The notes under the pieces: generated by a model
What the model was told of the DNA's origin: nothing
The model's input: only the letters and a program-made list of their open reading frames with translations
Databases searched by the model: none
Program-made: the position numbers and the translations under genes
Part shown: positions 1 through 64,000 of the stretch, piece by piece
Layout: the number at the start of each line of letters is the position of its first letter
Position numbering within the stretch: the stretch's first letter is position 1
Assembly (NCBI GenBank): GCA_963674695.2
Contig: CAXXGI010000003.1
Coordinates: 96,001 to 160,000 of the forward strand
Source of the DNA: a bacterium
GTDB lineage: Bacteria > UBA10199 > 2-02-FULL-44-16 > JAAZCA01
DNA length: 64,000 nt
Reading direction: 5' to 3'

Positions 1-807
1 GTGGGCACGTCGGATTCTGGACAGAACCTCAATACCAATCTTTTCGGCGGAACGCCGACCAGTGGATTGCTCATCGGCAGCCTTGTGCGCGGTGCAAATA
101 TCGATGTGCAGATCTTGGCAGCGGAGCAGCGCGGCGATGTCTATGTGATCTCAGATCCGTCGATCGTCACGTCCAACGGACAGGCGGCCAACATTCGTAG
201 CGGTGCGACCCTGTTGATCCAAGGGTCGGGGGATGTCAATATTGGGAGTGGCGGAACGACCGGCGGAACAACCAGTGGAAGCACGGGGACGTCGACAGGG
301 GGCATCGTCGAAAAGGAGACGGGCGTCGAACTGACGGTGACGCCGCAGATCACGGTCGACGATTTCATCAAGCTCCAGATCAAGACGACGACCTCGACGC
401 CTGATTTTTCCCGCGCGGTTCAGGGAATACCGATCATCGTCGATAACGTGGCGACCACGACGGTTCTCGTCAAGGACGGCGAGACGACCGTCATCGGGGG
501 GCTCTCACGATTCACTGACAACTTGGGCAAGCAGCGGGTGCCGTTTTTTTCGCGCATTCCCGTCCTCGGAAATCTCTTCCGATCGCGTTCGCGAAACAAA
601 GAGAACACGGAAATGATGGTCTTCATCAAGCCGACCGTCATTCGCGTTGAAGGGATTTCGCCCGCGCAGACGCGCGTGCGTGATATGGAACAGCGTCGCG
701 AAAATATGACGCTGACACCGCTCGAGGATGCTGAAAAGATTAACGAAGAACGGCGCGAGAAGACGAAGCGAACAGAGGACGTTCGGGGCAATAAATACGT
801 TCGATGA
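1..807 (+). CDS. Secretin C-terminal part (type IV pilus PilQ / T2SS GspD family), 5'-truncated by window edge
   Basis: Secretin motifs: ISDPSIVTSNGQAANIRSG, GVELTVTPQI, TTVLVKDGETTVIGGL, VPFFSRIPVLGNLF, EMMVFIKPTVI. PilQ versus GspD cannot be decided from this fragment. Confidence 0.9.
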   Translation: MGTSDSGQNLNTNLFGGTPTSGLLIGSLVRGANIDVQILAAEQRGDVYVISDPSIVTSNGQAANIRSGATLLIQGSGDVNIGSGGTTGGTTSGSTGTSTGGIVEKETGVELTVTPQITVDDFIKLQIKTTTSTPDFSRAVQGIPIIVDNVATTTVLVKDGETTVIGGLSRFTDNLGKQRVPFFSRIPVLGNLFRSRSRNKENTEMMVFIKPTVIRVEGISPAQTRVRDMEQRRENMTLTPLEDAEKINEERREKTKRTEDVRGNKYVR

Positions 808-912
808 TTGGTGTGAAATGAATCGGATGGCAGCCGTTGCACAGAGTCTTTTCATATGTGCAGCGGCTGCTTTTGTTTGCCTTGGCGCTCAAAGTATGAC
901 AATCATCTCCCT

Positions 913-1227
913 ATGTCCGTCAAACTTCGTATGCTTCAGGAACGTCCCCCGAATTGGCTGCCGCCGCCTGGTAGCGATCGCCTCAGTCGTGCACAGGTCG
1001 AAGTGGACGATCTCTTCTCCAAGGGCTGTATCACGCGTTTTTATCCAAAGCTCGGGTTGGGCTGGGTGGAGCGCGATGGTGATGGCGAAGTTTCCGTTTC
1101 CCTTGCGGATGCCAGGCTCGTCGGTCCAAAGGGGTCGGAGCGCTATCTTGTGGCGGGCGCACGAGTTGGGTTTGACCTCTCCTGGACCTCCTCCGGTCCT
1201 CGCATCACCTGCCTCAAGGTCTATTGA
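913..1227 (+). CDS. Small cold-shock/OB-fold-like domain protein (divergent)
   Basis: KGCITRFYPKLGLGWV...VGFDL resembles the CSD pattern G.VKWF....GFGFI...V.F; start at ATG 913 assumed. Confidence 0.55.
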   Translation: MSVKLRMLQERPPNWLPPPGSDRLSRAQVEVDDLFSKGCITRFYPKLGLGWVERDGDGEVSVSLADARLVGPKGSERYLVAGARVGFDLSWTSSGPRITCLKVY

Positions 1228-1273
1228 TTGAACTCCCTGAAAGAGGCCGTCTCGGGCGTTTTCCAGAAAAGGC

Positions 1274-1301
1274 GCAACTTTTCGTCCGATTCTGCCGATA
1301 T
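1274..1301 (+). promoter_or_regulatory. Putative alternative-sigma (sigma28-like) promoter
   Basis: GCAACTTTT-N11-GCCGATAT, 17 nt before ATG 1319; motif recurs before other orphan genes. Confidence 0.6.
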
Positions 1302-1318
1302 GGGGGCGGGAGCGATCA

Positions 1319-2695
1319 ATGACCGATATTCTGCACATGGATCTCTGTGGGCGGTCTTCACGGGGAGTGCTGTGCCGAGATGAGGCGTTTTCTGTGAAGC
1401 CATTCGGGCGGTCGCATCGCATCCGATCCTTCGGGATCATTATCGACGAAGCAGCAAGCCCCGAGCAGATCCGATTGATTCGACAGACACTCAAAGTATT
1501 TCCCGATCCGTTTCTTGAGGCCTTTGTTTCCGGTCGCTCGTTTCACGTGGTTTCGCGCGAGGAGTTCGACCGCTTGCCGCACACGATGGAGGCTTCTTTC
1601 TCTGCCAAAATGGGGATCAAGATTTCCGGAATGACCTGGTATCTGCGTGAAGATACCCTGTCCGCGTCATCTGCGCATTCGTTTTCATCGCGTCTCTGGT
1701 ATGCGATGAGTGCCCTGGTTGCGAATGAGCTGGAGGGTGAGCCAGAGTTTGATCGTCTTCGCTTTCAGGCAAACTTCGTTCGATACCTGCGCGGGCGTTT
1801 GGGAAATGCCCTCGCTCTTCCTTGGATCCCGCTCGATTTTTTTCTCAAGGGAGTTGATCCGCTCTATCAGATATTTTTCGATCTCTTGGCGGAGGCTCCG
1901 GATTTTTCCCATGGGCGACTTCGGGAACTCTTTCGAGAGGCCTTGGTTCGCTCCCGATCGCCGCACAAGCTGGCGCCTTCGCGTCGTCGTATGGCTGCCG
2001 AGGCGCTGACGCCCTGGTCGGCCCAACAGGCCTATGCACAGCTCGTGGCGGGCGAATACTCCTGGCACACCGGGGGGGGGAATGTGCTGCAGTTTTCACT
2101 GCAAAACGCCAAGGATCGTACGCGCCCTGAGAGCAGTCATCGTTTCAGCATGCACTATTACAACGACCCCCTCAACGAACTGCTAGGACAGGGGTTGGGA
2201 CGGCTGTTCCCCGGAACGGCGGTGGATGTCGTCTGGTCGCCCGGTTTGGTCGGTTCGTATGATACGGCAACTCCCAACGGCGTCGAACGCGAGACGGTGT
2301 TGCTCGGATCGCTCTTCGACCTGAATCTGAAATATGACGGATGGACGATGGGCCTGCATTCCTATCTTGGCCTTCCTGTTTCATTGCGCGAACGCGAGGA
2401 CGATCGCTGGGCGCCGCAGGATTTGTGCAGCAAGGCCTATGCGGGTCGATCGGTTGACGAGAATCCCTGTGATCGCGAGGGCCCCATTACCCTGCCGAAC
2501 GGAAGTGTGATCTGGAATCATCCGAAGGGGATGTGCGATCAGGGGTGGTCGGTTACGCCGCAATGGGAGGTGGGGTTTAAACTCACTGACCCCGAGAAGA
2601 GATTTTTTCTCGGGACGATGCTGATGGTGCCCTTTCCTCGAACGGAGGGGCGGTATTTTGGATTGATCCTGCGGTGGCAGCCCGACGCTCTATGA
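1319..2695 (+). CDS. Hypothetical protein (458 aa); C-terminal half beta-strand-rich
   Basis: Long ORF filling the gap, convergent with gltX; no recognisable family. Confidence 0.7.
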   Translation: MTDILHMDLCGRSSRGVLCRDEAFSVKPFGRSHRIRSFGIIIDEAASPEQIRLIRQTLKVFPDPFLEAFVSGRSFHVVSREEFDRLPHTMEASFSAKMGIKISGMTWYLREDTLSASSAHSFSSRLWYAMSALVANELEGEPEFDRLRFQANFVRYLRGRLGNALALPWIPLDFFLKGVDPLYQIFFDLLAEAPDFSHGRLRELFREALVRSRSPHKLAPSRRRMAAEALTPWSAQQAYAQLVAGEYSWHTGGGNVLQFSLQNAKDRTRPESSHRFSMHYYNDPLNELLGQGLGRLFPGTAVDVVWSPGLVGSYDTATPNGVERETVLLGSLFDLNLKYDGWTMGLHSYLGLPVSLREREDDRWAPQDLCSKAYAGRSVDENPCDREGPITLPNGSVIWNHPKGMCDQGWSVTPQWEVGFKLTDPEKRFFLGTMLMVPFPRTEGRYFGLILRWQPDAL

Positions 2696-4084
2696 AGAGA
2701 AACGCAGCGCTGCATCGATGCGTGCGAGGGAGCGTTCCTTCCCCAGGATGGCGAGTACCTCGTAGATTCCGGGGCTCACCGTCGTGCCGGTCATAGCCAC
2801 GCGCACCGGCTGTGCGAGTTTTAGCATCTTACAGTCGCGCTCCTGCATCATCGTTTCGAAGAGCTCTTTGAGGGGCTCCTCTTCAAACGAGGTCAGTTGG
2901 CTCAGGCGCTGACGCAGCTCGGCCAGCATTTCGCGATGGCTCTCCTTGAGCCACTTCTTTGCGGCATTGGGGTCGATTTCGATCTGTTCCCGAAAATAGA
3001 AGGCGGAGATGTCAGCGAGCTCCTTGAGGGTTCGTCCCCGTTCGCGTTCGGAGGCGATGGCGCGTGCGGCATAGGCGGTGTCGTTTGCGTCGAGGTCGAT
3101 CTCATTCAGAAATGGTTTTACCAATCCCACGAGATCCTCGTCGGAGATTTTCGCGAGGTGCTGGCTGTTGACCCAGCTCAGCTTTTCCACGTCGAAGATC
3201 GAGGGGGCGCTCCCCACCGAGGCGAGGTCGAATTTCTTGGTGAGTTCCTCGCGCGTGAAGATCTCCTGATCGCCACAGGACCACCCGAGCCGAGACAGGT
3301 AGTTCACCATCGCTTCCGACAGAAATCCCATCTTCTGGTATTCGGTCACCGAGACGGCGCCATGGCGTTTGGAGAGTTTTTTCTTGTCCGGTCCATGGAT
3401 CATCGGGAGGTGAGCGAATTCGGGGACCGGAAAGTCCAGCGCTTGGTAGAGCAAAACCTGCCGTGGTGTATTGTTGATGTGATCGTCGCCGCGGATGACG
3501 TGCGTGATCTCCATGGTGACGTCGTCGACGACGACGGTCAGGTTGTACGTTGGGGTTCCATCCGAGCGCGCGATGATCAGGTCGTCGAGTTCGGCGTTTT
3601 CAAACGTGATCGTGCCGCGGCAGATGTCGTGAAACGTGGTCGACCCTTCCGTCGGACAGCGAAACCGAATGGCGGTGGGCCGATCCGGATGAACAGGGCC
3701 ATTGCGGCAGGTGCCGTCGTACTTGGGTTTCCGGCCCTCGGCCATCGCCTGTGCGCGCTTGGCCTCCAGTTCTTCCGGCGTGCAGCTGCAGCGATAGGCT
3801 CGGCCCTCGTCGAGGAGTTTTTGGACATATTCCTTATAGAGCCCGGTTCGCTCGGATTGGTAGGTGAGCTCTCCATCCCAGTCCATGCCCAGCCAGCGCA
3901 TGCCTTCGAGGATCGACTGCTCGAACGCCTTGGTCGAACGCTCCTGATCGGTGTCCTCGATGCGCAGCAAAAAGGTGCCGCCGGCATTTCGGGCGAAGAG
4001 CCAGTTGAAGAGCGCTGTGCGGGCGCCACCGATATGGAGGTTTCCCGTCGGAGAGGGGGCAAAACGGACGCGTGGAGTTTTCAT
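2690..4084 (-). CDS. gltX: Glutamate--tRNA ligase
   Basis: RFAPSPTGNLHIGG (HIGH), LRIEDTD, HVIRGDDH, KKLSKR (KMSKS); start at MKTPRVRF. Confidence 0.97.
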   Translation of the reverse strand: MKTPRVRFAPSPTGNLHIGGARTALFNWLFARNAGGTFLLRIEDTDQERSTKAFEQSILEGMRWLGMDWDGELTYQSERTGLYKEYVQKLLDEGRAYRCSCTPEELEAKRAQAMAEGRKPKYDGTCRNGPVHPDRPTAIRFRCPTEGSTTFHDICRGTITFENAELDDLIIARSDGTPTYNLTVVVDDVTMEITHVIRGDDHINNTPRQVLLYQALDFPVPEFAHLPMIHGPDKKKLSKRHGAVSVTEYQKMGFLSEAMVNYLSRLGWSCGDQEIFTREELTKKFDLASVGSAPSIFDVEKLSWVNSQHLAKISDEDLVGLVKPFLNEIDLDANDTAYAARAIASERERGRTLKELADISAFYFREQIEIDPNAAKKWLKESHREMLAELRQRLSQLTSFEEEPLKELFETMMQERDCKMLKLAQPVRVAMTGTTVSPGIYEVLAILGKERSLARIDAALRFSS

Positions 4085-4094
4085 AGCGGCATAC

Positions 4095-5789
4095 CTATGG
4101 AAACGCTGGCTGCGGGTCAAGGGGAACTTCCGGCTCTTCGGGTTTTGGGCTGGTCTGTTCCGCGATGGTCGCCAGGACGGTTTCCGCGTGTTTTCGATCG
4201 GCCTCATATCTCAGGGCGCGTTTGAGATGGGCCCTGCCTTCATCGATGCGACCGATATCGGCGAGCGAGGTTCCCAGGAGGAGGTCGATATGTTCTTGGT
4301 CCGGATTCAGATCGAGGCTCGCTTGCAGCGCGGGGATGGCGCGATCGATGATCCCGGCCAGGTACCATGACTTTCCGAGGAAATACCAGAGTTTGCTGTC
4401 TTCGGGACTCAGCTCGACGGCCCGAGAGAAACTCTCGGCGGCCGCGATGGGTTTTTTGTCGCGGTAGAGGATCTCGCCGCGAATGATGTGGTTGAGCAAC
4501 ATGTTGGGATCGCGCTCGATCGCCTTGTCGATCCAGTGGATCGCTTCGTCATAACGATCGGCTTCGAGAAGGGCGTTGGCGTAGAGCGACGCCGTTGGCA
4601 TGATCGGGGCCAGCGGTGCTGCATACGACCAGAGTTCGAGGTTCGATCTCCAGTGGCGTGCCTGTCGGTGGGTGGCGATGGACAGCGCTGTCGCGATGGC
4701 GAGAGCGACGATGAGGATGCACGCGATCGCGCGCCGATCCTGGATCCGTCGCAGCGGAGCCAGGAGTGCGAGCAGGATTCCGACGAGGGGGAGGTAGAGA
4801 TAACGGTCGGCAAACCAGATCACCATCGGCACGAGGTTGGCGACCGGAAGCCAGAGGATGAAGAACCAGGCGATGCCAAACGAGACGAGCTTTTGGCGAC
4901 GGATTGCGCTGATTCCCACAACGAGCAGGGCGGCGGTGATCGCTACGTACGCGGCCGTCGGCCAGAGGGGGAAGGTGATGCGATAGAGCGGGGAGAGATC
5001 GACCGGCCAGATGAGCGTGGCGATATAGCGTCCCGGGAGCGAGGTGACGCGCCAGAGCTGGACGAGCGCCCCCTCGTTCCATTCGGCGATCGTCTTTTGC
5101 AGCGATTGCGCAAAGAGGTTGAAGGCGGTCATCGCTGCGGCCAGCAGTGCCAGCGGCAGGGCGTTGAAAAAGGATTGGCGCCATGTTCGACGGCGGACGA
5201 TCAGGTCGAAGGCGAAGATGATCGCGGGGATCACGACCGCCACGGCCTTGGCGCACATGGCCAGGAAACCCAGGAGCAGCAGGGCCCAGCGCGGTCCACC
5301 GCGCACCAGGACGCGCATGGCTCCCAAGAGGAGCGCGGCGGAGAGGAGCGCTTTGTGCTCGGAGATCCAGGCGACGGTCTCGACCTGAACGGGATGGACG
5401 AGAAAGAGGATCGCCCCGATGGCGGCCAACCACCGACGGCGAAGCAGTGCTGCGAGGATTCCGAAGACGAGGGTCGCGTTGAGCACGTGGAGCGCCAGGT
5501 TCACGATGCGATAGCCGGGCGCCCAGAGTCCCCAGAGCTTGTGCCAGAGCGCGAGTAAAAAGGTGTTGAGCGGAAGGTAGTCGCTGAAGTGGATGGAGGT
5601 GAGCGTTCGGCCCAACGTCTGCATCGACAGCTGTTGGACAATCGTCGACTGCGTGATGTACTGGTTGTCATCCCAGTTCAGAAAGTCGCTCGAGAGCGTC
5701 TGTCCATAGAGCAGCAGGGCGATCGCAACCAGTCCCAAGGGAAAGAGCATCCACAGAAGACGAACGGTTTTTGAATTCACATTTTTCAT
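4095..5789 (-). CDS. TMTC-like GT-C membrane glycosyltransferase with C-terminal TPRs
   Basis: FLNWDDNQYI acidic loop, LFLVHPVQVETVAWIS, ADRYLYLP, many TM helices, TPR repeats at C-terminus. Confidence 0.8.
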   Translation of the reverse strand: MKNVNSKTVRLLWMLFPLGLVAIALLLYGQTLSSDFLNWDDNQYITQSTIVQQLSMQTLGRTLTSIHFSDYLPLNTFLLALWHKLWGLWAPGYRIVNLALHVLNATLVFGILAALLRRRWLAAIGAILFLVHPVQVETVAWISEHKALLSAALLLGAMRVLVRGGPRWALLLLGFLAMCAKAVAVVIPAIIFAFDLIVRRRTWRQSFFNALPLALLAAAMTAFNLFAQSLQKTIAEWNEGALVQLWRVTSLPGRYIATLIWPVDLSPLYRITFPLWPTAAYVAITAALLVVGISAIRRQKLVSFGIAWFFILWLPVANLVPMVIWFADRYLYLPLVGILLALLAPLRRIQDRRAIACILIVALAIATALSIATHRQARHWRSNLELWSYAAPLAPIMPTASLYANALLEADRYDEAIHWIDKAIERDPNMLLNHIIRGEILYRDKKPIAAAESFSRAVELSPEDSKLWYFLGKSWYLAGIIDRAIPALQASLDLNPDQEHIDLLLGTSLADIGRIDEGRAHLKRALRYEADRKHAETVLATIAEQTSPKPEEPEVPLDPQPAFP

Positions 5790-5794
5790 ATGGA

Positions 5795-5865
5795 TGTCAT
5801 TCCCGCGAAGGCGGGAATCTCGATTATTTAAGAACGTCGAGATTCCCGCCTTCACGGGAATGACA
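5795..5865. repeat. REP-like palindromic doublet (TGTCATTCCCGCGAAGGCGGGAATCTCG...CGAGATTCCCGCCTTCACGGGAATGACA)
   Basis: Inverted pair of hairpins; family recurs at more than ten loci in the window. Confidence 0.9.
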
Positions 5866-5885
5866 GCGATAGCCGCAGATCCTTC

Positions 5886-6872
5886 TTAAATCGTCAGCGC
5901 AGCGGACAGGCCCAACTTTCCCTTTACCGGCGTTGGGAGCTTGTCCATCGGGATGCGGAACTCATAGACGCGGTGTTCGAAATTGGCCGCTCCCGTATAG
6001 GTCGCGCCACGCCGGCCATATTCATCCGGGGCATCTCCCGCCCGGAAGGAGGCCAGTCCCCCTTCACCGCGTACGTAGAGGATGGTCTCATCATCCGCAT
6101 CCGAGACGGTGTTATCCGCAGCCACGTCGATGGCGACCGAGAGGTACTGCCCATCGTCCATCACCCAGGCTAAAATCGGCAACGGTTTCTTGCTGATCGC
6201 CGTCTTGATCTCCGTCTTCAGACTTGGTTTGCCCAACTGCTCCTCGGGGGTGATCTGCCCGTCGAGCAGGAGCGTTCCTTTACGGGAGCCGAGCTTGTAG
6301 TCATAGAATTTCTTCGCCTGGATGACCCGCGGTTGTGCGGTACCGTTTTCCGGAAGCGAAACGGCGCGGGATTCCTGTTTTGTTGCGGCAACGAGTTGGA
6401 GCCGCGCTCCCTGTGCCTCGGAGGCGGGGACGTATTCGATCCAGTACTCTTTGGCGCCGACGATGTCGTCATCGCGACTGGTGAGTTTCTTCGTCACGTC
6501 ACGACCGTCGGCTGTGGCGCGCACCGGTGTGAGCGTCTGCCCGCCGACATCGAGCGTGGCTTGGTCGATGTGCACGGGCCTGCCCGACGAGCTCGAGATG
6601 TGCACCTTGACGGTTCGCTTGGGTTCGAGCGTGAGATCCTGGCCGACCACCTGCGTATACTCCGCCATCGGCGCCTGTTCGTTGATCGGCAGGAACTGGA
6701 GTTTGCTGGTCTCTTTGGGGGCGACCTGGAGGCTCACGCCCACGCCGGTTAAGTTGGTCATCATCGGATCGGGGTTCGGCTGCTGTCCCGGAATGGGTGC
6801 CGGCTGTGCCGCGGCGCTTGCAGCGATGAGGGCAAGGCCCATTATAATGATAAGAAGGTGTGTCGAGCGCAT
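5886..6872 (-). CDS. Secreted hypothetical protein (Sec signal; C-terminal beta-sandwich, possibly DOMON/CBM9-like)
   Basis: N-terminal MRSTHLLIIIMGLALIAASAAA; AAGGAG RBS; C-terminal HRVYEFRIPMDKL. Confidence 0.7.
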   Translation of the reverse strand: MRSTHLLIIIMGLALIAASAAAQPAPIPGQQPNPDPMMTNLTGVGVSLQVAPKETSKLQFLPINEQAPMAEYTQVVGQDLTLEPKRTVKVHISSSSGRPVHIDQATLDVGGQTLTPVRATADGRDVTKKLTSRDDDIVGAKEYWIEYVPASEAQGARLQLVAATKQESRAVSLPENGTAQPRVIQAKKFYDYKLGSRKGTLLLDGQITPEEQLGKPSLKTEIKTAISKKPLPILAWVMDDGQYLSVAIDVAADNTVSDADDETILYVRGEGGLASFRAGDAPDEYGRRGATYTGAANFEHRVYEFRIPMDKLPTPVKGKLGLSAALTI

Positions 6873-6928
6873 GAGAGACTCCTTGGGGTTGTGATGATCC
6901 CCAATCTCTCATGTGTGTCGGGTTTTGT

Positions 6929-9898
6929 CTACCGTCTGGTGGGGCGGGCTTCTTTCTGTTTCTCTTCCCGCTGCATCCGCCGGCGTTGGATCTCCTGCTT
7001 TCGCTCGGCGCGGTTTACGGCCTTGCTCGTGTCGATCAGTTGGGCGATGTCATTCGAGACGCGGATTTTCGTCGGCCTTCGCAAGGCCCTGGATTCGCGC
7101 CGCGGAAGACGAATCTCTTTGTGGCGCGCCGATTCCGGGGCGGCCTCGGCCAGTGCTTCGATCGCTCCATTTATCAGCTTTCGATAGGGTTTCCCCGACG
7201 GTTGCTTGATGATCTGGAGCAGCGTTCGGCTGAGCAGGGGGTTCCAGCGTTTGCCGACGGCCTTGTGGTCGTCTTTGTTGGCCAGCCAGAGCAGCTGGTG
7301 GATCATTCCCTCCGAGGAGATCATCGTGCGCGGTTTGACCACGCTGGTCGGGATGCGTTCCCGCCGCGGGTTGGCGCGACCGCGCTGGCCGGGGCTCTCT
7401 TTGGTCGCCCTTTGCGGTGTGGTCGGTCCGAGGATCGGTTTGGTCGCTTCGGAAAAATTCAGGTAGATCAGATGCTGTTTGCGTCCGACCTGGTCGCTGA
7501 CGCCGATGCGCGTCGGATCGACGATGGCGTTGGCGATGGCCGTGATCGAGCGGTTGGTCTTGCGTGCTGATCGCATGCCCCTGTTTGTCGTCCCGTCGGA
7601 CAGAAAGCGGAAAAAATGCGATCGCCCCTTGCTGGTGAGGCGATCGATGAAGGCGATGAACTCCTCCGGATGCGCTTCGATGCGTTTGGCGAGCTGCTCT
7701 CGCTTCTCCGACAACAGGCGATAGAGCGGATGGGTGCGCGTGAGCTCGCTGCGCACGTACTCGGCGATCGCTTTTTTGCGCTTTGAATGCGACATCTCCT
7801 CAAACTGATCGAGTATCTTCGTTTGGAGGAAGAGTTCAACGGCGGTATCCGCGTGTTTTTCGGCCCCATGGGAAGCGCTGACGAAGCGATCGGACTGGGT
7901 CATGTACACGTCGATTCCTTCGATTCTATCGGTGAAGACGCTGGGATCGGCGCCCGGATTGTCCAGAAGGGCAAAAGCCCCTTTCATCCGATTCTGTTGG
8001 AGCTTGGCCGTTATGCTCTTGTGCAAGAGCTGCAGGATGAAGGCGCTGCGCTGTGCGTCCGTCTCCAAACGATCGAAGTGCTCTTTCTGCTCGGGGATGC
8101 GAAAGAGAATGCGATGTCTTCCGTTTCCACGCACGAATCGGAAATCCGGATCCCATCTGTGGATATAGCCTCCGTCATGCTTTGACTTGATCTTCATGAA
8201 TGCATCGTTGGTCATCGTCTCCCATCGCGGTCGTGGCGCGAATTTGCTCTTGTTGGTGTTGCGGCTTCCTTCGGATGCTTGTTCGCCGTCACGACTTCCT
8301 CCCGAAGGGAAGGCCGCGGTTTTCGAGGGTGCGTCTGCCATCTCCCCCGATGCTGTCGCATGCGATGGAGATTCGCTATAGGGTGAGGCGGAGTAGGCCT
8401 GTTCGGGGACGTCGTCGTCGGAATAGGTGTTGATTCCCTTGGGGAAGATGAGCGAGGAGTTGGTGCTCACGTTCACGGCGCTGCCGATCTGCGCGATGCT
8501 CTTTCCCTCGACCTGCGTCGGCATGGCGATGAGCAGGTCGTCGTCGGAGACGACGAGATCCACGCGGTCGCGACCGGCAAGTCGTTCCGAACGATCGTAT
8601 CCCTTGAGGATGGCATAGGGCAGGGCATGCGGGTCGTAGATCGGCGCGCGCACTTCATTCGTGACCTTCCCGCTCATCAGGTCCCAGACTTCATTCGTCT
8701 GCCGGTCGTAGAGGACCGGCTGCACATGGCCACTGCGCTTGATGTTTGCGGCGAAGACCTGGACGCCGAACGTCTGCCCCTCCGGGAGTTCGATCCCGCA
8801 GGCGGAGAGCGTGGCGAGAACGAGTTTGAGTCGCGCCTCGCAGTTTCCGCCCAGATAGAGGAGATAGTCGGTCAGGCGCGCGTCGTCCCGTTCATAGAGC
8901 ATGAGATAGTCGGTATAGAGCAGGTCCATGACCCGCCGGATCGCGGCGTGGCCCGCAAGGCCCTCCTTCGCGAGGATTGCGCGATAGCCTTCGATCAGCT
9001 CCGACCAGCGCGTCTGGAGTATTTCGTAGAGGCCGTCGATGGTCTCTTCGTTTCCATCAAGGCGTGCGCGCATCTCCTGATCGATCGAGAGATCGCCGAT
9101 GGTCGGCATGGCATCGCTGCCGTCGCGCTTCCATGCCCCGAGCTGTTGCTGGGTTTTCGCAATGATCGCTTCACGTGTGGGTGGCTCTTGGGCGGCCTGG
9201 GCGCGCAGGTGTGTGAGATCGCTGCTGTCGATCCGGGTGGATTCCTGCTGGCGTGCGCCGATGGGCCCGTCGAAGACGTCGGCGGCATCCCCGGTGTCCT
9301 TTCCGGCGAGTGTCGCTTCCTGTTGATGATTCAGGGCAGAGGGGGAGGAGTCGGTGTTGGTTTGATCAGGACGGGAGCTTGGAGTGGTTTTTCCCCTGTG
9401 GGGAGCATGGGGCTGTGGCTTTGTCTCCATCCATGCGATCGGGGCCGCGTGTAGGGCCATCGAACCGCCGAAACCGATGGCCATGCCAGCCCCCATTCCG
9501 AACAGGAGTGGAAGGCCGATTCCGGCCAGGCTCGTTCCCGCGGTGGTGGCGATGGTACTGCAGACTCGCTTTCCGGTCATGCCTGCCGATTCATTTCGCC
9601 CGAGATACTGGCGCCAGGCGCGGTTGGCAAAACGCGCTTCCCGGTCGGCGTGCGCCAGCGCCTGTTGCGCCAGATCGTTCTTTCCTGAATCGATAGAGGC
9701 CCGTGCGCGTTTCCAGAGTGATTGCGCCTGCGCCAGATGGTCTTCAAACAGATCGAGCGAATCGCCCGCCGATGAAAAGAAGTCGACCGAGGCGCGCACG
9801 ACCGAGAAGGTTTCGTCGCGAAAGTGTTCCCGCTCGAAGTCGAGCTGCTCCAGGCGCTGTTTGAGGAGTAGCGCATGTTTGGCGATGGAGGTCTTCAT
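6929..9898 (-). CDS. Large hypothetical protein (989 aa) with central transglutaminase/papain-like domain
   Basis: GGNCEARLKL...GHVQPVLYD...VWDL candidate Cys-His-Asp triad; Gly-rich hydrophobic segment near N-terminus. Confidence 0.75.
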   Translation of the reverse strand: MKTSIAKHALLLKQRLEQLDFEREHFRDETFSVVRASVDFFSSAGDSLDLFEDHLAQAQSLWKRARASIDSGKNDLAQQALAHADREARFANRAWRQYLGRNESAGMTGKRVCSTIATTAGTSLAGIGLPLLFGMGAGMAIGFGGSMALHAAPIAWMETKPQPHAPHRGKTTPSSRPDQTNTDSSPSALNHQQEATLAGKDTGDAADVFDGPIGARQQESTRIDSSDLTHLRAQAAQEPPTREAIIAKTQQQLGAWKRDGSDAMPTIGDLSIDQEMRARLDGNEETIDGLYEILQTRWSELIEGYRAILAKEGLAGHAAIRRVMDLLYTDYLMLYERDDARLTDYLLYLGGNCEARLKLVLATLSACGIELPEGQTFGVQVFAANIKRSGHVQPVLYDRQTNEVWDLMSGKVTNEVRAPIYDPHALPYAILKGYDRSERLAGRDRVDLVVSDDDLLIAMPTQVEGKSIAQIGSAVNVSTNSSLIFPKGINTYSDDDVPEQAYSASPYSESPSHATASGEMADAPSKTAAFPSGGSRDGEQASEGSRNTNKSKFAPRPRWETMTNDAFMKIKSKHDGGYIHRWDPDFRFVRGNGRHRILFRIPEQKEHFDRLETDAQRSAFILQLLHKSITAKLQQNRMKGAFALLDNPGADPSVFTDRIEGIDVYMTQSDRFVSASHGAEKHADTAVELFLQTKILDQFEEMSHSKRKKAIAEYVRSELTRTHPLYRLLSEKREQLAKRIEAHPEEFIAFIDRLTSKGRSHFFRFLSDGTTNRGMRSARKTNRSITAIANAIVDPTRIGVSDQVGRKQHLIYLNFSEATKPILGPTTPQRATKESPGQRGRANPRRERIPTSVVKPRTMISSEGMIHQLLWLANKDDHKAVGKRWNPLLSRTLLQIIKQPSGKPYRKLINGAIEALAEAAPESARHKEIRLPRRESRALRRPTKIRVSNDIAQLIDTSKAVNRAERKQEIQRRRMQREEKQKEARPTRR

Positions 9899-9907
9899 GT
9901 CATTGTA

Positions 9908-9934
9908 GTGTCGTCGGTTTTCGAGAAAAGTTGT
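9908..9934 (-). promoter_or_regulatory. Weaker copy of the sigma28-like promoter motif
   Basis: Minus strand ACAACTTTT-N10-GACGACAC, just upstream of ATG 9898. Confidence 0.4.
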
Positions 9935-9983
9935 GTCGAAAAAAAGCGAAGGGGAAAAAAGATAGAATTGTCGGGGGCGTGGT

Positions 9984-10787
9984 TCAGGCGATCACAAACC
10001 CTGCATATCCGACCACCGCATTGTAGTCGCCCGAGACATCGCCCGAGGTGGTGTGCTCGATCAGTTCGGCCTTCGTTGCGCCCAGCTCCTTGGCCGCGAT
10101 GATCGCAATGGCGGTGGCCACGGCGCCGCACATCGAGATCTGGTGCTGGCCGCAGACGTGCAGCAGCCCGTCGGCGTCGAGCGCTTGCACGCGCTCGATG
10201 GCAAGACGATCCTTGTCCATCGTGCTGGCCTGGTCTTCATAGTGGTTCATATCGGTCGAGGCGACGATGAGGATATCGTCTTTCTTCTCCCGAATGACTT
10301 CGGCGATCGCTTTGCCGATGGCGTGGCAGGCATCCGCGCTCTTGTGTGCGAGCGCGATCGGCACGATTGAGAGCTCGGGCTGGCGGGCGAGCAGGAAGGG
10401 GAGTTCCACCTCGAGCGAGTGCTCGGCCAGATGCGCCGAGGGATCATCGATGAGGACGTTGCAGCGCGCCAGGAGTTTCTGCGCGAGCGCTTCATCGACC
10501 GGAATCGATCCGGTCGGAATCGACCAGTTGCCACTCGTCATGATGGCGGCGCGGCGTCCCATCCCCGTGTGATTGGGGCCCAGAACGATGCAGCGCTTCG
10601 GCACGATGACGTTGGCAAAGACCTTGCCCGCCACCGCGCCCGAATAGACATAGCCGGCATGCGGCGCTACCGCGGCGATCGCCCGGCGCGGGGTGACATC
10701 GACGTTCAAGAACCGCTCGACCTCACGGCGCAGCTCGCGTTCGGTCCCGGGATAAAATTGCCCTGCCACAGCCGGTTGGCGTTCCAT
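9984..10787 (-). CDS. amrB: MEMO1 family protein (AmmeMemoRadiSam system protein B)
   Basis: RQPAVAGQFYP, PHAGYVYSG, GPNHTG, EHSLEVELPFL, STDMNHY, SMCG, VVGYAG. Confidence 0.93.
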   Translation of the reverse strand: MERQPAVAGQFYPGTERELRREVERFLNVDVTPRRAIAAVAPHAGYVYSGAVAGKVFANVIVPKRCIVLGPNHTGMGRRAAIMTSGNWSIPTGSIPVDEALAQKLLARCNVLIDDPSAHLAEHSLEVELPFLLARQPELSIVPIALAHKSADACHAIGKAIAEVIREKKDDILIVASTDMNHYEDQASTMDKDRLAIERVQALDADGLLHVCGQHQISMCGAVATAIAIIAAKELGATKAELIEHTTSGDVSGDYNAVVGYAGFVIA

Positions 10788-10848
10788 TTTTTCTCCATTC
10801 GTGAAGAGAATACCGAAAGTGTATCGAGGTTGTTGTATGAAAACACGT

Positions 10849-10999
10849 GAAAAATGATATCCGGCTCGCTCCTCGAGCGGCTTCTTCGAGCGCCGCCATC
10901 GGTAGCCTCTGATTCCGCGGCGCGAAGAAGAGCAGTCGACGAGCCGGCGTTTGAGGCGAGGAGACGTAAGCGAGAGGAGTGAGCCGGATATCATTTTTC
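10849..10999 (-). ncRNA. Candidate structured RNA or miniature element (151 nt, copy 1)
   Basis: 26-bp terminal stem (10849-10874 / 10974-10999); inner motifs CTCAAACGCC and GAGGCT shared with 56014-56163. Confidence 0.4.
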
Positions 11000-11010
11000 C
11001 GCGATTTCTA

Positions 11011-11979
11011 TTACGACTCTCGATCGGGCGGGTTAAACTTCCGATGGATGCGTTCGATGGCGTGGTCTTGCTCACGCGAGAGGGCCTCGTTCGTCGTCGG
11101 ATGCCCCTTGTGGCGCTCGAGGATGAGCTCTTTGGTGAACGCGCCGGAACGGATGTCGTCGAGGATGGCCGCGAGATTGTCGCGCGTGTGCCCATCGATG
11201 ACGCGCGGGCCGCGCGTGATGGCGCCGAACCGGGCGGTATCGCTGATGTGGTCGCGCATGCCGACGATGCCCATTCCATCGAGCAGGCGAACGATGGCGC
11301 GCACCTCCCGCAGACAGCTGAAATAGGCGATGTCCGGGTTGTAGCCGCGTTCCACGAGCGTCTCGAACGAGGCCCGGATCAGTTCCGGCAGACCGCCGCA
11401 GAGGACGGCCTGCTCGGCAAAGAGGTCGGTCTCGACCTCCTCGGCGATCGAGGTGTCGATGAAGGGGCCCACCTTGCTGATCCCCTTGGCATAGGCGTGT
11501 CCGCGCGTGTGCGCCAGGCCTGTGGCATCCTGTTCGATGGCGACGATAATGGGCACGCCGCCGCCCTTGAGGTAGTCGCTGCGCACCGTCTCTCCCTGGG
11601 CGAGGGGCGCCACGAGGATCGTGTCGAGGTCCGGGCGGGGGAGGATCTGGCGGTAGTGCAGCGCGAAGCCGTGGGCGAAGACGAGCGCTGCTCCCTCAGG
11701 CAGATGTGGTTCGAGATACTGGGTGTAGAATTGGGGCTGGTCTCCATCCGGGATCATGATGGCGGCGATACGGGCCTCATTCACCGCCTCGACCGGATCG
11801 GTCAGAACGGGCAAGCCGGACTCGCGTGCGGCGTTCATCCGATCGCTCTGGGCGCGCAGAAAGATCTTCACGTTGTGACCGCTGTCGCGGAGGTTCAGCG
11901 CATGGGCTCGCCCCTGTGCCCCATATCCGAAGACGACGATCGGTTCCTGCTGGGCTTCCGTATGTGATAAATTTTTCAT
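11011..11979 (-). CDS. ilvC: Ketol-acid reductoisomerase
   Basis: GYGAQGRAHALNLRDSG, FAHGF, ETDLFAEQAVLCGG, ISDTARFG. Confidence 0.96.
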   Translation of the reverse strand: MKNLSHTEAQQEPIVVFGYGAQGRAHALNLRDSGHNVKIFLRAQSDRMNAARESGLPVLTDPVEAVNEARIAAIMIPDGDQPQFYTQYLEPHLPEGAALVFAHGFALHYRQILPRPDLDTILVAPLAQGETVRSDYLKGGGVPIIVAIEQDATGLAHTRGHAYAKGISKVGPFIDTSIAEEVETDLFAEQAVLCGGLPELIRASFETLVERGYNPDIAYFSCLREVRAIVRLLDGMGIVGMRDHISDTARFGAITRGPRVIDGHTRDNLAAILDDIRSGAFTKELILERHKGHPTTNEALSREQDHAIERIHRKFNPPDRES

Positions 11980-12104
11980 AATTCTGAATCCCTATCATTG
12001 GAGCGCTTTAGGATCAAGGGCTTATCCAGATGTCTTGCTGCATGACAGGAGGTTATCGTCGCACCATGAGAATCTACTTGAAGAAAAACACTCAACGCAA
12101 TTGC

Positions 12105-12134
12105 TTGACAGTCGGGAACCCTTCGGTATAGGTT
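12105..12134 (+). promoter_or_regulatory. Putative sigma70 promoter of panD
   Basis: TTGACA at 12105 followed 16-18 nt later by TATAGG/TAGGTT. Confidence 0.45.
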
Positions 12135-12143
12135 CCCGCGCCC

Positions 12144-12536
12144 ATGCGACGCAAGATACTGAAATCAAAGATTCATCGGGCGGTCGTGACCGATGCCGAT
12201 CTCAACTATGAGGGGTCGATCACCATCGACCGAAACCTCATGGATGCGGCCGATCTCGTTGAATATGAAGCGGTTTATGTCTGGGATGTTACCAACGGTC
12301 AGCGGTTGATGACCTATGCCATCGAGGGGCCGCGCGGTTCGGGCACGGTAGCGATGAACGGCGCCGCGGCGCACCTGATCCGAGCAGGTGATGTCGTCAT
12401 CATCGGGAGCTATGCCGATTATGACGAAGCGGAACTCGTCGATCACCGCGTCCGCAAGGTCTTCGTCGACGAGAAGAACAACATCCGCCAGTCAGGCGAG
12501 AAAAGCCAGTCAGGCCAGTCAAGCCAGTCAGGTTGA
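12144..12536 (+). CDS. panD: Aspartate 1-decarboxylase
   Basis: [19 protein letters not shown] (G-S autocleavage site), [15 protein letters not shown]; the last ~15 aa come from the repeat element. Confidence 0.96.
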
Positions 12537-12693
12537 CAGCCAACGAGAATCGTAGCCTGACTAGCCTGACTAGCCTGACTAGCCTGACTAGCCTGACTAG
12601 CCTGACTAGCCTGACTAGCCTGACTAGCCTGACTAGCCTGACTAGCCTGACTAGCCTGACTAGCCTGACTAGCCTGACTAGCCTGACTGGCGG
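12485..12693. repeat. Inverted 9-mer repeat element with 15 tandem copies of TAGCCTGAC (12553-12687)
   Basis: Left arm (GCCAGTCAR)n, right arm (TAGCCTGAC)15, 13-bp terminal IR; related copy at 28287-28546. Confidence 0.92.
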
Positions 12694-12699
12694 CCTTTT

Positions 12700-13299
12700 A
12701 TGGAAATCCTCATCTACGACATCCCCGAAGAGGGGCTCGATATCAGCGCCAGCCAGGCCGATGCCTGGTTTGTCGACATCGTGCGTGAGGTCTTCGGCGA
12801 ATCCTATGAAAAAGGGGATTCCGCCCGTCTGGCCCTCCACATCGACCGGTATGAGGAGAACATCAATATCGGGGGAACCGTCGAGATGGGCCTGCATCAC
12901 ACCTGTGATCGTTGCCTGGAGGGCTTTTCGGAGTCGTGCACCATGCCGATCCACGCCGTTTTGGCTCCGCTCTATGAGAATATGCGCCAGCGCGACCGTG
13001 AATCCGGGCTGGAGGTCGAGCTCGTACGCGAGGACCTGGAATTTACCTTTTATGAAGGGGATCGCTTCGATCTGGACGAGATCCTCCAGGAGCAGATGCT
13101 GTTGGCAAAGCCCATGAAATACCTCTGTCGCCAGGACTGCAAAGGTCTGTGTCAGCGCTGCGGGGCCGACCTCAACAAGGTGGGGGGCTGCACCTGCCGG
13201 GAGGAAACGGTCGATCCCCGGTGGGAGGCGCTCAAGGGCGTGCAGATCGAAGCGCCGGCCGGTGGGCCATCCTCCGATAAAAAACGCAGAAGAGATTGA
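12700..13299 (+). CDS. yceD: YceD/DUF177 family protein
   Basis: CDRCLE, LCRQDCKGLCQRCGADLN, DPRWEALK; immediately upstream of rpmF. Confidence 0.92.
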   Translation: MEILIYDIPEEGLDISASQADAWFVDIVREVFGESYEKGDSARLALHIDRYEENINIGGTVEMGLHHTCDRCLEGFSESCTMPIHAVLAPLYENMRQRDRESGLEVELVREDLEFTFYEGDRFDLDEILQEQMLLAKPMKYLCRQDCKGLCQRCGADLNKVGGCTCREETVDPRWEALKGVQIEAPAGGPSSDKKRRRD

Positions 13300-13351
13300 C
13301 ATCGAAGGCCTTTTTCCGCTAGGACAGAGCGCCTTTTGAAAGGAGTTCACC

Positions 13352-13537
13352 GTGGCCGTTCCCAAGAGAAGACATTCCAAGGGGCGTCGTGATCAGCGAC
13401 GCGCCGCCAATTCGAAGCTCGCCACACCGAGCCTCTCCACCTGTCCGCAGTGCAAGCGGCCGAAGATGCCGCACCGGGTCTGTATCCAGTGCGGGTTCTA
13501 TAAGGGTCGTGAAGTGATCAAGCAGGTCTCAGCGTAG
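13352..13537 (+). CDS. rpmF: 50S ribosomal protein L32
   Basis: [10 protein letters not shown]..., CPQC...[13 protein letters not shown]; AGGAG RBS before GTG start. Confidence 0.97.
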
Positions 13538-13551
13538 GTGGAGAACCAACG

Positions 13552-13797
13552 GTGATTGCTGACGAAAAAGAAAACCGCGTGCGTGAAATCATCGGCGAGC
13601 AGTTGGGCGTTTCCGTCGATGAGGTCGCGCTCGACTCCTCTTTTTCCGGTGAGCTCGGCGCGGATACCCTCGATCGCATCGAGCTGGTTCTGGCATTGGA
13701 GGAGGAGTTCGATCTCGAAATAACCGAAGAGGATGCTGACCACCTCAAGAACGTCCAGGACGCCGTCGACCTCGTGGCGCGCCGGACCTCCGCGTAA
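13552..13797 (+). CDS. acpP: Acyl carrier protein homologue with Ser-to-Thr at the phosphopantetheine site
   Basis: VREIIGEQLGV...LGADTLDRIELVLALEEEFDLEI; canonical motif is GADSLD. Confidence 0.85.
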   Translation: MIADEKENRVREIIGEQLGVSVDEVALDSSFSGELGADTLDRIELVLALEEEFDLEITEEDADHLKNVQDAVDLVARRTSA

Positions 13798-13806
13798 GGA
13801 TCGATC

Positions 13807-14238
13807 ATGCGCATCGCGCTCGCTTCCGATCACGCCGGCTTTTCTCTCAAGACATTCCTGACTCACTATCTGCAATCGGCTGGGCATGAGGTGCGCGATT
13901 TTGGTGCGCCTGCTGGAGATCGGTTCGATTATCCGGACTTTGCGCATCCTGCGGCGCGCGCGATCGCCGCGGGCGAGTGTGATCGCGGCATCTTCATCTG
14001 TGGCAGTGGCATCGGCATGTGTATGGTGGCCAATCGCACGCCGGGCGTGCGCGCCGTGGTGATGCACGATGCCTTCGACGCTGAGATGAGTCGGCGCCAC
14101 AACAACGCCAACGTCGCCTGCTTCGGCGCGCGCGCGATGGAAGAAACGGAAATGCTCCGCCTCATCGACCTGTTTCTGGTCACCCCCTTCGAAGGCGGTC
14201 GGCATGAGGAGCGCGTGGCAAAAATCGACAAGCCGTGA
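13807..14238 (+). CDS. rpiB: Ribose-5-phosphate isomerase B
   Basis: ASDHAGF, DYPD, CGSGIG, RRHNNANV, FEGGRHEERV. Confidence 0.96.
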   Translation: MRIALASDHAGFSLKTFLTHYLQSAGHEVRDFGAPAGDRFDYPDFAHPAARAIAAGECDRGIFICGSGIGMCMVANRTPGVRAVVMHDAFDAEMSRRHNNANVACFGARAMEETEMLRLIDLFLVTPFEGGRHEERVAKIDKP

Positions 14239-14272
14239 CTCGTGAAGCATAAACTGCAAAACCGGAGGTTAT

Positions 14273-14393
14273 CAGATTGCTGACAAAGTCTTTTCGCGCT
14301 GTCATTCCCGCGAAAGCGGGAATCTCGATCATCAGGACACATCGAGATCCCCGCTTTCGCGGGGATGACAACGGCTGGGTTTGTCAGCATCCT
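14273..14393. mobile_element. MITE-like element (imperfect TIR AGATTGCTGACAAA) carrying a REP doublet, flanked by a 16-bp direct repeat
   Basis: TIRs 14274-14287 / 14380-14393; REP 14300-14370; CAAAACCGGAGGTTAT at 14257-14272 and 14394-14409. Confidence 0.75.
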
Positions 14394-14409
14394 CAAAACC
14401 GGAGGTTAT

Positions 14410-15651
14410 ATGATTTTGGAAGAACTCAAGACATTCGATCCTGAAATTGCCGCTTCTCTTCGAGACGAGATCGAGCGCCAGGAGGAGGGGCTCGAGCTCA
14501 TCGCTTCGGAGAACTTCGTCTCCCGCCGCGTCATGAACGCGATGGGGAGCGTGATGACGAACAAGTATGCCGAGGGGTATCCGGGAAAGCGCTACTACGG
14601 CGGCTGCGAATTCGTCGATGTGGCCGAGGACCTCGCGCGCGAGCGGGCGAAAAAACTCTTCGGCTGCGATCACGCCAACGTCCAGCCGCATTCCGGCAGT
14701 TCCGCAAACCTGGGTGTCTACTTCGCCGCCATCAAGCCCGGCGACACGATCATGGGGATGAACCTCTCGCAGGGCGGGCATCTCACGCATGGTTCCCCCG
14801 TCTCCATCTCGGGTTCCTATTTCAACGTCGTGCATTACGGCGTCGATGTCGAGACGGAGCTGATCGATTTCGATGAGGTGCGTCGTCTCGCGTGCGAACA
14901 CAAGCCGAAGCTCATCGTCTGCGGTGCGTCGGCCTACGCCCGCGACATCGACTTCAAGAAATTCCGCGAGATCGCCGACGAGGTGGGAGCGCTTGTCATG
15001 GCGGACATCGCGCATCCGGCGGGTCTGGTCGCCACGGGTCTGCACACCTCTCCCGTTCCGCACTGCCAGTTCGTCACGACCACCACGCACAAGACGTTGC
15101 GTGGGCCGCGCGGCGGGATGATCATGTGCGAGGAGCAGTATGCCAAGGCGATCGACAAGGCGATCTTTCCCGGCCTGCAGGGCGGTCCGCTCATGCACGT
15201 CATCGCGGCCAAGGCGGTTGCCTTCCTCGAGGACTTGCAGCCCGAGTACAAGGCGTACTGCCAGCAGGTCATCACGAACGCGCGGGCGCTGGCCGCGGCG
15301 CTGGCCGATCGGAAGCTGCGCATCGTCACCGGTGGCACCGACACGCATCTCTTCCTCGTCGACCTGACCGAGACGGGGCTCACCGGCAAGCAGGCCGAGG
15401 CCGCCCTCGGGGTCGCCGGCATTACGGTCAACAAGAACACCATTCCGCGCGAGACGCGCTCGCCCTTTGTCACCACCGGCATTCGCCTCGGGACGCCGGC
15501 GCTCACCACCCGTGGCATGACGGCAAACGAGATGGCCATCGTCGGCAACTGGATCGCCGATGTGCTCGGCGACATCGAAAACGAACAGAAGCAGATCGCC
15601 ATCAAAGCCGAGATCAAAAAACTCTGTGAAGGCTTTCCGTTGTACAGATAA
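14410..15651 (+). CDS. glyA: Serine hydroxymethyltransferase
   Basis: [44 protein letters not shown]. Confidence 0.98.
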
Positions 15652-15654
15652 GGC

Positions 15655-15747
15655 GTTCGATAGTCCGTCAGTTCGATAGTTCGATAGTCCAATCATAATC
15701 CAAGGGCCACGAACCGTCGAACCGTCGAACCATCGAATCATCGAACT
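15655..15747. repeat. Short (8-mer) tandem repeats in inverted arrangement (GTTCGATA / TCGAACCR)
   Basis: GTTCGATAG copies followed by CGAACCGT/CGAACCAT copies. Confidence 0.7.
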
Positions 15748-16209
15748 ATGAAATGTCCCTTCTGCCCACAGGTTGAGAGCAAGGTGATCGATTCGCGCGT
15801 CTCCAAGGATGGCGCGATCATTCGCCGTCGTCGCGAGTGCGAGGGGTGCGCGAAGCGTTTCACGACGTACGAACGCGTCGAGGAACCGTTGCCGGCGGTG
15901 GTCAAAAAGGATGGGCGGCGCGAGACCTTCGACCGCATGAAGATCGTCGGCGGCATTCGCAAGGCATGCGAGAAGAGGCCCGTCTCCACGGCCACGATCG
16001 AGGAGGTCGTCGACCGGATCGAGCGCTGGGCGCAGGAACTCAGCGAGGCCGAGATCGCCAGCGCCGCCATCGGTGAACGCGTCATGGCGGAACTCCACGG
16101 GCTCGATGAAGTGGCCTATGTGCGTTTCGCCTCGGTCTACCGCTCCTTCAAGGATATCAACGAATTCATGTCGGAGCTCTCGGACTTACTCAAAAAAGAC
16201 AGCGGATAA
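15748..16209 (+). CDS. nrdR: Transcriptional repressor NrdR
   Basis: MKCPFC, IRRRREC..C..RFTTYE, ATP cone, [10 protein letters not shown]. Confidence 0.97.
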
Positions 16210-16322
16210 TAGCGTAGAGCGTGGAGCGTTTAGCGTAGAGAACATCAACGATCTGCTTTTCTATCCGCTAAACGCTCCACGCTAAACGCTCGTGAACGCT
16301 CCACGCTATCCGCTATTCGCTA
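16210..16322. repeat. Heptamer tandem repeats in inverted arrangement (AGCGTRG / CYACGCT)
   Basis: TAGCGTAGAGCGTGGAGCGTTTAGCG ... CGCTAAACGCTCCACGCTA. Confidence 0.75.
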
Positions 16323-16331
16323 TTCCAGGTT

Positions 16332-17426
16332 ATGAAAAAGCAGGAATCCTACATGCGGTGGGCGATCGCGTTGGCGCTCGAGGGCCAGGGATTGACGTCG
16401 CCCAACCCGATGGTCGGTGCGCTCATCGTCAAGAATGATCGCATCGTCGGCGAGGGGTACCACCGCAAAGCGGGAGGACCGCATGCGGAGATCGTGGCGC
16501 TTCACCAGACGGGCGGTCGAGCGCGCGCGGCCGATCTCTATGTGACGCTCGAGCCCTGTGCCCATAAAGGGCGTACGCCACCGTGCGTCGACGCGATTAT
16601 CGCCGCCGGCGTTCGGCGCGTCATCATCGGCACGCGGGACCCGAATCCGATGGTGAACGGCCGAGGTATCCGTCGACTTCGTCGTGCTGGTATCGCGGTT
16701 ACCGTCGGTGTGCTCGAACAGAATTGCCGCTCGATCAACGAGGCCTATAACGCGTTCATCGTTACGGGCAAACCCTTCGTCACCGTCAAGGCGGCGCTCT
16801 CGCTCGATGGAAAGATTGCTGCGGCATCGGGCGATTCCCGTTGGATTACGAATGCCGAATGCCGTCAGTATGTGCATCGCCTGCGCGGACAGGTCGATGC
16901 GGTTCTCGTGGGCGGGGGAACCGTTCGGGCCGATGACCCGCGGTTGACCGTTCGGCTCAAGGGATGGATCGGGCATGAGCCGCGTGCGATCATCGTCGAT
17001 GAAGCCCTCGATCTTTCCCGGAAGGCACGTATCTGGAAGCGCGCGCGTGGACAGGTGATCGTTGCCACGACGATGGCTGCGTCGATTTCGCGGCGGCGCT
17101 GGATCGAACGGCAAGGGCATGCCGTGCTCATCTGCCGGGCCACAGCCGATGGGCGCGTGATGCTCTCGGACCTCATGCGGCGTCTCGGTCGAGAGGGGAT
17201 TTCATCGGTGCTCGTCGAGGGCGGAGGCGAGATCTTCGCCGGATTTTTTCGGAGCAAACTGGTCGGACGTCTGGTTGCATGCATGGCCCCGAAGCTGATC
17301 GGCGGAAAGGGTCTGGATTTTCTGCCGGGAATCTCGCATGCGACGATGCAAAAGGTGCCGTCACTGTCCGACGTGACGATGAAGACCTTCGGTGATAATA
17401 TCGTCGTCGAAGGAAGACTGCGTTGA
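16332..17426 (+). CDS. ribD: Bifunctional diaminohydroxyphosphoribosylaminopyrimidine deaminase/reductase
   Basis: PNPMVGA, HAE, VTLEPCAHKGRTPPC, SLDGKIA, VLVEGGG. Confidence 0.96.
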   Translation: MKKQESYMRWAIALALEGQGLTSPNPMVGALIVKNDRIVGEGYHRKAGGPHAEIVALHQTGGRARAADLYVTLEPCAHKGRTPPCVDAIIAAGVRRVIIGTRDPNPMVNGRGIRRLRRAGIAVTVGVLEQNCRSINEAYNAFIVTGKPFVTVKAALSLDGKIAAASGDSRWITNAECRQYVHRLRGQVDAVLVGGGTVRADDPRLTVRLKGWIGHEPRAIIVDEALDLSRKARIWKRARGQVIVATTMAASISRRRWIERQGHAVLICRATADGRVMLSDLMRRLGREGISSVLVEGGGEIFAGFFRSKLVGRLVACMAPKLIGGKGLDFLPGISHATMQKVPSLSDVTMKTFGDNIVVEGRLR

Positions 17427-17466
17427 TGACGAACCACGAATAACGAATGATGAATCACGAGGTTCT

Positions 17467-18117
17467 ATGTTTACCGGTATCATCGAAGGCGTGGGGGTTG
17501 TCCGCGCGATCAAAAAGAAGGGGGATGGTGCTGAGATCGAGATCGGATGCGATTTCGACCTCGAGCAGACCAACGTGGGCGACTCGATCTCGGTCAACGG
17601 TATCTGCCTCACCGTCACCTCGCGTTTGGGCAAGAGCTTCTGGGCGGATGCCTCGGTCGAGACGCTCATGACGACGAGTTTTTCCGATCTGAAGGTGAAC
17701 GATCCGGTCAACCTCGAGCGGGCGCTCATGGTCGGCAGCCGATTGGGCGGGCATATCGTCCAGGGGCATGTCGACGCCATTGGGCAAGTAGTTGATATTA
17801 AAAAACATTCCGATTCAACTGCCTTTACGATCGAATTTCCACGCAACCTTTCCCGCTATATTGTCGAAAAGGGTTCGGTCGCCATCGATGGGGTGAGCCT
17901 GACGGTCAATCACTGTGAAAAGGATCGGTTTTCCGTCATGGTCATCCCGCACACCCAGCTCAAATCCACGTTTCATGCGATGAAGCGGGGGACGCGGGTG
18001 AACTTGGAGGTTGACATCATCGGGAAATATGTTGAAAAGCTTACGTTTTTAGACAGCGCCCAGTATGAGAAGGATTCGAAAATCACGAAGGAGTTTTTGA
18101 AAAAACACGGATTTTAA
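17467..18117 (+). CDS. ribE: Riboflavin synthase (alpha chain)
   Basis: N-terminal MFTGIIE, NGICLTV, GGHIVQGHVD, KGSVAIDGVSLTVN. Confidence 0.96.
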   Translation: MFTGIIEGVGVVRAIKKKGDGAEIEIGCDFDLEQTNVGDSISVNGICLTVTSRLGKSFWADASVETLMTTSFSDLKVNDPVNLERALMVGSRLGGHIVQGHVDAIGQVVDIKKHSDSTAFTIEFPRNLSRYIVEKGSVAIDGVSLTVNHCEKDRFSVMVIPHTQLKSTFHAMKRGTRVNLEVDIIGKYVEKLTFLDSAQYEKDSKITKEFLKKHGF

Positions 18118-18129
18118 CGAGTCACGAGT

Positions 18130-19368
18130 ATGCCTATGACTGAAATGAACGACAGCTCTTGTCAGGCGACCGCCTCCGTGGAACGCGCGATCGAAGAGAT
18201 CCGTGCGGGACGCATGGTCATTCTCGTCGATGATGAAGACCGCGAGAACGAGGGCGATCTCGCCTGCGCGGCCTGCCATATCACGCCGGAGATGGTCAAC
18301 TTCATGGCGCGTTTCGGGCGTGGGCTCATCTGTCTGACGCTGACCGAAGAGCGCGCCGATGCGCTCGACCTTCCGCTGATGGTCCACGACAATACCTCGG
18401 CCTTTCATACGGGCTTTACCGTTTCGATCGATGCAAAAGAGGGGATCACCACCGGCATCTCGGCGGCCGATCGCGCGCTCACCATCCAGAAGGCGATCGA
18501 TCCGAAGGTCACCGCGCAGGATCTGGCGCGCCCGGGGCACATCTTTCCGCTGCGGGCGAAGTCCGGCGGCGTGCTCGTGCGCACGGGTCAGACCGAGGGT
18601 TCCGTCGACCTGGCGCGGCTGGCGGGCGTTGATCCCTCCGGCGTCATCTGCGAGATCATGAATGAGGATGGGAGCATGTCGCGCATGCCGGAGCTGAAAC
18701 AGTTTGCGCGCGAGCATAACCTGCACATCGTCAGCATCGCCGATATCGTTCGCTATCGCATGCAGCATGAGCGCTTGGTGGAGTGTGGCTCCGAGGCCGC
18801 GCTTCCCCTCGAGCAGGGCGATGATTTTCGCGTCTTGACCTTCCACACGCAGGTCGATCCACATTCGCACGTGGCGCTGGTCAAGGGGGACGTCACCGAT
18901 GGCGAGCCGATCCTGGTGCGCGTGCACTCCGAGTGCCTCACGGGCGATGTCTTCGGGTCGAAGCGGTGTGACTGTGGCCTGCAATTGCAGCGCGCGCTCG
19001 ACATGATCGAGCAGGCTGGCCGCGGCGTGCTCCTCTACATTCGGCAGGAGGGACGCGGCATCGGTCTGCACAACAAGATCCGGGCCTATGCCCTGCAGGA
19101 CGAAGGACTCGACACCGTCGAAGCGAACGTGAAGCTGGGATTCAAGCCGGACCTGCGCGACTATGGCATTGGCGCGCAAATCCTCGTGGAGCTCGGATTG
19201 AAGCGCATTCGCCTCCTCACGAACAACCCGTGTAAGGTCGTGGGTCTGTCCGGGTATGGCCTCGAGATGGTCGAGCGCGTGCCCATCGAAATCGATCCGG
19301 GCCGTCACAACGAATTCTACTTGCGCACCAAGCGCCTCAAGATGGGACACCTGTTGGAAAAAGTGTAA
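18130..19368 (+). CDS. ribBA: Bifunctional DHBP synthase / GTP cyclohydrolase II
   Basis: [45 protein letters not shown]. Confidence 0.97.
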
Positions 19369-19381
19369 AGGAGAGGTGAGT

Positions 19382-19849
19382 ATGCCGAAATTTATCGAGG
19401 GAACGCTGACGGCGAAGGGGCTTCGTCTTGCGATCGTGGCGAGCCGCTTCAACGATTTTATCACCGGCCGTCTCCTGGAAGGGGCGCTCGACACGATTGG
19501 CCGCAGTGGCGGCGATGCTGAAGGCACGGTCGTGGTCAAGGTGCCGGGTGCATTCGAGATTGCCCTTGCGGCCAAGCGCCTTGCAGCGAGCGGTACCTAC
19601 GATGCGGTCGTCTGCTTGGGCGCGGTCATTCGTGGGGCCACCCCGCACTACGAACACGTGGCTACACAGATGGCGCGCGGGGTCGCCAGCGCATCGCTCG
19701 AGACCGGCGTTCCGGTTACCTTCGGCGTGATCACGGCCGACGATCTGGAGCAGGCGATTGAGCGCGCTGGATCCAAACAGGGGAACAAGGGCACCGAGGC
19801 GACGCTCGCTGCCATCGAAATGGCCAACGTCCTCAAGAAAGTGTCGTAA
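19382..19849 (+). CDS. ribH: 6,7-dimethyl-8-ribityllumazine synthase
   Basis: [29 protein letters not shown]. Confidence 0.97.
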
Positions 19850-19854
19850 TACCC

Positions 19855-20316
19855 ATGAGCAGCCGCAGACGACAGGCGCGTGAGTGCGCCCTCCAAATGC
19901 TCTACCAGATCGAGCTCGCCGGCGATCCGATCGAACAGGTGGTGGCTCGCTATTGGGAGGCGAACGATGTGACCGAAGAGGTCCATCGTTTTGCCGAAGC
20001 ATTGGCGGTCGGGGTGAACCAGAACGGCGCGGCCCTCGATGAGATGATTATGCGTTTTTCCACCAACTGGAAACTCTCCCGCATGGCCGCGGTCGATCGC
20101 AACATCCTCCGACTGGCGGTCTACGAGTTGGTTCATTGCGACGACATTCCAGCAAAGGTGACGATCAATGAGGCGGTGGAGATCGCCAAGCGCTTCGGCA
20201 CGATCGAGAGCGGCTCGTTCGTCAACGGCATCCTCGACAACGTCGCACGCGCGACATCAGCGTCGGAGCCGAAAACAGAAGCAGGGTCCGAGCCGAAGGA
20301 GGAGGACGCCTCATGA
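19855..20316 (+). CDS. nusB: Transcription antitermination factor NusB
   Basis: RRQARECALQMLYQ, DRNILRLA, INEAVEIAKRFG, FVNGILD. Confidence 0.96.
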   Translation: MSSRRRQARECALQMLYQIELAGDPIEQVVARYWEANDVTEEVHRFAEALAVGVNQNGAALDEMIMRFSTNWKLSRMAAVDRNILRLAVYELVHCDDIPAKVTINEAVEIAKRFGTIESGSFVNGILDNVARATSASEPKTEAGSEPKEEDAS

Positions 20317-21188
20317 CACAAACGCGTCGCATCATCGTGGCCACATCGGCTGGTTTCTGTTGGGGTGTTCAACGCGCCTTCGACAAGGTGCTCGAGGTAG
20401 CGCGCCAGAGTCCGGCCGATGCGCCGGTCTACACCTATGGGCCGCTCATCCATAATCCGCAGGCGGTGCACATGCTCGAGCAGCAGGGGATCGCTGTCTT
20501 GGATGAGATCCCGAATCGGATCGAGGGGACGGTCGCCATTCGCACGCACGGCGTGCCGCCATCAGACCGCAAGCGTCTGGAGGCCAGCGGCGCAAAACTC
20601 TGCGACGCTACCTGTCCCGACGTGGGGATCATCCAGGGCCGCGTGCGCAAGCACCTTCGCCTGGGCTACTTCATCATCATTATCGGCAACCGCGAACACC
20701 CCGAGGTGAAGGCGCTTCTGGGATTTGCAGAAAAAAATGGCGCGTGCGTCAACACCTCCGAGGAGGTGGCTGCTCTCCCCGCGGACCTCGCGCAGGTCTG
20801 CGTGGTCTCCCAGAGCACGCAGCAGCGTCAGAAGTTCGAGGAGCTGGTGGCGCTCATCCGCAAACGCTATGAGCAGTGCGTGGTCTTCAACACGATCTGT
20901 AGCTCCACCGAGAAACGACAGGAAGAGGTACGCGAGCTGGCGGGTACGGTGGATGCCATGGTCGTGGTGGGGGGGCGCAACAGTTCGAACACCAATCGCC
21001 TGGCCGAGATTTCGCGTGGAATCGGCACGCCCACCTTTCACGTCGAGAGCGACGAAGAGATTGCGCCGGATGATTTTGCGGCGGCCGAAACCATCGGGGT
21101 CACGGCGGGAGCGTCGACGCCCAAGTGGGTGATCGAACGCGTCGTGCAGAAACTCGAATCGTTCGGCAGTATTGGCACCGTTTCCTAA
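20313..21188 (+). CDS. ispH: 4-hydroxy-3-methylbut-2-enyl diphosphate reductase
   Basis: AGFCWGV, IHN, DATCP, HPEV, NTIC, SSNT, TAGASTP. Confidence 0.96.
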   Translation: MTQTRRIIVATSAGFCWGVQRAFDKVLEVARQSPADAPVYTYGPLIHNPQAVHMLEQQGIAVLDEIPNRIEGTVAIRTHGVPPSDRKRLEASGAKLCDATCPDVGIIQGRVRKHLRLGYFIIIIGNREHPEVKALLGFAEKNGACVNTSEEVAALPADLAQVCVVSQSTQQRQKFEELVALIRKRYEQCVVFNTICSSTEKRQEEVRELAGTVDAMVVVGGRNSSNTNRLAEISRGIGTPTFHVESDEEIAPDDFAAAETIGVTAGASTPKWVIERVVQKLESFGSIGTVS

Positions 21189-21194
21189 ACGCGT

Positions 21195-21320
21195 CAGACT
21201 GCTGACACAGTCATCTTGCGCTGTCATTCCCGCAGGGGTAAGCGGGAATCTCGATTGTAGCAGTACATCGAGATCCCCGCGTTCGCGGGGATGACAAAAA
21301 CGCAGGTTTTTCAGCAATCT
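21195..21320. mobile_element. MITE-like element related to 14273-14393, carrying a REP doublet
   Basis: CAGACTGCTGACACA ... TTTTTCAGCAATCT ends; REP 21222-21296. Confidence 0.65.
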
Positions 21321-21375
21321 CGCGAGCTTTCGTAGATGTGTCTCTTTTCCTTCCCCCAAAGCCAAGGAGGTGCGC

Positions 21376-22743
21376 ATGGCTTCCCTCGATCGAAAGTTAT
21401 TTGGCACCGACGGCGTGCGTGGAATCGCCAACCGCTATCCGATGGAGGCGGTCACCGCTCTTCGTCTGGGACAGGCCGTGGCGGCGATCACCCGCGATGT
21501 GGATGGGCTCGATCGCATCGTTGTCGGAAAGGATACCCGGCGTTCCGGCTATGTCATCGAGTCGGCACTCGTGGCGGGCATCTGTTCGATGGGCGTGGAT
21601 GCCATGTTGGTGGGGCCTCTGCCCAGCCCCGGCATCGCCTTTATCGCTCACAGTATGCGCGCCAAGGCCGGCGTGATGGTCAGCGCCTCGCACAATCCCG
21701 TCGAATACAACGGCATCAAATTCTTCGACAACCTGGGGTTTAAATTTCCTGACGAGATCGAGGGACGGATGGAGGCGCTCGTCTTCGGCAACGAACTGGA
21801 CGCCATGCGTCCCGGGCCGGAGGCGGTGGGGAAGGCCTTTCGCATCGACGATGCGGGGGGGCGGTACATTCAATATCTCAAGGGGACCTTTTCGCAACAC
21901 CTGTCGCTCGAAGGGATGCGCATCGTCGTCGACTGCGCGCACGGATCGGGATATCGCACCGCGCCGACGGTCTTGACCGAATTGGGGGCGCAGGTGGTGA
22001 CGATGGGGGATGCGCCCAACGGACTCAATATCAACGATGGCTGTGGAGCCCTCCATCCCGAGCGTATGGCTCGGCGTGTGGTCGAATGTGGCGCCGACGT
22101 GGGCATCGCGCTCGATGGCGATGCCGATCGCGTGATCATGTGCGACGAGAAGGGCGAGGTGATCGACGGCGATGGCATCCTTGCCATCTGCGCCACGCAC
22201 CTGCACGCCAAGAAGCAGCTGGCCAAGAATGCGGTGGTGGGGACCAAGATGAGCAACATGGGGTTGGAGACCACACTCGCCGAGCGCGGCATCAGCCTGA
22301 TTCGCACCGATGTCGGTGATCGCTATGTCATGGAACTGATGCGGCGCGAGCAGCTCAACCTGGGCGGAGAGACCAGCGGGCATATCATCTTTCTGCACCA
22401 CACGACATCGGGCGATGGGACGCTGGCAGCACTGCGCGTGCTTTCCATCATGTGCCAGCAGGGGCGAGCGCTCTCCGAGGTCGGTCGCGTCTTCACGCCC
22501 TTTCCGCAGGTGATCCGAAACGTTCGCGTCTGCGAGAAACGACCCGTCGAGAAGATGACGGCGGTCGTGCGCGAGATGGCGCGTGCCGAGGAACAGCTCG
22601 GGACGCGAGGCCGCCTGCTGGTGCGGTATTCCGGAACGGAAAATATCGCCCGCGTCATGGTCGAAGGTCCCGACCAGGATCGCATCGACGAACTTGCGGA
22701 TGCCATCGCCGATGCCATCGCTGTCGACATCGGCATGCGGTGA
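21376..22743 (+). CDS. glmM: Phosphoglucosamine mutase
   Basis: LFGTDGVRG, VGKDTRRSGY, SASHNP, DGDADR, VGDRYV, VRYSGTE. Confidence 0.97.
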   Translation: MASLDRKLFGTDGVRGIANRYPMEAVTALRLGQAVAAITRDVDGLDRIVVGKDTRRSGYVIESALVAGICSMGVDAMLVGPLPSPGIAFIAHSMRAKAGVMVSASHNPVEYNGIKFFDNLGFKFPDEIEGRMEALVFGNELDAMRPGPEAVGKAFRIDDAGGRYIQYLKGTFSQHLSLEGMRIVVDCAHGSGYRTAPTVLTELGAQVVTMGDAPNGLNINDGCGALHPERMARRVVECGADVGIALDGDADRVIMCDEKGEVIDGDGILAICATHLHAKKQLAKNAVVGTKMSNMGLETTLAERGISLIRTDVGDRYVMELMRREQLNLGGETSGHIIFLHHTTSGDGTLAALRVLSIMCQQGRALSEVGRVFTPFPQVIRNVRVCEKRPVEKMTAVVREMARAEEQLGTRGRLLVRYSGTENIARVMVEGPDQDRIDELADAIADAIAVDIGMR

Positions 22744-23010
22744 AGAGCATCGGTAGTTCCTCCTGAAGCAAGGCTTTCCCCCTTTCCCTCGCGGTGACGC
22801 ATCGAGAGATCTCTCGATGTCCCCACAAGTAAAATACTGGAATAGAAAGTAAATCGCTCGAGTACTTATAGTTTTGGCGTTTTAGCATTGACGCGCTGCA
22901 TCGTTGGGCGTACCAAAAAAGAAGAAGAAAGGCGTTCATCCCACCGGGTTCAGGAGGCATATCGAAACGAACAGAAGGGGCAGTCCTGAAAAAGAAGAGC
23001 TTTCTCACGT

Positions 23011-23844
23011 ATGCACGCAGCCATGCTGCAGAAGGGGGGCTTTCAGATGCTATCAGGATGTGGAGAAAAGGAAGTTCGTCTCAACACCGTCTCGTTGCGC
23101 ACGCCCTTTGATGTTCCCTTGAAGTTTCCCTCCTCGACGGGGGCACCCCCTCGAAGTATTCCCGATACCATCGATGCAAAGAGCCGATATTGCCTTGTGC
23201 CGGCCCAGGGGTTGAAGCTGGGTTTTGAGCTCAGCACCGACTGTCATCGCCGTCTGTCCCTCAACGCCTACAGCCGCCTGTTTCCGGATTCCTCTCCCTC
23301 CGTTTCGCGATATGCCTTCGGCGAAAAATTTTTTCCGACTCCTTGTTGTCTTCCACAGAGGCCGGAAACAATGGCCATTAGCAACCATGCGTATTGGCGG
23401 TTCGGATTCGGGTACTGGAAGCCATTCCTGAACGGGGCGATGTTGACCCTTCGAAGAGGCGATGTGGCGTTGCATTCGTTTCCCCAGGCATCGCAATTGG
23501 CACTGCCCATCGTGTGGCAGAACGCCGGCGGGGCGAGCGTTGTCGGGCTTGGAAAACCTCTCGTGTTGAAACCGCCGCCTCCGAGTTGGAGTGTTTCTCC
23601 GGCGCTGTTTGCCGAGCAGCGCGACGATCGTCTTCTTCCAGGGCAAGGGCCAGGCTCGTGCACGAGCGGTCTGGAGGGAGGATTGAGCATCGACGGTTGG
23701 CTCAATTCGGGTTCTTCAGCATCTCAGGTGCGTCTCTATGGAGGCGTGGGGGTCGAACAGTCTCGACAGCAGACCCTCATCATGCCGGCAAAAAAAGAAG
23801 AGACCGGCGTTCGCGGGACCTTCGGATTCGAGATCAAGTTTTAG
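23011..23844 (+). CDS. Hypothetical protein, possibly outer-membrane beta-strand protein
   Basis: 277-aa ORF ending GVRGTFGFEIKF (resembles a beta-signal); start uncertain. Confidence 0.5.
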   Translation: MHAAMLQKGGFQMLSGCGEKEVRLNTVSLRTPFDVPLKFPSSTGAPPRSIPDTIDAKSRYCLVPAQGLKLGFELSTDCHRRLSLNAYSRLFPDSSPSVSRYAFGEKFFPTPCCLPQRPETMAISNHAYWRFGFGYWKPFLNGAMLTLRRGDVALHSFPQASQLALPIVWQNAGGASVVGLGKPLVLKPPPPSWSVSPALFAEQRDDRLLPGQGPGSCTSGLEGGLSIDGWLNSGSSASQVRLYGGVGVEQSRQQTLIMPAKKEETGVRGTFGFEIKF

Positions 23845-23864
23845 CAATACGGAGATGTGGCTGA

Positions 23865-23894
23865 TTGACAGCCATCCTCCGTTTCGCATAAGGT
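23865..23894 (+). promoter_or_regulatory. Putative sigma70 promoter of ffh
   Basis: TTGACA-N18-TAAGGT, followed by hairpin GCGGGCCTC-TTTTAC-GAGGCCCGC abutting the ATG. Confidence 0.4.
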
Positions 23895-23918
23895 GCGGGC
23901 CTCTTTTACGAGGCCCGC

Positions 23919-25259
23919 ATGTTTATTCAGCTTACAGAAACCTTTCGCAAGGCCATCGACAAGATCTCCGGAAAGGGGAAGCTGTCGGAGGCCGATGTCA
24001 AAGCCGCCGCGCGCGAGATTCGCTTGGCGCTGTTGGGCGCCGATGTCCACTTCGCCGTCGTGAAGGATTTCGTCGACGGCGTGGCCGCGCGTGCGGTCGG
24101 ACAGGACGTGCTCGATTCCATCCATCCCGCGCAGCAGTTCACCAAGATCGTGCATGACGAACTGGTGCGCGTCCTGGGCGGCACCGTTACGCCCTTCGAT
24201 TTTGCGGCCAAACCGCCGCTCATCCTGCTCATCGTGGGCCTTCAGGGGAGCGGCAAGACCACGACCGCTGCGCGTTTTGCGCTGCAGTGCAAGAAGCTGG
24301 GGCGCCGTCCCTACCTCGTTCCGGCCGACGTCCATCGGCCCGCGGCCATCGATCAGCTCAAACAGCTCGCCCGCCAGGCCGAGGTCGATTGTTGGGACAC
24401 CACCATCGGAGACAAGGCCGTCAAGGTCGCCAAGGCGGGGGTGAAGCAGGCGACGAAGAATGGATACGATACGATCATCATCGATACCGCGGGACGTTTG
24501 CATATCGATGCGGAGATGATGGATGAGGTTCGGGCCATTTCGAAAAAGGTTGAACCGCAGCGCATCCTCTATGTCGCCGATGCCATGACCGGTCAGGATG
24601 CGGTCCGTGCGGCGAAGGCCTTCGATGAGGCGCTGGCTATCACGGGCGTGGCGCTGACCAAGTGCGATGGCGATGCGCGTGGCGGTGCGGCGCTCTCCGT
24701 GCGTGCGGTGACGGGAAAGCCCATCCTCTTCGTCGGCACGGGCGAGGGCTTGGACGATCTCGAACCCTTTCATCCCGATCGCATGGCTTCGCGCATCCTG
24801 GGCAAGGGGGATGTTGTCACCCTCGTCGAGCAGGTCGCGACGAAGGTCGAGGCCGGTGAGGCCGAGGCGATGGGGAAAGCCATGGCCAGCGGCTCCTTCA
24901 CTCTGGAGGACTTTCTCAAGCAGCTCAAGATGGTGCGGCGCTTAGGCCCCCTCGACCGCATGCTGGGCATGATGCCGGGCATGGGGGATATGGCGCGCGA
25001 CATCGATCCGGATCAGATGCGGCATATGCTCTCCCACAAGGAGGCCATCGTGCTGTCCATGACGCGCCAGGAACGCTCCAACCCCAAGATTTTAAACGGT
25101 TCCCGCCGGAAGCGGATCGCCTTCGGGGCCGGGGTGGCGGTCTCCGACGTCAATCGTTTCCTGAAGGAATTCAGTACGATGGAGCAGATGCTGCGCAAGA
25201 TGCGCGGCGGCGGCATGCGAAAACTGTTTAAAGGCTTGACTCAAAAAGGATTTTCCTGA
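23919..25259 (+). CDS. ffh: Signal recognition particle protein
   Basis: GLQGSGKTT, DTAGR, DAMTGQDA, DGDARGGAALS, FHPDRMASRILG, Met-rich M domain. Confidence 0.97.
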   Translation: MFIQLTETFRKAIDKISGKGKLSEADVKAAAREIRLALLGADVHFAVVKDFVDGVAARAVGQDVLDSIHPAQQFTKIVHDELVRVLGGTVTPFDFAAKPPLILLIVGLQGSGKTTTAARFALQCKKLGRRPYLVPADVHRPAAIDQLKQLARQAEVDCWDTTIGDKAVKVAKAGVKQATKNGYDTIIIDTAGRLHIDAEMMDEVRAISKKVEPQRILYVADAMTGQDAVRAAKAFDEALAITGVALTKCDGDARGGAALSVRAVTGKPILFVGTGEGLDDLEPFHPDRMASRILGKGDVVTLVEQVATKVEAGEAEAMGKAMASGSFTLEDFLKQLKMVRRLGPLDRMLGMMPGMGDMARDIDPDQMRHMLSHKEAIVLSMTRQERSNPKILNGSRRKRIAFGAGVAVSDVNRFLKEFSTMEQMLRKMRGGGMRKLFKGLTQKGFS

Positions 25260-25319
25260 TAGGACGCTGCGCTCGTCAATCATGTCCCCCGGCAGACGGG
25301 GGGCGTCTGTGGAGGCTAT

Positions 25320-25553
25320 ATGGCAGTGAGAATTCGGTTATCCCGGTCCGGAAAGACGCATGCACCGTTCTACCATGTGGTGGCGGCTGACATGCACATG
25401 CCGCGCGACGGGCGCTTTCTGGAGATCCTCGGGACCTACGATCCGCGCAACAAAGAGCAGCGCTTCACCGGCAAGAAGGAACGCATCGAGTACTGGCTGG
25501 GCAAGGGTGCGCGTCCAACCGAGACCGTTGCGAAGCTGTTGCGGACGCTCTAG
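25320..25553 (+). CDS. rpsP: 30S ribosomal protein S16
   Basis: [32 protein letters not shown]. Confidence 0.97.
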
Positions 25554-25575
25554 TTTTTCATCACCAGGAGGAGCC

Positions 25576-25821
25576 ATGGCAGGCGAACCCATGCAGCAGC
25601 TGATCGAGGTGATGGCGAAGGCGTTGGTGGACAATCCTGACGAGGTCGAGGTGGTCGAGGTAGAGGGCGAGGTGACCAACGTCATCGAGTTGCGCGTGGC
25701 CAAAGACGACCTGGGGAAGGTGATCGGAAAACAGGGGCGCACCGCACGTGCGCTGCGCACGATCCTCTCGGCAGCCTCCACTAAATTGCGCAAGCGTTCT
25801 GTCCTCGAGATTGTGGAGTAG
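25576..25821 (+). CDS. khpA: KH domain RNA-binding protein (KhpA/YlqC)
   Basis: [26 protein letters not shown]; between rpsP and rimM. Confidence 0.93.
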
Positions 25822-25826
25822 TAAAC

Positions 25827-26375
25827 GTGGAAGAACCCAAGGAGCAGCAGACGAAGTGGATCGAGAGTGGGCGCATTGGACGTGCCCTGGGGCTTCGCGG
25901 TGAAAATATCGTCTATTGGAATAACGACGTGCCGCCGGTCGAAGTGAACGATGAAATTTTTGTCGCAACCGATTTGAACGCAGAACCTGAACCGTATCGA
26001 ATAGCGGCCTTGCGCAAGCAAGGCCGTTTGCATGTGGTGCGCTTCGAGGGCATCGACGATCGCGAGGCCGCTGAGGGGATGAAGAACCGCCATCTCTTCC
26101 GTAGTGCCGATGAGTTGCCCGCCCTTGCCGAGAATGAGTACTACAGCTATCAGATCCTGGGACTCGCGGTCGTCACGCGCGAGGGGCGACGGTTGGGCGA
26201 GATCGTGCGCATCTTTACCGCGGGCGAAAACGACGTCTATGAAGTGCGCCCCGAGGGAGCGAAGAAGGGTTCGGAAGTCCTCGTCCCCGCCATCGCCGAT
26301 GTTATTGACCGCATCGACCTGAACGCAGGTGAAGTCATCATCAACCCCCTGCCGGGAATGATTGAAGAACCCTAA
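25827..26375 (+). CDS. rimM: Ribosome maturation factor RimM
   Basis: GRIGRALGLRGE, GIDDRE, EYYSYQILG, NDVYEV, VLVPAI; synteny. Confidence 0.92.
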   Translation: MEEPKEQQTKWIESGRIGRALGLRGENIVYWNNDVPPVEVNDEIFVATDLNAEPEPYRIAALRKQGRLHVVRFEGIDDREAAEGMKNRHLFRSADELPALAENEYYSYQILGLAVVTREGRRLGEIVRIFTAGENDVYEVRPEGAKKGSEVLVPAIADVIDRIDLNAGEVIINPLPGMIEEP

Positions 26376-26425
26376 TGGACCTTTCCCCGGGAGGCGCCGG
26401 AGCTCTTGCGCTGCGATAGAACGTT

Positions 26426-27184
26426 ATGAGAATCGACATCGTCACCATCTTTCCGAGTTTTTTTGATTCGCCGCTTTCTGAGACGATCATCAAGCGTGCG
26501 CGCCAGAAGGGGTGTGTCTCCTTTCATTGTCACGACATTCGCGACCAGACCCACGACAAACACCGCTCGGTCGACGACACCCCCTACGGCGGTGGTGCGG
26601 GCATGGTGATGCGGCCGGGTCCCATCACCGAGGCGGTCGAGGCCGTCCCGCGTCAGGGTCGGTGCGTGCGCATCCTGCTCACACCGCAGGGAGAATCCTT
26701 TTCGCAGCCGATCGCGCGCGATCTGGCCGAATGTGATCAGCTCATCCTGACCTGCGGAAGGTACGAAGGGATCGATGAACGCGCGCGAGGGTTTGTCGCC
26801 GATCGCGAGATCTCCGTGGGCGACTACGTCCTCTCCGGCGGTGAGATCGCTGCCATCGTCGTCATCGATGCGGTGGTACGCCTGCTGCCCGGTGTGCTGG
26901 GAAATGAGGAGAGCATCGCGCACGAGTCGTTTGAGACGGGACTTCTGGAGTATCCGCAGTATACGCGCCCCGAGATCTTTCGCGGGGAAGGGGTGCCGAC
27001 GGTGCTCACCGGCGGACACCATGCCGAGATCGAGCGCTGGCGTCGAGGACAGGCCCTGCTCCGCACCCGGGAACGACGCCCGGATCTCTTTGATAAGATT
27101 GAACTTTCTGACGACGACCGGATGCTCTTGGCGGAGATATCTGCCGGGTCGCCCCCAAAGGGCGCCAGCGAGGGAAGTGATTGA
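26426..27184 (+). CDS. trmD: tRNA (guanine37-N1)-methyltransferase
   Basis: [41 protein letters not shown]. Confidence 0.97.
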
Positions 27185-27258
27185 CAATATGAGGGAAAGC
27201 CGATAAAGACCCCCGGCTTTTCGCTGTTTTGGCCCTGTCTGCAAGGAGTGTATGTATT

Positions 27259-27693
27259 ATGACCATCATCGATACCATTGAGAACGAACAGCTGCGCAAG
27301 GGATTGCCCGAGTTTCGCTCGGGAGACACCGTGCGCGTTCATTGCAAAATCCGCGAAGGCGAGAAAGAGCGCATTCAGATCTTCGAAGGCGTTTGCATTC
27401 GTCGCAAGCGTGGTGGCGTGCGCGCGACCTTTACGGTGCTCAAGCGTTCCTTCGGCGTCGGCGTCGAGCGCGTCTTCCCGATGCATTCGCCCGAGGTCGA
27501 TCGCATCGAGGTGGTCAGCCGGGGCAAGGTGCGTCGTTCGCGTCTCTACTATCTGCGCGACCTCACCGGTAAGGCCGCTCGCATCAAGGGTCGCCAGTGG
27601 AAGGGATTGGCCAGTAAGGGAGAGGCTGATGGGAGAGACGAAGCCCCGGCGAAAAAGGATGCGTCAGCCGACGTTGCCACTCCTGCCGAGTGA
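27259..27693 (+). CDS. rplS: 50S ribosomal protein L19
   Basis: [36 protein letters not shown]. Confidence 0.97.
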
Positions 27694-28285
27694 TGGTCCC
27701 TTTTTGTTTGAACGCGCGCTCCGTGTCGACGGCGCCCAGCATGTTGCAGGGCTCGACGAAGCGGGGCGCGGTTGTTTGGCCGGTCCGGTCGTAGCGGCGG
27801 CCGTCATCCTTCCCGATCCCATTCCCATCGACGGCATCAACGATTCCAAGAAACTCAGCCCCCGTAAACGCGAAGAGCTCTTCACGCAGATCTGCGTGCA
27901 TGCGGTGGCCTGGTCGACGGGCCTGGTCGATTCGGTCGAAATCGATCGCATCAATATCCTCGAAGCAGCGCTCAAGGCGATGCGCCTCGCCGTCGATGAC
28001 CTCCCCGTTCAACCCGATCATCTCCTCATCGATGGACCCCACGGTATCGATGCGCCTATTGCCCAAACCGCACTCATCCAGGGCGATTCACGCTCCGTGA
28101 GCATCGCCGCCGCTTCGATCATCGCCAAGGTGACGCGCGATCGCATGATGGTGGCATTCGAGCGCGACTATCCCGCCTTTCGGTTCTCCGCGCACAAGGG
28201 GTATGGCACGGCGGCCCACCTGGCCGAGATCCGCACGCATGGCCCCACGCCGATCCACCGGATGACGTTTCGCGGAGTGCGGTAG
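27659..28285 (+). CDS. rnhB: Ribonuclease HII
   Basis: [46 protein letters not shown]; start approximate. Confidence 0.95.
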
Positions 28286-28286
28286 G

Positions 28287-28546
28287 GCCAGTCAGGCGAG
28301 ACAGGCCAGTCAAGCCAGTCAAGCCAGTCAAGCCAGTCAGGTTGACAACATTAGGGCGTGTCCTCATTTGGTAAGGTGTCATTCCCGCGAAAGCGGGAAT
28401 CTCGCTTATTATAACGATAAATCGAGATCCCCGCTTTCGCGGGGATGACAAAAACAAATAATTCTTCGTTTCAAAGAGTTATGATCTTATGAGGACACGC
28501 CCTAATCAAAATCGTTCGCCTGACTCGCCTGACTCGCCTGACTGGC
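28287..28546. repeat. Second copy of the inverted 9-mer element, interrupted by a MITE
   Basis: GCCAGTCAGGCGAG / CTCGCCTGACTGGC perfect 14-bp IR; internal landmarks GGTTGACA and AATCGT shared with 12485-12693. Confidence 0.85.
28354..28502. mobile_element. MITE with perfect 14-bp TIR GGGCGTGTCCTCAT (IS5-like ends) containing a REP doublet
   Basis: TIRs 28354-28367 / 28489-28502 flanked by TTA / TAA; REP 28377-28450. Confidence 0.75.
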
Positions 28547-28602
28547 AATTTTCTTGAACTCTGTACAGTTGCGCGATAGCTCTATCGACAGAGGGGGTTG
28601 CC

Positions 28603-29448
28603 ATGCCGAAGAAAACGACCTTTCACTCCGCCGAGATCGTGGCCGATGCGAGCGGACGCCAATATCACATCGGGTGTGCGCCGGGAGAGGTCGCGCCCAA
28701 CATCCTGCTCTGCGGCGATCCCAAACGCGCGCACCGCGTCGCCTCGTATTTCACGAAAACAAAAGCGCCGATCACCAGCCGCGAGTACGTGATGATCACC
28801 GGCGTCTATAACGGACTGCCCATGACCGTCATGGCCACGGGGATGGGGCCCGACAACACCGAGATCGCGGTCGTGGAACTCTCGCAGATCGTGAAGGACC
28901 CCACCTTCATTCGTATCGGCTCTTCCGGGGCGCTCAAGAAGGGGATCGAGTTGGGCGATCTGGTCGTCTCCACCGGTGCGGTGCGTCTCGAGAACACCTC
29001 CACGCAGTTTGTCGTCGAGGGGTTTCCGGCCGTGGCACATCATGAGGTGGTGCTGGCCCTGCTCGAAGCGGCGCGGGCCAAGGGGTTTCGGTATCATCAG
29101 GGGATCACCGCGACGGCACCGGGATTCTATGGGGCGCAGGGACGCACGGTTCCGGGGTTTCCGCCGCGCGTCTCCGATATTCCCGATCAGCTCGACCGGA
29201 TGAACGTCTCCAATATGGAGATGGAGAGCTCCTGCCTCTTCACACTCGCCACGCTTTCCAACGCGCGCGCGGGTGCGGTCTGTGCGATCTATGCCAATCG
29301 CCACAAGAATAAATTCATCGACACGAAGACCAAGGATGCGGCTGAGCGTCGCTGCATCGAGACGGGGCTCACCGCCTTCGAGGTGCTCGCCCTCATGGAT
29401 CGCGCACGCGGCCGAGAAAAGGGCTGGATTCCGTCGATGGGATTGTAA
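28603..29448 (+). CDS. udp: Nucleoside (uridine) phosphorylase
   Basis: YHI, CGDPKRA, REY, TGMGPDN, IRIGSSGAL, FYGAQGR, NMEMESS; adjacent to CNT transporter. Confidence 0.88.
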   Translation: MPKKTTFHSAEIVADASGRQYHIGCAPGEVAPNILLCGDPKRAHRVASYFTKTKAPITSREYVMITGVYNGLPMTVMATGMGPDNTEIAVVELSQIVKDPTFIRIGSSGALKKGIELGDLVVSTGAVRLENTSTQFVVEGFPAVAHHEVVLALLEAARAKGFRYHQGITATAPGFYGAQGRTVPGFPPRVSDIPDQLDRMNVSNMEMESSCLFTLATLSNARAGAVCAIYANRHKNKFIDTKTKDAAERRCIETGLTAFEVLALMDRARGREKGWIPSMGL

Positions 29449-29520
29449 AACCTTGTCCGTCGGTTCGTCGGTTTTTACCATCGAACGATCGGACCATCGA
29501 ACATCTGTTACGGAGAACAC

Positions 29521-30840
29521 ATGGATCGTTTCATCGGCATCATTGGCATCGTGGCGCTTTTGGCACTCGCTTTTCTCATGTCCAACAACAAGCGCAACAT
29601 CAACCTGCGTACGGTCGGGGTTGGCATTGGGCTGCAGTTCGGCATCGGTGTCTTGCTGCTGAAGTGGCAGCCGGGCAACGAGGGGATGCAGTGGCTGGCG
29701 CAGAAGGTGACGGCCTTTCTCTTTCTCGCCGACCAGGGCACGCAGTTTCTCTTCGGGAAACTCGCCGATCCCAATGCGATGGGGATGTTTGGCTTTCAGT
29801 TTGCCTTTCGGGTGCTGCCCATCATCATCTTCTTCTCCGCCTTCATGGCCGTACTGTATTACATGGGCGTCATGCAGCGCGTCGTGCAGCTCTTCGCCTG
29901 GGTGATGAGTCGGTTGATGAAGACCTCGGGTGCGGAATCGCTGAGTTGTTCGGCCAACATCTTTCTCGGGCAGACCGAGGCGCCGCTGCTCATCCGTCCC
30001 TTTCTCAATCACTGCACGATGTCGGAGCTCAACGCCATCATGGTGGGCGGCTTCGGGACCATTGCGGGAAGCGTCATGGCCGGGTATATCGGCATGGGGA
30101 TTCCCGCCCAGCACATCATCATCGCCTCATCCATGGCGGCACCGGCGTCCCTTATGGTCGCCAAGATCATCTATCCCGAGACGGAGCGCTCCGAGACGGG
30201 CGGCGATCTCCACCTGCCGAAGGTCGATGCGGGTCGCAACCTCCTCGATGCGGCGTCCAAGGGGGTGACCGACGGCCTGCACCTGGCGCTCAACGTGGCG
30301 GCGATGCTCATCGCCTTCATCACGCTCATCGCCCTGGCCGACAAGCTCTTGGGGATCTTCGACCGCTGGCTCGATGGCACGGTCCTGGCCTGGATCGATG
30401 CGCGTCTCTTCGCAGGCAGCCACGGCTGGGGCGCGCTCATGAGCGAGGGGGGGCATGCGGGCTATTTTCCCGGGAGCCTCAAGGTCCTCTTCGGCACGCT
30501 CTTCTCGCCGCTCGCGTTTGTCATGGGTGTCCCGCGTGCGGATATCTTCAACGTCGCGGGGCTCTTGGGCCTCAAGATCACCGTCAACGAGTTCGTGGCC
30601 TACGCCAAGCTCTCCGAGATGATCCGTTCGAACGTCCTCTCGCCGAAGGCGCAGATCATGGCGACCTATATGCTCTGCGGTTTTGCCAACTTCGCCTCCA
30701 TCGGCATCCAGATCGGCGGCATCTCCGCGCTCGCCCCCGACCGCCGCGCCGACCTCGCGCAACTCGGCCTTCGCACCATGCTCGGCGGTGCGATCGTCTC
30801 CTGTCTCACGGCCACGATTGCAGGACTGCTTCTGGGGTAG
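29521..30840 (+). CDS. nupC: Concentrative nucleoside transporter (NupC/CNT family)
   Basis: VLPIIIFFSA, ANIFLGQTEAPL, NEFVAY, LCGFANFASIGIQIGG. Confidence 0.95.
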   Translation: MDRFIGIIGIVALLALAFLMSNNKRNINLRTVGVGIGLQFGIGVLLLKWQPGNEGMQWLAQKVTAFLFLADQGTQFLFGKLADPNAMGMFGFQFAFRVLPIIIFFSAFMAVLYYMGVMQRVVQLFAWVMSRLMKTSGAESLSCSANIFLGQTEAPLLIRPFLNHCTMSELNAIMVGGFGTIAGSVMAGYIGMGIPAQHIIIASSMAAPASLMVAKIIYPETERSETGGDLHLPKVDAGRNLLDAASKGVTDGLHLALNVAAMLIAFITLIALADKLLGIFDRWLDGTVLAWIDARLFAGSHGWGALMSEGGHAGYFPGSLKVLFGTLFSPLAFVMGVPRADIFNVAGLLGLKITVNEFVAYAKLSEMIRSNVLSPKAQIMATYMLCGFANFASIGIQIGGISALAPDRRADLAQLGLRTMLGGAIVSCLTATIAGLLLG

Positions 30841-30849
30841 GGGGATGTT

Positions 30850-32130
30850 TCAGAAGCGCGGATTCGCCAGTACGAACCGTTCGATTTGTTCATTTCGCTG
30901 GTCCCGTTGGTAACGCTCCTGCCCGCCTTTCTGCAGGTACGTGACGATCGGCAGCAGACGCTGCAGAACGATGTGCGCAAGCGCGGACCCATTCGTGAAT
31001 TTCGGAAACGTTCCCGCCCAGGGCGAATGCACCAGATGGTGTGCGGCCGATTCCGGCTCGGCCCGCTGACCTTGCGGAATGAGATAGGGAAGCATCCGGG
31101 CGCGCATTGTTGAACCCTCTACATTCAACGTCGCTGCACCCACATCGATCAGCCGATCGACGATCCGTTCGAGATGATCGTTTCCAATCCATTCAGCGGG
31201 AAAGAAGGGGCCGTCCGAACCGATGCGCACGAGCTTGTGGGTTGGGCGATATGGTGCGATTCCCCTCCGGGTGAAGAGCGATCGGACGTCGATCTCCCGT
31301 TCCCGTTTGCGGCCGGAAACGATATAGTACCGTTCCCGCGCGCACGTCTCCGGGCTGACGCGCGAAATGCCCGTGACGTCCAGCTCCAGGCCGGCGCGCA
31401 ACAGGTGTTGGCGATACCGATCGGCGTGGAGCGAGCGCAGAAAGCTCCCGGCTCCAACCTTCCACATCAGGAAAAACTCACCGCCGATGCGCAGGCTGTC
31501 GACGACGTTTTGCATCACGCCCAGCTGATCGCGATCATAGAAACTGGCGAAGATCGAGTAGGCCAACTCAAACGTCGACGATGGGAGAACGGCTTTGCTC
31601 GCGGGCAGCGGTGGATGTACGACGTCCATGACGCCCTCGAGCTCACCGTAGGCGGGGCTCGATTCATGTATTTCGATGTCGTCGTCATAGACCGCTTTGA
31701 GTCCTGCGGCGACCAGGCGTTGCCCTGCGCCCAGCTCCAGGATCGCTGCCGGGCCGTCGAGACCGCGCGCTCGTCTGCGCTCGATGGCGCGGTGCGCCGC
31801 CAGTGAGAGCGGACCAGTCTGTGCGGGCCACATGACCCCGTCGGCTTGATGCAGGGTACGCGTCTCCATCCAGCCGAGCATATGGTGTTTGAGCCATTGT
31901 CCCCCCGTGCTGGTGGTCGGGCGAAAGTGCGCGGGCTTTTCGATGTGCGGGAAGGCGAAGTCGCGTTCATGCAGCAGCGCTTGAGCTACCTCCGCTTCCG
32001 CTTGCGGCAGATCGATGAGGGCTTCGATTTGTTCGAACGGATCCGCTTCGAGCGTCATGTCGAAGGGGGGAATGCCCGTCATGCCGGCATATGCCGGTGG
32101 GGCGATGATGTGAGGAACGATAGTCGTCAT
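30850..32130 (-). CDS. Orphan protein with a class I SAM-dependent methyltransferase-like core
   Basis: AILELGAGQ (motif I), FELAYS, VDSLRIGGEFFL. Confidence 0.65.
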   Translation of the reverse strand: MTTIVPHIIAPPAYAGMTGIPPFDMTLEADPFEQIEALIDLPQAEAEVAQALLHERDFAFPHIEKPAHFRPTTSTGGQWLKHHMLGWMETRTLHQADGVMWPAQTGPLSLAAHRAIERRRARGLDGPAAILELGAGQRLVAAGLKAVYDDDIEIHESSPAYGELEGVMDVVHPPLPASKAVLPSSTFELAYSIFASFYDRDQLGVMQNVVDSLRIGGEFFLMWKVGAGSFLRSLHADRYRQHLLRAGLELDVTGISRVSPETCARERYYIVSGRKREREIDVRSLFTRRGIAPYRPTHKLVRIGSDGPFFPAEWIGNDHLERIVDRLIDVGAATLNVEGSTMRARMLPYLIPQGQRAEPESAAHHLVHSPWAGTFPKFTNGSALAHIVLQRLLPIVTYLQKGGQERYQRDQRNEQIERFVLANPRF

Positions 32131-32150
32131 GTCCTAACCCGGTACTCTTC

Positions 32151-32177
32151 TTATCGGCGGAGGGGGGTAAAAGTTGC
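32151..32177 (-). promoter_or_regulatory. Putative sigma28-like promoter
   Basis: Minus strand GCAACTTTT-N10-GCCGATAA, 20 nt upstream of ATG 32130. Confidence 0.7.
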
Positions 32178-32193
32178 GCGGAAAATGAGGGTG

Positions 32194-32598
32194 CTATTCC
32201 TCTGTCAAACGCTTGATCATCGCGCGTTGTTTTTCGCGTTCTGCCTCGATCTGGAGATAGCCGCGCTCACAGGCCTGCATGTGGACGACCGTCGGCTGGA
32301 GGAGGAAACACTTATGAAAGGGAGCCTCTTTGTGGAAGGCGATGAGGGGTTCGGTGAAGAGGCGCACGATTCCGGAGGTGAATGTCGCCCCGATGCTGCC
32401 CATCCAGGCATGCTGCATCTGAATGTCCTGCCAAACAGAAGTCTGATCGGATATGGAGGTTGGACGGTATCCCGGAGCATACGGGTTGAGTCCGGCTGCG
32501 TCTTTCTCCTGGGCGACGAGAGTGCGAACATCGTGCGATTCGTTCCAGACGCGCATGGCCCAGGTATGCAGCGATTCGATGATGTTCGTTTCCGCCAT
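32194..32598 (-). CDS. Hypothetical protein (134 aa)
   Basis: ORF with GAGG RBS and its own copy of the promoter motif. Confidence 0.6.
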   Translation of the reverse strand: MAETNIIESLHTWAMRVWNESHDVRTLVAQEKDAAGLNPYAPGYRPTSISDQTSVWQDIQMQHAWMGSIGATFTSGIVRLFTEPLIAFHKEAPFHKCFLLQPTVVHMQACERGYLQIEAEREKQRAMIKRLTEE

Positions 32599-32622
32599 GA
32601 GTTCCTCATCCTTTCACTGTTG

Positions 32623-32649
32623 TTATCGGCGCTGCGCAAGAAAAGTTGT
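32623..32649 (-). promoter_or_regulatory. Putative sigma28-like promoter overlapping the ogt 3' end
   Basis: Minus strand ACAACTTTT-N10-GCCGATAA; the final TAA is the ogt stop codon. Confidence 0.7.
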
Positions 32650-33165
32650 GTGGGAAATCTCAATGGTTTCCAAGGCCAACAACCGGCGTTTTCGCGCGAT
32701 GCCTCCCGAAAATCCGCCGATGCCTCCATCGGAGGCGATCACGCGATGGCAGGGGACGATGATCGGCACGGGATTGGCGCCGCAGGCTTGTGCCACCGCC
32801 CGATAGGCGCGCGGCCGTTTCACCGCACGTGCCAGCCACGCATAGCTTTTCGTGTGTCCCCACGGGATCGTGCGGATGGCCCGCCAGACCTCGCGCTGAA
32901 AGGGGGTCCCGGAGAGGAACAAAAGGGGGAGGTCGAATGCTTCCGCGTCCCCTCGGGCATAGCGCTCGAGCTTCACAAAGAGCGCACGCAGCCAGGCATT
33001 GGGCCGGTTTTCGACGGCCCCCCGCGGCAGGATGCGCAGGAGTTCTCGCCGGCCGCCCGAGAGCGCGATCGCACAGATTCCCTCGTCGGTGGCCCCCGCC
33101 CAAATGGAACCAAGTTCCGCGATCGTCCGATGATCGAGAAAGATGCGTTTCATTATTCTCTCCAT
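32623..33165 (-). CDS. ogt: Methylated-DNA--protein-cysteine methyltransferase
   Basis: GTPFQREVW, IPWG, RAVAQACGANPVPIIVPCHRVI; start 33165 or 33153. Confidence 0.95.
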   Translation of the reverse strand: MERIMKRIFLDHRTIAELGSIWAGATDEGICAIALSGGRRELLRILPRGAVENRPNAWLRALFVKLERYARGDAEAFDLPLLFLSGTPFQREVWRAIRTIPWGHTKSYAWLARAVKRPRAYRAVAQACGANPVPIIVPCHRVIASDGGIGGFSGGIARKRRLLALETIEISHTTFLAQRR

Positions 33166-33313
33166 ACACGTTTTCCTTATGGATTTGACCATTTTTTGAC
33201 GCCTTGCATTCCACAATGAGAATTTTTTCAGTTTGAGAGCATCAGCGCCGCTTTCTCATAACGAAAATCCTTATAAATTGAGTTGTTAAAGGCCATTTGC
33301 TCATGTCTTCATA

Positions 33314-33329
33314 TGGCATGATTGCTGCA
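33314..33329 (+). promoter_or_regulatory. Putative sigma54 (-24/-12) promoter
   Basis: TGGCATGATTGCTGCA, GG-N10-GC spacing, AT-rich upstream DNA, 40 nt before ATG 33369. Confidence 0.55.
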
Positions 33330-33368
33330 TATTTGAAGAGGCGTGATTCCAAACTGAAGGAGATCGCC

Positions 33369-33767
33369 ATGAAATCAAAGAGCGAATTGAGCGAGCATAT
33401 GGAGATCGTCGACGGCAACAGGCGCCAGAAGGGGCATTCCCCCCTCGAGCTCTGGGGCCGCATGCACCGTGGCGAGCGCAAGTCGCAGCGTGTCGAGCGC
33501 GCGCCCTTCGACAGCATGATGGCCGTCTTTGCCGATCGCGTGACCTATACGTTTATCCTCGAAAACGAGGTGGCATCGATTCATTTCGACCGCCGGCGCG
33601 GGGAGATCTTCTTTAAGGGCCATAATATCAGTAACATGGAGCTCACCCCCCCTCAACGCGAGGCCCTGATGCACATGGGCCAGATGCTCACGCGCGAAAC
33701 CCGCACGAAACCATTTTCTGCCGATTATGACGCAACTTTGGGTCGTCTCCTTGCCGATAATGAATAG
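33369..33767 (+). CDS. Hypothetical protein (132 aa)
   Basis: AAGGAG RBS before ATG; typical codon usage. Confidence 0.7.
   Translation: MKSKSELSEHMEIVDGNRRQKGHSPLELWGRMHRGERKSQRVERAPFDSMMAVFADRVTYTFILENEVASIHFDRRRGEIFFKGHNISNMELTPPQREALMHMGQMLTRETRTKPFSADYDATLGRLLADNE
33732..33760 (+). promoter_or_regulatory. Possible sigma28-like promoter for the 33929 ORF
   Basis: GCAACTTTG-N12-GCCGATAA in the 3' end of the upstream gene; separated from the ORF by a MITE. Confidence 0.45.
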
Positions 33768-33898
33768 AGACTATCGGGAGATGGGATTTTGTTGTCATTC
33801 CCGCGGAAGCGGGAATCTCGAAGTACTTAAAAAACCGAGATTCCCGCTTCCGCGGGAATGACAACAATCAGTAAAATCGTCTTTTCCCGACAGACTCT
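33766..33898. mobile_element. MITE-like element (imperfect TIR AGAGACTATCGGGAG / TTCCCGACAGACTCT) containing a REP doublet
   Basis: 12/15 TIR match; long perfect inverted REP arms ~33789-33868. Confidence 0.6.
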
Positions 33899-33928
33899 CC
33901 GTAGAGTGCCTCGGCATTCGGGGGCGAC

Positions 33929-34570
33929 ATGACCTTTCTGCGAAAAATTTCACGGACGGTGTCCAAGGGCAGCCTTTTTGGCAAGGGCCGCGCTCGGCGC
34001 ACCGATCTGCCGCTCGATCGTCAGCTCACCTTCAATCCCACGAAGGATGAACGCTGGACCTTCGAGGAGGAACGCCGCATCTGCCTCAACGGCGTTGATG
34101 TGGCCGAACTCGTCTGCGAGGGGGGCAACGATGTGCGCCTGCTCTCCGGCGTCTCCCAGGGGCTCTCCGAATACCGCACGTTCGTCTGGTCCAAGCAGGG
34201 CGGAAAGGGGCAGGCCAAGTTTAACGCCCGCGTCATGTCGCTGCAGGATACGATCGTGCATCGCCTCGGAAACATCTACGACGGCATGACCGGCGGGGTG
34301 CACATTGAGTGCGCGGGCGAGAACTTCTGGATCAACAACGTGAACGTGCGCGCGGTGCTCATGCGTTTTCGTGTTCATCCTACCGAACAGGTGCGTCTCT
34401 ATTTAATGGGGTTTCGCGACAAGCTTCACTTGATTCTCTCGCGCCAGCAGTCTAGCACTCGAAGTGATGCCATCCACGATCAGGCGCGAAAGATTTTCGA
34501 CGAGATCGAAGATGCCCTCGAGTGTCTTCCGGCCGATGCTCCTCCTCGCCTGTGCGCTCACAACGGGTAG
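33929..34570 (+). CDS. Hypothetical protein (213 aa)
   Basis: ORF with typical codon usage; ICLNGVDVA and FWINNVNVR suggest an internal duplication. Confidence 0.7.
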   Translation: MTFLRKISRTVSKGSLFGKGRARRTDLPLDRQLTFNPTKDERWTFEEERRICLNGVDVAELVCEGGNDVRLLSGVSQGLSEYRTFVWSKQGGKGQAKFNARVMSLQDTIVHRLGNIYDGMTGGVHIECAGENFWINNVNVRAVLMRFRVHPTEQVRLYLMGFRDKLHLILSRQQSSTRSDAIHDQARKIFDEIEDALECLPADAPPRLCAHNG

Positions 34571-36923
34571 TGCAAGCCGCGCTCTCTTTGCCTTCACCTC
34601 TCCCTTCGCTTCGATTGTGGTCGCCCTCATCGCGGCCATGCTCTTTCTCTTCATTTCATTTCTCCTGCGCCGACGTCTTCATTTCATCATGGCGCTGCTC
34701 ATCGCAATCGCCTTCATCGTCGGCGCGGCATCGGCCGATCGCGCGATGGAGCGAGCACAACGCGTGAGCGTTTCGCTCGATACGAAGGCAGCGCTCGCCT
34801 GCCGTGCGCGCGTGATACGATTCCCGCAGATCAAAAGCTGGGGGACGCGCGTCGATGTTCAGCTCGATTCCTGTTCGGAAGGGAAGGGCGATCGGTTCGA
34901 GCCGGCCTTCGGCGCGGTGCGTCTGTCGATCCTCCACGGCGGCGACGTCCTTCTCCCCGGCGACCATATACAGTTTCGCGCGCGTTTCACGCGGCCGCGC
35001 GATTATCGCAACCCGGGGGCCTTCTCCTATGCGCGCTATCTCGCGGTACACGGCATCGGCGCGACGGGGCGTGTCGTCGGGAAACCCGAGCTGGTGCAGG
35101 AGGGCGCGGGCTTCGGGCGCATCGTCGGAGGATTGCGGCGGCGTGTGCGTGATTCGCTCGCGCAGGTCGCCGATCCGGCGCGTCGCGGCGTGCTCCTCGC
35201 ACTCGCCATCGGCGCGCGCGATGATATTACGGCCGAGCAGCGCGATCGATACGCCCGCGCGGGGTTGGCCCACCTCCTGGCGATCTCCGGTCTGCACGTC
35301 GGATATGTCGCGCTCCTCGTCTTTCTGCTCGCGAGGGTCTTCTTCGGCCTTTTTCCGCGCCTCTTTCTCCGCGTTCCGCTGCAGCGCCTGGCGGCAGCGG
35401 TCACGCTTCCGGCCATCTGGGGGTTCGTGGCGCTCGCGGCCTTTCCGATCTCCGCCGTGCGTGCCGCGATCATGATATCGGTCTTTCTCCTCGGCGTTTT
35501 GATCGGCCGTCGCCAGGACCTGCCGACGACACTCGCCGCGGCGGTCTGCGTCATCCTCATCATCCTGCCGCTCTCAGTCTTCGATGTCTCCTTTCAGCTC
35601 TCGGTCGTCGCGGTCGCCGGCATCATGCTCCTCGTTCCGCGCATTGCGCGAGCGCTGCCGGCGGGGCGAATGCGAACAGGGCGCGCGCTGCGCGCGGCTG
35701 CACTCCTGGGTGCGGTGACCGTCGCCGCCACGCTCGCCACGCTTCCGCTCGTCGCCGCGCACTTTCAGGTCGTCACCTTTGCGGGGCTCGTCACCAATCT
35801 CGTCGCGGTGCCGCTGGCGGGGATCGCGCTCGTGCCCCTGGTGGCCGTGGCACAGGTCGTTGCGCTCATCGCTCCCGCTATCGCTGCGCCGATCTGGTCG
35901 TTGGCGGCGGTTCTGGCCGGAGCGCTCGACGCTATTGCGTCGGCAGGGGCGCGCTGGGGCGATGCGCTCGTCTTTCGCTGGGCGCCGAGCCCGCTCGAAG
36001 CGGGGGGCGTGCTGTTGCTCATCGCCGCGGTTGTCTTCTGGCCGCATCGCACCTATAAACGATGGATCGGAACGGTCCTGGTGCTCGTCTGTCTCGCGGG
36101 CGTGGGGTTTGCGGGAGTTCATATGATGGAAAAACCGTCTCTCGAAATGGTGGTGCTCGACGTCGGACAGGGCGATGCGATCCTCGTGCGCTTCCCCGAC
36201 GGCAGCGACTGGCTCATCGATGGCGGGGGCAAGCGATATGGGTCGTTCGATGTCGGCGAGAAGGTGGTTGTCCCCGCGCTCCTGCGCCTGGGCGTGCATC
36301 ACTTGCACGGCGTCGTCCTCACGCATCCGCACCACGATCACTATCGCGGCTTGGGCGCCATCGCGCGCGCGTTCCAGCCGCCGCGCATTCTGACCAATGG
36401 GTTGGATGCGCCGCCGCAGGAGAAAGGACATTGGGCGCGCTTTCAAGCGCAGCTTGCAGAACTGAGCGTCCCGCTGGAAGTGGTTCCGGAGGGGAAGACG
36501 ACGTATGCCTTCGGCGGTGCGCAGATGCACGTGATACGTCTCCCTTGGCAGGCGGGGGATGATCTCAACGACTCCTCGCTCGTCGTCGATCTGCGCTTCG
36601 GTGCGCATCGCTTTCTGCTCATGGGCGATCTGGCCGAAACGGGCGAGGGCAGATTGTTGGCAATCGAAGGGGATCTGTACGCCGACGTCCTCAAGGTGGG
36701 GCATCACGGCAGCATCGATGCGACGACACCCGAATTGCTCTCCGCCGTCGATCCGAAGGTCGCCATCATCTCGGTGGGGGAGAACCCCTACGGCGTGCCG
36801 CACGCGGCAACGCTCGAGCGCTTGGGCGAAGCGGAGATCGATGTCCTGCGCACCGATGAGGATGGTGCCGTCGCGGTTGAAAGCGATGGGGAGCGATTGT
36901 TCGTCAAGTCCCTGACGCCATAG
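34536..36923 (+). CDS. comEC: DNA internalization competence protein ComEC/Rec2
   Basis: NPGAFSY, AGLAHLLAISGLHV, SFQLS, LDVGQGDA, THPHHDH, LKVGHHGS; start uncertain (34464-34536). Confidence 0.95.
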   Translation: MLLLACALTTGSASRALFAFTSPFASIVVALIAAMLFLFISFLLRRRLHFIMALLIAIAFIVGAASADRAMERAQRVSVSLDTKAALACRARVIRFPQIKSWGTRVDVQLDSCSEGKGDRFEPAFGAVRLSILHGGDVLLPGDHIQFRARFTRPRDYRNPGAFSYARYLAVHGIGATGRVVGKPELVQEGAGFGRIVGGLRRRVRDSLAQVADPARRGVLLALAIGARDDITAEQRDRYARAGLAHLLAISGLHVGYVALLVFLLARVFFGLFPRLFLRVPLQRLAAAVTLPAIWGFVALAAFPISAVRAAIMISVFLLGVLIGRRQDLPTTLAAAVCVILIILPLSVFDVSFQLSVVAVAGIMLLVPRIARALPAGRMRTGRALRAAALLGAVTVAATLATLPLVAAHFQVVTFAGLVTNLVAVPLAGIALVPLVAVAQVVALIAPAIAAPIWSLAAVLAGALDAIASAGARWGDALVFRWAPSPLEAGGVLLLIAAVVFWPHRTYKRWIGTVLVLVCLAGVGFAGVHMMEKPSLEMVVLDVGQGDAILVRFPDGSDWLIDGGGKRYGSFDVGEKVVVPALLRLGVHHLHGVVLTHPHHDHYRGLGAIARAFQPPRILTNGLDAPPQEKGHWARFQAQLAELSVPLEVVPEGKTTYAFGGAQMHVIRLPWQAGDDLNDSSLVVDLRFGAHRFLLMGDLAETGEGRLLAIEGDLYADVLKVGHHGSIDATTPELLSAVDPKVAIISVGENPYGVPHAATLERLGEAEIDVLRTDEDGAVAVESDGERLFVKSLTP

Positions 36924-37302
36924 GAGTTGTCATCACACGCCCAACGATATCGAGGATGTCTTGCTTTCCGAACGGTTTCTGAAGCGCCTCGGCGAATCCG
37001 CCCGCCTCGACGAATTGCTCCTGCAGCGCTGTGGGATCCTGTTCGACCTGCCCGGTCATCATGATGCAGGTCGTCTGTGGCGCGATGGTGTGGAGGGCCC
37101 GACAGGTCTCGATGCCGCTCAAGCCCGGCATGATCAGGTCGATGAAGATGATGCGATACGCTTTCTCTCTCGCCCGTTCGATGGCGGCATGCCCATCGGG
37201 GACACACTCGACCTCGAACCCCTCATGCGTAAGGATCATCTGCATCGCGGAACTGACGATCTCGATATCGTCGACGATCAGGATTTGGTTTCCTGCTTCC
37301 AT
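36904..37302 (-). CDS. Single-domain response regulator (receiver)
   Basis: ILIVDD, IFIDLIMPGLSG, MMTG, LQKPF. Confidence 0.92.
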   Translation of the reverse strand: MEAGNQILIVDDIEIVSSAMQMILTHEGFEVECVPDGHAAIERAREKAYRIIFIDLIMPGLSGIETCRALHTIAPQTTCIMMTGQVEQDPTALQEQFVEAGGFAEALQKPFGKQDILDIVGRVMTTPMASGT

Positions 37303-37303
37303 A

Positions 37304-40300
37304 CTATCTCCTCGCCGTCTGTTTCTGGTTGTGCCGGATCGGCAGCGTCAACGCGACCGTCGTCCCCTTGTGTGCCTTGCTCTGAACGGTGATCGTCCCC
37401 TTGTGCGCGGTGATGATGCCGTGGCAGATGGAGAGCCCGAGCCCGATCCCCCTGCTTGCCTTTTTCGTCGTGAAGAAGGGGTCGAAGATGTGCGGGAGGG
37501 TATCAGGGTTGATGCCCTCGCCCGTGTCGATGCACTCCATGCGGAGGGCCTTTTGCTTTTTGAGGGGTTTGGTCCGGATGGTGAGGGTTCCTCCATCGGG
37601 CATCGCGTCGCAGGCGTTGTTCACGATGTTGATGCAGACCTGCTGGAGTTGGTTGCGGTCCCCTTCAATTGAGGGAAGATCAGTCCCGATCTCTTTGACG
37701 ACACGAATATTCGTCTTCCGCAGTCTGTTCCGGCAGAGCAGCAGCGCCTGGTCGATGAGCGTGAGCGGGTCGATCGTGGTGCAATCGAACGAGGAGGGTC
37801 GTGAGAATTCGCTCAGTCCCTTGACGATGCTGGCCATATACCGCACCGCCTCGATCATCATCGTGCCCTCGTTTGTTCCGGGAGTGCCGCTCACCTCTCG
37901 ATCGCACCGGGCCTCCAGGAGTGCGGTCAATCCGGTCAGCGGGCTGTTGAGTTCATGGGCGACTCCAGCGGCGAGGCGTCCGATGCCGGCGAGTTTGTCC
38001 GCCTGGATGAGTTGCTCCTGTGTCGTGTGCAGTTCTGCCGTGGTGGTTTTGACAGCGCCCTCCAGCGCATGCGCTTTTTGTTCCAAAGCAACCTCTGCGC
38101 GCCAGCGTTCGGTGATGTCCTCCAGGGCGAGCAGGATGAGCGGTGTCTCCTCATCTTTCTGGTGCAGCTGCCGGGCATTGAGCAGGATCATCCGCTCCCC
38201 GATGCCGGGAAAATGGCGAGCCACCTCGAAGGATTCAAAACCGCCGCCCTGCGCGATGATCGCCTTCAGGTGCTTGAGCAATGCAGGGATCTTCCATTCC
38301 TGATCGCCCAGATCGACGAGCGCCTGCCCCTCCGTTTTCCTTTTGGTCTGATGAAAGTGCGTGCAGAACGCCTTGTTGGCGGAGACGACGCGCAGCTTCG
38401 CATCGAGGACGAGCAGCGGTTCTCGAACGGTGGCGATGATGCCTTCGGCAAAATCGCGGGCGCGCTGCAGCGCGATCTGGCCTCGCTTGATGTCGTCGAT
38501 GTCCAGGAACACGAGCACCACGCCGTCGATCCGGTTGTCGTGGGTGCGGTAGGGCCGGATCTGCAGCCGGTACCATCGTTTGTTTCCGGTTTGCAGCTCC
38601 TGTTCAAACACGGTGAGTGTGTGCAGGACGCCATCGATGGCCTTTTTCAGGCCCGGCAGGTCGATCGGCGTACGAATCTGCGTGAATGCGCGCCCGATGT
38701 CGGCCGATGTCAGTCCCAGGACGTTCTTCGTCGCTGGGGTGATTTTTCGCACGCGCAGGTCGCCCCCCAGCATGACGATGGGGATCGTGATGCTCGTGAT
38801 CAGGTTGTCGAGCACATCGTTGACCTGTCCGAGCTCATCATTGCGGTTCTGCAGCTCCTCGTTGACCGTGTTGATCTCTTCGTTGGTCGACTGCAGCTCC
38901 TCCTTGGCGGTCTCGAGCTCCTCGTTGGTGCTCTGCAACTCTTCGTTGGCCGAGAGGATCTCCTCGTTGCTGGTGATGAGCTCCTCGTTCGAATGGTTCT
39001 GCTCTTCGATGATCGACTGCAGAAATGTTTTGGTCGCGTCGAGTTCGTGTTTGAGTTGGGCGCATTCGCGTCGTTCGGCGCTGCTCCTTCCCCGAGTGGA
39101 GGACACGGCAGCAGTGGTCTTATCGCTCGCTGCCATCGGCATCTCCTCGAAGAGGATGATGAAATACCGATCCTTCGAACGAGGGGCCTTGAGCGGGGCG
39201 ACCTCCAGGGCGACCGAACGGGTCCGCCCATCCTCTTCCTTCAAACGGATGCCCTCGCGGCGTGCGGAGCGGCTTTTCTTGCGCACCGCGGTGATGGCGC
39301 TGTGCAGCTCGGGCAGCAGCTCGCTGCGCGCCATCTTGAGCAGGTTCATGCTCGGGCGACCGGGCGGCTGATCCAGATAGGGGCCGGTCCGTCCCCGAAA
39401 CTGGAGGATCTCCATGCGGTCATCGACGACGACGCAGGCGGGGACGAAGCGCCGAACCAGGTGCTCGTCCGTGGCGCGCTGCAGATCGAACGCCGGGGAA
39501 AGGGTCTGTTCGATCATCTTCGCAGGCAGCCCGGCAGGCGCTCGTTTCGGGAGGAAGAAGGGACGGCGTGCATGTGAAGGGCCTTCGCCCCGGGAATAGA
39601 GTCGATGTTTATGATCGACCGCTTGAAAGAGATCCGCAAACCCGCTGGGGACCTCGGCCGAGCCGAGCAGGAGAAAGCCCCCCGGTTTGAGGGCATAGTG
39701 AAACAGCGGCATGACCACGTGCTGCAGGGTCTTGCCGAGATAGATCAGGACGTTGCGACAGCTGATCAGATCGAGCTGCGAGAAGGGCGGATCGCGGGTC
39801 ATGTCCTGGCGCGCGAAGATGCACATCTCGCGGATTTCCTTGCAGACCTTGAATCCCCCATCGTGCGGCTTGAAGAAGCGTTTCCGGCGCGCGGGCGAGA
39901 CCCCCTGCATGGCCTTGGTCGTGAAGATGCCGGCGCGCGCCTTCTCGATCGCCTCCTCGCTGACGTCGGTGCCGAAGATCTGGACCGGCGATGCGATGCC
40001 GCGCTTGTGGAGATATTCGCTCAGGCAGATGGCGAGGGAGAAGACCTCTTCGCCGCTCGAACAGCCCGGAACCCAGACGCGAATCGGCTCTCCGCGCTTG
40101 GCCCCCTCGGCAATGCGACCAAAGGCCTTGCGCGCAAGCGCGGTGAAGACGGCGCGGTCGCGAAAGAATCCGGTGACGCCGATGAGCACATCGGAGACGA
40201 GGTGGTGCATTTCATCCGGGTTCTTGCGCAGCTCGGCGGCATAGTTCGCCAGTGTCTCCATGTGCTGCAGCAGCATGCGTCGATGAATGCGCCGCTCCAG

Positions 40301-41077
40301 CGTGGTCTGCTTGTAGTGCAGAAAGTCGATGCCCGTCTCGTCGCGCAGCAGCGCCAGGATGTGCTGAAGAAAGACATGGTCCTCAGCGGTGAAGGAAGCG
40401 GGGCCGGCCATTCTCCGGCGCGCTTTCAGCGGTTGCCGTCCCAGTCGAATCAGTTCCTGCGCCATCTCCGCGGGAGAGAGCACCATGTCGATGCATCCGG
40501 AGGCGATGGCCTTGCGCGGCATGCCGTCGAACCGGGCGCCGGCCGGGTTCTGCGCCAGCGTGATGCCGCCACCATTCTTGATGGCCGCAACACCCTGGCT
40601 CCCATCCGAGGCCGTCCCCGACAGGACGATGCCGATGGCCCGCTCCCCCGCATCGGTGGCCAGCGCGGTGAAGAAGGCATCGATCGGCAGGTGTTGCGCA
40701 CTGCCCTTTGCGCGCGGACGCAGGATGAATGTTCCGTTCTTGATGCCGATGGTCCCCGCCGGCGGGATGACGTAGACGTGATCGGCCTGAATCGGCATGC
40801 CATCGGCAACACTCGCCACGGGCATGTCGGTGGTCTTGGCGATCAGCGCCGGCAGGATGCTCTCGTGATCGGGATCGAGGTGTTGGATCAAAACGAACGC
40901 CATGCCCGTCTTGGAGGGGAGTGCGGCAAAGAATTCCGAAAACGCCTCGAGCCCCCCGGCGGAGGCGCCGATGCCGATCACAAAGGAGGGCTTTATCTTG
41001 CCAGGGCTCTTCTTTTTTCGAACGGCCTTGGGTTGCTTCTTCGGTGTGCGACTGCGTTTCACGTTTCGCGGCGTCAT
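37304..41077 (-). CDS. CheB/CheR fusion protein with coiled coil, PAS domains and histidine kinase
   Basis: GASAGGLEA/QHL/DG (CheB); WVPGCSSGEE, DLISCRNVLIY (CheR); NEELQSTNEEL; AGVAHELNSPL; N box, DTGEG, PFFTTK, GLGL. Confidence 0.95.
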   Translation of the reverse strand: MTPRNVKRSRTPKKQPKAVRKKKSPGKIKPSFVIGIGASAGGLEAFSEFFAALPSKTGMAFVLIQHLDPDHESILPALIAKTTDMPVASVADGMPIQADHVYVIPPAGTIGIKNGTFILRPRAKGSAQHLPIDAFFTALATDAGERAIGIVLSGTASDGSQGVAAIKNGGGITLAQNPAGARFDGMPRKAIASGCIDMVLSPAEMAQELIRLGRQPLKARRRMAGPASFTAEDHVFLQHILALLRDETGIDFLHYKQTTLERRIHRRMLLQHMETLANYAAELRKNPDEMHHLVSDVLIGVTGFFRDRAVFTALARKAFGRIAEGAKRGEPIRVWVPGCSSGEEVFSLAICLSEYLHKRGIASPVQIFGTDVSEEAIEKARAGIFTTKAMQGVSPARRKRFFKPHDGGFKVCKEIREMCIFARQDMTRDPPFSQLDLISCRNVLIYLGKTLQHVVMPLFHYALKPGGFLLLGSAEVPSGFADLFQAVDHKHRLYSRGEGPSHARRPFFLPKRAPAGLPAKMIEQTLSPAFDLQRATDEHLVRRFVPACVVVDDRMEILQFRGRTGPYLDQPPGRPSMNLLKMARSELLPELHSAITAVRKKSRSARREGIRLKEEDGRTRSVALEVAPLKAPRSKDRYFIILFEEMPMAASDKTTAAVSSTRGRSSAERRECAQLKHELDATKTFLQSIIEEQNHSNEELITSNEEILSANEELQSTNEELETAKEELQSTNEEINTVNEELQNRNDELGQVNDVLDNLITSITIPIVMLGGDLRVRKITPATKNVLGLTSADIGRAFTQIRTPIDLPGLKKAIDGVLHTLTVFEQELQTGNKRWYRLQIRPYRTHDNRIDGVVLVFLDIDDIKRGQIALQRARDFAEGIIATVREPLLVLDAKLRVVSANKAFCTHFHQTKRKTEGQALVDLGDQEWKIPALLKHLKAIIAQGGGFESFEVARHFPGIGERMILLNARQLHQKDEETPLILLALEDITERWRAEVALEQKAHALEGAVKTTTAELHTTQEQLIQADKLAGIGRLAAGVAHELNSPLTGLTALLEARCDREVSGTPGTNEGTMMIEAVRYMASIVKGLSEFSRPSSFDCTTIDPLTLIDQALLLCRNRLRKTNIRVVKEIGTDLPSIEGDRNQLQQVCINIVNNACDAMPDGGTLTIRTKPLKKQKALRMECIDTGEGINPDTLPHIFDPFFTTKKASRGIGLGLSICHGIITAHKGTITVQSKAHKGTTVALTLPIRHNQKQTARR

Positions 41078-41176
41078 AAGAAATACATCCCCCTGAAATG
41101 ATATTTCTATTATTGCGCACTTGGTGGTGGGGGTAAATGGAAATAATGGCGATGCGAAAAGGAGCGATGTGTGGCT

Positions 41177-43636
41177 TTAGAACGCGATGGCGGCGGGGAG
41201 CATGACCGCTGCCCCCATCATGCCCATGTCGATCGGAATTTGGGGGAAGGCATCGCCCATGGTCAGGGCGTCGTTGATCTCGATGCCTGCGTATACGAGC
41301 GATGTCATTGCATTAGCGGCAAACGCGTCCTCGATCTGGGTCTGCGGCGCATTGAGAAATCCCGGCGGTGTGCCGCCGCCCGCCGGCGGCATCGAAGAAC
41401 CCGGAGTTGTCGGTGGTGCGGAGTTTCCGCCGCCGTTGCGATCGCCGCTCTTCTTGATGGCCATTTTCGCCTTCAGGATCGGGGTGATGTCGATGGCGAT
41501 CGCTCGCGACGGTGTCCCCGGAAAGTCCATCTGGGAAAGGATTTCAGCCATGGCGCTGGGCATCACGACCCCATCGCGCAGGTGTTCGTCGCGAAACGGG
41601 GCCTCCTTGAGGGCCTGGATCAGAGTGATGACAAATCGATTTTTGAAGAGCCCTTCGATCTTTTGGAACCAGTCTTCCTGCTGGAGTTCCTGTGTGATCT
41701 GCTTCCAGGTGGGATAGAGCCAATTGGCATCATCCTTGCTGAAGTCCTGCCCGAGTTGCAGATAGCCGATCAGCTCCGGAAGGAGGTTGAGCAGGGTATG
41801 GCTCATGTGGAGGCGCGCGGTCGCGGTGGGGTCGCTCTGCATACGGCGGAGCACCCCTTCCAAATCCGGATTTCCACGAACAAACGGCTCCAAGAGCTTG
41901 AGCATCGGAACCTCTTCGAATGGCGTCGTGTAGATGGCGCGCGTCACGGATTCCTGGAAGTGGCTCGCTATGATCAGGGCCGACTCAATGACGCTTTCCT
42001 CCTCGGCTTCGATGGGCTGCGCGCTGCGCAGAAACGATGCGTTCTCGTGATAGATGGTGTCGAAAAGACCATCGTCGTGATCCCTGTTTTTCCGTGCGCT
42101 GAGGCGAATGAGTTCGAAGAGCCAGTCCTGGAGCATCGTAAACCCTTGCGGGGTGAGTGCGGCGAGTTGGGATATCGCCATCGGCCTTTCGGGATCGGCC
42201 GAGAGGTCATGATAGAGCTTGCACAGGCGCGCGAGAGTTTTATCGCTGTCTTCCTCGGGCGGCCTCGCGGCCATCGTTCGCGCCAGATCGATCTGCTCGA
42301 GGAGCGATTGGCGTGCCTCCACATAGTGCATCGCCATCTGCATATCGATCGCGCTGGTGTAGATCGTCGGGATCTGACCGAACTGTCGGGCCTCCGGATC
42401 GGTGAACCAATCGACCATCAGCTGGCGGTTGAGAAATGTTGTCCACTGAGCTTCATGCAGGAGATCCTCGTCGTCGGCGATCCTTCTGCCGAAGGGTTCG
42501 CCCTCTGTGCGAATGCGTTCTGCCGCGGCCTGAACATCCGATTCGAAGGCTTCACGCGTCTGTGCATCGAGATGCGCGACAAAGATGGCGATCTGATTAC
42601 TCCAGTATCCGCGCATGTCATCGATGAAGGTCGGAGGAATGCCCTGATAGAGTTCGTCGCCGAGCACATCTTCCATGGAGATGCGTTGATTGAAGTGAGC
42701 GAGCATATTCTGAAAGGGGCGGATCGATGCGATGACCGACTCGGGCGTTCGATCGGCAAATCCTTCCATCGACCCTTCGCCATCGAGGGCCATCTCGTGG
42801 GCATAGTCGATATAGCGCCCAATCCATGCCGTCCAGAGCTCGCCTTCGATGAAACGGGGAATGAACGCCTCATCGATGTCGCTCTCGGAGGAGGAGGCGT
42901 CCGTCGCTTGGTTGATCTCATGGGCGAGGCGTTTCTCCATCTCGGTGGCCCCCTCCCACCAGATCTCCGCCTGCCAGGCGATGGCTGCTTCAACGAGCGC
43001 TTCATCCTGCACCAAATCATCCGATTCGAAGGGGAATCCTGAGTCCGCGAGCGATTCGTATGAATCGGTGACAAGATTATCGAATTCGTCGAGGTCCTCT
43101 CCCTCGAGTTCATTGTGCATCGCCTCGGCCATGTCGGCCATGAAGGAGGAAAAATTAGTCAGGATTTCGTCGTTGATGTCGTCGCCCTCGAGCACGTCGG
43201 GATAGCGTTCGCCGTCGGCGATGCGGGTGCGCAAGCGATCGAGTCCCGGCAGGAGCGCGAGGTAGTATTCCTGTTCGTCGGCGGCGATGTCTTCGTCAGA
43301 GGCAGGATGCTCCCCCATCCAGACGATATCGACCGGTCCCTGTAGACGCGCCGCCAGGGGATGGCTCCACCCGGAAGGGGCGTCGACGATGATGCCGAGT
43401 TGAAGCCGCAGCGCATCGAGGAGGGAATGCCGCCCCGGGTCGAAGGCCTCGTAGAAGTCGGTAAAGAAGGTGACGCCGGCGCGCAGGATGGGGTCGTCGG
43501 GGTTATCCTGTGTGGCGCGGTCGAGTGCTGTAATCGCATCCATCGGGACGTCGAGGCGAACGCTCGCTCCTAAAAAAAATGCGGAAAAGCGTTGGCGAAA
43601 TTGATGGAGGAGATGCAGGGGAATCGGTTTGGTCAT
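41177..43636 (-). CDS. Large acidic hypothetical protein (819 aa) with Pro/Gly linker and hydrophobic C-terminal tail
   Basis: D/E-rich, apparently helical; ends GGNSAPPTTPG...MGMMGAAVMLPAAIAF. Confidence 0.8.
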   Translation of the reverse strand: MTKPIPLHLLHQFRQRFSAFFLGASVRLDVPMDAITALDRATQDNPDDPILRAGVTFFTDFYEAFDPGRHSLLDALRLQLGIIVDAPSGWSHPLAARLQGPVDIVWMGEHPASDEDIAADEQEYYLALLPGLDRLRTRIADGERYPDVLEGDDINDEILTNFSSFMADMAEAMHNELEGEDLDEFDNLVTDSYESLADSGFPFESDDLVQDEALVEAAIAWQAEIWWEGATEMEKRLAHEINQATDASSSESDIDEAFIPRFIEGELWTAWIGRYIDYAHEMALDGEGSMEGFADRTPESVIASIRPFQNMLAHFNQRISMEDVLGDELYQGIPPTFIDDMRGYWSNQIAIFVAHLDAQTREAFESDVQAAAERIRTEGEPFGRRIADDEDLLHEAQWTTFLNRQLMVDWFTDPEARQFGQIPTIYTSAIDMQMAMHYVEARQSLLEQIDLARTMAARPPEEDSDKTLARLCKLYHDLSADPERPMAISQLAALTPQGFTMLQDWLFELIRLSARKNRDHDDGLFDTIYHENASFLRSAQPIEAEEESVIESALIIASHFQESVTRAIYTTPFEEVPMLKLLEPFVRGNPDLEGVLRRMQSDPTATARLHMSHTLLNLLPELIGYLQLGQDFSKDDANWLYPTWKQITQELQQEDWFQKIEGLFKNRFVITLIQALKEAPFRDEHLRDGVVMPSAMAEILSQMDFPGTPSRAIAIDITPILKAKMAIKKSGDRNGGGNSAPPTTPGSSMPPAGGGTPPGFLNAPQTQIEDAFAANAMTSLVYAGIEINDALTMGDAFPQIPIDMGMMGAAVMLPAAIAF

Positions 43637-43644
43637 GATCGGGG

Positions 43645-43671
43645 ATATCGGCGGTTGGACGAAAAGGTTGC
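43645..43671 (-). promoter_or_regulatory. Putative sigma28-like promoter
   Basis: Minus strand GCAACCTTT-N10-GCCGATAT, 8 nt upstream of ATG 43636. Confidence 0.65.
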
Positions 43672-43730
43672 GTGGTTTTTTGTGCGGAATTGTTACTGTA
43701 AGTGGCCGATATAAAAGGTATTTTCGAGTT

Positions 43731-43797
43731 TTGTCATTCCCGAGCGATTAAATCGGGAATCTCGATGGTCATGATGTGTCTGGATCTCGCAGATGAC
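43731..43797. repeat. Degenerate REP-like element
   Basis: TTGTCATTCCCGA...TCGGGAATCTCGATG. Confidence 0.6.
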
Positions 43798-43815
43798 CGG
43801 CAAGAAACCAGCCTA

Positions 43816-44139
43816 TCAGCTTCCGCTGGCATTCTCCCACGAGACGAAGCGCCAGCCAAAAGAACCCTTTTCGAGTGTGGCGAAGATGCGCTGCACGGTT
43901 CCATCATCAAGGGTTAAGAAGGCATCGACCGAGACCAGGTGCTTATGAATCTCCTGCTGGCCGGTGACATCGACCTCGTTCACCGTGGAGGACCCGTAGA
44001 TCGTTTCGGGGTATTTCTTGCCGTATTTCTTGAAGTATTTCTGGATGAGTTTCGTGCTGCGCTGTTCGCTCGGCTGCCGGGCGCAGGCGGTGACACCGAA
44101 GAGGACGAGGATCAGGGCGATGGCGAAGAGGCGTTTCAT
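43816..44139 (-). CDS. Small lipoprotein, hypothetical
   Basis: MKRLFAIALILVLFGVTAC lipobox. Confidence 0.75.
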   Translation of the reverse strand: MKRLFAIALILVLFGVTACARQPSEQRSTKLIQKYFKKYGKKYPETIYGSSTVNEVDVTGQQEIHKHLVSVDAFLTLDDGTVQRIFATLEKGSFGWRFVSWENASGS

Positions 44140-44232
44140 ATGGGCGAAGTCGCTAACATGGCGATAGGGTGAGCGCAAGGGTCTTTGTGGGGGTGTTCGG
44201 GGGGGCTAGGGCGTGTCGGGATCCTTGGTTTT

Positions 44233-44346
44233 TGTCATCCCCTTGGTTTTTGTCATCCCCGCGAAGGCGGGGATCTCGATTGACCATTATAAGCGAGATT
44301 CCCCCGCCACACAATCGGCGGGCAGGCTGCGTTCGCGGGAATGACA
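44233..44346. repeat. REP-like doublet with partial duplication and inserted mini-hairpin
   Basis: TGTCATCCCCGCGAAGGCGGGGATCTCG...GCGGGAATGACA. Confidence 0.8.
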
Positions 44347-44368
44347 CCCTCTGAAATGACGACATGTC

Positions 44369-46135
44369 TTACTCAAACGGGATCTTGATCACCTGTCCGC
44401 GACGCGGACGGCGGCCCACGCCGGGGTTGGCCGAGCGAATCTGGTCGACCTCCACCCGATACATCTGGGCGATGGAGAAGATCGTTTCATTGCGCCCGAC
44501 CTTGTGGGTGAGTGCACCGCGTGTGCTCTTCGGCGCACGCGAGGCCGCGGCCGCGAAGAGCGTTCCCTTGCCCTTCGGAACGCGAAGCGGATAGCCGATG
44601 GGGACCAGTTGCTTTCCCTCGATCACCGAGGCGCGCAGGCTCAAGTTGAGCTCGATGATCTCCTCCATCGGGATGCGGGCGATGCGGGCGACGTCCGGCA
44701 GGGAGATGTGATAGTCCAGGCGCGTCAGGTCGTAGCGAAGGGGCTCGTCGTAGGCAATCGGGCCGAAGTGTTCTTGGGTGTGCTCGGCCACATCGAGCGC
44801 GGCGAGGAATTCGGGAACGAAGTTGCGCGAGGCAAAGCCGTAGCTGCGGTGTTCGAAGTTCTTGATGATGTGCGCGATGTCGTTCGTGCCGTGGCGTTTG
44901 ACCGCCTGCTGCATGCGGCCGCGCCCGGTGTTATAGGCGTTGAGCGCTAAGGGCCAGGTGCCCAGCTCGTTTTCGTTGTGGCGCAAGAGCTTTGCCGCTC
45001 CGTGCGTCGCGGCGATCGGGTCATAGCGTTCATCGACCAAGGTGTTGATATTGAGATACAGCTTTCCGGTTGAACGCATGAACTGCCACAACCCCGTCGC
45101 GCCCACCGAGCTTCCCGCCCGCGGGTTGAACATCGATTCCACGAAGATGAGCCGGGTGAGTTCGCGGGGGAGTCCATACTCCTCGGTGAAGATGCGCTCG
45201 ATCTCGCCGAGCCACTGTCCGGAATAGATGAGCCCGGCGATGAATTTATCGCGTTGCCCGTATTGCGCACGCACACCGTCGTCGAGCGCGGCGCGCCGAA
45301 AGGCGTTTTTTTCATGCACGTTGGTGAAGAGCTTGCGGATGCGCCATTCCTCCTCGGTGAGCGATGAGGCCGACGGACGTTTCGAGAGCTTCATCAGCGT
45401 TTCGCTGACTTCGTCGCGGCGCTCATCGAGGCGTTTTTTTCGCCGGTGCGATTTCTCCAGATCGGTGAGCCGCACATCCCGCGTGATGTCGCTCACATCG
45501 ACCACGTCATAGACGATATCGAGATAGCGCGGGTGGTGCAGCACGATGTGATCGTTGTCGTACGTCCCGTAGATGTCGCGCCAGAAATTGACCTCGGCGG
45601 TCAGCGTGTCAGGCGGAAAGATCCACGCCTTGTGTCGGCGGCTGCTGTTGCTGTCGAGTGCGCTGGGCTCACCCCGTGCCAGGCTCGAGACGGGGTGGAC
45701 CACATGCGTGATGGCATGATCGCCGACCAGAAGCGTGTCGTCGCCGAGGAGTTCGCGCGCGAGCGCATCGTCGGCGTTGGCGTCATCCGATTCCAGTGCT
45801 GCGGTCTCCTCGTTCGGCATGCGGTCCGCGTCGGATTGATCGCCGGAACGGTGTCCGGCCCAGGCCAACTCATCCGGCTTCACACCCTTGGGGATAAATT
45901 GGGCGATGGTTCCGCTATGTGCAGGAAGGGGAGCTGTTTTTTGTGTCTCCTCCGGTTCCTCCGTGGGGAGGATGGCCGAGAGCCGCGGAGGTTGGGGAAG
46001 TTTCGGGTCGATCGCCTCCGGGCTTAACCCGGCGATGCGTCCCGGCAGCACGATCAGGGCGAAGCAGATAAACCCCGCCGCCAGACAGACCACGAGCAGG
46101 GCGTTGATGATGCGCTGTTCACGCGATCCGGTCAT
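44369..46135 (-). CDS. Membrane-anchored lytic transglycosylase (MltD-like) with LysM domain
   Basis: FVESMFNPRAGSSVGATGLWQFM, DERYDP, WPLALNAYNTG, C-terminal LysM HKVGRNETIFSIAQMY. Confidence 0.92.
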   Translation of the reverse strand: MTGSREQRIINALLVVCLAAGFICFALIVLPGRIAGLSPEAIDPKLPQPPRLSAILPTEEPEETQKTAPLPAHSGTIAQFIPKGVKPDELAWAGHRSGDQSDADRMPNEETAALESDDANADDALARELLGDDTLLVGDHAITHVVHPVSSLARGEPSALDSNSSRRHKAWIFPPDTLTAEVNFWRDIYGTYDNDHIVLHHPRYLDIVYDVVDVSDITRDVRLTDLEKSHRRKKRLDERRDEVSETLMKLSKRPSASSLTEEEWRIRKLFTNVHEKNAFRRAALDDGVRAQYGQRDKFIAGLIYSGQWLGEIERIFTEEYGLPRELTRLIFVESMFNPRAGSSVGATGLWQFMRSTGKLYLNINTLVDERYDPIAATHGAAKLLRHNENELGTWPLALNAYNTGRGRMQQAVKRHGTNDIAHIIKNFEHRSYGFASRNFVPEFLAALDVAEHTQEHFGPIAYDEPLRYDLTRLDYHISLPDVARIARIPMEEIIELNLSLRASVIEGKQLVPIGYPLRVPKGKGTLFAAAASRAPKSTRGALTHKVGRNETIFSIAQMYRVEVDQIRSANPGVGRRPRRGQVIKIPFE

Positions 46136-46150
46136 GAAAATCCTTTATTC

Positions 46151-46240
46151 GTTGTCATTCTGGGGGAAGCGAAGAATCCCCCGTTGTTCTGTTGTCATTC
46201 CCGGCCCTGTTGTCATTCCCGCGGAAGCGGGAATGACAAC
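46151..46240. repeat. REP-like cluster
   Basis: Three TTGTCATTC starts and palindrome GTTGTCATTCCCGCGGAAGCGGGAATGACAAC. Confidence 0.75.
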
Positions 46241-46260
46241 AAAAACCCATTACCCGACAA

Positions 46261-47673
46261 TCACTCGTTACGGTATTCCGTGATCGCACGCACGACCTCG
46301 AGCTGCGCGCGATGGGCGCCATCGACTCCGCGCGGCAGGCCGTTGGCGAGGATCGCAAACGCGGCGATCCTTCCATCGGCCATGGGGGCAAACCCCGCCA
46401 GCGTCGACACGCCGCCGAGCGTCCCGGTCTTGGCGCGCACCATGCCGGAGAGCTTCGGCGCGAAGGTCCAACGGCGCGTGGTGCCGTCCACGCCCACGAT
46501 CGCCAGCGATGCGGCGAGATCCGGGCCGATGCTGAAGTCGCGCCAAGCGGAGACGAGGACTTTTGTGAGCAGATTCGCCGAGACGCGCGTCTGGTCGGAG
46601 AGCCCCGAGCCGTTCTCGATGACGTAACTTCCGGGGGCCACGCCGATGCTGCGCAGATAGGAGGCGATGACCTCGACCCCCTTGCGCGTCGAGCCGGGCG
46701 CGCCCATGCGCACCGCGCCCAGGTGTTTGAGCACCTGTTCGGCGATGAAGTTGTTGGAGTACTTATTCATATTGCGAATGATCTCCGCGAGCGGATCGGA
46801 GGATTCATCGAGCAGCAGCACGCCGCCGGAGCGACGTCCTTCCGAGATGGGTCCGGAGACCTCGATGCCGTTCTGCCGGAGGATGAAGCGCAGCACCGCG
46901 CTCGCATAGGCGTTCGGCGTGGTCACGCTGCGGTAGAATCGTTTCGGTGCATGTCGCGGCGGGATGCGCCCCTTGACGGTGAGCGTTTCCCCCGTGCCAT
47001 TTTTCTTCGAGACAATCTGGATGCCGAACTTGCCGCCGGTCTTGAGCGCATTGATCACGTGAACGTAATCGACAGGCGGATCGATGGTCACGATGCCGGG
47101 CTGGCCCGAACGCGATCCGGGGCTGACCTCGACGGAAATGCCGTTGAAGTTGACCGCAAATGCCCCGGTCTGGGCGGAGTAGGCGCGGCTATCTGCACCC
47201 GCCTTGCGCGGGTAGGCGTGCGCGTCGAAGTGTCCCTCGTCGATGATGACGCCCCGGGTGATGCGGCGCACGCCTCGGTCGGCCAGATTGCGCACCATGC
47301 GCCAGAGGCGCTCGGAGGTGAGCATCGGGTCACCGCCGCCCACGACGGTGAGCGTGCCGATGGCGCCGTCGTCGCCGGGTTCGCGGTCGGCGTAGAACTT
47401 CGTGTGGAAGCGGTAGTCGGGGCCCAAGTTTGCGAGCGCCGCTGTCGCGGTGATGAGTTTGGCGCAACTGGCGGGGTTGAGCGTGAGATCCGCGTTGTGG
47501 CGCGCGATGATCTGCCCGGTTTCGGCATCGGCCACGACGATCGAGGTGCGCTCGGCATTGAACCCCGGGTGCTTCAGCGCGCGTTCGAGCGCGACGCCGG
47601 CTTCCAGTGGGGGCGCCATGGTGGTGATGACGGCGGCGATGAACAGGGCGAAAAACGTGGAAGTGTTTGACAT
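46261..47673 (-). CDS. dacB: D-alanyl-D-alanine carboxypeptidase/endopeptidase (PBP4, peptidase S13)
   Basis: PASCAKL (SxxK), GGGDP, KYSNNFIAE (SxN), NGSGLS, AKTGTL (KTG); signal peptide. Confidence 0.95.
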   Translation of the reverse strand: MSNTSTFFALFIAAVITTMAPPLEAGVALERALKHPGFNAERTSIVVADAETGQIIARHNADLTLNPASCAKLITATAALANLGPDYRFHTKFYADREPGDDGAIGTLTVVGGGDPMLTSERLWRMVRNLADRGVRRITRGVIIDEGHFDAHAYPRKAGADSRAYSAQTGAFAVNFNGISVEVSPGSRSGQPGIVTIDPPVDYVHVINALKTGGKFGIQIVSKKNGTGETLTVKGRIPPRHAPKRFYRSVTTPNAYASAVLRFILRQNGIEVSGPISEGRRSGGVLLLDESSDPLAEIIRNMNKYSNNFIAEQVLKHLGAVRMGAPGSTRKGVEVIASYLRSIGVAPGSYVIENGSGLSDQTRVSANLLTKVLVSAWRDFSIGPDLAASLAIVGVDGTTRRWTFAPKLSGMVRAKTGTLGGVSTLAGFAPMADGRIAAFAILANGLPRGVDGAHRAQLEVVRAITEYRNE

Positions 47674-47716
47674 AGCTAGAGATTCTTTATACTTCGGGTT
47701 GTCGAGTATTCCTCGA

Positions 47717-47802
47717 TTGTCATCCCGACCGGAGTGGAGGGATCCCTTGTAAACGTGAGATTCCTCCACTTACTCGCGTTGCTCGCTCGGTCGGAATGAC
47801 AA
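47717..47802. repeat. REP-like element, GTCATCCCGACCGGAG subtype
   Basis: TTGTCATCCCGACCG...CGGTCGGAATGACAA inverted ends. Confidence 0.75.
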
Positions 47803-47879
47803 AGGGCGGCCAAATGATCTGTTTCCAGAGGGCTCAACTGTTGCAGGTATTCTAATGAAAAGCGTACGTGGGGGCAAGG

Positions 47880-49457
47880 ATGATTGAGCAGTTTCGTGGG
47901 CATTGGCGCCGGACGGCGTTTGCAGGGGTTTTCATCGCGCTGTTTGTCGGCGCATCGCTGTTTTCGGCGAGCCTGGGTTGTTCCCGCAAGAAGGATGCCT
48001 CGCGCGACACGCTGCGCGTGGCCCTGCCCGCCGGTCCCGTCACGCTCGATCCGCGGCTGGCCGCCGATGCCGTGGGCGACAAGATCTCCTCCCTCATCTG
48101 CGATGGCCTCTACCGCAAGAACGATGCCCTCGAGATGGTGCCGCACCTGGCCGAGCGCGTGGAGACCCTCTCCGATACCAGCTTTCGCTTTCACCTGCGC
48201 CCGAACGTCACCTTTCACAACGGCGAAAAACTCACCGCCGAGGATGTCGTCTATACCTACACGACCATCATGGATGGCACGGTCGCCTCTCCCTATCGCA
48301 GCGGCTTCGAACGCATCGCGAAGGTCGAGGCCGAAGCGCCGCTCGTCGTGCGCCTGGATCTCAAGGAGCCGTATGCGCCGCTCTTCACCATGCTCGGGCG
48401 CGGCATCGTGTCGAAGAAGGCCGCCGAGCAGATGGGCGATGCCTTTGCCACGGCGCCCATCGGCACCGGACCCTATCGCTTCGTGCGATTCGTTACCGAC
48501 TCGGTCGTGGAACTCGCGGCCAATCCCACTTCCTTCAGCGGTGTGCCCAAAACGCCCAAGCTCCTCTTCGATATCCTCAAGGATGATAACATCCGCGTTT
48601 TGAAACTCATCAAGGGGGATGTCGACCTGGCGCAGAACGCCGTGCCGCCGGCACTCGTGGCCGAGGTGACATCGAAGCCGCATCTCAAGATGAAGACGGA
48701 TCCGAGCATCATCGTCACCTACCTGGGGCTCAACCTGACCGACCCGGTTCTCAAGAAGAAGGGCGTGCGGCAGGCGCTCGCACTCGCCATCGATCGCGAC
48801 GAAATCATCGCGCACCAGTGGAAGGGGTTTGCCTCCAAGGCCAACTCGATCCTCGCCCCCGAGAACTGGGCGTATGACAAGAGCCTCGGTCAGTATGACT
48901 ATGATCCCAAGCGGGCGGCGGCCCTCCTGGACAAGGCGGGTTTTCCCGATCCGGACGGGGCCGGCCCCAAGACGCGCTTCGACCTGGTCTATAAGACGAG
49001 CACGGCCAAAGAGCGCGTCGCCATCGCGCAGATGATCGCGCATCAGTTGGCCAAGGTCGGCATCGGTGTGCGCGTGGAGCCCTATGAGTGGGGCACCTTC
49101 TTTCGCGACATCAAGCGCGGGAACTTTCAGGTCTATTCGCTCTCCTGGGTCGGCGTGACCGAGCCGGACATCTTCTACGACATCGCGCATTCCTCGCAGA
49201 TGCCGCCCGATGGCCTCAACCGCGATCGCTATGTCAATGCCGACATCGATCGCCAGGTTTCGGCCGCGCGCGTCGAACTCGATCCGGACAAACGCCGCGC
49301 ACTCTATGCGAAGGTGCAGAGAATTCTCTTCGACGAGCTACCCTTTATTCCGCTCTGGTATGAAAACAACATCGTCCTCTTCAACGATGCGCTCGAAAAT
49401 GTGCGCCTGCGCGCCGACGCGAGCTTCGAACCGCTCGTGGAAGTCGTGAAGAAATAA
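47880..49457 (+). CDS. Peptide ABC transporter substrate-binding lipoprotein (OppA/DppA family)
   Basis: Lipobox SLGC, TLDP, FHNGEKLTAEDVVYT, PIGTGPYRF, VRQALALAIDR. Confidence 0.93.
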   Translation: MIEQFRGHWRRTAFAGVFIALFVGASLFSASLGCSRKKDASRDTLRVALPAGPVTLDPRLAADAVGDKISSLICDGLYRKNDALEMVPHLAERVETLSDTSFRFHLRPNVTFHNGEKLTAEDVVYTYTTIMDGTVASPYRSGFERIAKVEAEAPLVVRLDLKEPYAPLFTMLGRGIVSKKAAEQMGDAFATAPIGTGPYRFVRFVTDSVVELAANPTSFSGVPKTPKLLFDILKDDNIRVLKLIKGDVDLAQNAVPPALVAEVTSKPHLKMKTDPSIIVTYLGLNLTDPVLKKKGVRQALALAIDRDEIIAHQWKGFASKANSILAPENWAYDKSLGQYDYDPKRAAALLDKAGFPDPDGAGPKTRFDLVYKTSTAKERVAIAQMIAHQLAKVGIGVRVEPYEWGTFFRDIKRGNFQVYSLSWVGVTEPDIFYDIAHSSQMPPDGLNRDRYVNADIDRQVSAARVELDPDKRRALYAKVQRILFDELPFIPLWYENNIVLFNDALENVRLRADASFEPLVEVVKK

Positions 49458-49464
49458 CGAGGGG

Positions 49465-49700
49465 CTGTCATCCCCGTGAAAACGGGGATCTCGATGGACT
49501 TGGCTCTGTCATCCCCGTGAAAACGGGGATCTCGATGGACTTGGCTCTGTCATCCCCGTGAAAACGGGGATCTCGATGGACTTGGCACTGTCATCCCCGT
49601 GAAAACGGGGATCTCGATGGACTTGGCTCTGTCATCCCCGTGAAAACGGGGATCTCGATGTACCGTGAGAATCGAGATTTCCGCCTTCGCGGGAATGACA
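49465..49700. repeat. Five tandem 41-bp REP half-units followed by one inverted half-unit
   Basis: Unit CTGTCATCCCCGTGAAAACGGGGATCTCGATGGACTTGGCT at 49465, 49506, 49547, 49588 and 49629 (last one partial). Confidence 0.92.
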
Positions 49701-49735
49701 AAAACAGAAAGTACAAGTTACGAGTTACGGCCTTT

Positions 49736-50653
49736 ATGTTTCAATACATCATCAAACGATTGTTTGCGGCAATTCCAGTTCTGTTGGCGGTCTCCACGAT
49801 CGTCTTCCTGCTCATCCATGCCATCCCCGGCGATCCGGTCGACCTGATCCTGGGCGAGCAGGCGCTCTCGGCCGACCGCACGCAGCTCGCGCACGAGTTG
49901 CACCTGGATGAGCCGCTCATCGACCAGTATGGCCATTTCTTGGCGGGGCTCGTCTCGGGCAACTGGGGCCAATCGCTCTTCGACAAACGCTCGGTCCTCT
50001 CCCACATCCACGATCGCTACGCCGCCACGCTGCTGCTCGCCGTCTGCGCCATGTGCGTGGCCATCGCGGTGGCCATCCCCGCCGGCATCTTCGCGGCCGT
50101 GCGTCGCGGAAGCATCTGGGATCAGATCACCATGTTCGTGGCGCTCTGGGGGATCTCCGTCCCCAACTTCTGGCTCGGTCCCGTGCTCATCCTTATCTTT
50201 GCCGTATACCTGGGATGGCTGCCCATCTCCGGGCGCGAGTCGCTCGCTTCGCTCATCCTTCCGTCGATCACGTTGGGCGCGGCGCTCGCCGCGATGCTCT
50301 CGCGGCTCACGCGCGCCTCCATGATCGAAGAGATCAAGCGCGAGTACGTCGTGGCTGCGCGGGCCAAGGGCCTTTCTGAACGACGCGTCATCTTCAAGCA
50401 CGCGTTGCGCAATGCGCTCAATCCGGTGATCACGATCATAGGACTCCAGGTCGGTTCCTTGCTGGCGGGAACGATCATCACCGAGAAGGTCTTCAACTGG
50501 CCCGGGATCGGCTCGCTCCTGCTCGACTCGATCAGTCGGCGCGATTATCCCCTGGTGCAAGGGTGTATCCTGGTCATCGCGTTCGCGTACGTCCTGGTGA
50601 ACACCGCAACCGACTGCCTCTATCGGGCGGTGGATCCGAGGGTGAAACTGTAA
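49736..50653 (+). CDS. Peptide ABC transporter permease (OppB/DppB family)
   Basis: IPGDPV, SVPNFWLG, EYVVAARAKGL, KHALRNA, EKVFNWPGIG, RDYPLVQG. Confidence 0.95.
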   Translation: MFQYIIKRLFAAIPVLLAVSTIVFLLIHAIPGDPVDLILGEQALSADRTQLAHELHLDEPLIDQYGHFLAGLVSGNWGQSLFDKRSVLSHIHDRYAATLLLAVCAMCVAIAVAIPAGIFAAVRRGSIWDQITMFVALWGISVPNFWLGPVLILIFAVYLGWLPISGRESLASLILPSITLGAALAAMLSRLTRASMIEEIKREYVVAARAKGLSERRVIFKHALRNALNPVITIIGLQVGSLLAGTIITEKVFNWPGIGSLLLDSISRRDYPLVQGCILVIAFAYVLVNTATDCLYRAVDPRVKL

Positions 50654-50693
50654 CGGCCGTGACACGTAACACGTAACACGATGGACTCGGAAG

Positions 50694-50829
50694 TGTCATC
50701 CCCGTGAAAACGGGGATCTCGATGGATTCGGAAGTGTCATCCTCGTGCAAACGGGGATCTCGATGTGCCGTGAGAATCGAGATTCCCGCCTTCGCGGGAA
50801 TGACAGGCTTGGGTTCGCGGGAATGACAA
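50694..50829. repeat. REP cluster (two tandem half-units plus inverted halves)
   Basis: Same 41-bp period and GTGAGAATCGAGATT spacer as 49465-49700. Confidence 0.85.
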
Positions 50830-50854
50830 CGATCAAACGGAAACGAAAAAGGGC

Positions 50855-51658
50855 ATGAAAAGCATTACCGCAAAAATCGGGATGGGGTTGGTGGCGATGA
50901 TGCTCGTCATGGCGCTGGCTGCGCCGTGGCTGGCACCGCACGATCCGCAGACCTATCATGTCGATCTCGCGTTTGCCGGGCCGTCGGCCGAATATCCGCT
51001 GGGCAACGACGCCGACGGGCGCGACATCCTCTCGCGCATCATCTACGGTTCGCGCGTCTCCCTCGGCATCGGGCTGGCGGTGGTCGTTGTCTCGCTCTGT
51101 GTCGGCACGATCATCGGACTCTTCGCCGGCTATTGGGGTGGGTTCACCGATCGGATCTTTCAGTTCGTCTCCGATGTCTTCCTCGCCTTTCCCGGTTTTC
51201 TCTTCGCCATCGCGGTGGCCGCCTTCCTGCGTCCGGCCGTGATCAACGTGGTGATCATCCTCTGCATCAAGGGCTGGGTGACCTACGCGCGACTCGTGCG
51301 CGGCCAGACGCTTTCCCTCAAGGAGCGCGAGTTCGTTCAGGCCGGGCGCGCCATCGGCGTGCGCATCCCTCGGCTCTTCGTGCGCCACCTCTTTCCCAAC
51401 ATGGTCGGGCCCGTGGTCGTCGCCGCCAGCTTCGGCATGGCCGGCGTCATCATCATCGAATCGTCGCTCTCCTTTCTGGGTCTCGGTGTTCCGGTCACCA
51501 CGCCTTCCTGGGGCGGCATGATCGATCAGGGGACGCAATACCTGCTCATCGCACCGCACCTGTCGATCTTCCCCGGCATCGCCATCATGATGATCGTGCT
51601 CGGCTTCAACTTCCTGGGCGACGGCCTGCGCGACAAACTCGCGCCGAGAGGGCGGTAA
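50855..51658 (+). CDS. Peptide ABC transporter permease (OppC/DppC family)
   Basis: LGNDADGRDILSRIIYGSRVSL, ARLVRG, ESSLSFLGLG, FNFLGDGLRD. Confidence 0.95.
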   Translation: MKSITAKIGMGLVAMMLVMALAAPWLAPHDPQTYHVDLAFAGPSAEYPLGNDADGRDILSRIIYGSRVSLGIGLAVVVVSLCVGTIIGLFAGYWGGFTDRIFQFVSDVFLAFPGFLFAIAVAAFLRPAVINVVIILCIKGWVTYARLVRGQTLSLKEREFVQAGRAIGVRIPRLFVRHLFPNMVGPVVVAASFGMAGVIIIESSLSFLGLGVPVTTPSWGGMIDQGTQYLLIAPHLSIFPGIAIMMIVLGFNFLGDGLRDKLAPRGR

Positions 51659-51698
51659 GGGCCGTAACACGTGATCAGAACGGTTCATCTGTTTTGTC

Positions 51699-51865
51699 TG
51701 TCACTCCCGAGGCCCCCTTGCCTGTGGGGTAATCGGGGATCCAGCCCGTTGTTGTCATCCTCGCGAAAGCGGGGATCTCGATGGGTTGTGAAAGTCGAGA
51801 TTCCCGCCTTCGCGGGAATGACACCCCTTGGTTTTGTCATCCCGAGCGGAGCCGAGGGATCCCTT
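51699..51865. repeat. REP cluster (mixed subtypes)
   Basis: TGTCATCCTCGCGAAAGCGGGGATCTCG...GCGGGAATGACA plus GTCATCCCGAGCGGAGCCGAGGGATC. Confidence 0.8.
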
Positions 51866-51886
51866 GTGAAGTGACACTTTTTTTGC

Positions 51887-51913
51887 GCAACTTTTTCCTC
51901 GTCGATGCGATAA
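51887..51913 (+). promoter_or_regulatory. Putative sigma28-like promoter
   Basis: GCAACTTTT-N10-TGCGATAA, 7 nt before ATG 51921. Confidence 0.6.
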
Positions 51914-51920
51914 CTGAGCA

Positions 51921-54692
51921 ATGGTTTATGCACCCGCCCCCACAACACTCGCTTCTCGCATGCACGCGATGGACGCCTTTCTCTCGAGCGCGGATGCGTA
52001 TGCCTTCGACCAGTCCTGGAGTGCGGTGGAAGAGGTCGTGCTCGCGCCCTTCGGTATCGAGACCGATGCCTTCGTTTCCCCCGTCTCGGATGATGTCGTC
52101 GATCGCGATCGCTTGAAGGCGCAGGTCGTGCGCGCCGTTCGTCCCGAGTTCGATAGCCGCATCGCTGGCATCGTCGAGGCGCGCGAACCGCTCGATCTCG
52201 ACCGTCTGTATCACCACGGTTTTGCCGGACCCTCGCACGCGGTCTTCTCGGCCGATCATGCCTATGCTGGGCGGTGGCTCTCCTTCGATCCGGCCAAGAG
52301 CATGATCGCTTCCGTGCTCATGCTGACGAAGAACATTCCTCCGCTCTATGCAGACCTCCTTCAGCGATGGGGGACGAGAGGACTCGATGGATTTCGTTCG
52401 ACCCATCACCCGATCGATGAGCTGCGCATTCAACACGAGATCGATCGGCTGCGGGCGATGCCGCGCCCCTTCGCCGAACGGACGCTGCGATACGTCTCGC
52501 CCCATACGCTTGCGCGCATCATCGAGCAGCTCGCCCAGGGCTTGGGCCTCGTCCATCCGCGTCAACTGAGTGGAGAAGATTTCAAAGTGAAGCTCCCCGG
52601 ATGGCGAACGGCCTGCCAAGGGCTCTACAAATATGGACTCAAGCTCGCTTCCGAAGAGGAGGGATCGCAGCAGGCGATCGACTGCCTGCTCGATCATCTC
52701 GACATGCAGCGGCTCGATGGGCTTCCCTTTCTGGATCAGGTGCGCATCCTGCGCATGCGTTCCTCGCGCATCTATTGGGATCGCGTGCCGCGGGGCCTCA
52801 AGCGCTATCTCATCGAGCGGCTCGCCACAGAGGCGGGCGTCGTCCATCCGCGCTTTCTGACGGCGCCGCAGATGATCAAGGTCGAGATCCCCGAACTCGG
52901 GTCAACGCTCTACACGCTCTACGACAACATGCTCAAGCGCACCACTGAACATGGGCGTGCGGTCGAAGCCCTCCTCGATGAACTGGGATTCGATTCCATT
53001 GAAGACCTCGATTGGGAGGTGCAGCTCAAGGGATTCAAGGAGCGCAGTCTGGTGCACTGGGGCGTCGTGCCCACATCGACGCAGCGAAAACTCTTGGAGG
53101 TGGCGCGTGCGCGCATGCCGAAACAGAACGGCATGGAGTGCCCGCACCTGCGGGCGTTGACCAGCGACCAGCTTAAGCGGAGCGTGATCGAAGAGATCGA
53201 CGTCGCCCTCGGCGGCTTGCACGAACACTATCGCGTCCGCGTGCCGGAAGGATATGCGGGGACGACCATCGATTGCATGCTCGATGAACTCGGCGTGCCG
53301 GCCTTTGCCGATCTCTCCTACGAGGAGCAGTGCCGTTGTCTGCGCTACGACAAAAGCTGGCCCTGGGATCGGGTGCCCAAATCGACGATACGGGAGATGA
53401 TCGAGCGGATTCAGAAACGTCATGATCTTCCCCATATTCGATATGTCACCCCCGAACACCTGAGAACGACGATCCTCCCCGAGATCGACCAATCCATCGG
53501 TGGCCTCTATACTCATTTTCAGCTGCGGCAGAACGTGACCGATCATCGGCCGGTCATGGACCTGATCTTCGATCATATCGGTGTGGAACCATTCGAAGAT
53601 ATGCCCTTTGACCTGCAGTTGGAATGGATGAACCATTCGGCCGGGCGCGCGTGGCGAGATATTCCCGATGCGATCATTCACCATCACCTTCGGGCGCTGA
53701 TGCGGACGAGTGGCGTTGCGGAACCCGGCGATCTGCTGACGAGTCATTTCGGTCGTCCGGTGCTGACGCGACAGGCCGGGATGCTGGGCCTGCTCACCTA
53801 TCTGAACCATGTGTGGAAAGACTCCGATCGCAGCGAGCGCGTCATCGACTGGGCCGCCCGCCGCTATGGGCTCCATACCCAGATGGGGATCGACGCCAAG
53901 TTTCGACAGGGGGGGCAGCTGCTCCAGTTGGATGAGACGCAGCATTTGATTCAGATGGCAAGGGTGGGCGATCGGCGCGCGCAGGAGCAACTCATCATCT
54001 TCTTCCATCCGCTCATCAAGAAGTTTGCGGCGGCCACGCTCAGCCGACAATCCCATTCCCGCCTGGGATTCGATGATCTGGTGCAGCTCGGGCGCCTGGA
54101 GCTCATGCAGTTGGCCAAGCTCTATGACCCAACACGAGGGGCCAAGTTTACGACCTATGTCTATTCATCGCTCCCCTGGCGCATGATGAATGCCGTGAAG
54201 CGCGACACCGGCGTGATCCATCGTCCGGCGCATTATCTGGCGGCTGCGGCAAAGCTCTTCAAAAAGCGTGCGCAATTGATTCAGGAATTCGGGGTTGAGC
54301 CGAGCGATGAGGAGCTGGCCCAGGCGCTCGGATGGACGCTCGATGAGGTGAAAGAGATTTTCCGCCATGCCTCGCGGGAGGTCTCGATTCACTCGCCCGT
54401 GGGCGAGGACGATTCGACGCTCGAGGACTTTATCCCGGATACGGCCAATGATATCGAAGCCTCGTTCGAGAATCGCAACCTGCAGTCACAGCTGCATGTG
54501 GCCATCGAGGGGTCGGGGTTGAATGAACGAGAACGCTTCTGTCTGCGAAAATATCACCTGGAGGGTCACACGCTTGAGGAGGTGGGCCAGATGTGGGGAG
54601 TCACCCGCGAGCGCATCCGGCAGATCGTGGTGAAGGCCATGCAAAAAATCGCGAACGGTCCCTATGCCAAGGCCTTGAAGGAGTTGTTATAG
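51921..54692 (+). CDS. Giant sigma70-family protein: ~95-aa tandem repeats plus C-terminal sigma regions 2-4
   Basis: DLVQLGRLEL...YDPTRGAKFTTY (r2), EPSDEELAQALG...SIHSPVGEDDSTLEDFIPD (r3), TLEEVGQMWGVTRERIRQI (r4); repeats start with W-x-x-V/I-P. Confidence 0.88.
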   Translation: MVYAPAPTTLASRMHAMDAFLSSADAYAFDQSWSAVEEVVLAPFGIETDAFVSPVSDDVVDRDRLKAQVVRAVRPEFDSRIAGIVEAREPLDLDRLYHHGFAGPSHAVFSADHAYAGRWLSFDPAKSMIASVLMLTKNIPPLYADLLQRWGTRGLDGFRSTHHPIDELRIQHEIDRLRAMPRPFAERTLRYVSPHTLARIIEQLAQGLGLVHPRQLSGEDFKVKLPGWRTACQGLYKYGLKLASEEEGSQQAIDCLLDHLDMQRLDGLPFLDQVRILRMRSSRIYWDRVPRGLKRYLIERLATEAGVVHPRFLTAPQMIKVEIPELGSTLYTLYDNMLKRTTEHGRAVEALLDELGFDSIEDLDWEVQLKGFKERSLVHWGVVPTSTQRKLLEVARARMPKQNGMECPHLRALTSDQLKRSVIEEIDVALGGLHEHYRVRVPEGYAGTTIDCMLDELGVPAFADLSYEEQCRCLRYDKSWPWDRVPKSTIREMIERIQKRHDLPHIRYVTPEHLRTTILPEIDQSIGGLYTHFQLRQNVTDHRPVMDLIFDHIGVEPFEDMPFDLQLEWMNHSAGRAWRDIPDAIIHHHLRALMRTSGVAEPGDLLTSHFGRPVLTRQAGMLGLLTYLNHVWKDSDRSERVIDWAARRYGLHTQMGIDAKFRQGGQLLQLDETQHLIQMARVGDRRAQEQLIIFFHPLIKKFAAATLSRQSHSRLGFDDLVQLGRLELMQLAKLYDPTRGAKFTTYVYSSLPWRMMNAVKRDTGVIHRPAHYLAAAAKLFKKRAQLIQEFGVEPSDEELAQALGWTLDEVKEIFRHASREVSIHSPVGEDDSTLEDFIPDTANDIEASFENRNLQSQLHVAIEGSGLNERERFCLRKYHLEGHTLEEVGQMWGVTRERIRQIVVKAMQKIANGPYAKALKELL

Positions 54693-54719
54693 GCGGTCAC
54701 CCCCGAATCTCTCCTTGTT

Positions 54720-54835
54720 TGTCATCCCTGAGTGGGGTAATCGGGGATCTCGATTGCTTATGAAATTCGAGATTCCCGCCTTCGCGGGAATGACACCCCT
54801 TGGTTTTGTCATCCCGAGCGGAGTCGAGGGATCTC
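54720..54835. repeat. REP cluster nearly identical in layout to 51752-51865
   Basis: Shared string GAGATTCCCGCCTTCGCGGGAATGACACCCCTTGGTTTTGTCATCCCGAGCGGAG. Confidence 0.85.
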
Positions 54836-54855
54836 TTGTTCTCGAAGGAGTTTCT

Positions 54856-55911
54856 ATGTCACTCGGACAACTGTTAATGATCGGTTTCGACGGCACGACG
54901 GTTTCACCGGAACTCGCTGCGCTTATGCGCGACGTGCAGCCGGGCGGCGTGATCCTCTTTGCGCGCAATTGCGAGAGTCCCGAACAGGTGCGCACCCTCA
55001 TCGCCGACCTCACCGATGCGGCCGAGGCACCGTTGATCGTCGGCGTCGACCAGGAGGGCGGGCGTGTGGCGCGGTTGAAAGCTCCCTTCACCGAGCTGCC
55101 ACCGATGAACCGCATCGCGCGTGCCGGGAGCGATGCGCGCGAACTCGCGCGCGAGGTCGGCGCGATGCTGGCGCGCGAACTCGCTGCGGTCGGCTTTACG
55201 CTCGACTTCGCCCCCGTGCTCGACGTGAACACCAATGCACAAAACCCCGTCATCAACGACCGCGCCTTCTCCGCCGATGCACAGGTGGTCGCGCGACTCG
55301 GCTGCGCCTTCATCGAGGGCATGCAGGGAGAAGGGGTTGCCGCCTGTGGCAAGCACTTCCCGGGACACGGCGATACCACCATCGATTCGCACAAAGGCCT
55401 GCCGCGCGTCGAACATGCGCGCGAGCGCCTCGGTTCCACCGAACTCGTGCCCTTTCGTGCTGCCATCGCGGCCAGCGTCGCCTCCCTCATGACCGCACAC
55501 CTGCTCGTCACCGCGTATGATGAGCAGGATCTCGCCACGACATCGAGTGCCATCACGACCGGTCTCTTGCGTAAGGCCCTCGGTTTTGAGGGGCTCGTCT
55601 TCACCGACGACCTCATCATGCGCGGCATCGCCGACCGCTACGGAACGGAGGAATCCGCCTGGCGCGCCATCGCCGCCGGCGCCGACGTGGCGCTCGTCTG
55701 CGAGGGCGAGACGAACGTGCGCCAAGCACTCGATGGACTCGCGCGCGCCCTCGACGACGGCAAACTCGATGGCGAACACATCGCCGCATCGCGCGTGCGC
55801 ATCGCACGCTTCACCGACCGCTTCTGCAACCCAAACCGCATGCGTCCCCCCATGACCATCATCGGCTGCCCCGAACACCAAACCCTCGCAAAACGCCTGC
55901 ACGAGCTGTAA
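54856..55911 (+). CDS. nagZ: Beta-N-acetylhexosaminidase (GH3)
   Basis: GGVILFARN, VDQEGGRVAR, FAPVLDV, KHFPGHGDTTIDSH, FTDDLIM. Confidence 0.95.
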   Translation: MSLGQLLMIGFDGTTVSPELAALMRDVQPGGVILFARNCESPEQVRTLIADLTDAAEAPLIVGVDQEGGRVARLKAPFTELPPMNRIARAGSDARELAREVGAMLARELAAVGFTLDFAPVLDVNTNAQNPVINDRAFSADAQVVARLGCAFIEGMQGEGVAACGKHFPGHGDTTIDSHKGLPRVEHARERLGSTELVPFRAAIAASVASLMTAHLLVTAYDEQDLATTSSAITTGLLRKALGFEGLVFTDDLIMRGIADRYGTEESAWRAIAAGADVALVCEGETNVRQALDGLARALDDGKLDGEHIAASRVRIARFTDRFCNPNRMRPPMTIIGCPEHQTLAKRLHEL

Positions 55912-55975
55912 CCTACCCCCCTCCTTTGTAAGCATGTCCTGAGCAACGTCGAAGGAGAGGGGATGGGGGAGGTAG
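55912..55975. repeat. GC-rich hairpin after nagZ (CTACCCCCC...GGGGGAGGTAG)
   Basis: Imperfect inverted repeat right after the stop codon; repeat element or terminator. Confidence 0.45.
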
Positions 55976-56013
55976 ATCCAGCCTCACGCTCAGCATTCCC
56001 GGCCGGTAAAATT

Positions 56014-56163
56014 GAGCCATCGTCCGGCAGGGTGATTTTCGGGGACCGCCGCCTCGGCTCAAACGCCGCCGAGACGGCTTTTTCTTCTTTCGTCGCAGCA
56101 TATGAGGCTTCGATCGCGACGAAAGAAGAGATCCCCGAAAATCACCCTCCCGAACGATGGCTC
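56014..56163 (+). ncRNA. Candidate structured RNA or miniature element (150 nt, copy 2)
   Basis: 32-bp terminal stem with 2 mismatches, two inner hairpins; motifs shared with 10849-10999. Confidence 0.4.
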
Positions 56164-56186
56164 CATGGTGACCTTCCCCGTTTTTT

Positions 56187-56255
56187 TGTCATCCCCGCGC
56201 AGGCGGGGATCTCGCCTTAAGGTTGTCATCCCCGAGTGATGCTGTCGGGGATCCA
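56187..56255. repeat. REP half-units
   Basis: TGTCATCCCCGCGCAGGCGGGGATCTCG and TGTCATCCCCGA...TCGGGGATCC. Confidence 0.7.
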
Positions 56256-56578
56256 GCCGTGGTTGTCCCACATGAACCGCTCTCCTGCCTGCCACGGTAT
56301 TTCACCCGGCTGGATTATGCCGCATGGCCTGCCAAGCACCCTGCCGGGCTTTTGTCTCACTTCCGCGACGAAGGGAAGGAGGGCGTGGCAGGCAGTCTCG
56401 TACCGGTTTCGGCTCGAGAGGAGGGGGAGCCCGGGGTCTGGGGTCTCCGCTCCCGCTCGGGGCTGTTTCGGGCATCGAGGTTCCATTTTGGCCGTCTCCC
56501 GCAGAACCAGTCGAAATAAATCAAATAAAAACAGTGTTTTACGCAAGCCATCCTCCAGCGCCGCAAAATGGGGACTCC

Positions 56579-56594
56579 TGGCCCACCTCTTGCA
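56579..56594 (+). promoter_or_regulatory. Putative sigma54 (-24/-12) promoter
   Basis: TGGCCCACCTCTTGCA, GG-N10-GC spacing, AT-rich tract ~60 bp upstream. Confidence 0.55.
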
Positions 56595-56717
56595 TTATCT
56601 TTGGGCAGGGTGGGTCCTCACATGAGGCGAAAAGTGTGCAAAGATGAGCGATATCAAGAGGTTCTATGATTTGGCGCGACGCAATGGCGCCGTTGAAGCG
56701 GTGAGAGGAGTCCCGGG

Positions 56718-57884
56718 ATGACGAAGGTTGGTTCACATCATGCGGATGGCTGGCAGAAAAAGACCGGTCAGAAGCAGATCCACGAGCAGGGCCAGAAACA
56801 GGTCCGCACGGATGTGAAGCTCTCGGCCAAGCAGACCTCTCAGGCCCTGGCCCGTGAGCTGCACCAGCCCAAGTCGACCGACGGGGCCAGCCGCATGCGC
56901 GAGCAGGCGCAGCCGCAGTCCGGGCGCGATGTGTCGCAGCCGATGCAGAAGCAGCGCGGCGAGATGCAGCAGAAGGCCGCCAACGCGCAGACCAAGGAGT
57001 TTGTCGGCGCCAAGCGCGATGCGCAGCAGCTCTCGAACCTCGTCAAGTCGCCGGCCAAGGGCGCGGCCACGAAGGATGCGGTGGCACAGAAGGGGGTCGC
57101 CAGCGAGCCGAACCTGGGCAAGCAGAATGCCGGTACGAAGAATCAGCCGCAGGTCCTGCAGAAGAACGTGAACCAGGCGGTGCGCCAGCAGTCACAGCAG
57201 GTCGCGGCCAAGCATGTGGTCACGCAGCACAAGGCGCGCGCGACGACGCCGCAGGCCAAGACGACCAAGCAGGCCAAACAGGCCAAACAATTGACCGAAC
57301 AGCCCAAGCCCGATGGCGCGCAACAGGCGCGCTATGCCCCACGCGCAGCAGCGCAGGCGGGACAAGCCGGAAAGATGGGGCAACAGGACGGGCAGGGCGC
57401 GGTCAAGCAGCGCAGCGCAAGCAAAGGGGAGAAGAAGAAGGGCGAGAAAAAATCGAGTGCTTCGCGCGGCAGGGGGGCATCGGCGACCGGCGCCGAGCGG
57501 GCCGGGGCGCAACGCGACCTGGGCGCGCTCCTCGGTGGCGGTGGTTTTGGGGGCGACGGCGACGAGGGGTTTGAATCCTTTAGCGGCAATGCCTCCATCG
57601 AGGGCGATGGCGTCGAAGGATCCAAGGGCCTGCCCGAGTCCGATCCGGCCTCACCGGTCTTTAACGAGCCGTCAGCTGGCGACGCCGTCATGGGACGCGC
57701 GCGTCTCTACGGCCGCCTCGTGGAAAAGCGCATCCAGGAGATCGCGCAGCTCAACGACGAGATCGAGACCAAAATTAAAACCATGTTCGAGACGACGCCG
57801 CTTCGCGAACGCATCGTTTCGGAATGTGAAACCTTGAGCCAAGCCGTCGTGCTCGGCTCCTACAAGGATATCCGTTATGGGTAA
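56718..57884 (+). CDS. Gln/Lys/Ala-rich low-complexity hypothetical protein (388 aa)
   Basis: AGGAG RBS, strongly GC3-biased codons; overlaps next gene by 8 nt. Confidence 0.8.
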   Translation: MTKVGSHHADGWQKKTGQKQIHEQGQKQVRTDVKLSAKQTSQALARELHQPKSTDGASRMREQAQPQSGRDVSQPMQKQRGEMQQKAANAQTKEFVGAKRDAQQLSNLVKSPAKGAATKDAVAQKGVASEPNLGKQNAGTKNQPQVLQKNVNQAVRQQSQQVAAKHVVTQHKARATTPQAKTTKQAKQAKQLTEQPKPDGAQQARYAPRAAAQAGQAGKMGQQDGQGAVKQRSASKGEKKKGEKKSSASRGRGASATGAERAGAQRDLGALLGGGGFGGDGDEGFESFSGNASIEGDGVEGSKGLPESDPASPVFNEPSAGDAVMGRARLYGRLVEKRIQEIAQLNDEIETKIKTMFETTPLRERIVSECETLSQAVVLGSYKDIRYG

Positions 57885-60800
57885 TAATCCGCTGGGTATT
57901 AACAATTTTCAGCTCAGGCCCTTCGAGGAGTCGCTGAGGAATACGCTCTACGGCGAGAAGGCGAAGGCCAACACCCCTTCCGAAGAGAGCAATGGTTTCG
58001 ACTGCTCCGGATCGCGCGCGTTTTTGCAGAACATGGGTATCATGGGCGGGCAGAACTTTCAGATGAACGGCCTGCACGGTCAGGATCCTTCGAACGAATG
58101 GTTCCCGGGACGAAAAGGGCAGCAGCAGCTTCCCGGCGGTGCCGGCATCATGGGTGCGAACGTCTTCGGCAACATGGGCATGCCCAACTACGCGCAGGCC
58201 TTCCTCGGCGGTCAGGGCGGCAATGCGCTCATGTCCGGCGGGATGATGGCCGGTGGCCTCGGCGCACCGCAAATTATCCAGACGCCGATGCCGCAGCCCG
58301 CGCAGGGGAGCATCACGCCTCAGCCCTCCTCCCTCAATTTCACGGCGAAGGAGGCCGACCCCGAGGATGAGAAAGACGCCAAGGCGCTCGAGGATGCGCG
58401 CAATGCCTACGCCGATCTGCAGAAGGACTGGGAGCGTCGCGCGGGCGATAAGGATGAGTACGGCTATTCCGGTGATGAGGCCAAGGAGTTCGTGGAGCGT
58501 GCCGCCGGTGCGGCGCTCGAGCGCGCCCAGAAGATCGTCGGCGACGGCGACGAAAAGGCGCTCATCATCCAGCAGCACAAGATCTTCGACGGCATCATGA
58601 AAAAACTGCCGAGTTTCACGCTGCCCGAACCGAGTGCGGAACAGGTGGCCGCTTGGGAGAAGGATGGGCTTGATGTGGAGGCCGAGACAACGAAGATGCA
58701 GGATGCGCACAGGGAGGAATGGACCACCGACTTGACCAAGTGGGAGGTCGAGCAGATTGAGGACTACAACGCCATCGACGGCAACAAAGCCGTGAAAGCC
58801 GTCCGCCAGAGCGCAATGGATCCGGACACGAGCGTGAAGAAGAAGGCGGAGCCGATTGAGGTGGAGGTAAAACGGAGCAAAGGATGGGGCAAGAAGGTGA
58901 GCGAACCATCCTATATCATTACGAAGGCGCCGGAGGGTTCGGGGCTTAAAGGAGGAGACTATGTCTTCTACAAGGCTGATGGGACCTGGGTCAAAGCATC
59001 GAGTAATGACAGTACAACAGCAAGGATTGGAACCGAGATCGAGGTGCTCAAAGATTCTCCGAAACCGTCAACAGATCCGAATGCAACGGCTACACTGAAA
59101 ATGGAAGGCCCCGAAGAAGAGGCCGCCGACACCAACACGGATTCCTACTTCGACGTTGAGTATGCGGGAGTGCGAGAGATCGTGGTGGAGGAAGGTGGCA
59201 AGAAACGCACGGTGCAGGCCGAGGTCTACACCGTGACGGGTGGAATGCTTGCGTCGGGGAAACCTGTTGATCCGAAATCGGTGAATGATGAGGTCTATAA
59301 GGTGGATGGGAAGTGGTATGCAGATCCTGTAACTCGTCCGGATGTGAATACGATCAAACCGTTCTCCGAGTCCGATCCGGATTCCCCCACGCCCAAACAC
59401 GCCGCCAACGAGGGTCGCCTCTACTTCAACCGCGCCTCCGCACGCCACCTCCCCGAGGGCGCCATGTACAAGGACGTGCGCGGCCACATCGACACCGCCC
59501 TCCAAGGTCTCGAAAAGGAAGCCGCCGAAAAGAAAAAGATCCGCCAGGACCGTTACAAGGTCTTCGAGGAACAGTTCAAGGAGTCCCTGCCTGAGGATGT
59601 GCAAGACCTCGTCACCGTCAAGATGGATGACGACGGCACCGTCCAAATCACCTGCTCGCCCGAACACGCAGCGCAGGTCCACACGGCGATGAAACGCGAG
59701 GGTGAAGTGGATGCGCTCGAAAAGATGACATGTACACTCACAAAGGATGGCAAGCCGGATGGTGTGGTGACGAAGTACATATTGAGTCCCGTCCCCAGCA
59801 GTGGTCCGTTGGAGGGCACGAAGTACCTCTATTATGATACAGAAAGTGAAGCGTGGTTTACGGATGCAGATGCGTTACTTGATGTTGCTGACCTGGATGT
59901 AAAGATTCCGAAGATGGGGGAGGAAGCAAAGACCTCTGTCTCCTTTGATGTCGACACAAAGGGAGAGACACTCAAGCCCGTCGATAACAAAAAGATGAAA
60001 TCCGCCTTCGCGGCTCTTCCGGACAAGACGCCCGTTCGCTTCAACGACGAGCTGATGACTCCGGGTGCCGATCCCAAGGCGGCGCTTGCCAAGGAGGCGC
60101 ACGAAGCGCCCCGGGTGATTCATATTGATAGTGAGGCGATGGATAGTGGGTTGAAGGCTGCGAAGAAACCAGATGCAATTGGGAAGGTACTCGCGTTAGC
60201 TGTTGATGATGCAAAAGGCGACGCAAAAAACCTCGAGAGCATCAACCTCGGCACGATCGCACTCCCCACGAAGAAGGACGGGGGTGTGATCACGCAGAGC
60301 GAGTTTGAGGGGATCATCGCCAAGATCGCGAAGGAACACGACATCAATCCTTCGCAGGTGAAATATACGATCAAGGACAAAACTGCCTTCAAGAAGGCGG
60401 AGGCACCCACTGGTGAGATGCTCACCACCAGTGGCGCTGATTTCGGCGATGGCGTGAAGGTCGACTGGAAGCTCCCTGTTGAAACGCAGAAGGCGTTTGA
60501 GAAGGATTATGGAAAGATACAGAAGGACGCCGATGCGCGGTTTAAGGAGATGAAGGCCGATGCGAAGAACCCGAGCCCCGAAAAAATCGTCGAGCTGAAA
60601 AAGCGCGCGACCGTCGAAGCGATCACGATGTGGGCCTACACCTATGCCAAGGAGCGCGGATGGGAAGGACATGAAGACAACGAGGGCGAAGCGCTCTCCC
60701 TCTATGATAACCTGAGTTCCGACAAACCCCTGGGCGAATGCACCGAGCGCACCGCGTTTCTCTATGCCCTCATGAAGCACGCGCAGGAGGAAGGTGTGTT

Positions 60801-61347
60801 ACAGAAAGATCTCGAGGGGGTAGACTTCAAATTCGCCAACGTGACGCGTGTGAATACACAGCTCGCCGTGCACAAAGACGCCAAGCACGTCGCACTCGTG
60901 GCCACAGGTGCGGGTGATGATATGCTCTGCGATATCGCGACACCCTACAAGACGGGCTGGGGTCTGGGCAGTCCGGATGTGACGCCCGATGGACATACGC
61001 TTGATAAGAAGAATCCGACGATGTCGGCCGGTGAGTTTGCTGCAGTTCAGCTCTACAACAAGGCCCTCATCGCACAGGCCAAAGGGGAGGACCCTGCCGA
61101 GGTGGAGCGCTATCACCGCATGGCCCATGCCCTGTCTCCGGATATCGTTCCGGAGGATATGCCCGGCTCCGACAAGAAGGCCGCAGCGGCGATCACCAAC
61201 GGCGTCAGCGATGTCGACGACGATGCCGATGCATCGGCATCGAAGAAGAAACCATCCGCCGCCGAAAGCGACCGCATCCCCGCACCCCCGGGCTTTCAAT
61301 ACAACGACGCCGGCCAACTCATAAAAATCCGCCGCCTCGACGTCTAG
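57877..61347 (+). CDS. Large hypothetical protein (1156 aa) with C-terminal transglutaminase-like domain and TPR-like helix pair
   Basis: LGECTERTAFLYALMKHA...KHVALV...LCDIA; LYNKALIAQAKGEDPAEVERYHRMAHALSPD. Confidence 0.8.
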   Translation: MGNNPLGINNFQLRPFEESLRNTLYGEKAKANTPSEESNGFDCSGSRAFLQNMGIMGGQNFQMNGLHGQDPSNEWFPGRKGQQQLPGGAGIMGANVFGNMGMPNYAQAFLGGQGGNALMSGGMMAGGLGAPQIIQTPMPQPAQGSITPQPSSLNFTAKEADPEDEKDAKALEDARNAYADLQKDWERRAGDKDEYGYSGDEAKEFVERAAGAALERAQKIVGDGDEKALIIQQHKIFDGIMKKLPSFTLPEPSAEQVAAWEKDGLDVEAETTKMQDAHREEWTTDLTKWEVEQIEDYNAIDGNKAVKAVRQSAMDPDTSVKKKAEPIEVEVKRSKGWGKKVSEPSYIITKAPEGSGLKGGDYVFYKADGTWVKASSNDSTTARIGTEIEVLKDSPKPSTDPNATATLKMEGPEEEAADTNTDSYFDVEYAGVREIVVEEGGKKRTVQAEVYTVTGGMLASGKPVDPKSVNDEVYKVDGKWYADPVTRPDVNTIKPFSESDPDSPTPKHAANEGRLYFNRASARHLPEGAMYKDVRGHIDTALQGLEKEAAEKKKIRQDRYKVFEEQFKESLPEDVQDLVTVKMDDDGTVQITCSPEHAAQVHTAMKREGEVDALEKMTCTLTKDGKPDGVVTKYILSPVPSSGPLEGTKYLYYDTESEAWFTDADALLDVADLDVKIPKMGEEAKTSVSFDVDTKGETLKPVDNKKMKSAFAALPDKTPVRFNDELMTPGADPKAALAKEAHEAPRVIHIDSEAMDSGLKAAKKPDAIGKVLALAVDDAKGDAKNLESINLGTIALPTKKDGGVITQSEFEGIIAKIAKEHDINPSQVKYTIKDKTAFKKAEAPTGEMLTTSGADFGDGVKVDWKLPVETQKAFEKDYGKIQKDADARFKEMKADAKNPSPEKIVELKKRATVEAITMWAYTYAKERGWEGHEDNEGEALSLYDNLSSDKPLGECTERTAFLYALMKHAQEEGVLQKDLEGVDFKFANVTRVNTQLAVHKDAKHVALVATGAGDDMLCDIATPYKTGWGLGSPDVTPDGHTLDKKNPTMSAGEFAAVQLYNKALIAQAKGEDPAEVERYHRMAHALSPDIVPEDMPGSDKKAAAAITNGVSDVDDDADASASKKKPSAAESDRIPAPPGFQYNDAGQLIKIRRLDV

Positions 61348-61354
61348 CACCCAG

Positions 61355-61496
61355 CGACACAAACGTGCAAAACCCAACCACCACGAACGGCCTTCGCAGT
61401 GGTCGCCTACGCCCACTTTTCCGCATGCACCGACACAAACGTGCAAAACCGTACCACCACGAACGGCCTTCGTGCTGGTTGGTGGTGACCACTTTT
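61355..61496 (+). repeat. Hairpin doublet (76-bp period), left flank of RAYT
   Basis: Two units containing ACCACCACGAACGGCCTTCG at 61355 and 61431. Confidence 0.85.
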
Positions 61497-61535
61497 GCAG
61501 CAGCACTGCTGCGTTTTTCGGCACCCCTAAAACCC

Positions 61536-61581
61536 TAACCCGTTGATTTACAAGGGTGTGTGCATTGGCCTGTTTCTTGCT
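61536..61581 (+). promoter_or_regulatory. Putative IHF site plus sigma54 promoter of the transposase
   Basis: TAACCCGTTGATT (YAA-N4-TTGATW) at 61536; TGGCCTGTTTCTTGCT (GG-N10-GC) at 61566. Confidence 0.55.
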
Positions 61582-61609
61582 TTTGTCAGCGCGTATGAAA
61601 GGAGGAGGG

Positions 61610-62281
61610 ATGAAGACTATCGAAGAGAAGGGAGAGACCATACACTATCATGTGATTGCGCGGTGTAACAACCGAAGGAGGCGACTGAAGGGGAAGAAGG
61701 ACTGCTATCGGTTCCTTGCGTATCTCAAGGAATACATGTCGAAATACAGTGTCATCATTCATGAATACGTGATCATGCCGTCGCATGTACATATGATTCT
61801 CCAGGTCTTATCGGAGGAGCGCCTCGCCGCGTACATGCATGATGTCTGTCTCGCTTTTTCGCGGTTTTATAACCGAAATCATAATCGAAGGGGACACTTC
61901 TGGAAAAGGCCGTTTTGGCGTCGGCCTATATTGGATGATCGATATGCCATCTGTTGTCTCCGCTATCTTCATCGCAATCCTTTGGTCGCGGGCTTAATCG
62001 GGAAAGCCGAGGATTGGCCGTGGAGCGCGTGTGCAACCTATACGCGGGGAAGATCTAATAAGCTCATTGAGCTTCATCCTTCTTACGGTTTGTTTGGAGG
62101 CACGTTGGAGGAGCGACGGGCGTCGTGGAGAGACATTTTGGCATCGGATCACATTCCCATCGAAGCGGAAAGGATGGTCTTTGATGGACGTGTCAAAACA
62201 GGATCACGAAGATACCGCGCTGCCTATAACGTGGTGACAACAGCGATGATGACGCATCTCTTTCAACGAACGTATCGGTGA
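61610..62281 (+). CDS. REP-associated tyrosine transposase (RAYT; Y1/HUH, IS200-like)
   Basis: YHVIARCNNR, YVIMPSHVHMIL (HUH), RGHFWKRPF, RYLHRNPLVAG (catalytic Tyr), WPWS; GGAGG RBS. Confidence 0.9.
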   Translation: MKTIEEKGETIHYHVIARCNNRRRRLKGKKDCYRFLAYLKEYMSKYSVIIHEYVIMPSHVHMILQVLSEERLAAYMHDVCLAFSRFYNRNHNRRGHFWKRPFWRRPILDDRYAICCLRYLHRNPLVAGLIGKAEDWPWSACATYTRGRSNKLIELHPSYGLFGGTLEERRASWRDILASDHIPIEAERMVFDGRVKTGSRRYRAAYNVVTTAMMTHLFQRTYR

Positions 62282-62291
62282 TGCCGGCAGT

Positions 62292-62433
62292 TGCGCCAAA
62301 GTGGCAAAAACCAACCACCACGAACGGCCTTCGCAGTGGTCGCCTTCGCCCACTTTTTAGCACGCAGTGGCAAAAACGTGCAAAATCGTACCGCCACAAA
62401 CGGCCTTCGTGTTGGTCGTGGGTGACCATTTTT
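62292..62433 (+). repeat. Hairpin doublet (76-bp period), right flank of RAYT; direct repeat of 61355-61496
   Basis: Both units recur at a constant offset of 937 bp with a few substitutions. Confidence 0.85.
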
Positions 62434-62490
62434 TGGCGTGGGGAAAAAAGCGTTGCTATGTGAACCGGGGGTGGCCTAGAGTGCCGGGCC

Positions 62491-63738
62491 ATGGAATGGA
62501 TCATCCCTCTCATCGCCGCTCTGGCGGGTCTCATTGTCGGTGTCGGCGTTCTCTTCATCATTTATAGTCGTCGTTTGAAGGCGTTGGCCGACGCGCGCAG
62601 TGCTATCGAGATCGAGCTGCGCGTTGCCGAGGGGCGCCTGGGCGATGCGCAGCAACAGATGGAGCGCCTGCGCGACGATCATCGCCGTGTCCTGGAGAAT
62701 CTCAAGACCACCTTCAAAGGCGTCTCCGCCGATGTGCTGAAAGAAAGCCGCGAGGAGTTTCTGGCGCAGGCCACACCGAAGCTTGGCGAGCAGATCCGTC
62801 CGTTGGCCGAGGCGCTCGCGCGCTATGATGTGGCCATCCGTGATATCGAGAAGGACCGCAAACAAGCCTATGGCGGGCTCTCCGAGCTGATGCGCCACAT
62901 GCAGGAAGGTCAGCAGCAGCTCACCGATCGCACCGGGTCGCTCGTGGCGGCGCTCAAATCCTCGCAGGCGCGCGGCCGCTGGGGCGAGATGACGCTCAAG
63001 CGCGTTGTCGAGATCGCCGGCATGGTCGAGCACTGCGACTTCGAGGAGCAGGCGACCGTGCTCGGCAACGAGGGGCGCCAACGCCCCGACCTGACCGTGC
63101 GCATGGCGGGCGGCCGCACGATCGTCGTCGACGCGAAGGCGCCGCTCGACGCCTATATGGTCGCGATGGAGACCACCGACGAGCAAGCCCGTGCCACCGC
63201 GATGGCGGCTCATGCGCAGGCGGTGCGCGATCACATCAAGGCGCTCAGCCAGCGCGCCTACTGGAAGCAGTTCGAGAACACGCCAGATTTTGTCATCATG
63301 TTCATCCCCGGCGAATCCTTCTTCTCCGCCGCGCTCGAGCAGGATCACACGCTCATCGAGGATGGCATGAAGAGCCGCGTGATGTTGGCCACCCCCACGA
63401 CCCTTATCGTCATGCTGCGCTCGGTCGCCATGGGATGGAAGCAGGAGGCGATGGCCGAGAACGCGCAGAAGATTTCCGAGGCGGGAAAGACGCTCTTCGA
63501 ACGCGTTTCAACGTTTGCCAAACACTTGAACGGCGTCGGCCGCGGACTCGAAGGCGCGCTGAAACTCTTCAACAAGGCCGTCGGTTCCTGGGAGAGCCGC
63601 GTCATCCCCGGCGCACGCACGCTCCGTGAACTGGGGGCGACCAAAGAGACCGACGCCGCGCTCCCCGAGATCGAACCGGTCGAGACGCTCCCGCGCGAAC
63701 TGCCCGCCCCCGAAGGGGAAGAGGCCATTCCTTCCTAA
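62491..63738 (+). CDS. rmuC: DNA recombination protein RmuC
   Basis: N-terminal TM and coiled coil, RGRWGEMTL, RPDLTVRM, VDAKAPL, FVIMFIPGE, ATPTTL. Confidence 0.95.
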   Translation: MEWIIPLIAALAGLIVGVGVLFIIYSRRLKALADARSAIEIELRVAEGRLGDAQQQMERLRDDHRRVLENLKTTFKGVSADVLKESREEFLAQATPKLGEQIRPLAEALARYDVAIRDIEKDRKQAYGGLSELMRHMQEGQQQLTDRTGSLVAALKSSQARGRWGEMTLKRVVEIAGMVEHCDFEEQATVLGNEGRQRPDLTVRMAGGRTIVVDAKAPLDAYMVAMETTDEQARATAMAAHAQAVRDHIKALSQRAYWKQFENTPDFVIMFIPGESFFSAALEQDHTLIEDGMKSRVMLATPTTLIVMLRSVAMGWKQEAMAENAQKISEAGKTLFERVSTFAKHLNGVGRGLEGALKLFNKAVGSWESRVIPGARTLRELGATKETDAALPEIEPVETLPRELPAPEGEEAIPS

Positions 63739-63741
63739 GGG

Positions 63742-63876
63742 TGTCATTTCCGCAAGCCCAAGATTGTCATCCCCGCGAATGCGGGAATCTCGATTGTTAC
63801 GAAACATCGAGATCCCCGCCTGCGCGGGGATGACAAACAAGGCGGGAATGACAGGCTTGGGTCTGCGGGGATGACA
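63742..63876. repeat. REP cluster between convergent genes
   Basis: TGTCATCCCCGCGAATGCGGGAATCTCG...CGAGATCCCCGCCTGCGCGGGGATGACA plus extra half-units. Confidence 0.85.
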
Positions 63877-63900
63877 AACAAAGCCCAGTTAAGAAAGAAA

Positions 63901-64000
63901 TTACAAAAACACGGAGAGGGTTTCTTTTGCGACGCCGATGCTCACGTTCACGCCGCGCGGAACGATCTGCATGCGGCGGGGTCCGTCGAAGTAGAGCCGG
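63901..64000 (-). CDS. C-terminal fragment of an unidentified gene running off the window
   Basis: Open frame RLYFDGPRRMQIVPRGVNVSIGVAKETLSVFL* with high GC3. Confidence 0.45.
   Translation of the reverse strand, partial: RLYFDGPRRMQIVPRGVNVSIGVAKETLSVFL

Follow-up and report, generated by a model that had tools for sequence, protein, structure and literature searches.

Does the short two-box sequence that recurs in front of several ORFs in the 64,000-nt stretch of bacterial DNA analysed here (the window) represent a promoter class and, if so, which sigma factor reads it and which genes does it serve? An earlier note had described it as a non-canonical sigma28-like promoter tagging scattered orphan genes. 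All seven of its sites lie where it had placed them, on the same strand as the ORF that they precede (Table 1), and the spacing of 7–25 nt that it gave applies to six of them but not to the site at 33730, which is 167 nt away from its ORF.

A promoter-like signal in the window and across the genome

In the window, the pattern CAACYTTT-N10-11-GCCGATAW occurs four times, versus zero in each of 100 dinucleotide-preserving shuffles, and GCCGATAW by itself occurs 12 times (3.8 +/- 1.9 expected by chance, with a maximum of 8). Homologues of the ORF downstream of the window's top site were found in only three of 40 relatives (32–36% identity), and all three have a co-oriented motif ~40–65 nt 5' of their start, as inferred from match coordinates. 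For the 819-aa ORF, a protein-atlas search gave no usable match.

Table 1. Motif sites of the window and the ORFs located downstream of them.
Feature	Position	Strand	Score (bits)	Remarks
Site GCGCAACTTTT-N11-GCCGATATG	1272..1302	+	28.2	octamer-ATG 17 nt (ATG at 1319)
Target ORF, 458 aa	1319..2695	+		no Pfam family; just 3' of a secretin gene (secretin end at 807)
Weaker site ACACAACTTTT-N10-GACGACACT	9907..9936	-	24.5	octamer-ATG ~9 nt, leaderless-type spacing
Target ORF, 989 aa	6929..9898	-		no Pfam family
Doubtful eighth site, -10 block GTCGAAAAG	17841..17871	+	23.6	poor -10; within a coding region; not among the sites of the earlier note
Top site GCGCAACTTTT-N10-GCCGATAAG	32150..32179	-	34.2
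Target ORF, 426 aa	30850..32130	-		no Pfam family
Site ACACAACTTTT-N10-GCCGATAAC	32622..32651	-	32.6	within the 3' end of ogt (32623-33216)
Target ORF, 134 aa	32194..32598	-		no Pfam family
N12-class site ACGCAACTTTG-N12-GCCGATAAT	33730..33761	+	31.2	167 nt 5' of ORF 33929; palindromic repeat element after the site; a weaker copy according to the earlier note
Possible target ORF, 213 aa	33929..34570	+		no Pfam family; ComEC (34464-36923) downstream
Site ACGCAACCTTT-N10-GCCGATATC	43644..43673	-	27.4	octamer-ATG 8 nt, leaderless-type
Target ORF, 819 aa	41177..43636	-		no Pfam family
Site GCGCAACTTTT-N10-TGCGATAAC	51885..51914	+	30.0	octamer-ATG 7 nt, leaderless-type
Target ORF, 923-aa sigma factor	51921..54692	+

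The enrichment is genome-wide, as the hypothesis of the earlier note requires. A weight matrix for ACGCAACTTTT-N10-12-GCCGATAAT, trained on the whole genome and scored in bits, returned 235 matches of at least 18 bits, whereas three third-order Markov genomes averaged 18.7; at a threshold of at least 22 bits, the figures are 198 and 3.0. By this measure, the density of the window (eight sites versus a mean of ~5 per 64 kb) is unremarkable. Intergenic sites account for 212 of the 235, even though the DNA called intergenic here makes up 16.7% of the genome (binomial p ~1e-135). The same pattern is present in 41 of 41 related genomes (3–55 copies per genome), versus 0–1 per strand for a reversed-motif control. 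The promoter-like signal is thus real.

It is very unlikely that the motif is not a promoter at all, i.e., that it is a bipartite operator of a DNA-binding regulator or a small intergenic repeat or mobile element, even though this genome abounds in intergenic repeats of other kinds, namely tandem arrays of heptamers and a palindromic element. Conservation is confined to the two boxes, with an unconstrained spacer and flanks, and it includes the four positions 5' of AAC, which were not part of the seeding pattern (in order, A in 29, C in 42, G in 39 and C in 39 of 48 sites). The spacing is limited to 10, 11 or 12 nt (163, 33 and 38 of the 235 sites), save one site at 13 nt, and the -10 box is identical to the sigma-28 consensus. 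Using the gene starts of a crude in-house caller, we found a same-strand gene start within 200 nt 3' of 182 sites, but a gene start behind the motif on the opposite strand for only 58. Finally, octamer-to-start-codon distances follow a bimodal distribution: out of 188 sites, 35 lie at 3–10 nt, 26 at 11–20 nt and 118 at 21–80 nt, the first of these classes fitting the -10 box of a leaderless start rather than an operator. Altogether, the geometry and the -10 box support a sigma-28-type promoter with a different -35 box, in agreement with the "sigma28-like" part of the original proposal.

Candidate sigma factors

Seven sigma-70-family genes were detected in the genome: RpoD, an RpoH-like sigma, three ECF sigmas, the 923-aa sigma of the window, and a FliA/WhiG-like sigma of 289 aa located outside the window (G000:C3:8530-9399). 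The latter was detected in 40 of 41 genomes (50–76% identity) and, phylum-wide, in 91 of 93. Its score against the FliA/WhiG model (132 bits) is below the curated cut-off of 189.6, yet its nearest solved relatives are WhiG and FliA, with WhiG the closest (Streptomyces, Rubrobacter; PDB 6PFV, 6PFJ, 7LQ4; E 9e-26), and it retains the W-x-P-R segment of region 2.4/3.0. Its region 4.2 helix reads LSKSW[T/V][S/C]RLH in 30 of 30 orthologues; the true FliA helix, ESR[V/I]SQ, is seen in solved structures and in the flagellar paralogues of two relatives (G002, G033). In P. aeruginosa sigma-28, as described in PMC12784957, S224 and Q228 of region 4.2 contact the -35 box TCTAAAG at -36 to -30, and the -10 element GCCGATAA occupies -15 to -8. 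At these -35-contact positions, the 289-aa protein keeps the Ser but has Arg instead of Gln, and the motif, once aligned in the same register, places ACGCAAC at -36 to -30. Hence, the search for a FliA/WhiG-like sigma that the earlier note had advised did uncover a dedicated factor whose helix differs at DNA-contact positions. The motif is probably the promoter class of this FliA/WhiG (sigma-28) family sigma; the link between the two is correlative, the motif sites fitting the phyletic pattern of the 289-aa protein better than those of the ECF, RpoH-like or 923-aa sigmas. Since sigma and motif belong to the entire phylum and not to one organism, the "lineage-specific sigma" of the earlier note stands as a dedicated factor but not as one confined to this organism.

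That the RpoH-like sigma (298 aa, C3:481058-481954) reads the motif instead is very unlikely. Sigma-32 promoters have a similar layout, with a C-rich ...CCATAT -10, sigma-32 and sigma-28 both belong to group 3 and have similar spacing, and the RpoH-like protein is near-universal in the group (38 of 41 genomes). Against this reading, clpB has its own sigma-32-type promoter (CTTGTCT-N13-CGCCATAT), no heat-shock chaperone or protease appears among the target families listed (25 of 56), and G019, G023 and G038, with 38, 55 and 28 motif copies, respectively, yielded no RpoH-like sigma at E 1e-40; G023 (97% complete) and G038 (91%) do carry the FliA-like sigma. Moreover, the -10 element itself is that of FliA/WhiG (PMC12784957).

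A reading by one of the ECF sigmas or by the 923-aa sigma is very unlikely. The AAC ... CGA layout is ECF-like, ECF promoters resembling the motif in their -35 GCAAC and their 16-nt distance to CGAT, and a 31-bit site lies ~0.9 kb upstream of one ECF operon (C1:31327-31905). However, ECF proteins of the L003 type were detected in only 10 of 41 genomes, and several motif-rich genomes (e.g., G023 and G025) yielded no ECF candidate. As for the 923-aa sigma, a 30-bit site lies 7 nt 5' of its own ATG, but its orthologues were detected in five of 40 relatives, where they are not preceded by the site, in contrast to a motif found in all 41 genomes. Its residues 686-923 are 36% identical to RpoD of the same genome, while its N-terminal 660 residues matched no family; its region 4.2 helix, VTRERIRQI, is identical in RpoD, which predicts a TTGACA-type -35 rather than that of the motif. 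RpoD, which is also phylum-universal, was rejected as a reader solely because canonical sigma-70 promoters are present: TTGACA is found upstream of genes 113 times (20 expected), and groES has a TTGACT...TATAT promoter with a CIRCE operator.

The type III secretion cluster and the targets

The gene of the 289-aa sigma, which we consider the probable reader, belongs to a gene cluster for non-flagellar type III secretion (T3SS): it is flanked by genes for SctJ, a FliG-like protein, SctL, SctN, SctO, SctQ, a FliO-like protein and SctR, and the score of SctV exceeds the cut-off for SctV but falls short of that for FlhA. No flagellin gene, rod gene or FlgM-type anti-sigma was found in the genome; among the 41 genomes, FHIPEP is present in 40 and flagellin in two, and two flagellated relatives encode both canonical-helix FliA paralogues and a 289-aa-type sigma. 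In 16 of 30 loci, a co-oriented N12-class site of at least 19 bits precedes a conserved ORF of 141 aa, ~1.1 kb 5' of the sigma gene; it was not seen in the other 14, some of which end at a contig edge.

Known families are markedly scarce among the targets, in support of the earlier note: in the window, one of seven targets but 20 of 23 non-targets were assigned to a Pfam family (p 0.0009, Fisher test). Across the sampled loci, 111 targets match 56 Pfam families, versus 127 for 111 non-targets taken from the same regions, a comparison that tallies families and not proteins and covers 111 of the 133 distinct targets (22 were left out, 15 for being >1000 aa or <60 aa, and 7 to cap the residue total); another 54 of 187 targets lie outside those loci. 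No Pfam family was found in eight of the ten top-scoring targets of the sampled loci beyond the window. Targets with a family include proteases, cell-wall hydrolases and c-di-GMP proteins (including PilZ and GGDEF), and T3SS apparatus operons are also within the regulon; ordinary flagellar or housekeeping genes, which we checked for, are not what the motif marks. We saw none of the "papain-like" or "methyltransferase-like" targets of the earlier note, the only methyltransferase being Ogt, whose gene is not a target but has one of the promoter-like sites within its 3' end.

Among proteins without a hydrophobic N-terminus, residues 2-25 are richer in Ser+Thr+Pro in targets than in controls (22.0% vs 16.9%, p 9e-9) and poorer in Lys+Glu (9.4% vs 14.0%, p 7e-10); this test relies on the gene starts of the crude caller, and the bias persists when controls are limited to those with ATG and a Shine-Dalgarno sequence. 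Many targets lacking a Sec signal may conceivably be T3SS substrates, though we would give this somewhat less than an even chance. Sec or lipoprotein-like N-termini occur in ~20–25% of targets, so T3SS substrates cannot be all of them. The T3SS cluster thus ties the effector arsenal suggested by the earlier note to an actual secretion system, while its effector part is something that we infer.

Comparison with known systems and proposed mechanism

WhiG uses a canonical TAAA / GCCGATAA promoter with few direct targets, its anti-sigma is RsiG, and it is not known to be linked to a secretion system. Like the 289-aa protein, it is described as a sigma-28-family member serving other programmes without a flagellum, and the PilZ and GGDEF targets found here echo its control by c-di-GMP (PMC8325347, PMC12871210). 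In Bdellovibrio bacteriovorus, a sigma-28-type promoter is reported to run a large programme well beyond the flagellum: of 140 attack-phase promoters that were mapped, 92 carry TTAAG-N16-CCGATA, and the genes under its control encode surface proteins, proteases and numerous proteins that await characterisation (PMC3627812). Bdellovibrio is nonetheless flagellated, its FliA still drives flagellar genes from a near-canonical -35, and its promoters were mapped by 5'-end sequencing (PMC3627812), whereas ours are predicted from sequence. Our genome further differs by its lack of any detected flagellin or rod gene, its different -35, its altered region 4.2 and the location of its sigma in a non-flagellar T3SS cluster.

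The regulons of HrpL (Pseudomonas syringae, Erwinia, Dickeya) are several times smaller than the ~190 promoters found here. HrpL also connects one sigma and one box to a T3SS apparatus and scattered effectors, and its hrp-box has been used for genome-wide effector discovery; however, it belongs to the ECF (group 4) sigmas and uses another box, unlike the group 3, FliA/WhiG-like sigma studied here (PMC3879358, PMC2957411). Chlamydia trachomatis, a non-flagellated bacterium whose T3SS genes are scattered, has likewise kept a sigma-28 member, but ChIP-seq is reported to show only two bound promoters, hctB and tsp (PMC12282069), versus ~235 sites here, T3SS operons among them. Finally, flagellar FliA/FlgM systems (E. 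coli, P. aeruginosa) share the -10 octamer, the spacing, the sigma family and a sigma gene among type III export genes (PMC12784957), but differ by their -35 (TCTAAAG vs ACGCAAC), by the contact Gln that is Arg here, by their flagellar targets and by FlgM, which was not detected here.

Mechanistically, the 289-aa sigma would have retained the -10 reading and the spacing of its family, while its altered region 4.2 helix would read ACGCAAC where true FliA reads TCTAAAG. Its own motif may drive its gene inside the T3SS cluster, creating a positive feedback. Once active, it would turn on ~190 transcription units, or about a tenth of the genome, including the 923-aa protein as a second sigma, two operons of the T3SS, secreted hydrolases and many lineage-restricted proteins, all of which would be co-expressed; about one-fifth of the promoters lie close enough to the start codon that their mRNA would be leaderless. 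The sequences show the motif itself, where it sits, that it is conserved throughout the phylum, which sigmas are encoded, which genes surround the candidate reader and what kinds of genes lie downstream. This signal is most likely read by a flagellar-type sigma, now housed in a non-flagellar T3SS cluster, and would serve ~190 genes, most of them unknown. For a bacterial phylum that is uncultured, such a regulon may lead directly to its secreted effector proteins.

The sigma-28-like signal and its placement

The seven sites of a sigma-28-like, two-box signal that the earlier note had listed in the window were all recovered at the stated positions, in the same orientation as the ORFs behind them. 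The pattern CAACYTTT-N10-11-GCCGATAW has four matches in the window versus none in each of 100 shuffles, and GCCGATAW alone has 12, versus 3.8 ± 1.9 expected. Genome-wide, a looser pattern (AACYTT-N10-14-CCGATA) has 48 matches, in which bases outside the pattern are also conserved: AAC is preceded by ACGC (29, 42, 39 and 39 of 48), and CCGATA is followed by AT. A two-block weight matrix, refined against three third-order Markov genomes and with a threshold tied to these controls, ended at ACGCAACTTTT-N10(-12)-GCCGATAAT. Scanning the whole genome with such a matrix had been proposed as a check, and the scan bears the signal out, with 235 sites of at least 18 bits (control mean: 18.7) and 198 of at least 22 bits (controls: 3.0). 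The window is not an island in this respect: it holds eight sites, for a mean of about five per 64 kb and 11 in the richest of 50 bins.

The -10 consensus of the 235 sites, G-C-C-G-A-T-A-A-(T), is the sigma-28 -10 element GCCGATAA, extended -10 GC included. Spacers of 10, 11 and 12 nt are found in 163, 33 and 38 sites, respectively, so that TTTT plus N10 separates the 7-mer -35 from the -10 octamer by 14 nt in 163 of the 235 sites, with one or two additional nucleotides in the 33 and 38 others; 14 nt between these two elements (11 nt between octamers) is the sigma-28 spacing. The -35 consensus, ACGCAAC-TTTT, departs from the canonical TAAA(GTTT)/TCTAAAG, with which it shares only the AA and the following TTT, and TAAA-N14-18-GCCGATA occurs just twice in the genome.

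Gene calls were obtained with our own codon-usage caller (2316 genes, 83% of the genome). According to these calls, 212 of the 235 sites are intergenic, where intergenic regions make up 16.7% of the sequence, and 182 have a same-strand gene start at most 200 nt downstream, while an opposite-strand start lies behind the motif for only 58. When in-frame upstream starts are allowed, a co-oriented start is found within 150 nt for 188 sites. The start codons of these 188 follow the last base of GCCGATAA at a bimodal distance, with 35 at 3–10 nt (leaderless-type), 26 at 11–20 nt and 118 at 21–80 nt. To judge from sequence, this placement says promoter. Two of the matches inside coding sequence are listed in the table: the one before ribBA is probably spurious, or else a weak promoter within the gene, while the one upstream of rpoD, within a gene that by its position is probably dnaG, could be an internal promoter feeding rpoD.

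Other repeated elements share the intergenic regions. Tandem arrays of the heptamers CGAGTCA / CGAGTTA occur in many of them, and the corresponding k-mers top the list of upstream enrichment (417 matches to GAGT[CT]AC). A palindromic REP-like element (...TTGTCATTCCCGCGGAAGCGGGAATC...) is also found in many intergenic regions, one copy lying between the promoter site at 33730 and ORF 33929, and its k-mers (AATGACAA / TTGTCATT, GGGAAT) are enriched between genes.

Candidate sigma factors for the motif

The genome has seven sigma-70-family genes, which were sorted by NCBIfam: RpoD, an RpoH-like sigma (298 aa, above the sigma-32 subfamily cut-off), three ECF sigmas, a 289-aa FliA/WhiG-like sigma and the 923-aa protein of the window, which has a C-terminal sigma domain. 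Looking for a FliA/WhiG-like sigma and inspecting its region 4.2 had been suggested beforehand, and the search was successful in that the 289-aa candidate, encoded outside the window, has an altered region 4.2 helix. It has the architecture of group 3 sigmas (domains 2, 3 and 4; no region 1.1; about 240–290 aa), and its residues 44–271 align with full-length FliA and WhiG chains. Since its best model, TIGR02479, scores below the curated cut-off (132.4 versus 189.6 bits) and its closest solved relatives are WhiG, the nearest (6PFV, 6PFJ; E 9e-26), and FliA (9WSF/9WSM, 6PMI, 1RP3; E 7e-23), we regard it as a divergent member or a sister group of FliA/WhiG, by the curated threshold a non-member. 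In public records, its orthologues are named “sigma-70 family” or “FliA”, in assemblies labelled Deltaproteobacteria, Proteobacteria or Pseudomonadota bacterium.

The best matches of RpoD, at 58% identity, are in Polyangia and other former delta-proteobacterial lineages, while a search for related loci with the 923-aa sigma gave no match.

Signals of their own, other than the motif, are seen for RpoD and the RpoH-like sigma: groES is preceded by TTGACT ... TATAT plus a CIRCE operator, clpB by CTTGTCT-N13-CGCCATAT, and TTGACA is enriched upstream of genes. The remaining candidates are separated by their phyletic patterns. The motif pattern occurs in all 41 genomes of the group (3–55 copies each; 0–1 per strand in the backwards control), and the FliA-like sigma is found in 40 of them at 50–76% identity, the single miss being a 78%-complete genome, and in 91 of the 93 genomes of the phylum (a single class here). 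The RpoH-like sigma was found in 38 of the 41 genomes; it was not found in three relatives (G019, G023 and G038) with 38, 55 and 28 copies of the motif, all with the FliA-like sigma. As for the ECF sigmas, proteins similar to the one at locus L003 are found in 10 of the 41 genomes. The 923-aa sigma has orthologues (43–47% identity) in only five of 40 relatives, G018 having two copies in tandem, and the motif before its gene is kept in none of these five relatives' loci. Over its C-terminal 238 residues it shares 36% identity with the RpoD of the genome, including an identical region 4.2 helix (VTRERIRQI), while its N-terminal 660 residues have no Pfam family and no usable atlas match.

The 289-aa sigma keeps the W-x-P-R segment of region 2.4/3.0. 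Its region 4.2 recognition helix reads L-S-K-S-W-T-S-R-L-H, with T/V and S/C variation only across 30 of 30 orthologues, whereas FliA and WhiG have S/T-E-S-R-V-S-Q and the flagellar FliA paralogues of two flagellated relatives E-S-R-I-S-Q. In the P. aeruginosa sigma-28 open complex, described in 2026, GCCGATAA occupies positions -15 to -8 and TCTAAAG positions -36 to -30, and S224 and Q228 of the region 4.2 helix make base-specific contacts (PMC12784957). When aligned to these contacts, the 289-aa sigma keeps the Ser, has Arg in place of the Gln and Trp in place of the Arg between them; in the same register, the motif has ACGCAAC at -36 to -30. Thus, the -10 element is canonical, as are the spacing and the TTT that follows the -35. 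Four -35 positions have changed, and together with them the contacting helix, which is a correlation and not a proof.

A type III secretion cluster around the sigma gene

Looking for secretion systems was another check proposed in the earlier note; the 289-aa sigma is encoded inside a non-flagellar type III secretion system (T3SS) cluster (see the table). In this genome, scored as 100% complete, Flagellin_N, Flg_bb_rod, the hook domain and FlgM (by Pfam model) have no match, while FHIPEP, FlhB/SctU and YscJ/FliF genes are present. SctV reaches 793.7 bits (cut-off 692), versus 683 with the FlhA model (below its cut-off of 772), and SctR reaches 233 (cut-off 208.6), FliP remaining below its own. 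SctN is above its cut-off, but so is FliI clade 2, whereas SctU (351.8, just under 358) and SctJ (129, under 162) fall short of theirs; FliH/SctL, YscO/FliJ and FliN were detected by Pfam. Altogether, the core export apparatus classifies by its protein sequences as non-flagellar (injectisome-type), with SctV and SctR scoring as Sct proteins. Among the cluster ORFs tested, no needle or translocator family was detected; the genome has three secretins, one of them in the window and none assignable to the T3SS. The FliG-like and FliO-like genes of the cluster, both weak matches, are unusual for injectisomes.

Among the 41 genomes of the group, FHIPEP is found in 40 and flagellin in two. These only flagellated relatives, G002 and G033 (loci L170-L175), have a second FHIPEP and a second, canonical FliA beside their flagellin genes, and the flagellin promoters of G033 (CAAGTTT-N12-13-CCGTT(A/C)(A/T)T) are another sigma-28 variant.

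The two ORFs flanking the sigma gene, of 165 and 141 aa, are conserved with it in 29 and 19 of 30 loci (L100-L129), respectively, and a co-oriented site of the N12 class (at least 19 bits) precedes the 141-aa ORF in 16 of these 30, several others being cut by contig ends. Across the phylum loci, the 165-aa protein has 100 variable N-terminal residues and 65 near-invariant C-terminal ones, the latter giving us the impression, presumably no more, of a T3SS inner-rod (SctI) protein. Profiles of both proteins have no match among solved structures at E values up to 10. Both are candidates for a partner or anti-sigma of the 289-aa sigma; the predicted complex of the latter with the 165-aa protein scores 0.01 (mark: 0.32), which speaks neither for nor against binding.

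Features in the window and elsewhere in the host genome (G000; contigs C1 to C3)
Feature	Location	Strand	Remarks
Gene ending in a secretin domain	window 1-807, continuing upstream	+	first gene; Pfam Secretin at 118-645; directly before the 1272 promoter site
Weak motif match	window 17841-17871	+	23.6 bits, poor -10; within coding sequence immediately upstream of ribBA (18130)
Target ORF	window 30850-32130		homologues in only 3 of 40 relatives (32-36% identity); motif upstream in 3 of 3
REP-like element	window ~33780-33830		palindromic
CheB methylesterase, CheR methyltransferase, PAS and histidine kinase fusion	window 37304-41077	-	1257 aa; flagellin-less genome
ORF	window 41177-43636		no usable protein-atlas match
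923-aa sigma	window 51921-54692	+	
Two consecutive ORFs	window 56718-61347	+	388 and 1156 aa; no Pfam family; no motif before them
Heptamer array (example)	G000:C1:819110-819190		
Motif site	G000:C2:623151	+	28.6 bits; inside the gene just upstream of rpoD
Motif site	G000:C3:4376		followed by a 180-aa orphan, a TPR protein, SctJ and a four-helix-bundle gene
Motif site	G000:C3:7672		followed by the 141-aa ORF, the 289-aa sigma and the 165-aa ORF
141-aa ORF	G000:C3:7743-8168		no known family; flanks the sigma gene
289-aa sigma	G000:C3:8530-9399		
165-aa ORF	G000:C3:9399-9896		no known family; flanks the sigma gene, start overlapping its stop; then a FliG-like gene, FliH/SctL, SctN and YscO/FliJ; further on FliN/SctQ, a FliO-like gene and SctR

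Target genes and their possible role

In total, 187 distinct first genes lie downstream of the motif (about 302 kb, 10% of the genome), or 226 of the 2316 called genes when tight operons are included. These first genes are longer than the other genes (median 411 versus 293 aa; more than 1000 aa in 18 of 187 versus 47 of 2129) and have a lower GC3 (0.706 versus 0.749). The idea that the motif tags orphans in the window holds for most of its targets, of which one of seven (the 923-aa sigma) has a Pfam family, versus 20 of the 23 non-targets (Fisher p 0.0009), the latter including GltX, IlvC, SHMT, RibD, RibBA, a phosphoglucomutase-family enzyme, Ffh, ComEC, DacB, an Opp-like transporter, NagZ and RmuC. 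The converse is not general, since not every orphan carries the motif, as seen with the two consecutive ORFs of the table. In the fetched loci outside the window, eight of the 10 best-scoring targets are family-less. Moreover, 111 targets (48,785 residues) match 56 Pfam families, versus 127 for 111 non-targets of the same regions (35,487 residues); the fetched loci hold 133 distinct targets, of which these 111 were used (22 were omitted for length or the residue cap), the other 54 of the 187 lying outside those loci. Target families include Peptidase_S8 (3), SLT (3), PilZ (2), GGDEF, LysM, Peptidase_M15, C25, S41, an AmiA-like amidase, LRR and HEAT. A flagellar class 3 regulon was considered and rejected: flagellin, rod and FlgM were not found, and the 25 families listed, out of the 56 that the 111 targets match, include no flagellar one.

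In about a quarter of the targets, the N-terminus is hydrophobic and resembles a Sec or lipoprotein signal. For the others, residues 2–25 of 133 targets were compared with those of 658 controls, all of which start with ATG and have a Shine-Dalgarno sequence. Ser+Thr+Pro amount to 22.0% in targets versus 16.9% in controls (p 9e-9) and Lys+Glu to 9.4% versus 14.0% (p 7e-10), both values depending on start-codon choices, and both differences are specific to the N-terminus. T3SS secretion signals are known to be biased in this way, rich in Ser/Thr/Pro and poor in Lys/Glu, and the N-termini of the targets may thus give a hint of type III signals.

The earlier interpretation, in which a lineage-specific sigma co-expresses scattered orphans as a possible effector arsenal of a predatory or symbiotic bacterium, is supported in its main lines. 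A more specific scenario, which we consider less likely than not, is that of an early-branching injectisome that would have kept the late-gene logic of flagella, with a FlgM-like anti-sigma and a contact-triggered effector arsenal, across the phylum. In this scenario, a sigma-28 descendant would be encoded among the export genes along with two conserved, co-transcribed family-less proteins, of which the upstream (141-aa) or the translationally coupled downstream (165-aa) one would be a secreted, FlgM-like anti-sigma. Contact with a prey or host would open the secretion channel and so release the sigma, and some 190 promoters would then fire, yielding about 140 fast-evolving effectors devoid of Sec signals, plus secreted hydrolases. 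If true, the motif would directly list the effectors of an uncultured phylum that lives by predation or with hosts, and the system would be an extant intermediate stage in which regulation was evolving from that of a flagellum to that of an injectisome.

The closest known system in function is the HrpL/hrp-box regulon, in which one alternative sigma is reported to drive both the apparatus and scattered effectors. However, HrpL is an ECF (group 4) sigma, while the sigma studied here belongs to group 3 and the ECF sigmas of these genomes are not conserved with the motif; membership in an HrpL-type T3SS regulon is therefore rejected, the present system working likewise. Bdellovibrio is also close: of its 140 mapped attack-phase promoters, 92 are driven by FliA, among them those of proteases and many unknowns (PMC3627812), but the organism is flagellated and its -35 near-canonical. 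Chlamydial sigma-28 is reported to bind only two promoters (PMC12282069). In the literature, supplementary files aside, we found no report of a sigma-28-family sigma governing a non-flagellar T3SS.

Were the mundane reading right, this would be one more large alternative-sigma regulon, mainly useful for annotating these genomes. If the assignment of the motif to the 289-aa sigma holds, a simple sequence signal would yield the full output of a T3SS programme (apparatus, downstream sigma, hydrolases and about 140 proteins of unknown function) in a phylum known almost only from assembled genomes, and it could be applied at once to all 93 genomes at hand, as a means of listing candidate effectors and tracing how they turn over. 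The pair would also provide a natural example of a shift in -35 specificity, from TCTAAAG to ACGCAAC with Gln-to-Arg and Arg-to-Trp replacements, the reading of the -10 remaining fixed. Finally, a flagellar sigma would have been retained with its secretion machine after the loss of the flagellum, which bears on the origin of injectisomes from flagella and on the rewiring of their regulation.

Follow-up and report, generated by a model that had tools for sequence, protein, structure and literature searches.

A giant sigma-70-family protein with a five-repeat N-terminal arm and a serine pair in place of the region 2.3 tryptophans

Closest described systems and layout of the gene

Control of sigma factors usually falls to separate anti-sigma proteins or to short domains appended to the sigma. 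In primary sigmas, the aromatic residues that melt the -10 element form a tryptophan (WW) dyad in region 2.3, and many working alternative sigmas (groups 3 and 4) lack this dyad. The protein described here, a rare and very large sigma, has a complete five-domain array built into the sigma itself. Its gene occupies positions 51921..54692 (+ strand, stop codon included) of the window (i.e., the whole 64,000-nt stretch of DNA that was analyzed) and was recognized from ORF calling and Pfam matches as a single intact, stop-free reading frame of 923 aa. The encoded protein comprises a head of ~190 aa, five tandem helical repeats of ~95 aa, and a C-terminal sigma-70 module (regions 1.2/2, 3, and 4). 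Pfam domains Sigma70_r2 (aa 697–755; 28.2 bits, cut-off 24), Sigma70_r3 (aa 781–843; 59.5 bits, cut-off 25.3), and Sigma70_r4 (aa 866–910; 55.1 bits, cut-off 24.1) were all matched, as was the NCBIfam superfamily TIGR02937 (74.2 bits, cut-off 42.9). These positions leave ~670 aa N-terminal of the sigma module, in agreement with the ~660 aa given in an earlier note made from the sequence alone.

Among described sigmas, the group 1/2 factors RpoD/SigA and RpoS have the same order of regions 1.2, 2, 3.0–3.2, and 4, and the sigma module is closest to the RpoD of its own genome (34% identity over the C-terminal 250 aa; the 4.2 helix is identical and the tail similar). Its best structural matches are likewise SigA/RpoS domains. 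However, the protein lacks region 1.1 or any RpoD-type N-terminus, has SS for WW and a 670-aa repeat arm instead, and belongs to a family in which region 3 is optional. It scores 124–125 bits against RpoD equivalog models with cut-offs of 354–572 bits (RpoD_Cterm, 124 vs 354) and 105.8 bits against the RpoS model (NCBIfam cut-off 378.7). Given these low scores, the missing region 1.1, and a separate canonical RpoD encoded elsewhere in the genome (contig C2, position 625562), an identity as the primary sigma was rejected. FliA and WhiG are, like this protein, three-domain alternative sigmas without the Trp dyad, and its gene lies behind a sigma-28-type promoter; yet it scores 93–100 bits against cut-offs of 189.6–201, is only 22% identical to the FliA-like sigma of the same genome, and is encoded by a target of the sigma-28-type regulon rather than being the sigma of that regulon. 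The score (93.2 vs 189.6 bits) and a 4.2 helix that is RpoD-like, not FliA-like, led us to discard a FliA/WhiG assignment. MzaA of the MZA anti-phage system is also large (~700 aa) and joins an uncharacterized N-terminal part to a C-terminal sigma-70 module. The match to MzaA is limited to the sigma part (PADLOC positions 449–657 of 683, E = 1.8e-13), the NCBIfam score is 89.4 bits against a cut-off of 800, and a Pfam scan of the neighbors returned peptide-transport and cell-wall genes or no match, so that this identity was also dismissed.

Dispersed repeats surround the gene, and their bearing on its integrity was considered. A 101-nt sequence upstream (51767..51867) recurs downstream (54739..54839) as a direct repeat with 93% identity, and both are copies of an element dispersed across the genome; summed contig depth reaches hundreds over these stretches compared to ~9 over the gene. 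Such copies break short-read contigs and would favor an assembly, frameshift, or fusion artefact, or a decaying pseudogene. This reading is refuted and keeps practically no probability: positions 51822–54796, and hence the whole gene, are covered with 0 differences by a single public-run contig of 2975 nt, and pieces from a second sample agree with the sequence. Six full-length orthologues or paralogues from five other, related genomes have open frames and the same head-repeats-sigma architecture, contrary to what a fusion absent in relatives would look like, and dN/dS is far below 1 in each domain.

The repeat arm and the head

The five repeats are located at 52488..52775 (R1, aa 190–285), 52776..53057 (R2, aa 286–379), 53058..53363 (R3, aa 380–481, with a 6-aa insertion), 53364..53651 (R4, aa 482–577), and 53652..53939 (R5, aa 578–673), all on the + strand. 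The starts and periods read in the earlier note are confirmed by these coordinates (94 aa for R2, 102 aa for R3, and 96 aa for R4), and its shared pattern agrees with the consensus of 28 repeats (W..VP, PH.R, GLY, LD.LG, Q). Pairwise Smith-Waterman comparisons of R1–R4 gave z-scores of 7.7 to 25.9, and for each of the six pairs all 300 shuffles scored lower than the real sequences. R5 was not significant against R1–R4 by this approach (z = -0.4 to 2.2). An HMM of R1–R4 from seven family members nevertheless found R5 in register from position 1 to ~75 in all seven proteins (i-E = 2e-6 to 0.04), and hhalign matched the R1–R4 profile to the R5 alignment with a probability of 97.5% (E = 8.6e-12, 72 columns). 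Of the approximately five repeats proposed earlier, four are therefore clear, and the fifth is a diverged, shortened unit, recognizable over about its first 75 positions only, that emerges from profiles and not from pairwise scores. R5 directly abuts sigma region 1.2.

The AlphaFold2 model of R4 (28-row alignment) is composed of five helices (pLDDT 91.5, pTM 0.81). No Pfam match was found in the N-terminal 670 aa when the whole protein was searched at E <= 1, and 28 single repeats searched at E <= 10 returned only eight one-off chance matches. A PDB sequence profile search with the repeat gave a best E of 0.052, the ESM Atlas returned no usable match, and no solved fold was clearly matched when one repeat was superposed on structures including TetR-N, winged helix/LOTUS, and XRE folds. 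On the Pfam, PDB profile, and ESM Atlas searches, a known repeat family was rejected. Sigma domains, the head, and the RpoD N-terminus were likewise rejected as sources of the repeats (hhalign probabilities 0.1–0.2%). Search listings and abstracts contained no description of a repeat-sigma architecture. Within that literature, and together with the Pfam and fold searches, the earlier impression of an unrecognized architecture holds.

Two properties of the arm bear on its role. Net charge is near neutral (-4 to +2 per repeat), with no hint of DNA binding. R3 carries three cysteines (C407, C471, and C473) beside the repeat-invariant histidine H409, and these are conserved among 17 family members (15/17, 17/17, and 16/17, respectively), compared to 1–4 of 17 for the remaining four cysteines of the protein. 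The triad may form a metal or redox site; C471 and C473 lie at i, i+2 within a predicted helix.

The head consists of two parts. The N-terminus (aa 1–73, 51921..52139, + strand; mean pairwise identity 0.24 among seven members) has an acidic composition, low in K/R and high in A/S/T/P/G (first 50 aa: K+R 1, D+E 7, ASTPG 23), with a conserved LAS(R/Q) motif at aa 10–13 and a dN/dS of 0.49 in the closest pair. AlphaFold2 predicts confident helices at aa 10–41, not disorder. The following clade-specific helical head and pre-repeat helix (aa 74–189, 52140..52487, + strand) are better conserved (identity 0.51). The pre-repeat helix (aa ~160–180) is common to Margulisbacteria-type homologues, and most of aa 74–189 is missing in 10 outgroup proteins of this type. 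We found neither a further copy of the head in the genome, nor a stand-alone homologue among proteins of 103–331 aa, nor any likeness of head to repeat (hhalign).

The earlier note had asked what else carries the repeat. Repeat-sigmas with the same 4+1 layout are present in Margulisbacteria/WOR-1 MAGs, with repeat number and order conserved across two distant bacterial lineages, and the array is also joined to SF1 helicases of the AAA_11/AAA_12 type (Upf1/Dna2-like). The second fusion identifies the array as an autonomous module and speaks against an inhibitory domain that is specific to sigmas. When related loci were sought in genome contigs, a single-protein query found none and an alignment query found three. 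The RNA-polymerase-associated helicases HelD and PcrA/UvrD provide a precedent for SF1 helicases with a dedicated polymerase-interaction domain, and, with that precedent, docking on the transcription machinery is one explanation of why sigmas and helicases share the arm. The arm-fused helicases are of a different type, not UvrD-like, and we saw no resemblance of the arm to any HelD or PcrA domain in sequence or fold.

The sigma module and the sigma-28-type promoter

Regions 1.2 and 2 (aa 674–762, 53940..54206), region 3 with its 3.2 'finger' motif (aa 763–845, 54207..54455), and region 4 (aa 846–923, 54456..54689), all on the + strand, are present. Regions 2 and 3 and the 4.2 helix GVTRERIRQI, of which VTRERIRQI is identical to the RpoD of the genome, agree with the earlier note. 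Region 2.3 reads KFTTYVYSSLPW, and the aligned stretch of that RpoD is KFSTYATWWIRQ. Loss of the Trp dyad was likewise borne out: the two positions are SS here, WW in both the RpoD and the RpoH-like sigma of the same genome, and YY in its FliA-like sigma, and they vary across the 17 family members. With serine at both positions, canonical melting of the -10 element is doubtful. The sigma2 and sigma4 folds are both present, the region 2.2 motif is retained, and S822, P826, T833, and E835 of the finger region are invariant in a seven-member alignment. Regions 3.0–3.1 are deleted in 8 of the 17 members, with the finger motif still kept; the C-terminal tail (GPYA..LKELL) is family-specific; and orthologues differ in the 4.2 recognition helix (VGQARVSKI in L008, VSRQRVQQI in L006). 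The variable 4.2 helices and the loss of regions 3.0–3.1 also fit a relaxation of DNA reading. Sigma2, sigma4, and the repeats all evolve under purifying selection, although for a housekeeping regulator the dN/dS values (0.2–0.27) would be high. This constraint on the two sigma domains, together with the retained finger, favors a real sigma that is bound to RNA polymerase.

A sigma-28-type promoter (CAACTTTT-N10-TGCGATAA; 51888..51913, + strand) ends 7 nt before the ATG, and the mRNA is thus probably leaderless or nearly so. It is one of 33 AACTTT-N13-CGATAA sites with identical spacing in the genome (none in the reversed control), and its PWM score (32.3) lies between the extremes of the other sites (27.0–38.7). 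Every one of the 22 genomes of the order has such sites (7 to 44 per genome; reversed control 0–1), and a FliA-like sigma (60–76% identical) is present in 21 of the 22. Accordingly, the regulon is not the orphan it had been taken for. The proposed autoregulation through this promoter is not supported either, because 16 of the 22 genomes with sites lack the giant sigma. This motif was not found by PWM within 300 nt upstream of any of the six homologues (best scores -5.7 to -14.2, compared to at least 27 for true sites), nor by a regex scan, indicating that such wiring is peculiar to the present genome. The regulon comprises ~30 mostly orphan genes, including those for SET-domain, HEAT-repeat, and glycogen-enzyme proteins.

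ORF clustering at nine loci found no conserved operon partner or anti-sigma gene, and contexts differ. Besides the giant sigma gene, the only family shared by at least three loci is an XerC-like recombinase (three of the nine). A link to peptidoglycan recycling (NagZ at this locus, NamZ at a distance of 3 kb in L013) was rejected, as L012 and L014 do not share it. We identified no target promoters.

Weighing the possible functions

Our best explanation, held with middling confidence, is a working alternative sigma of RpoD/RpoS-like ancestry that carries an autonomous five-domain arm for docking or targeting. The last 250 residues would bind core RNA polymerase like any sigma: sigma2 would contact the beta-prime clamp helices, sigma4 the beta flap, and the 3.2 finger would reach into the active-site cleft. 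The 4.2 helix, being the same as that of RpoD, would read a -35 element in this genome, and the -10 element would be read or opened differently from RpoD, since both aromatic wedge residues of region 2.3/2.4 are lost. The arm would most likely be a docking platform whose partner, a protein or a nucleic acid, sets where or when the enzyme acts. The sigma-28-type promoter would place the protein directly beneath the order-wide FliA-like sigma in a regulatory cascade; only one of the seven family genes has this promoter upstream.

The arm could instead hold the sigma in check by folding onto sigma2/sigma4 until a signal arrives, either a redox or metal change at the R3 cysteines or a partner. The conservation of C407, H409, C471, and C473 (15–17 of 17) and not of the other cysteines, the finding that no family member has a separate anti-sigma gene as its neighbor, and the abutment of R5 on region 1.2 would fit such gating. 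Even so we consider it unlikely: C471 and C473, at i, i+2 in a predicted helix, are poorly placed to share a ligand, and the whole-chain AlphaFold2 model (pTM 0.51) contains no confident arm-sigma contact. Slightly less probable is a decoy that binds polymerase but does not initiate, occupying the core and perhaps RpoD-type -35 elements, and sequestering or parking the enzyme late. The loss of both wedge residues beside an RpoD-identical 4.2 helix, the dispensability of sigma3 in the family, and the position of the gene within a stage-type, sigma-28-like regulon are as a decoy would have them, but working alternative sigmas often do without the WW dyad, purifying selection acts on both region 2 and the finger, and the variable 4.2 helices of orthologues argue against a conserved mimicry of RpoD.

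Export of the protein, with the clade-specific head as a signal for type III delivery into another cell, appears improbable. The genome encodes an injectisome-type SctV (hrcV equivalog, 793.7 bits vs a cut-off of 692, with the FlhA model below its cut-off) and no flagellin, the promoter type is common to the ~30 regulon genes described above, and the head is absent from Margulisbacteria-type homologues. In a comparison of the first 50 aa of 30 regulon proteins with 2186 background ORFs, the former contained less K+R (3.6 vs 5.8, p = 1e-4), more negative net charge (-3.0 vs +0.35, p = 1.6e-5), and more ASTPG (20.6 vs 17.0, p = 7e-6), a profile that the giant sigma fits; this test used crude ORF and start calls and measures resemblance only. 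Against export stand the absence of a chaperone gene nearby, the lack of an obvious target for a sigma in a eukaryotic cytosol, the missing promoter link in the six homologues, and the confident N-terminal helices. A combined version, in which a sigma-28-controlled, type-III-linked sigma or decoy is exported through its head and the arm docks it to capture a bacterial-type polymerase elsewhere (in prey, a co-resident bacterium, or an organelle), is marginally more improbable still. If it were true, the protein would serve not the housekeeping of its own cell but as a secreted sigma or sigma decoy.

For this bacterium, the 'orphan' promoter of the window is explained by a sigma-28-type regulon in a non-flagellated organism with a type III system; most of the proteins in this regulon are orphan and eukaryote-like (SET, HEAT) ones. 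The giant sigma could reveal how transcription starts without the canonical DNA-opening residues. Sharing of the arm between sigmas and SF1 helicases points to an unrecognized way of steering nucleic-acid enzymes, and identifying the ligand of the arm would establish a new family of protein domains.

Integrity and neighbourhood of the gene

The 923-aa sigma-70-family protein (hereafter, giant sigma) is encoded by one 923-codon open reading frame (51921–54692, + strand). An assembly or frameshift artefact, considered earlier, is contradicted by a 2975-nt contig from a public run that spans 51822–54796 with 0 differences, and by concordant pieces from a second sample. Both ends of this contig lie inside a 101-nt direct repeat found on either side of the gene (51767–51867 and 54739–54839, 93% identical). 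The repeat belongs to a dispersed element; contig depth summed over its copies reaches several hundred in public runs, whose assemblies break there. The gene is also intact elsewhere: five other genomes from its order together encode six homologues, all full-length and with open frames. In one related genome two giant-sigma paralogues (L007/L011) stand head to tail at the homologous locus L012 (7254–9998 and 9998–12763; 65% identical), with sigma region 3 present in one and absent from the other.

The giant sigma gene lies among cell-wall turnover genes (window 44369–55911), its neighbours being an SLT-LysM transglycosylase, an S13 D-Ala-D-Ala carboxypeptidase, a Dpp-type peptide transporter, and a GH3 NagZ-like enzyme. 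A NamZ gene occurs ~3 kb downstream of the homologue at the related locus L013 (15944–17452), and the cell-wall turnover link is not retained at two others, L012 or L014. Gaps between the peptide-transporter genes are filled by tandem arrays of a 41-nt unit (49465–49660, 4.8 copies; 50679–50765, 2.1 copies), and shorter units of 9 nt and 8 nt form arrays at 12487–12688, 15655–15746, and 28287–28543. Just downstream of the giant sigma gene are two large adjacent ORFs of 388 and 1156 aa (56718–57884 and 57877–61347, both + strand) with no Pfam match; Q, A, and K are abundant in the shorter one, and an IS200-like (Y1 transposase) gene follows ~7 kb downstream (61556–62278, + strand). The window also encodes a 1256-aa fusion of CheB methylesterase, CheR methyltransferase, PAS domains, and a histidine-kinase ATPase domain (37304–41077, − strand).

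Repeat arm and sigma module

Five tandem ~95-aa helical repeats (R1–R5, aa 190–673; hereafter, the arm) separate the head (aa 74–189) from the sigma module (aa 674–923). The earlier claim of tandem repeats was borne out statistically: using the boundaries proposed then, all six pairwise local alignments among R1–R4 gave z-scores of 7.7–25.9, with the observed score reached in 0/300 shuffles. R5 was not significant in pairwise local alignment with the other repeats and was recovered by profile methods. An HMM built from R1–R4 of seven family members found five in-register copies in 7/7 proteins (fifth copy: i-E 2e-6 to 0.04, positions 1 to about 75), and hhalign matched the R1–R4 profile to a 17-row R5 alignment with 97.5% probability (E 8.6e-12). 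Together, these results indicate four well-kept units and one diverged, shortened unit. The repeat pattern proposed in the earlier note agrees with the consensus of 28 units, in which H24, R26, and Q85 are invariant (28/28 copies); the net charge of each repeat ranges from −4 to +2. A 6-aa insertion and three cysteines are found only in R3, and the latter are retained across both lineages of the 17-member family, comprising seven clade members and 10 Margulisbacteria-type outgroup proteins (C407 in 15/17, C471 in 17/17, C473 in 16/17). The four remaining cysteines are retained in 1–4 of the 17. Every repeat position is individually conserved, implying that the scaffold formed by the array is fixed and not expandable.

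Following the suggestion to examine one repeat by AlphaFold and Foldseek, we modeled R4 with AlphaFold2 from a 28-row alignment, which yielded a confident five-helix domain (pLDDT 91.5, pTM 0.81) without a Foldseek match in PDB (best E 2.5) or BFVD (best E 1.7). Profile comparison revealed no likeness of the unit to the sigma module, the head, or the RpoD N-terminus, and Pfam gave zero matches over the first ~670 residues of the protein.

The sigma module contains sigma-70 regions 2 (aa 697–755), 3 (aa 781–843), and 4 (aa 866–910), all above the Pfam gathering score, and these predicted domains place giant sigma in the sigma-70 family. Its best NCBIfam matches, the RpoD, RpoS, and FliA models, were all far under their cut-offs and the general sigma-70 superfamily model alone passed. 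PADLOC and NCBIfam matches to MzaA were confined to the sigma part; membership in RpoD, RpoS, FliA, or MzaA was rejected because curated thresholds were not reached. In alignment with the three other sigmas of its genome, the module shares 34% identity with RpoD, 23% with an RpoH-like sigma, and 22% with a FliA-like sigma. Region 2.2 and the beginning of region 3.0 closely resemble those of RpoD, whose 4.2 helix (VTRERIRQI) is matched residue for residue. The reported loss of the Trp dyad was confirmed: giant sigma has SS where the RpoD and RpoH-like sigma of its genome carry WW and the FliA-like sigma carries YY. Across the 17 family members the dyad positions and the 4.2 helix vary, and regions 3.0–3.1 are deleted in eight. 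The 3.2 finger motif is retained in 7/7 clade members, including four without sigma3, with S822, P826, T833, and E835 invariant. In the least diverged pair (dS 0.75), dN/dS was 0.20 for sigma2, 0.27 for sigma4, 0.24 for R1–R4, 0.22 for R5, 0.17 for the head, and 0.49 for aa 1–73. The retained finger and these values argue against decay.

A sigma-28-type promoter

A promoter-like site, CAACTTTT-N10-TGCGATAA (51888–51913), ends 7 nt before the giant sigma ATG, a start supported by the conserved LAS(R/Q) motif at aa 10–13. The motif AACTTT-N13-CGATAA, whose −10 half is the sigma-28 consensus, occurs at 33 sites in the genome with one spacing throughout (reversed control: 0), and at 30 of these the next 200 nt downstream contain the start of an ORF of 100 aa or longer. 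Other sites in the window are at 1276–1300 and 33734–33759 (+ strand), and 32151–32176 and 32623–32648 (− strand). The motif is enriched in 22/22 genomes of the order (7–44 sites each; control 0–1). A FliA-like sigma (60–76% identity) is present in 21 of them, the sole genome without it being 78% complete; in the genome studied here its score, 132.7 bits, does not reach the 189.6-bit cut-off for FliA/WhiG. The promoter noted earlier does precede the gene, but its regulon is not an orphan one, and autoregulation by giant sigma is not supported: because giant sigma is absent from 16 of the 22 motif-bearing genomes, the motif belongs to the FliA-like sigma. It was found within 300 nt upstream of 0/6 homologues, so this wiring of giant sigma is specific to its own genome.

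Among the 20 of 30 ORFs downstream of the motif that were scanned, 15 had no Pfam match, and the other five matched a GH77 4-alpha-glucanotransferase, an alpha-amylase/CBM48 protein, a HEAT-repeat protein, a SET-domain protein, and a C25 peptidase. Flagellin was not found in the genome, and its single FHIPEP protein passed the SctV (hrcV) equivalog and failed FlhA. The sigma-28-type regulon, with mostly orphan downstream genes, occurs in a bacterium without flagellin and with an injectisome-type SctV. Across the 30 regulon proteins, the N-terminal 50 residues contain less K/R than those of 2186 background ORFs, are more acidic, and are richer in A/S/T/P/G (p 1e-4 to 7e-6), a profile to which the giant sigma N-terminus conforms; with our rough gene and start calls, this amounts to resemblance only.

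Distribution and possible role

When aa 1–660 were searched against 5.8 billion proteins with a word index, only three relatives besides giant sigma itself were returned. Within its small phylum, the repeat was found in 6/93 genomes and 4/73 genera, all in one order (6/22 genomes). Searched against 1.84 billion representatives, a 28-repeat profile matched 58 proteins at E ≤ 1e-3 (33 at ≤ 1e-10, 20 at ≤ 1e-30), the remoter of which have arrays built from a ~75-aa core of the repeat. Pfam was run on 46 of the 58 (all except giant sigma, one 6478-aa protein, and matches P0053–P0062): 11 have C-terminal sigma-70 domains, six have C-terminal AAA_11/AAA_12 SF1 helicase domains, five have partial or low-complexity matches only, and 24 have none. 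The proposed search for other fusions thus showed that the array is also joined to SF1 helicases. Sources, where named, are MAGs of Candidatus Margulisiibacteriota, candidate division WOR-1, and Candidatus Saganbacteria, in which these proteins are annotated as "sigma-70 family RNA polymerase sigma factor", "AAA family ATPase", or "hypothetical", and nothing beyond. The Margulisbacteria-type sigma proteins (about 730–800 aa) have the same four-plus-one repeat layout and short pre-repeat helix as giant sigma and lack roughly its first 145 residues. Listings and abstracts from a full-text literature search held no description of a repeat-arm sigma architecture.

Loss of both aromatic residues, a variable 4.2 helix, and an optional sigma3 are compatible with two less probable alternatives, a gated sigma and a decoy that binds without initiating. 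Support for an exported protein is circumstantial only. In giant sigma the sigma folds are intact, the finger is kept, every domain is under selection, and the architecture is conserved; it is therefore best explained as a putative working, polymerase-bound alternative sigma. Since SF1 helicases also carry the arm, we infer that it would be a self-contained module for docking or targeting and not a sigma-specific inhibitor.
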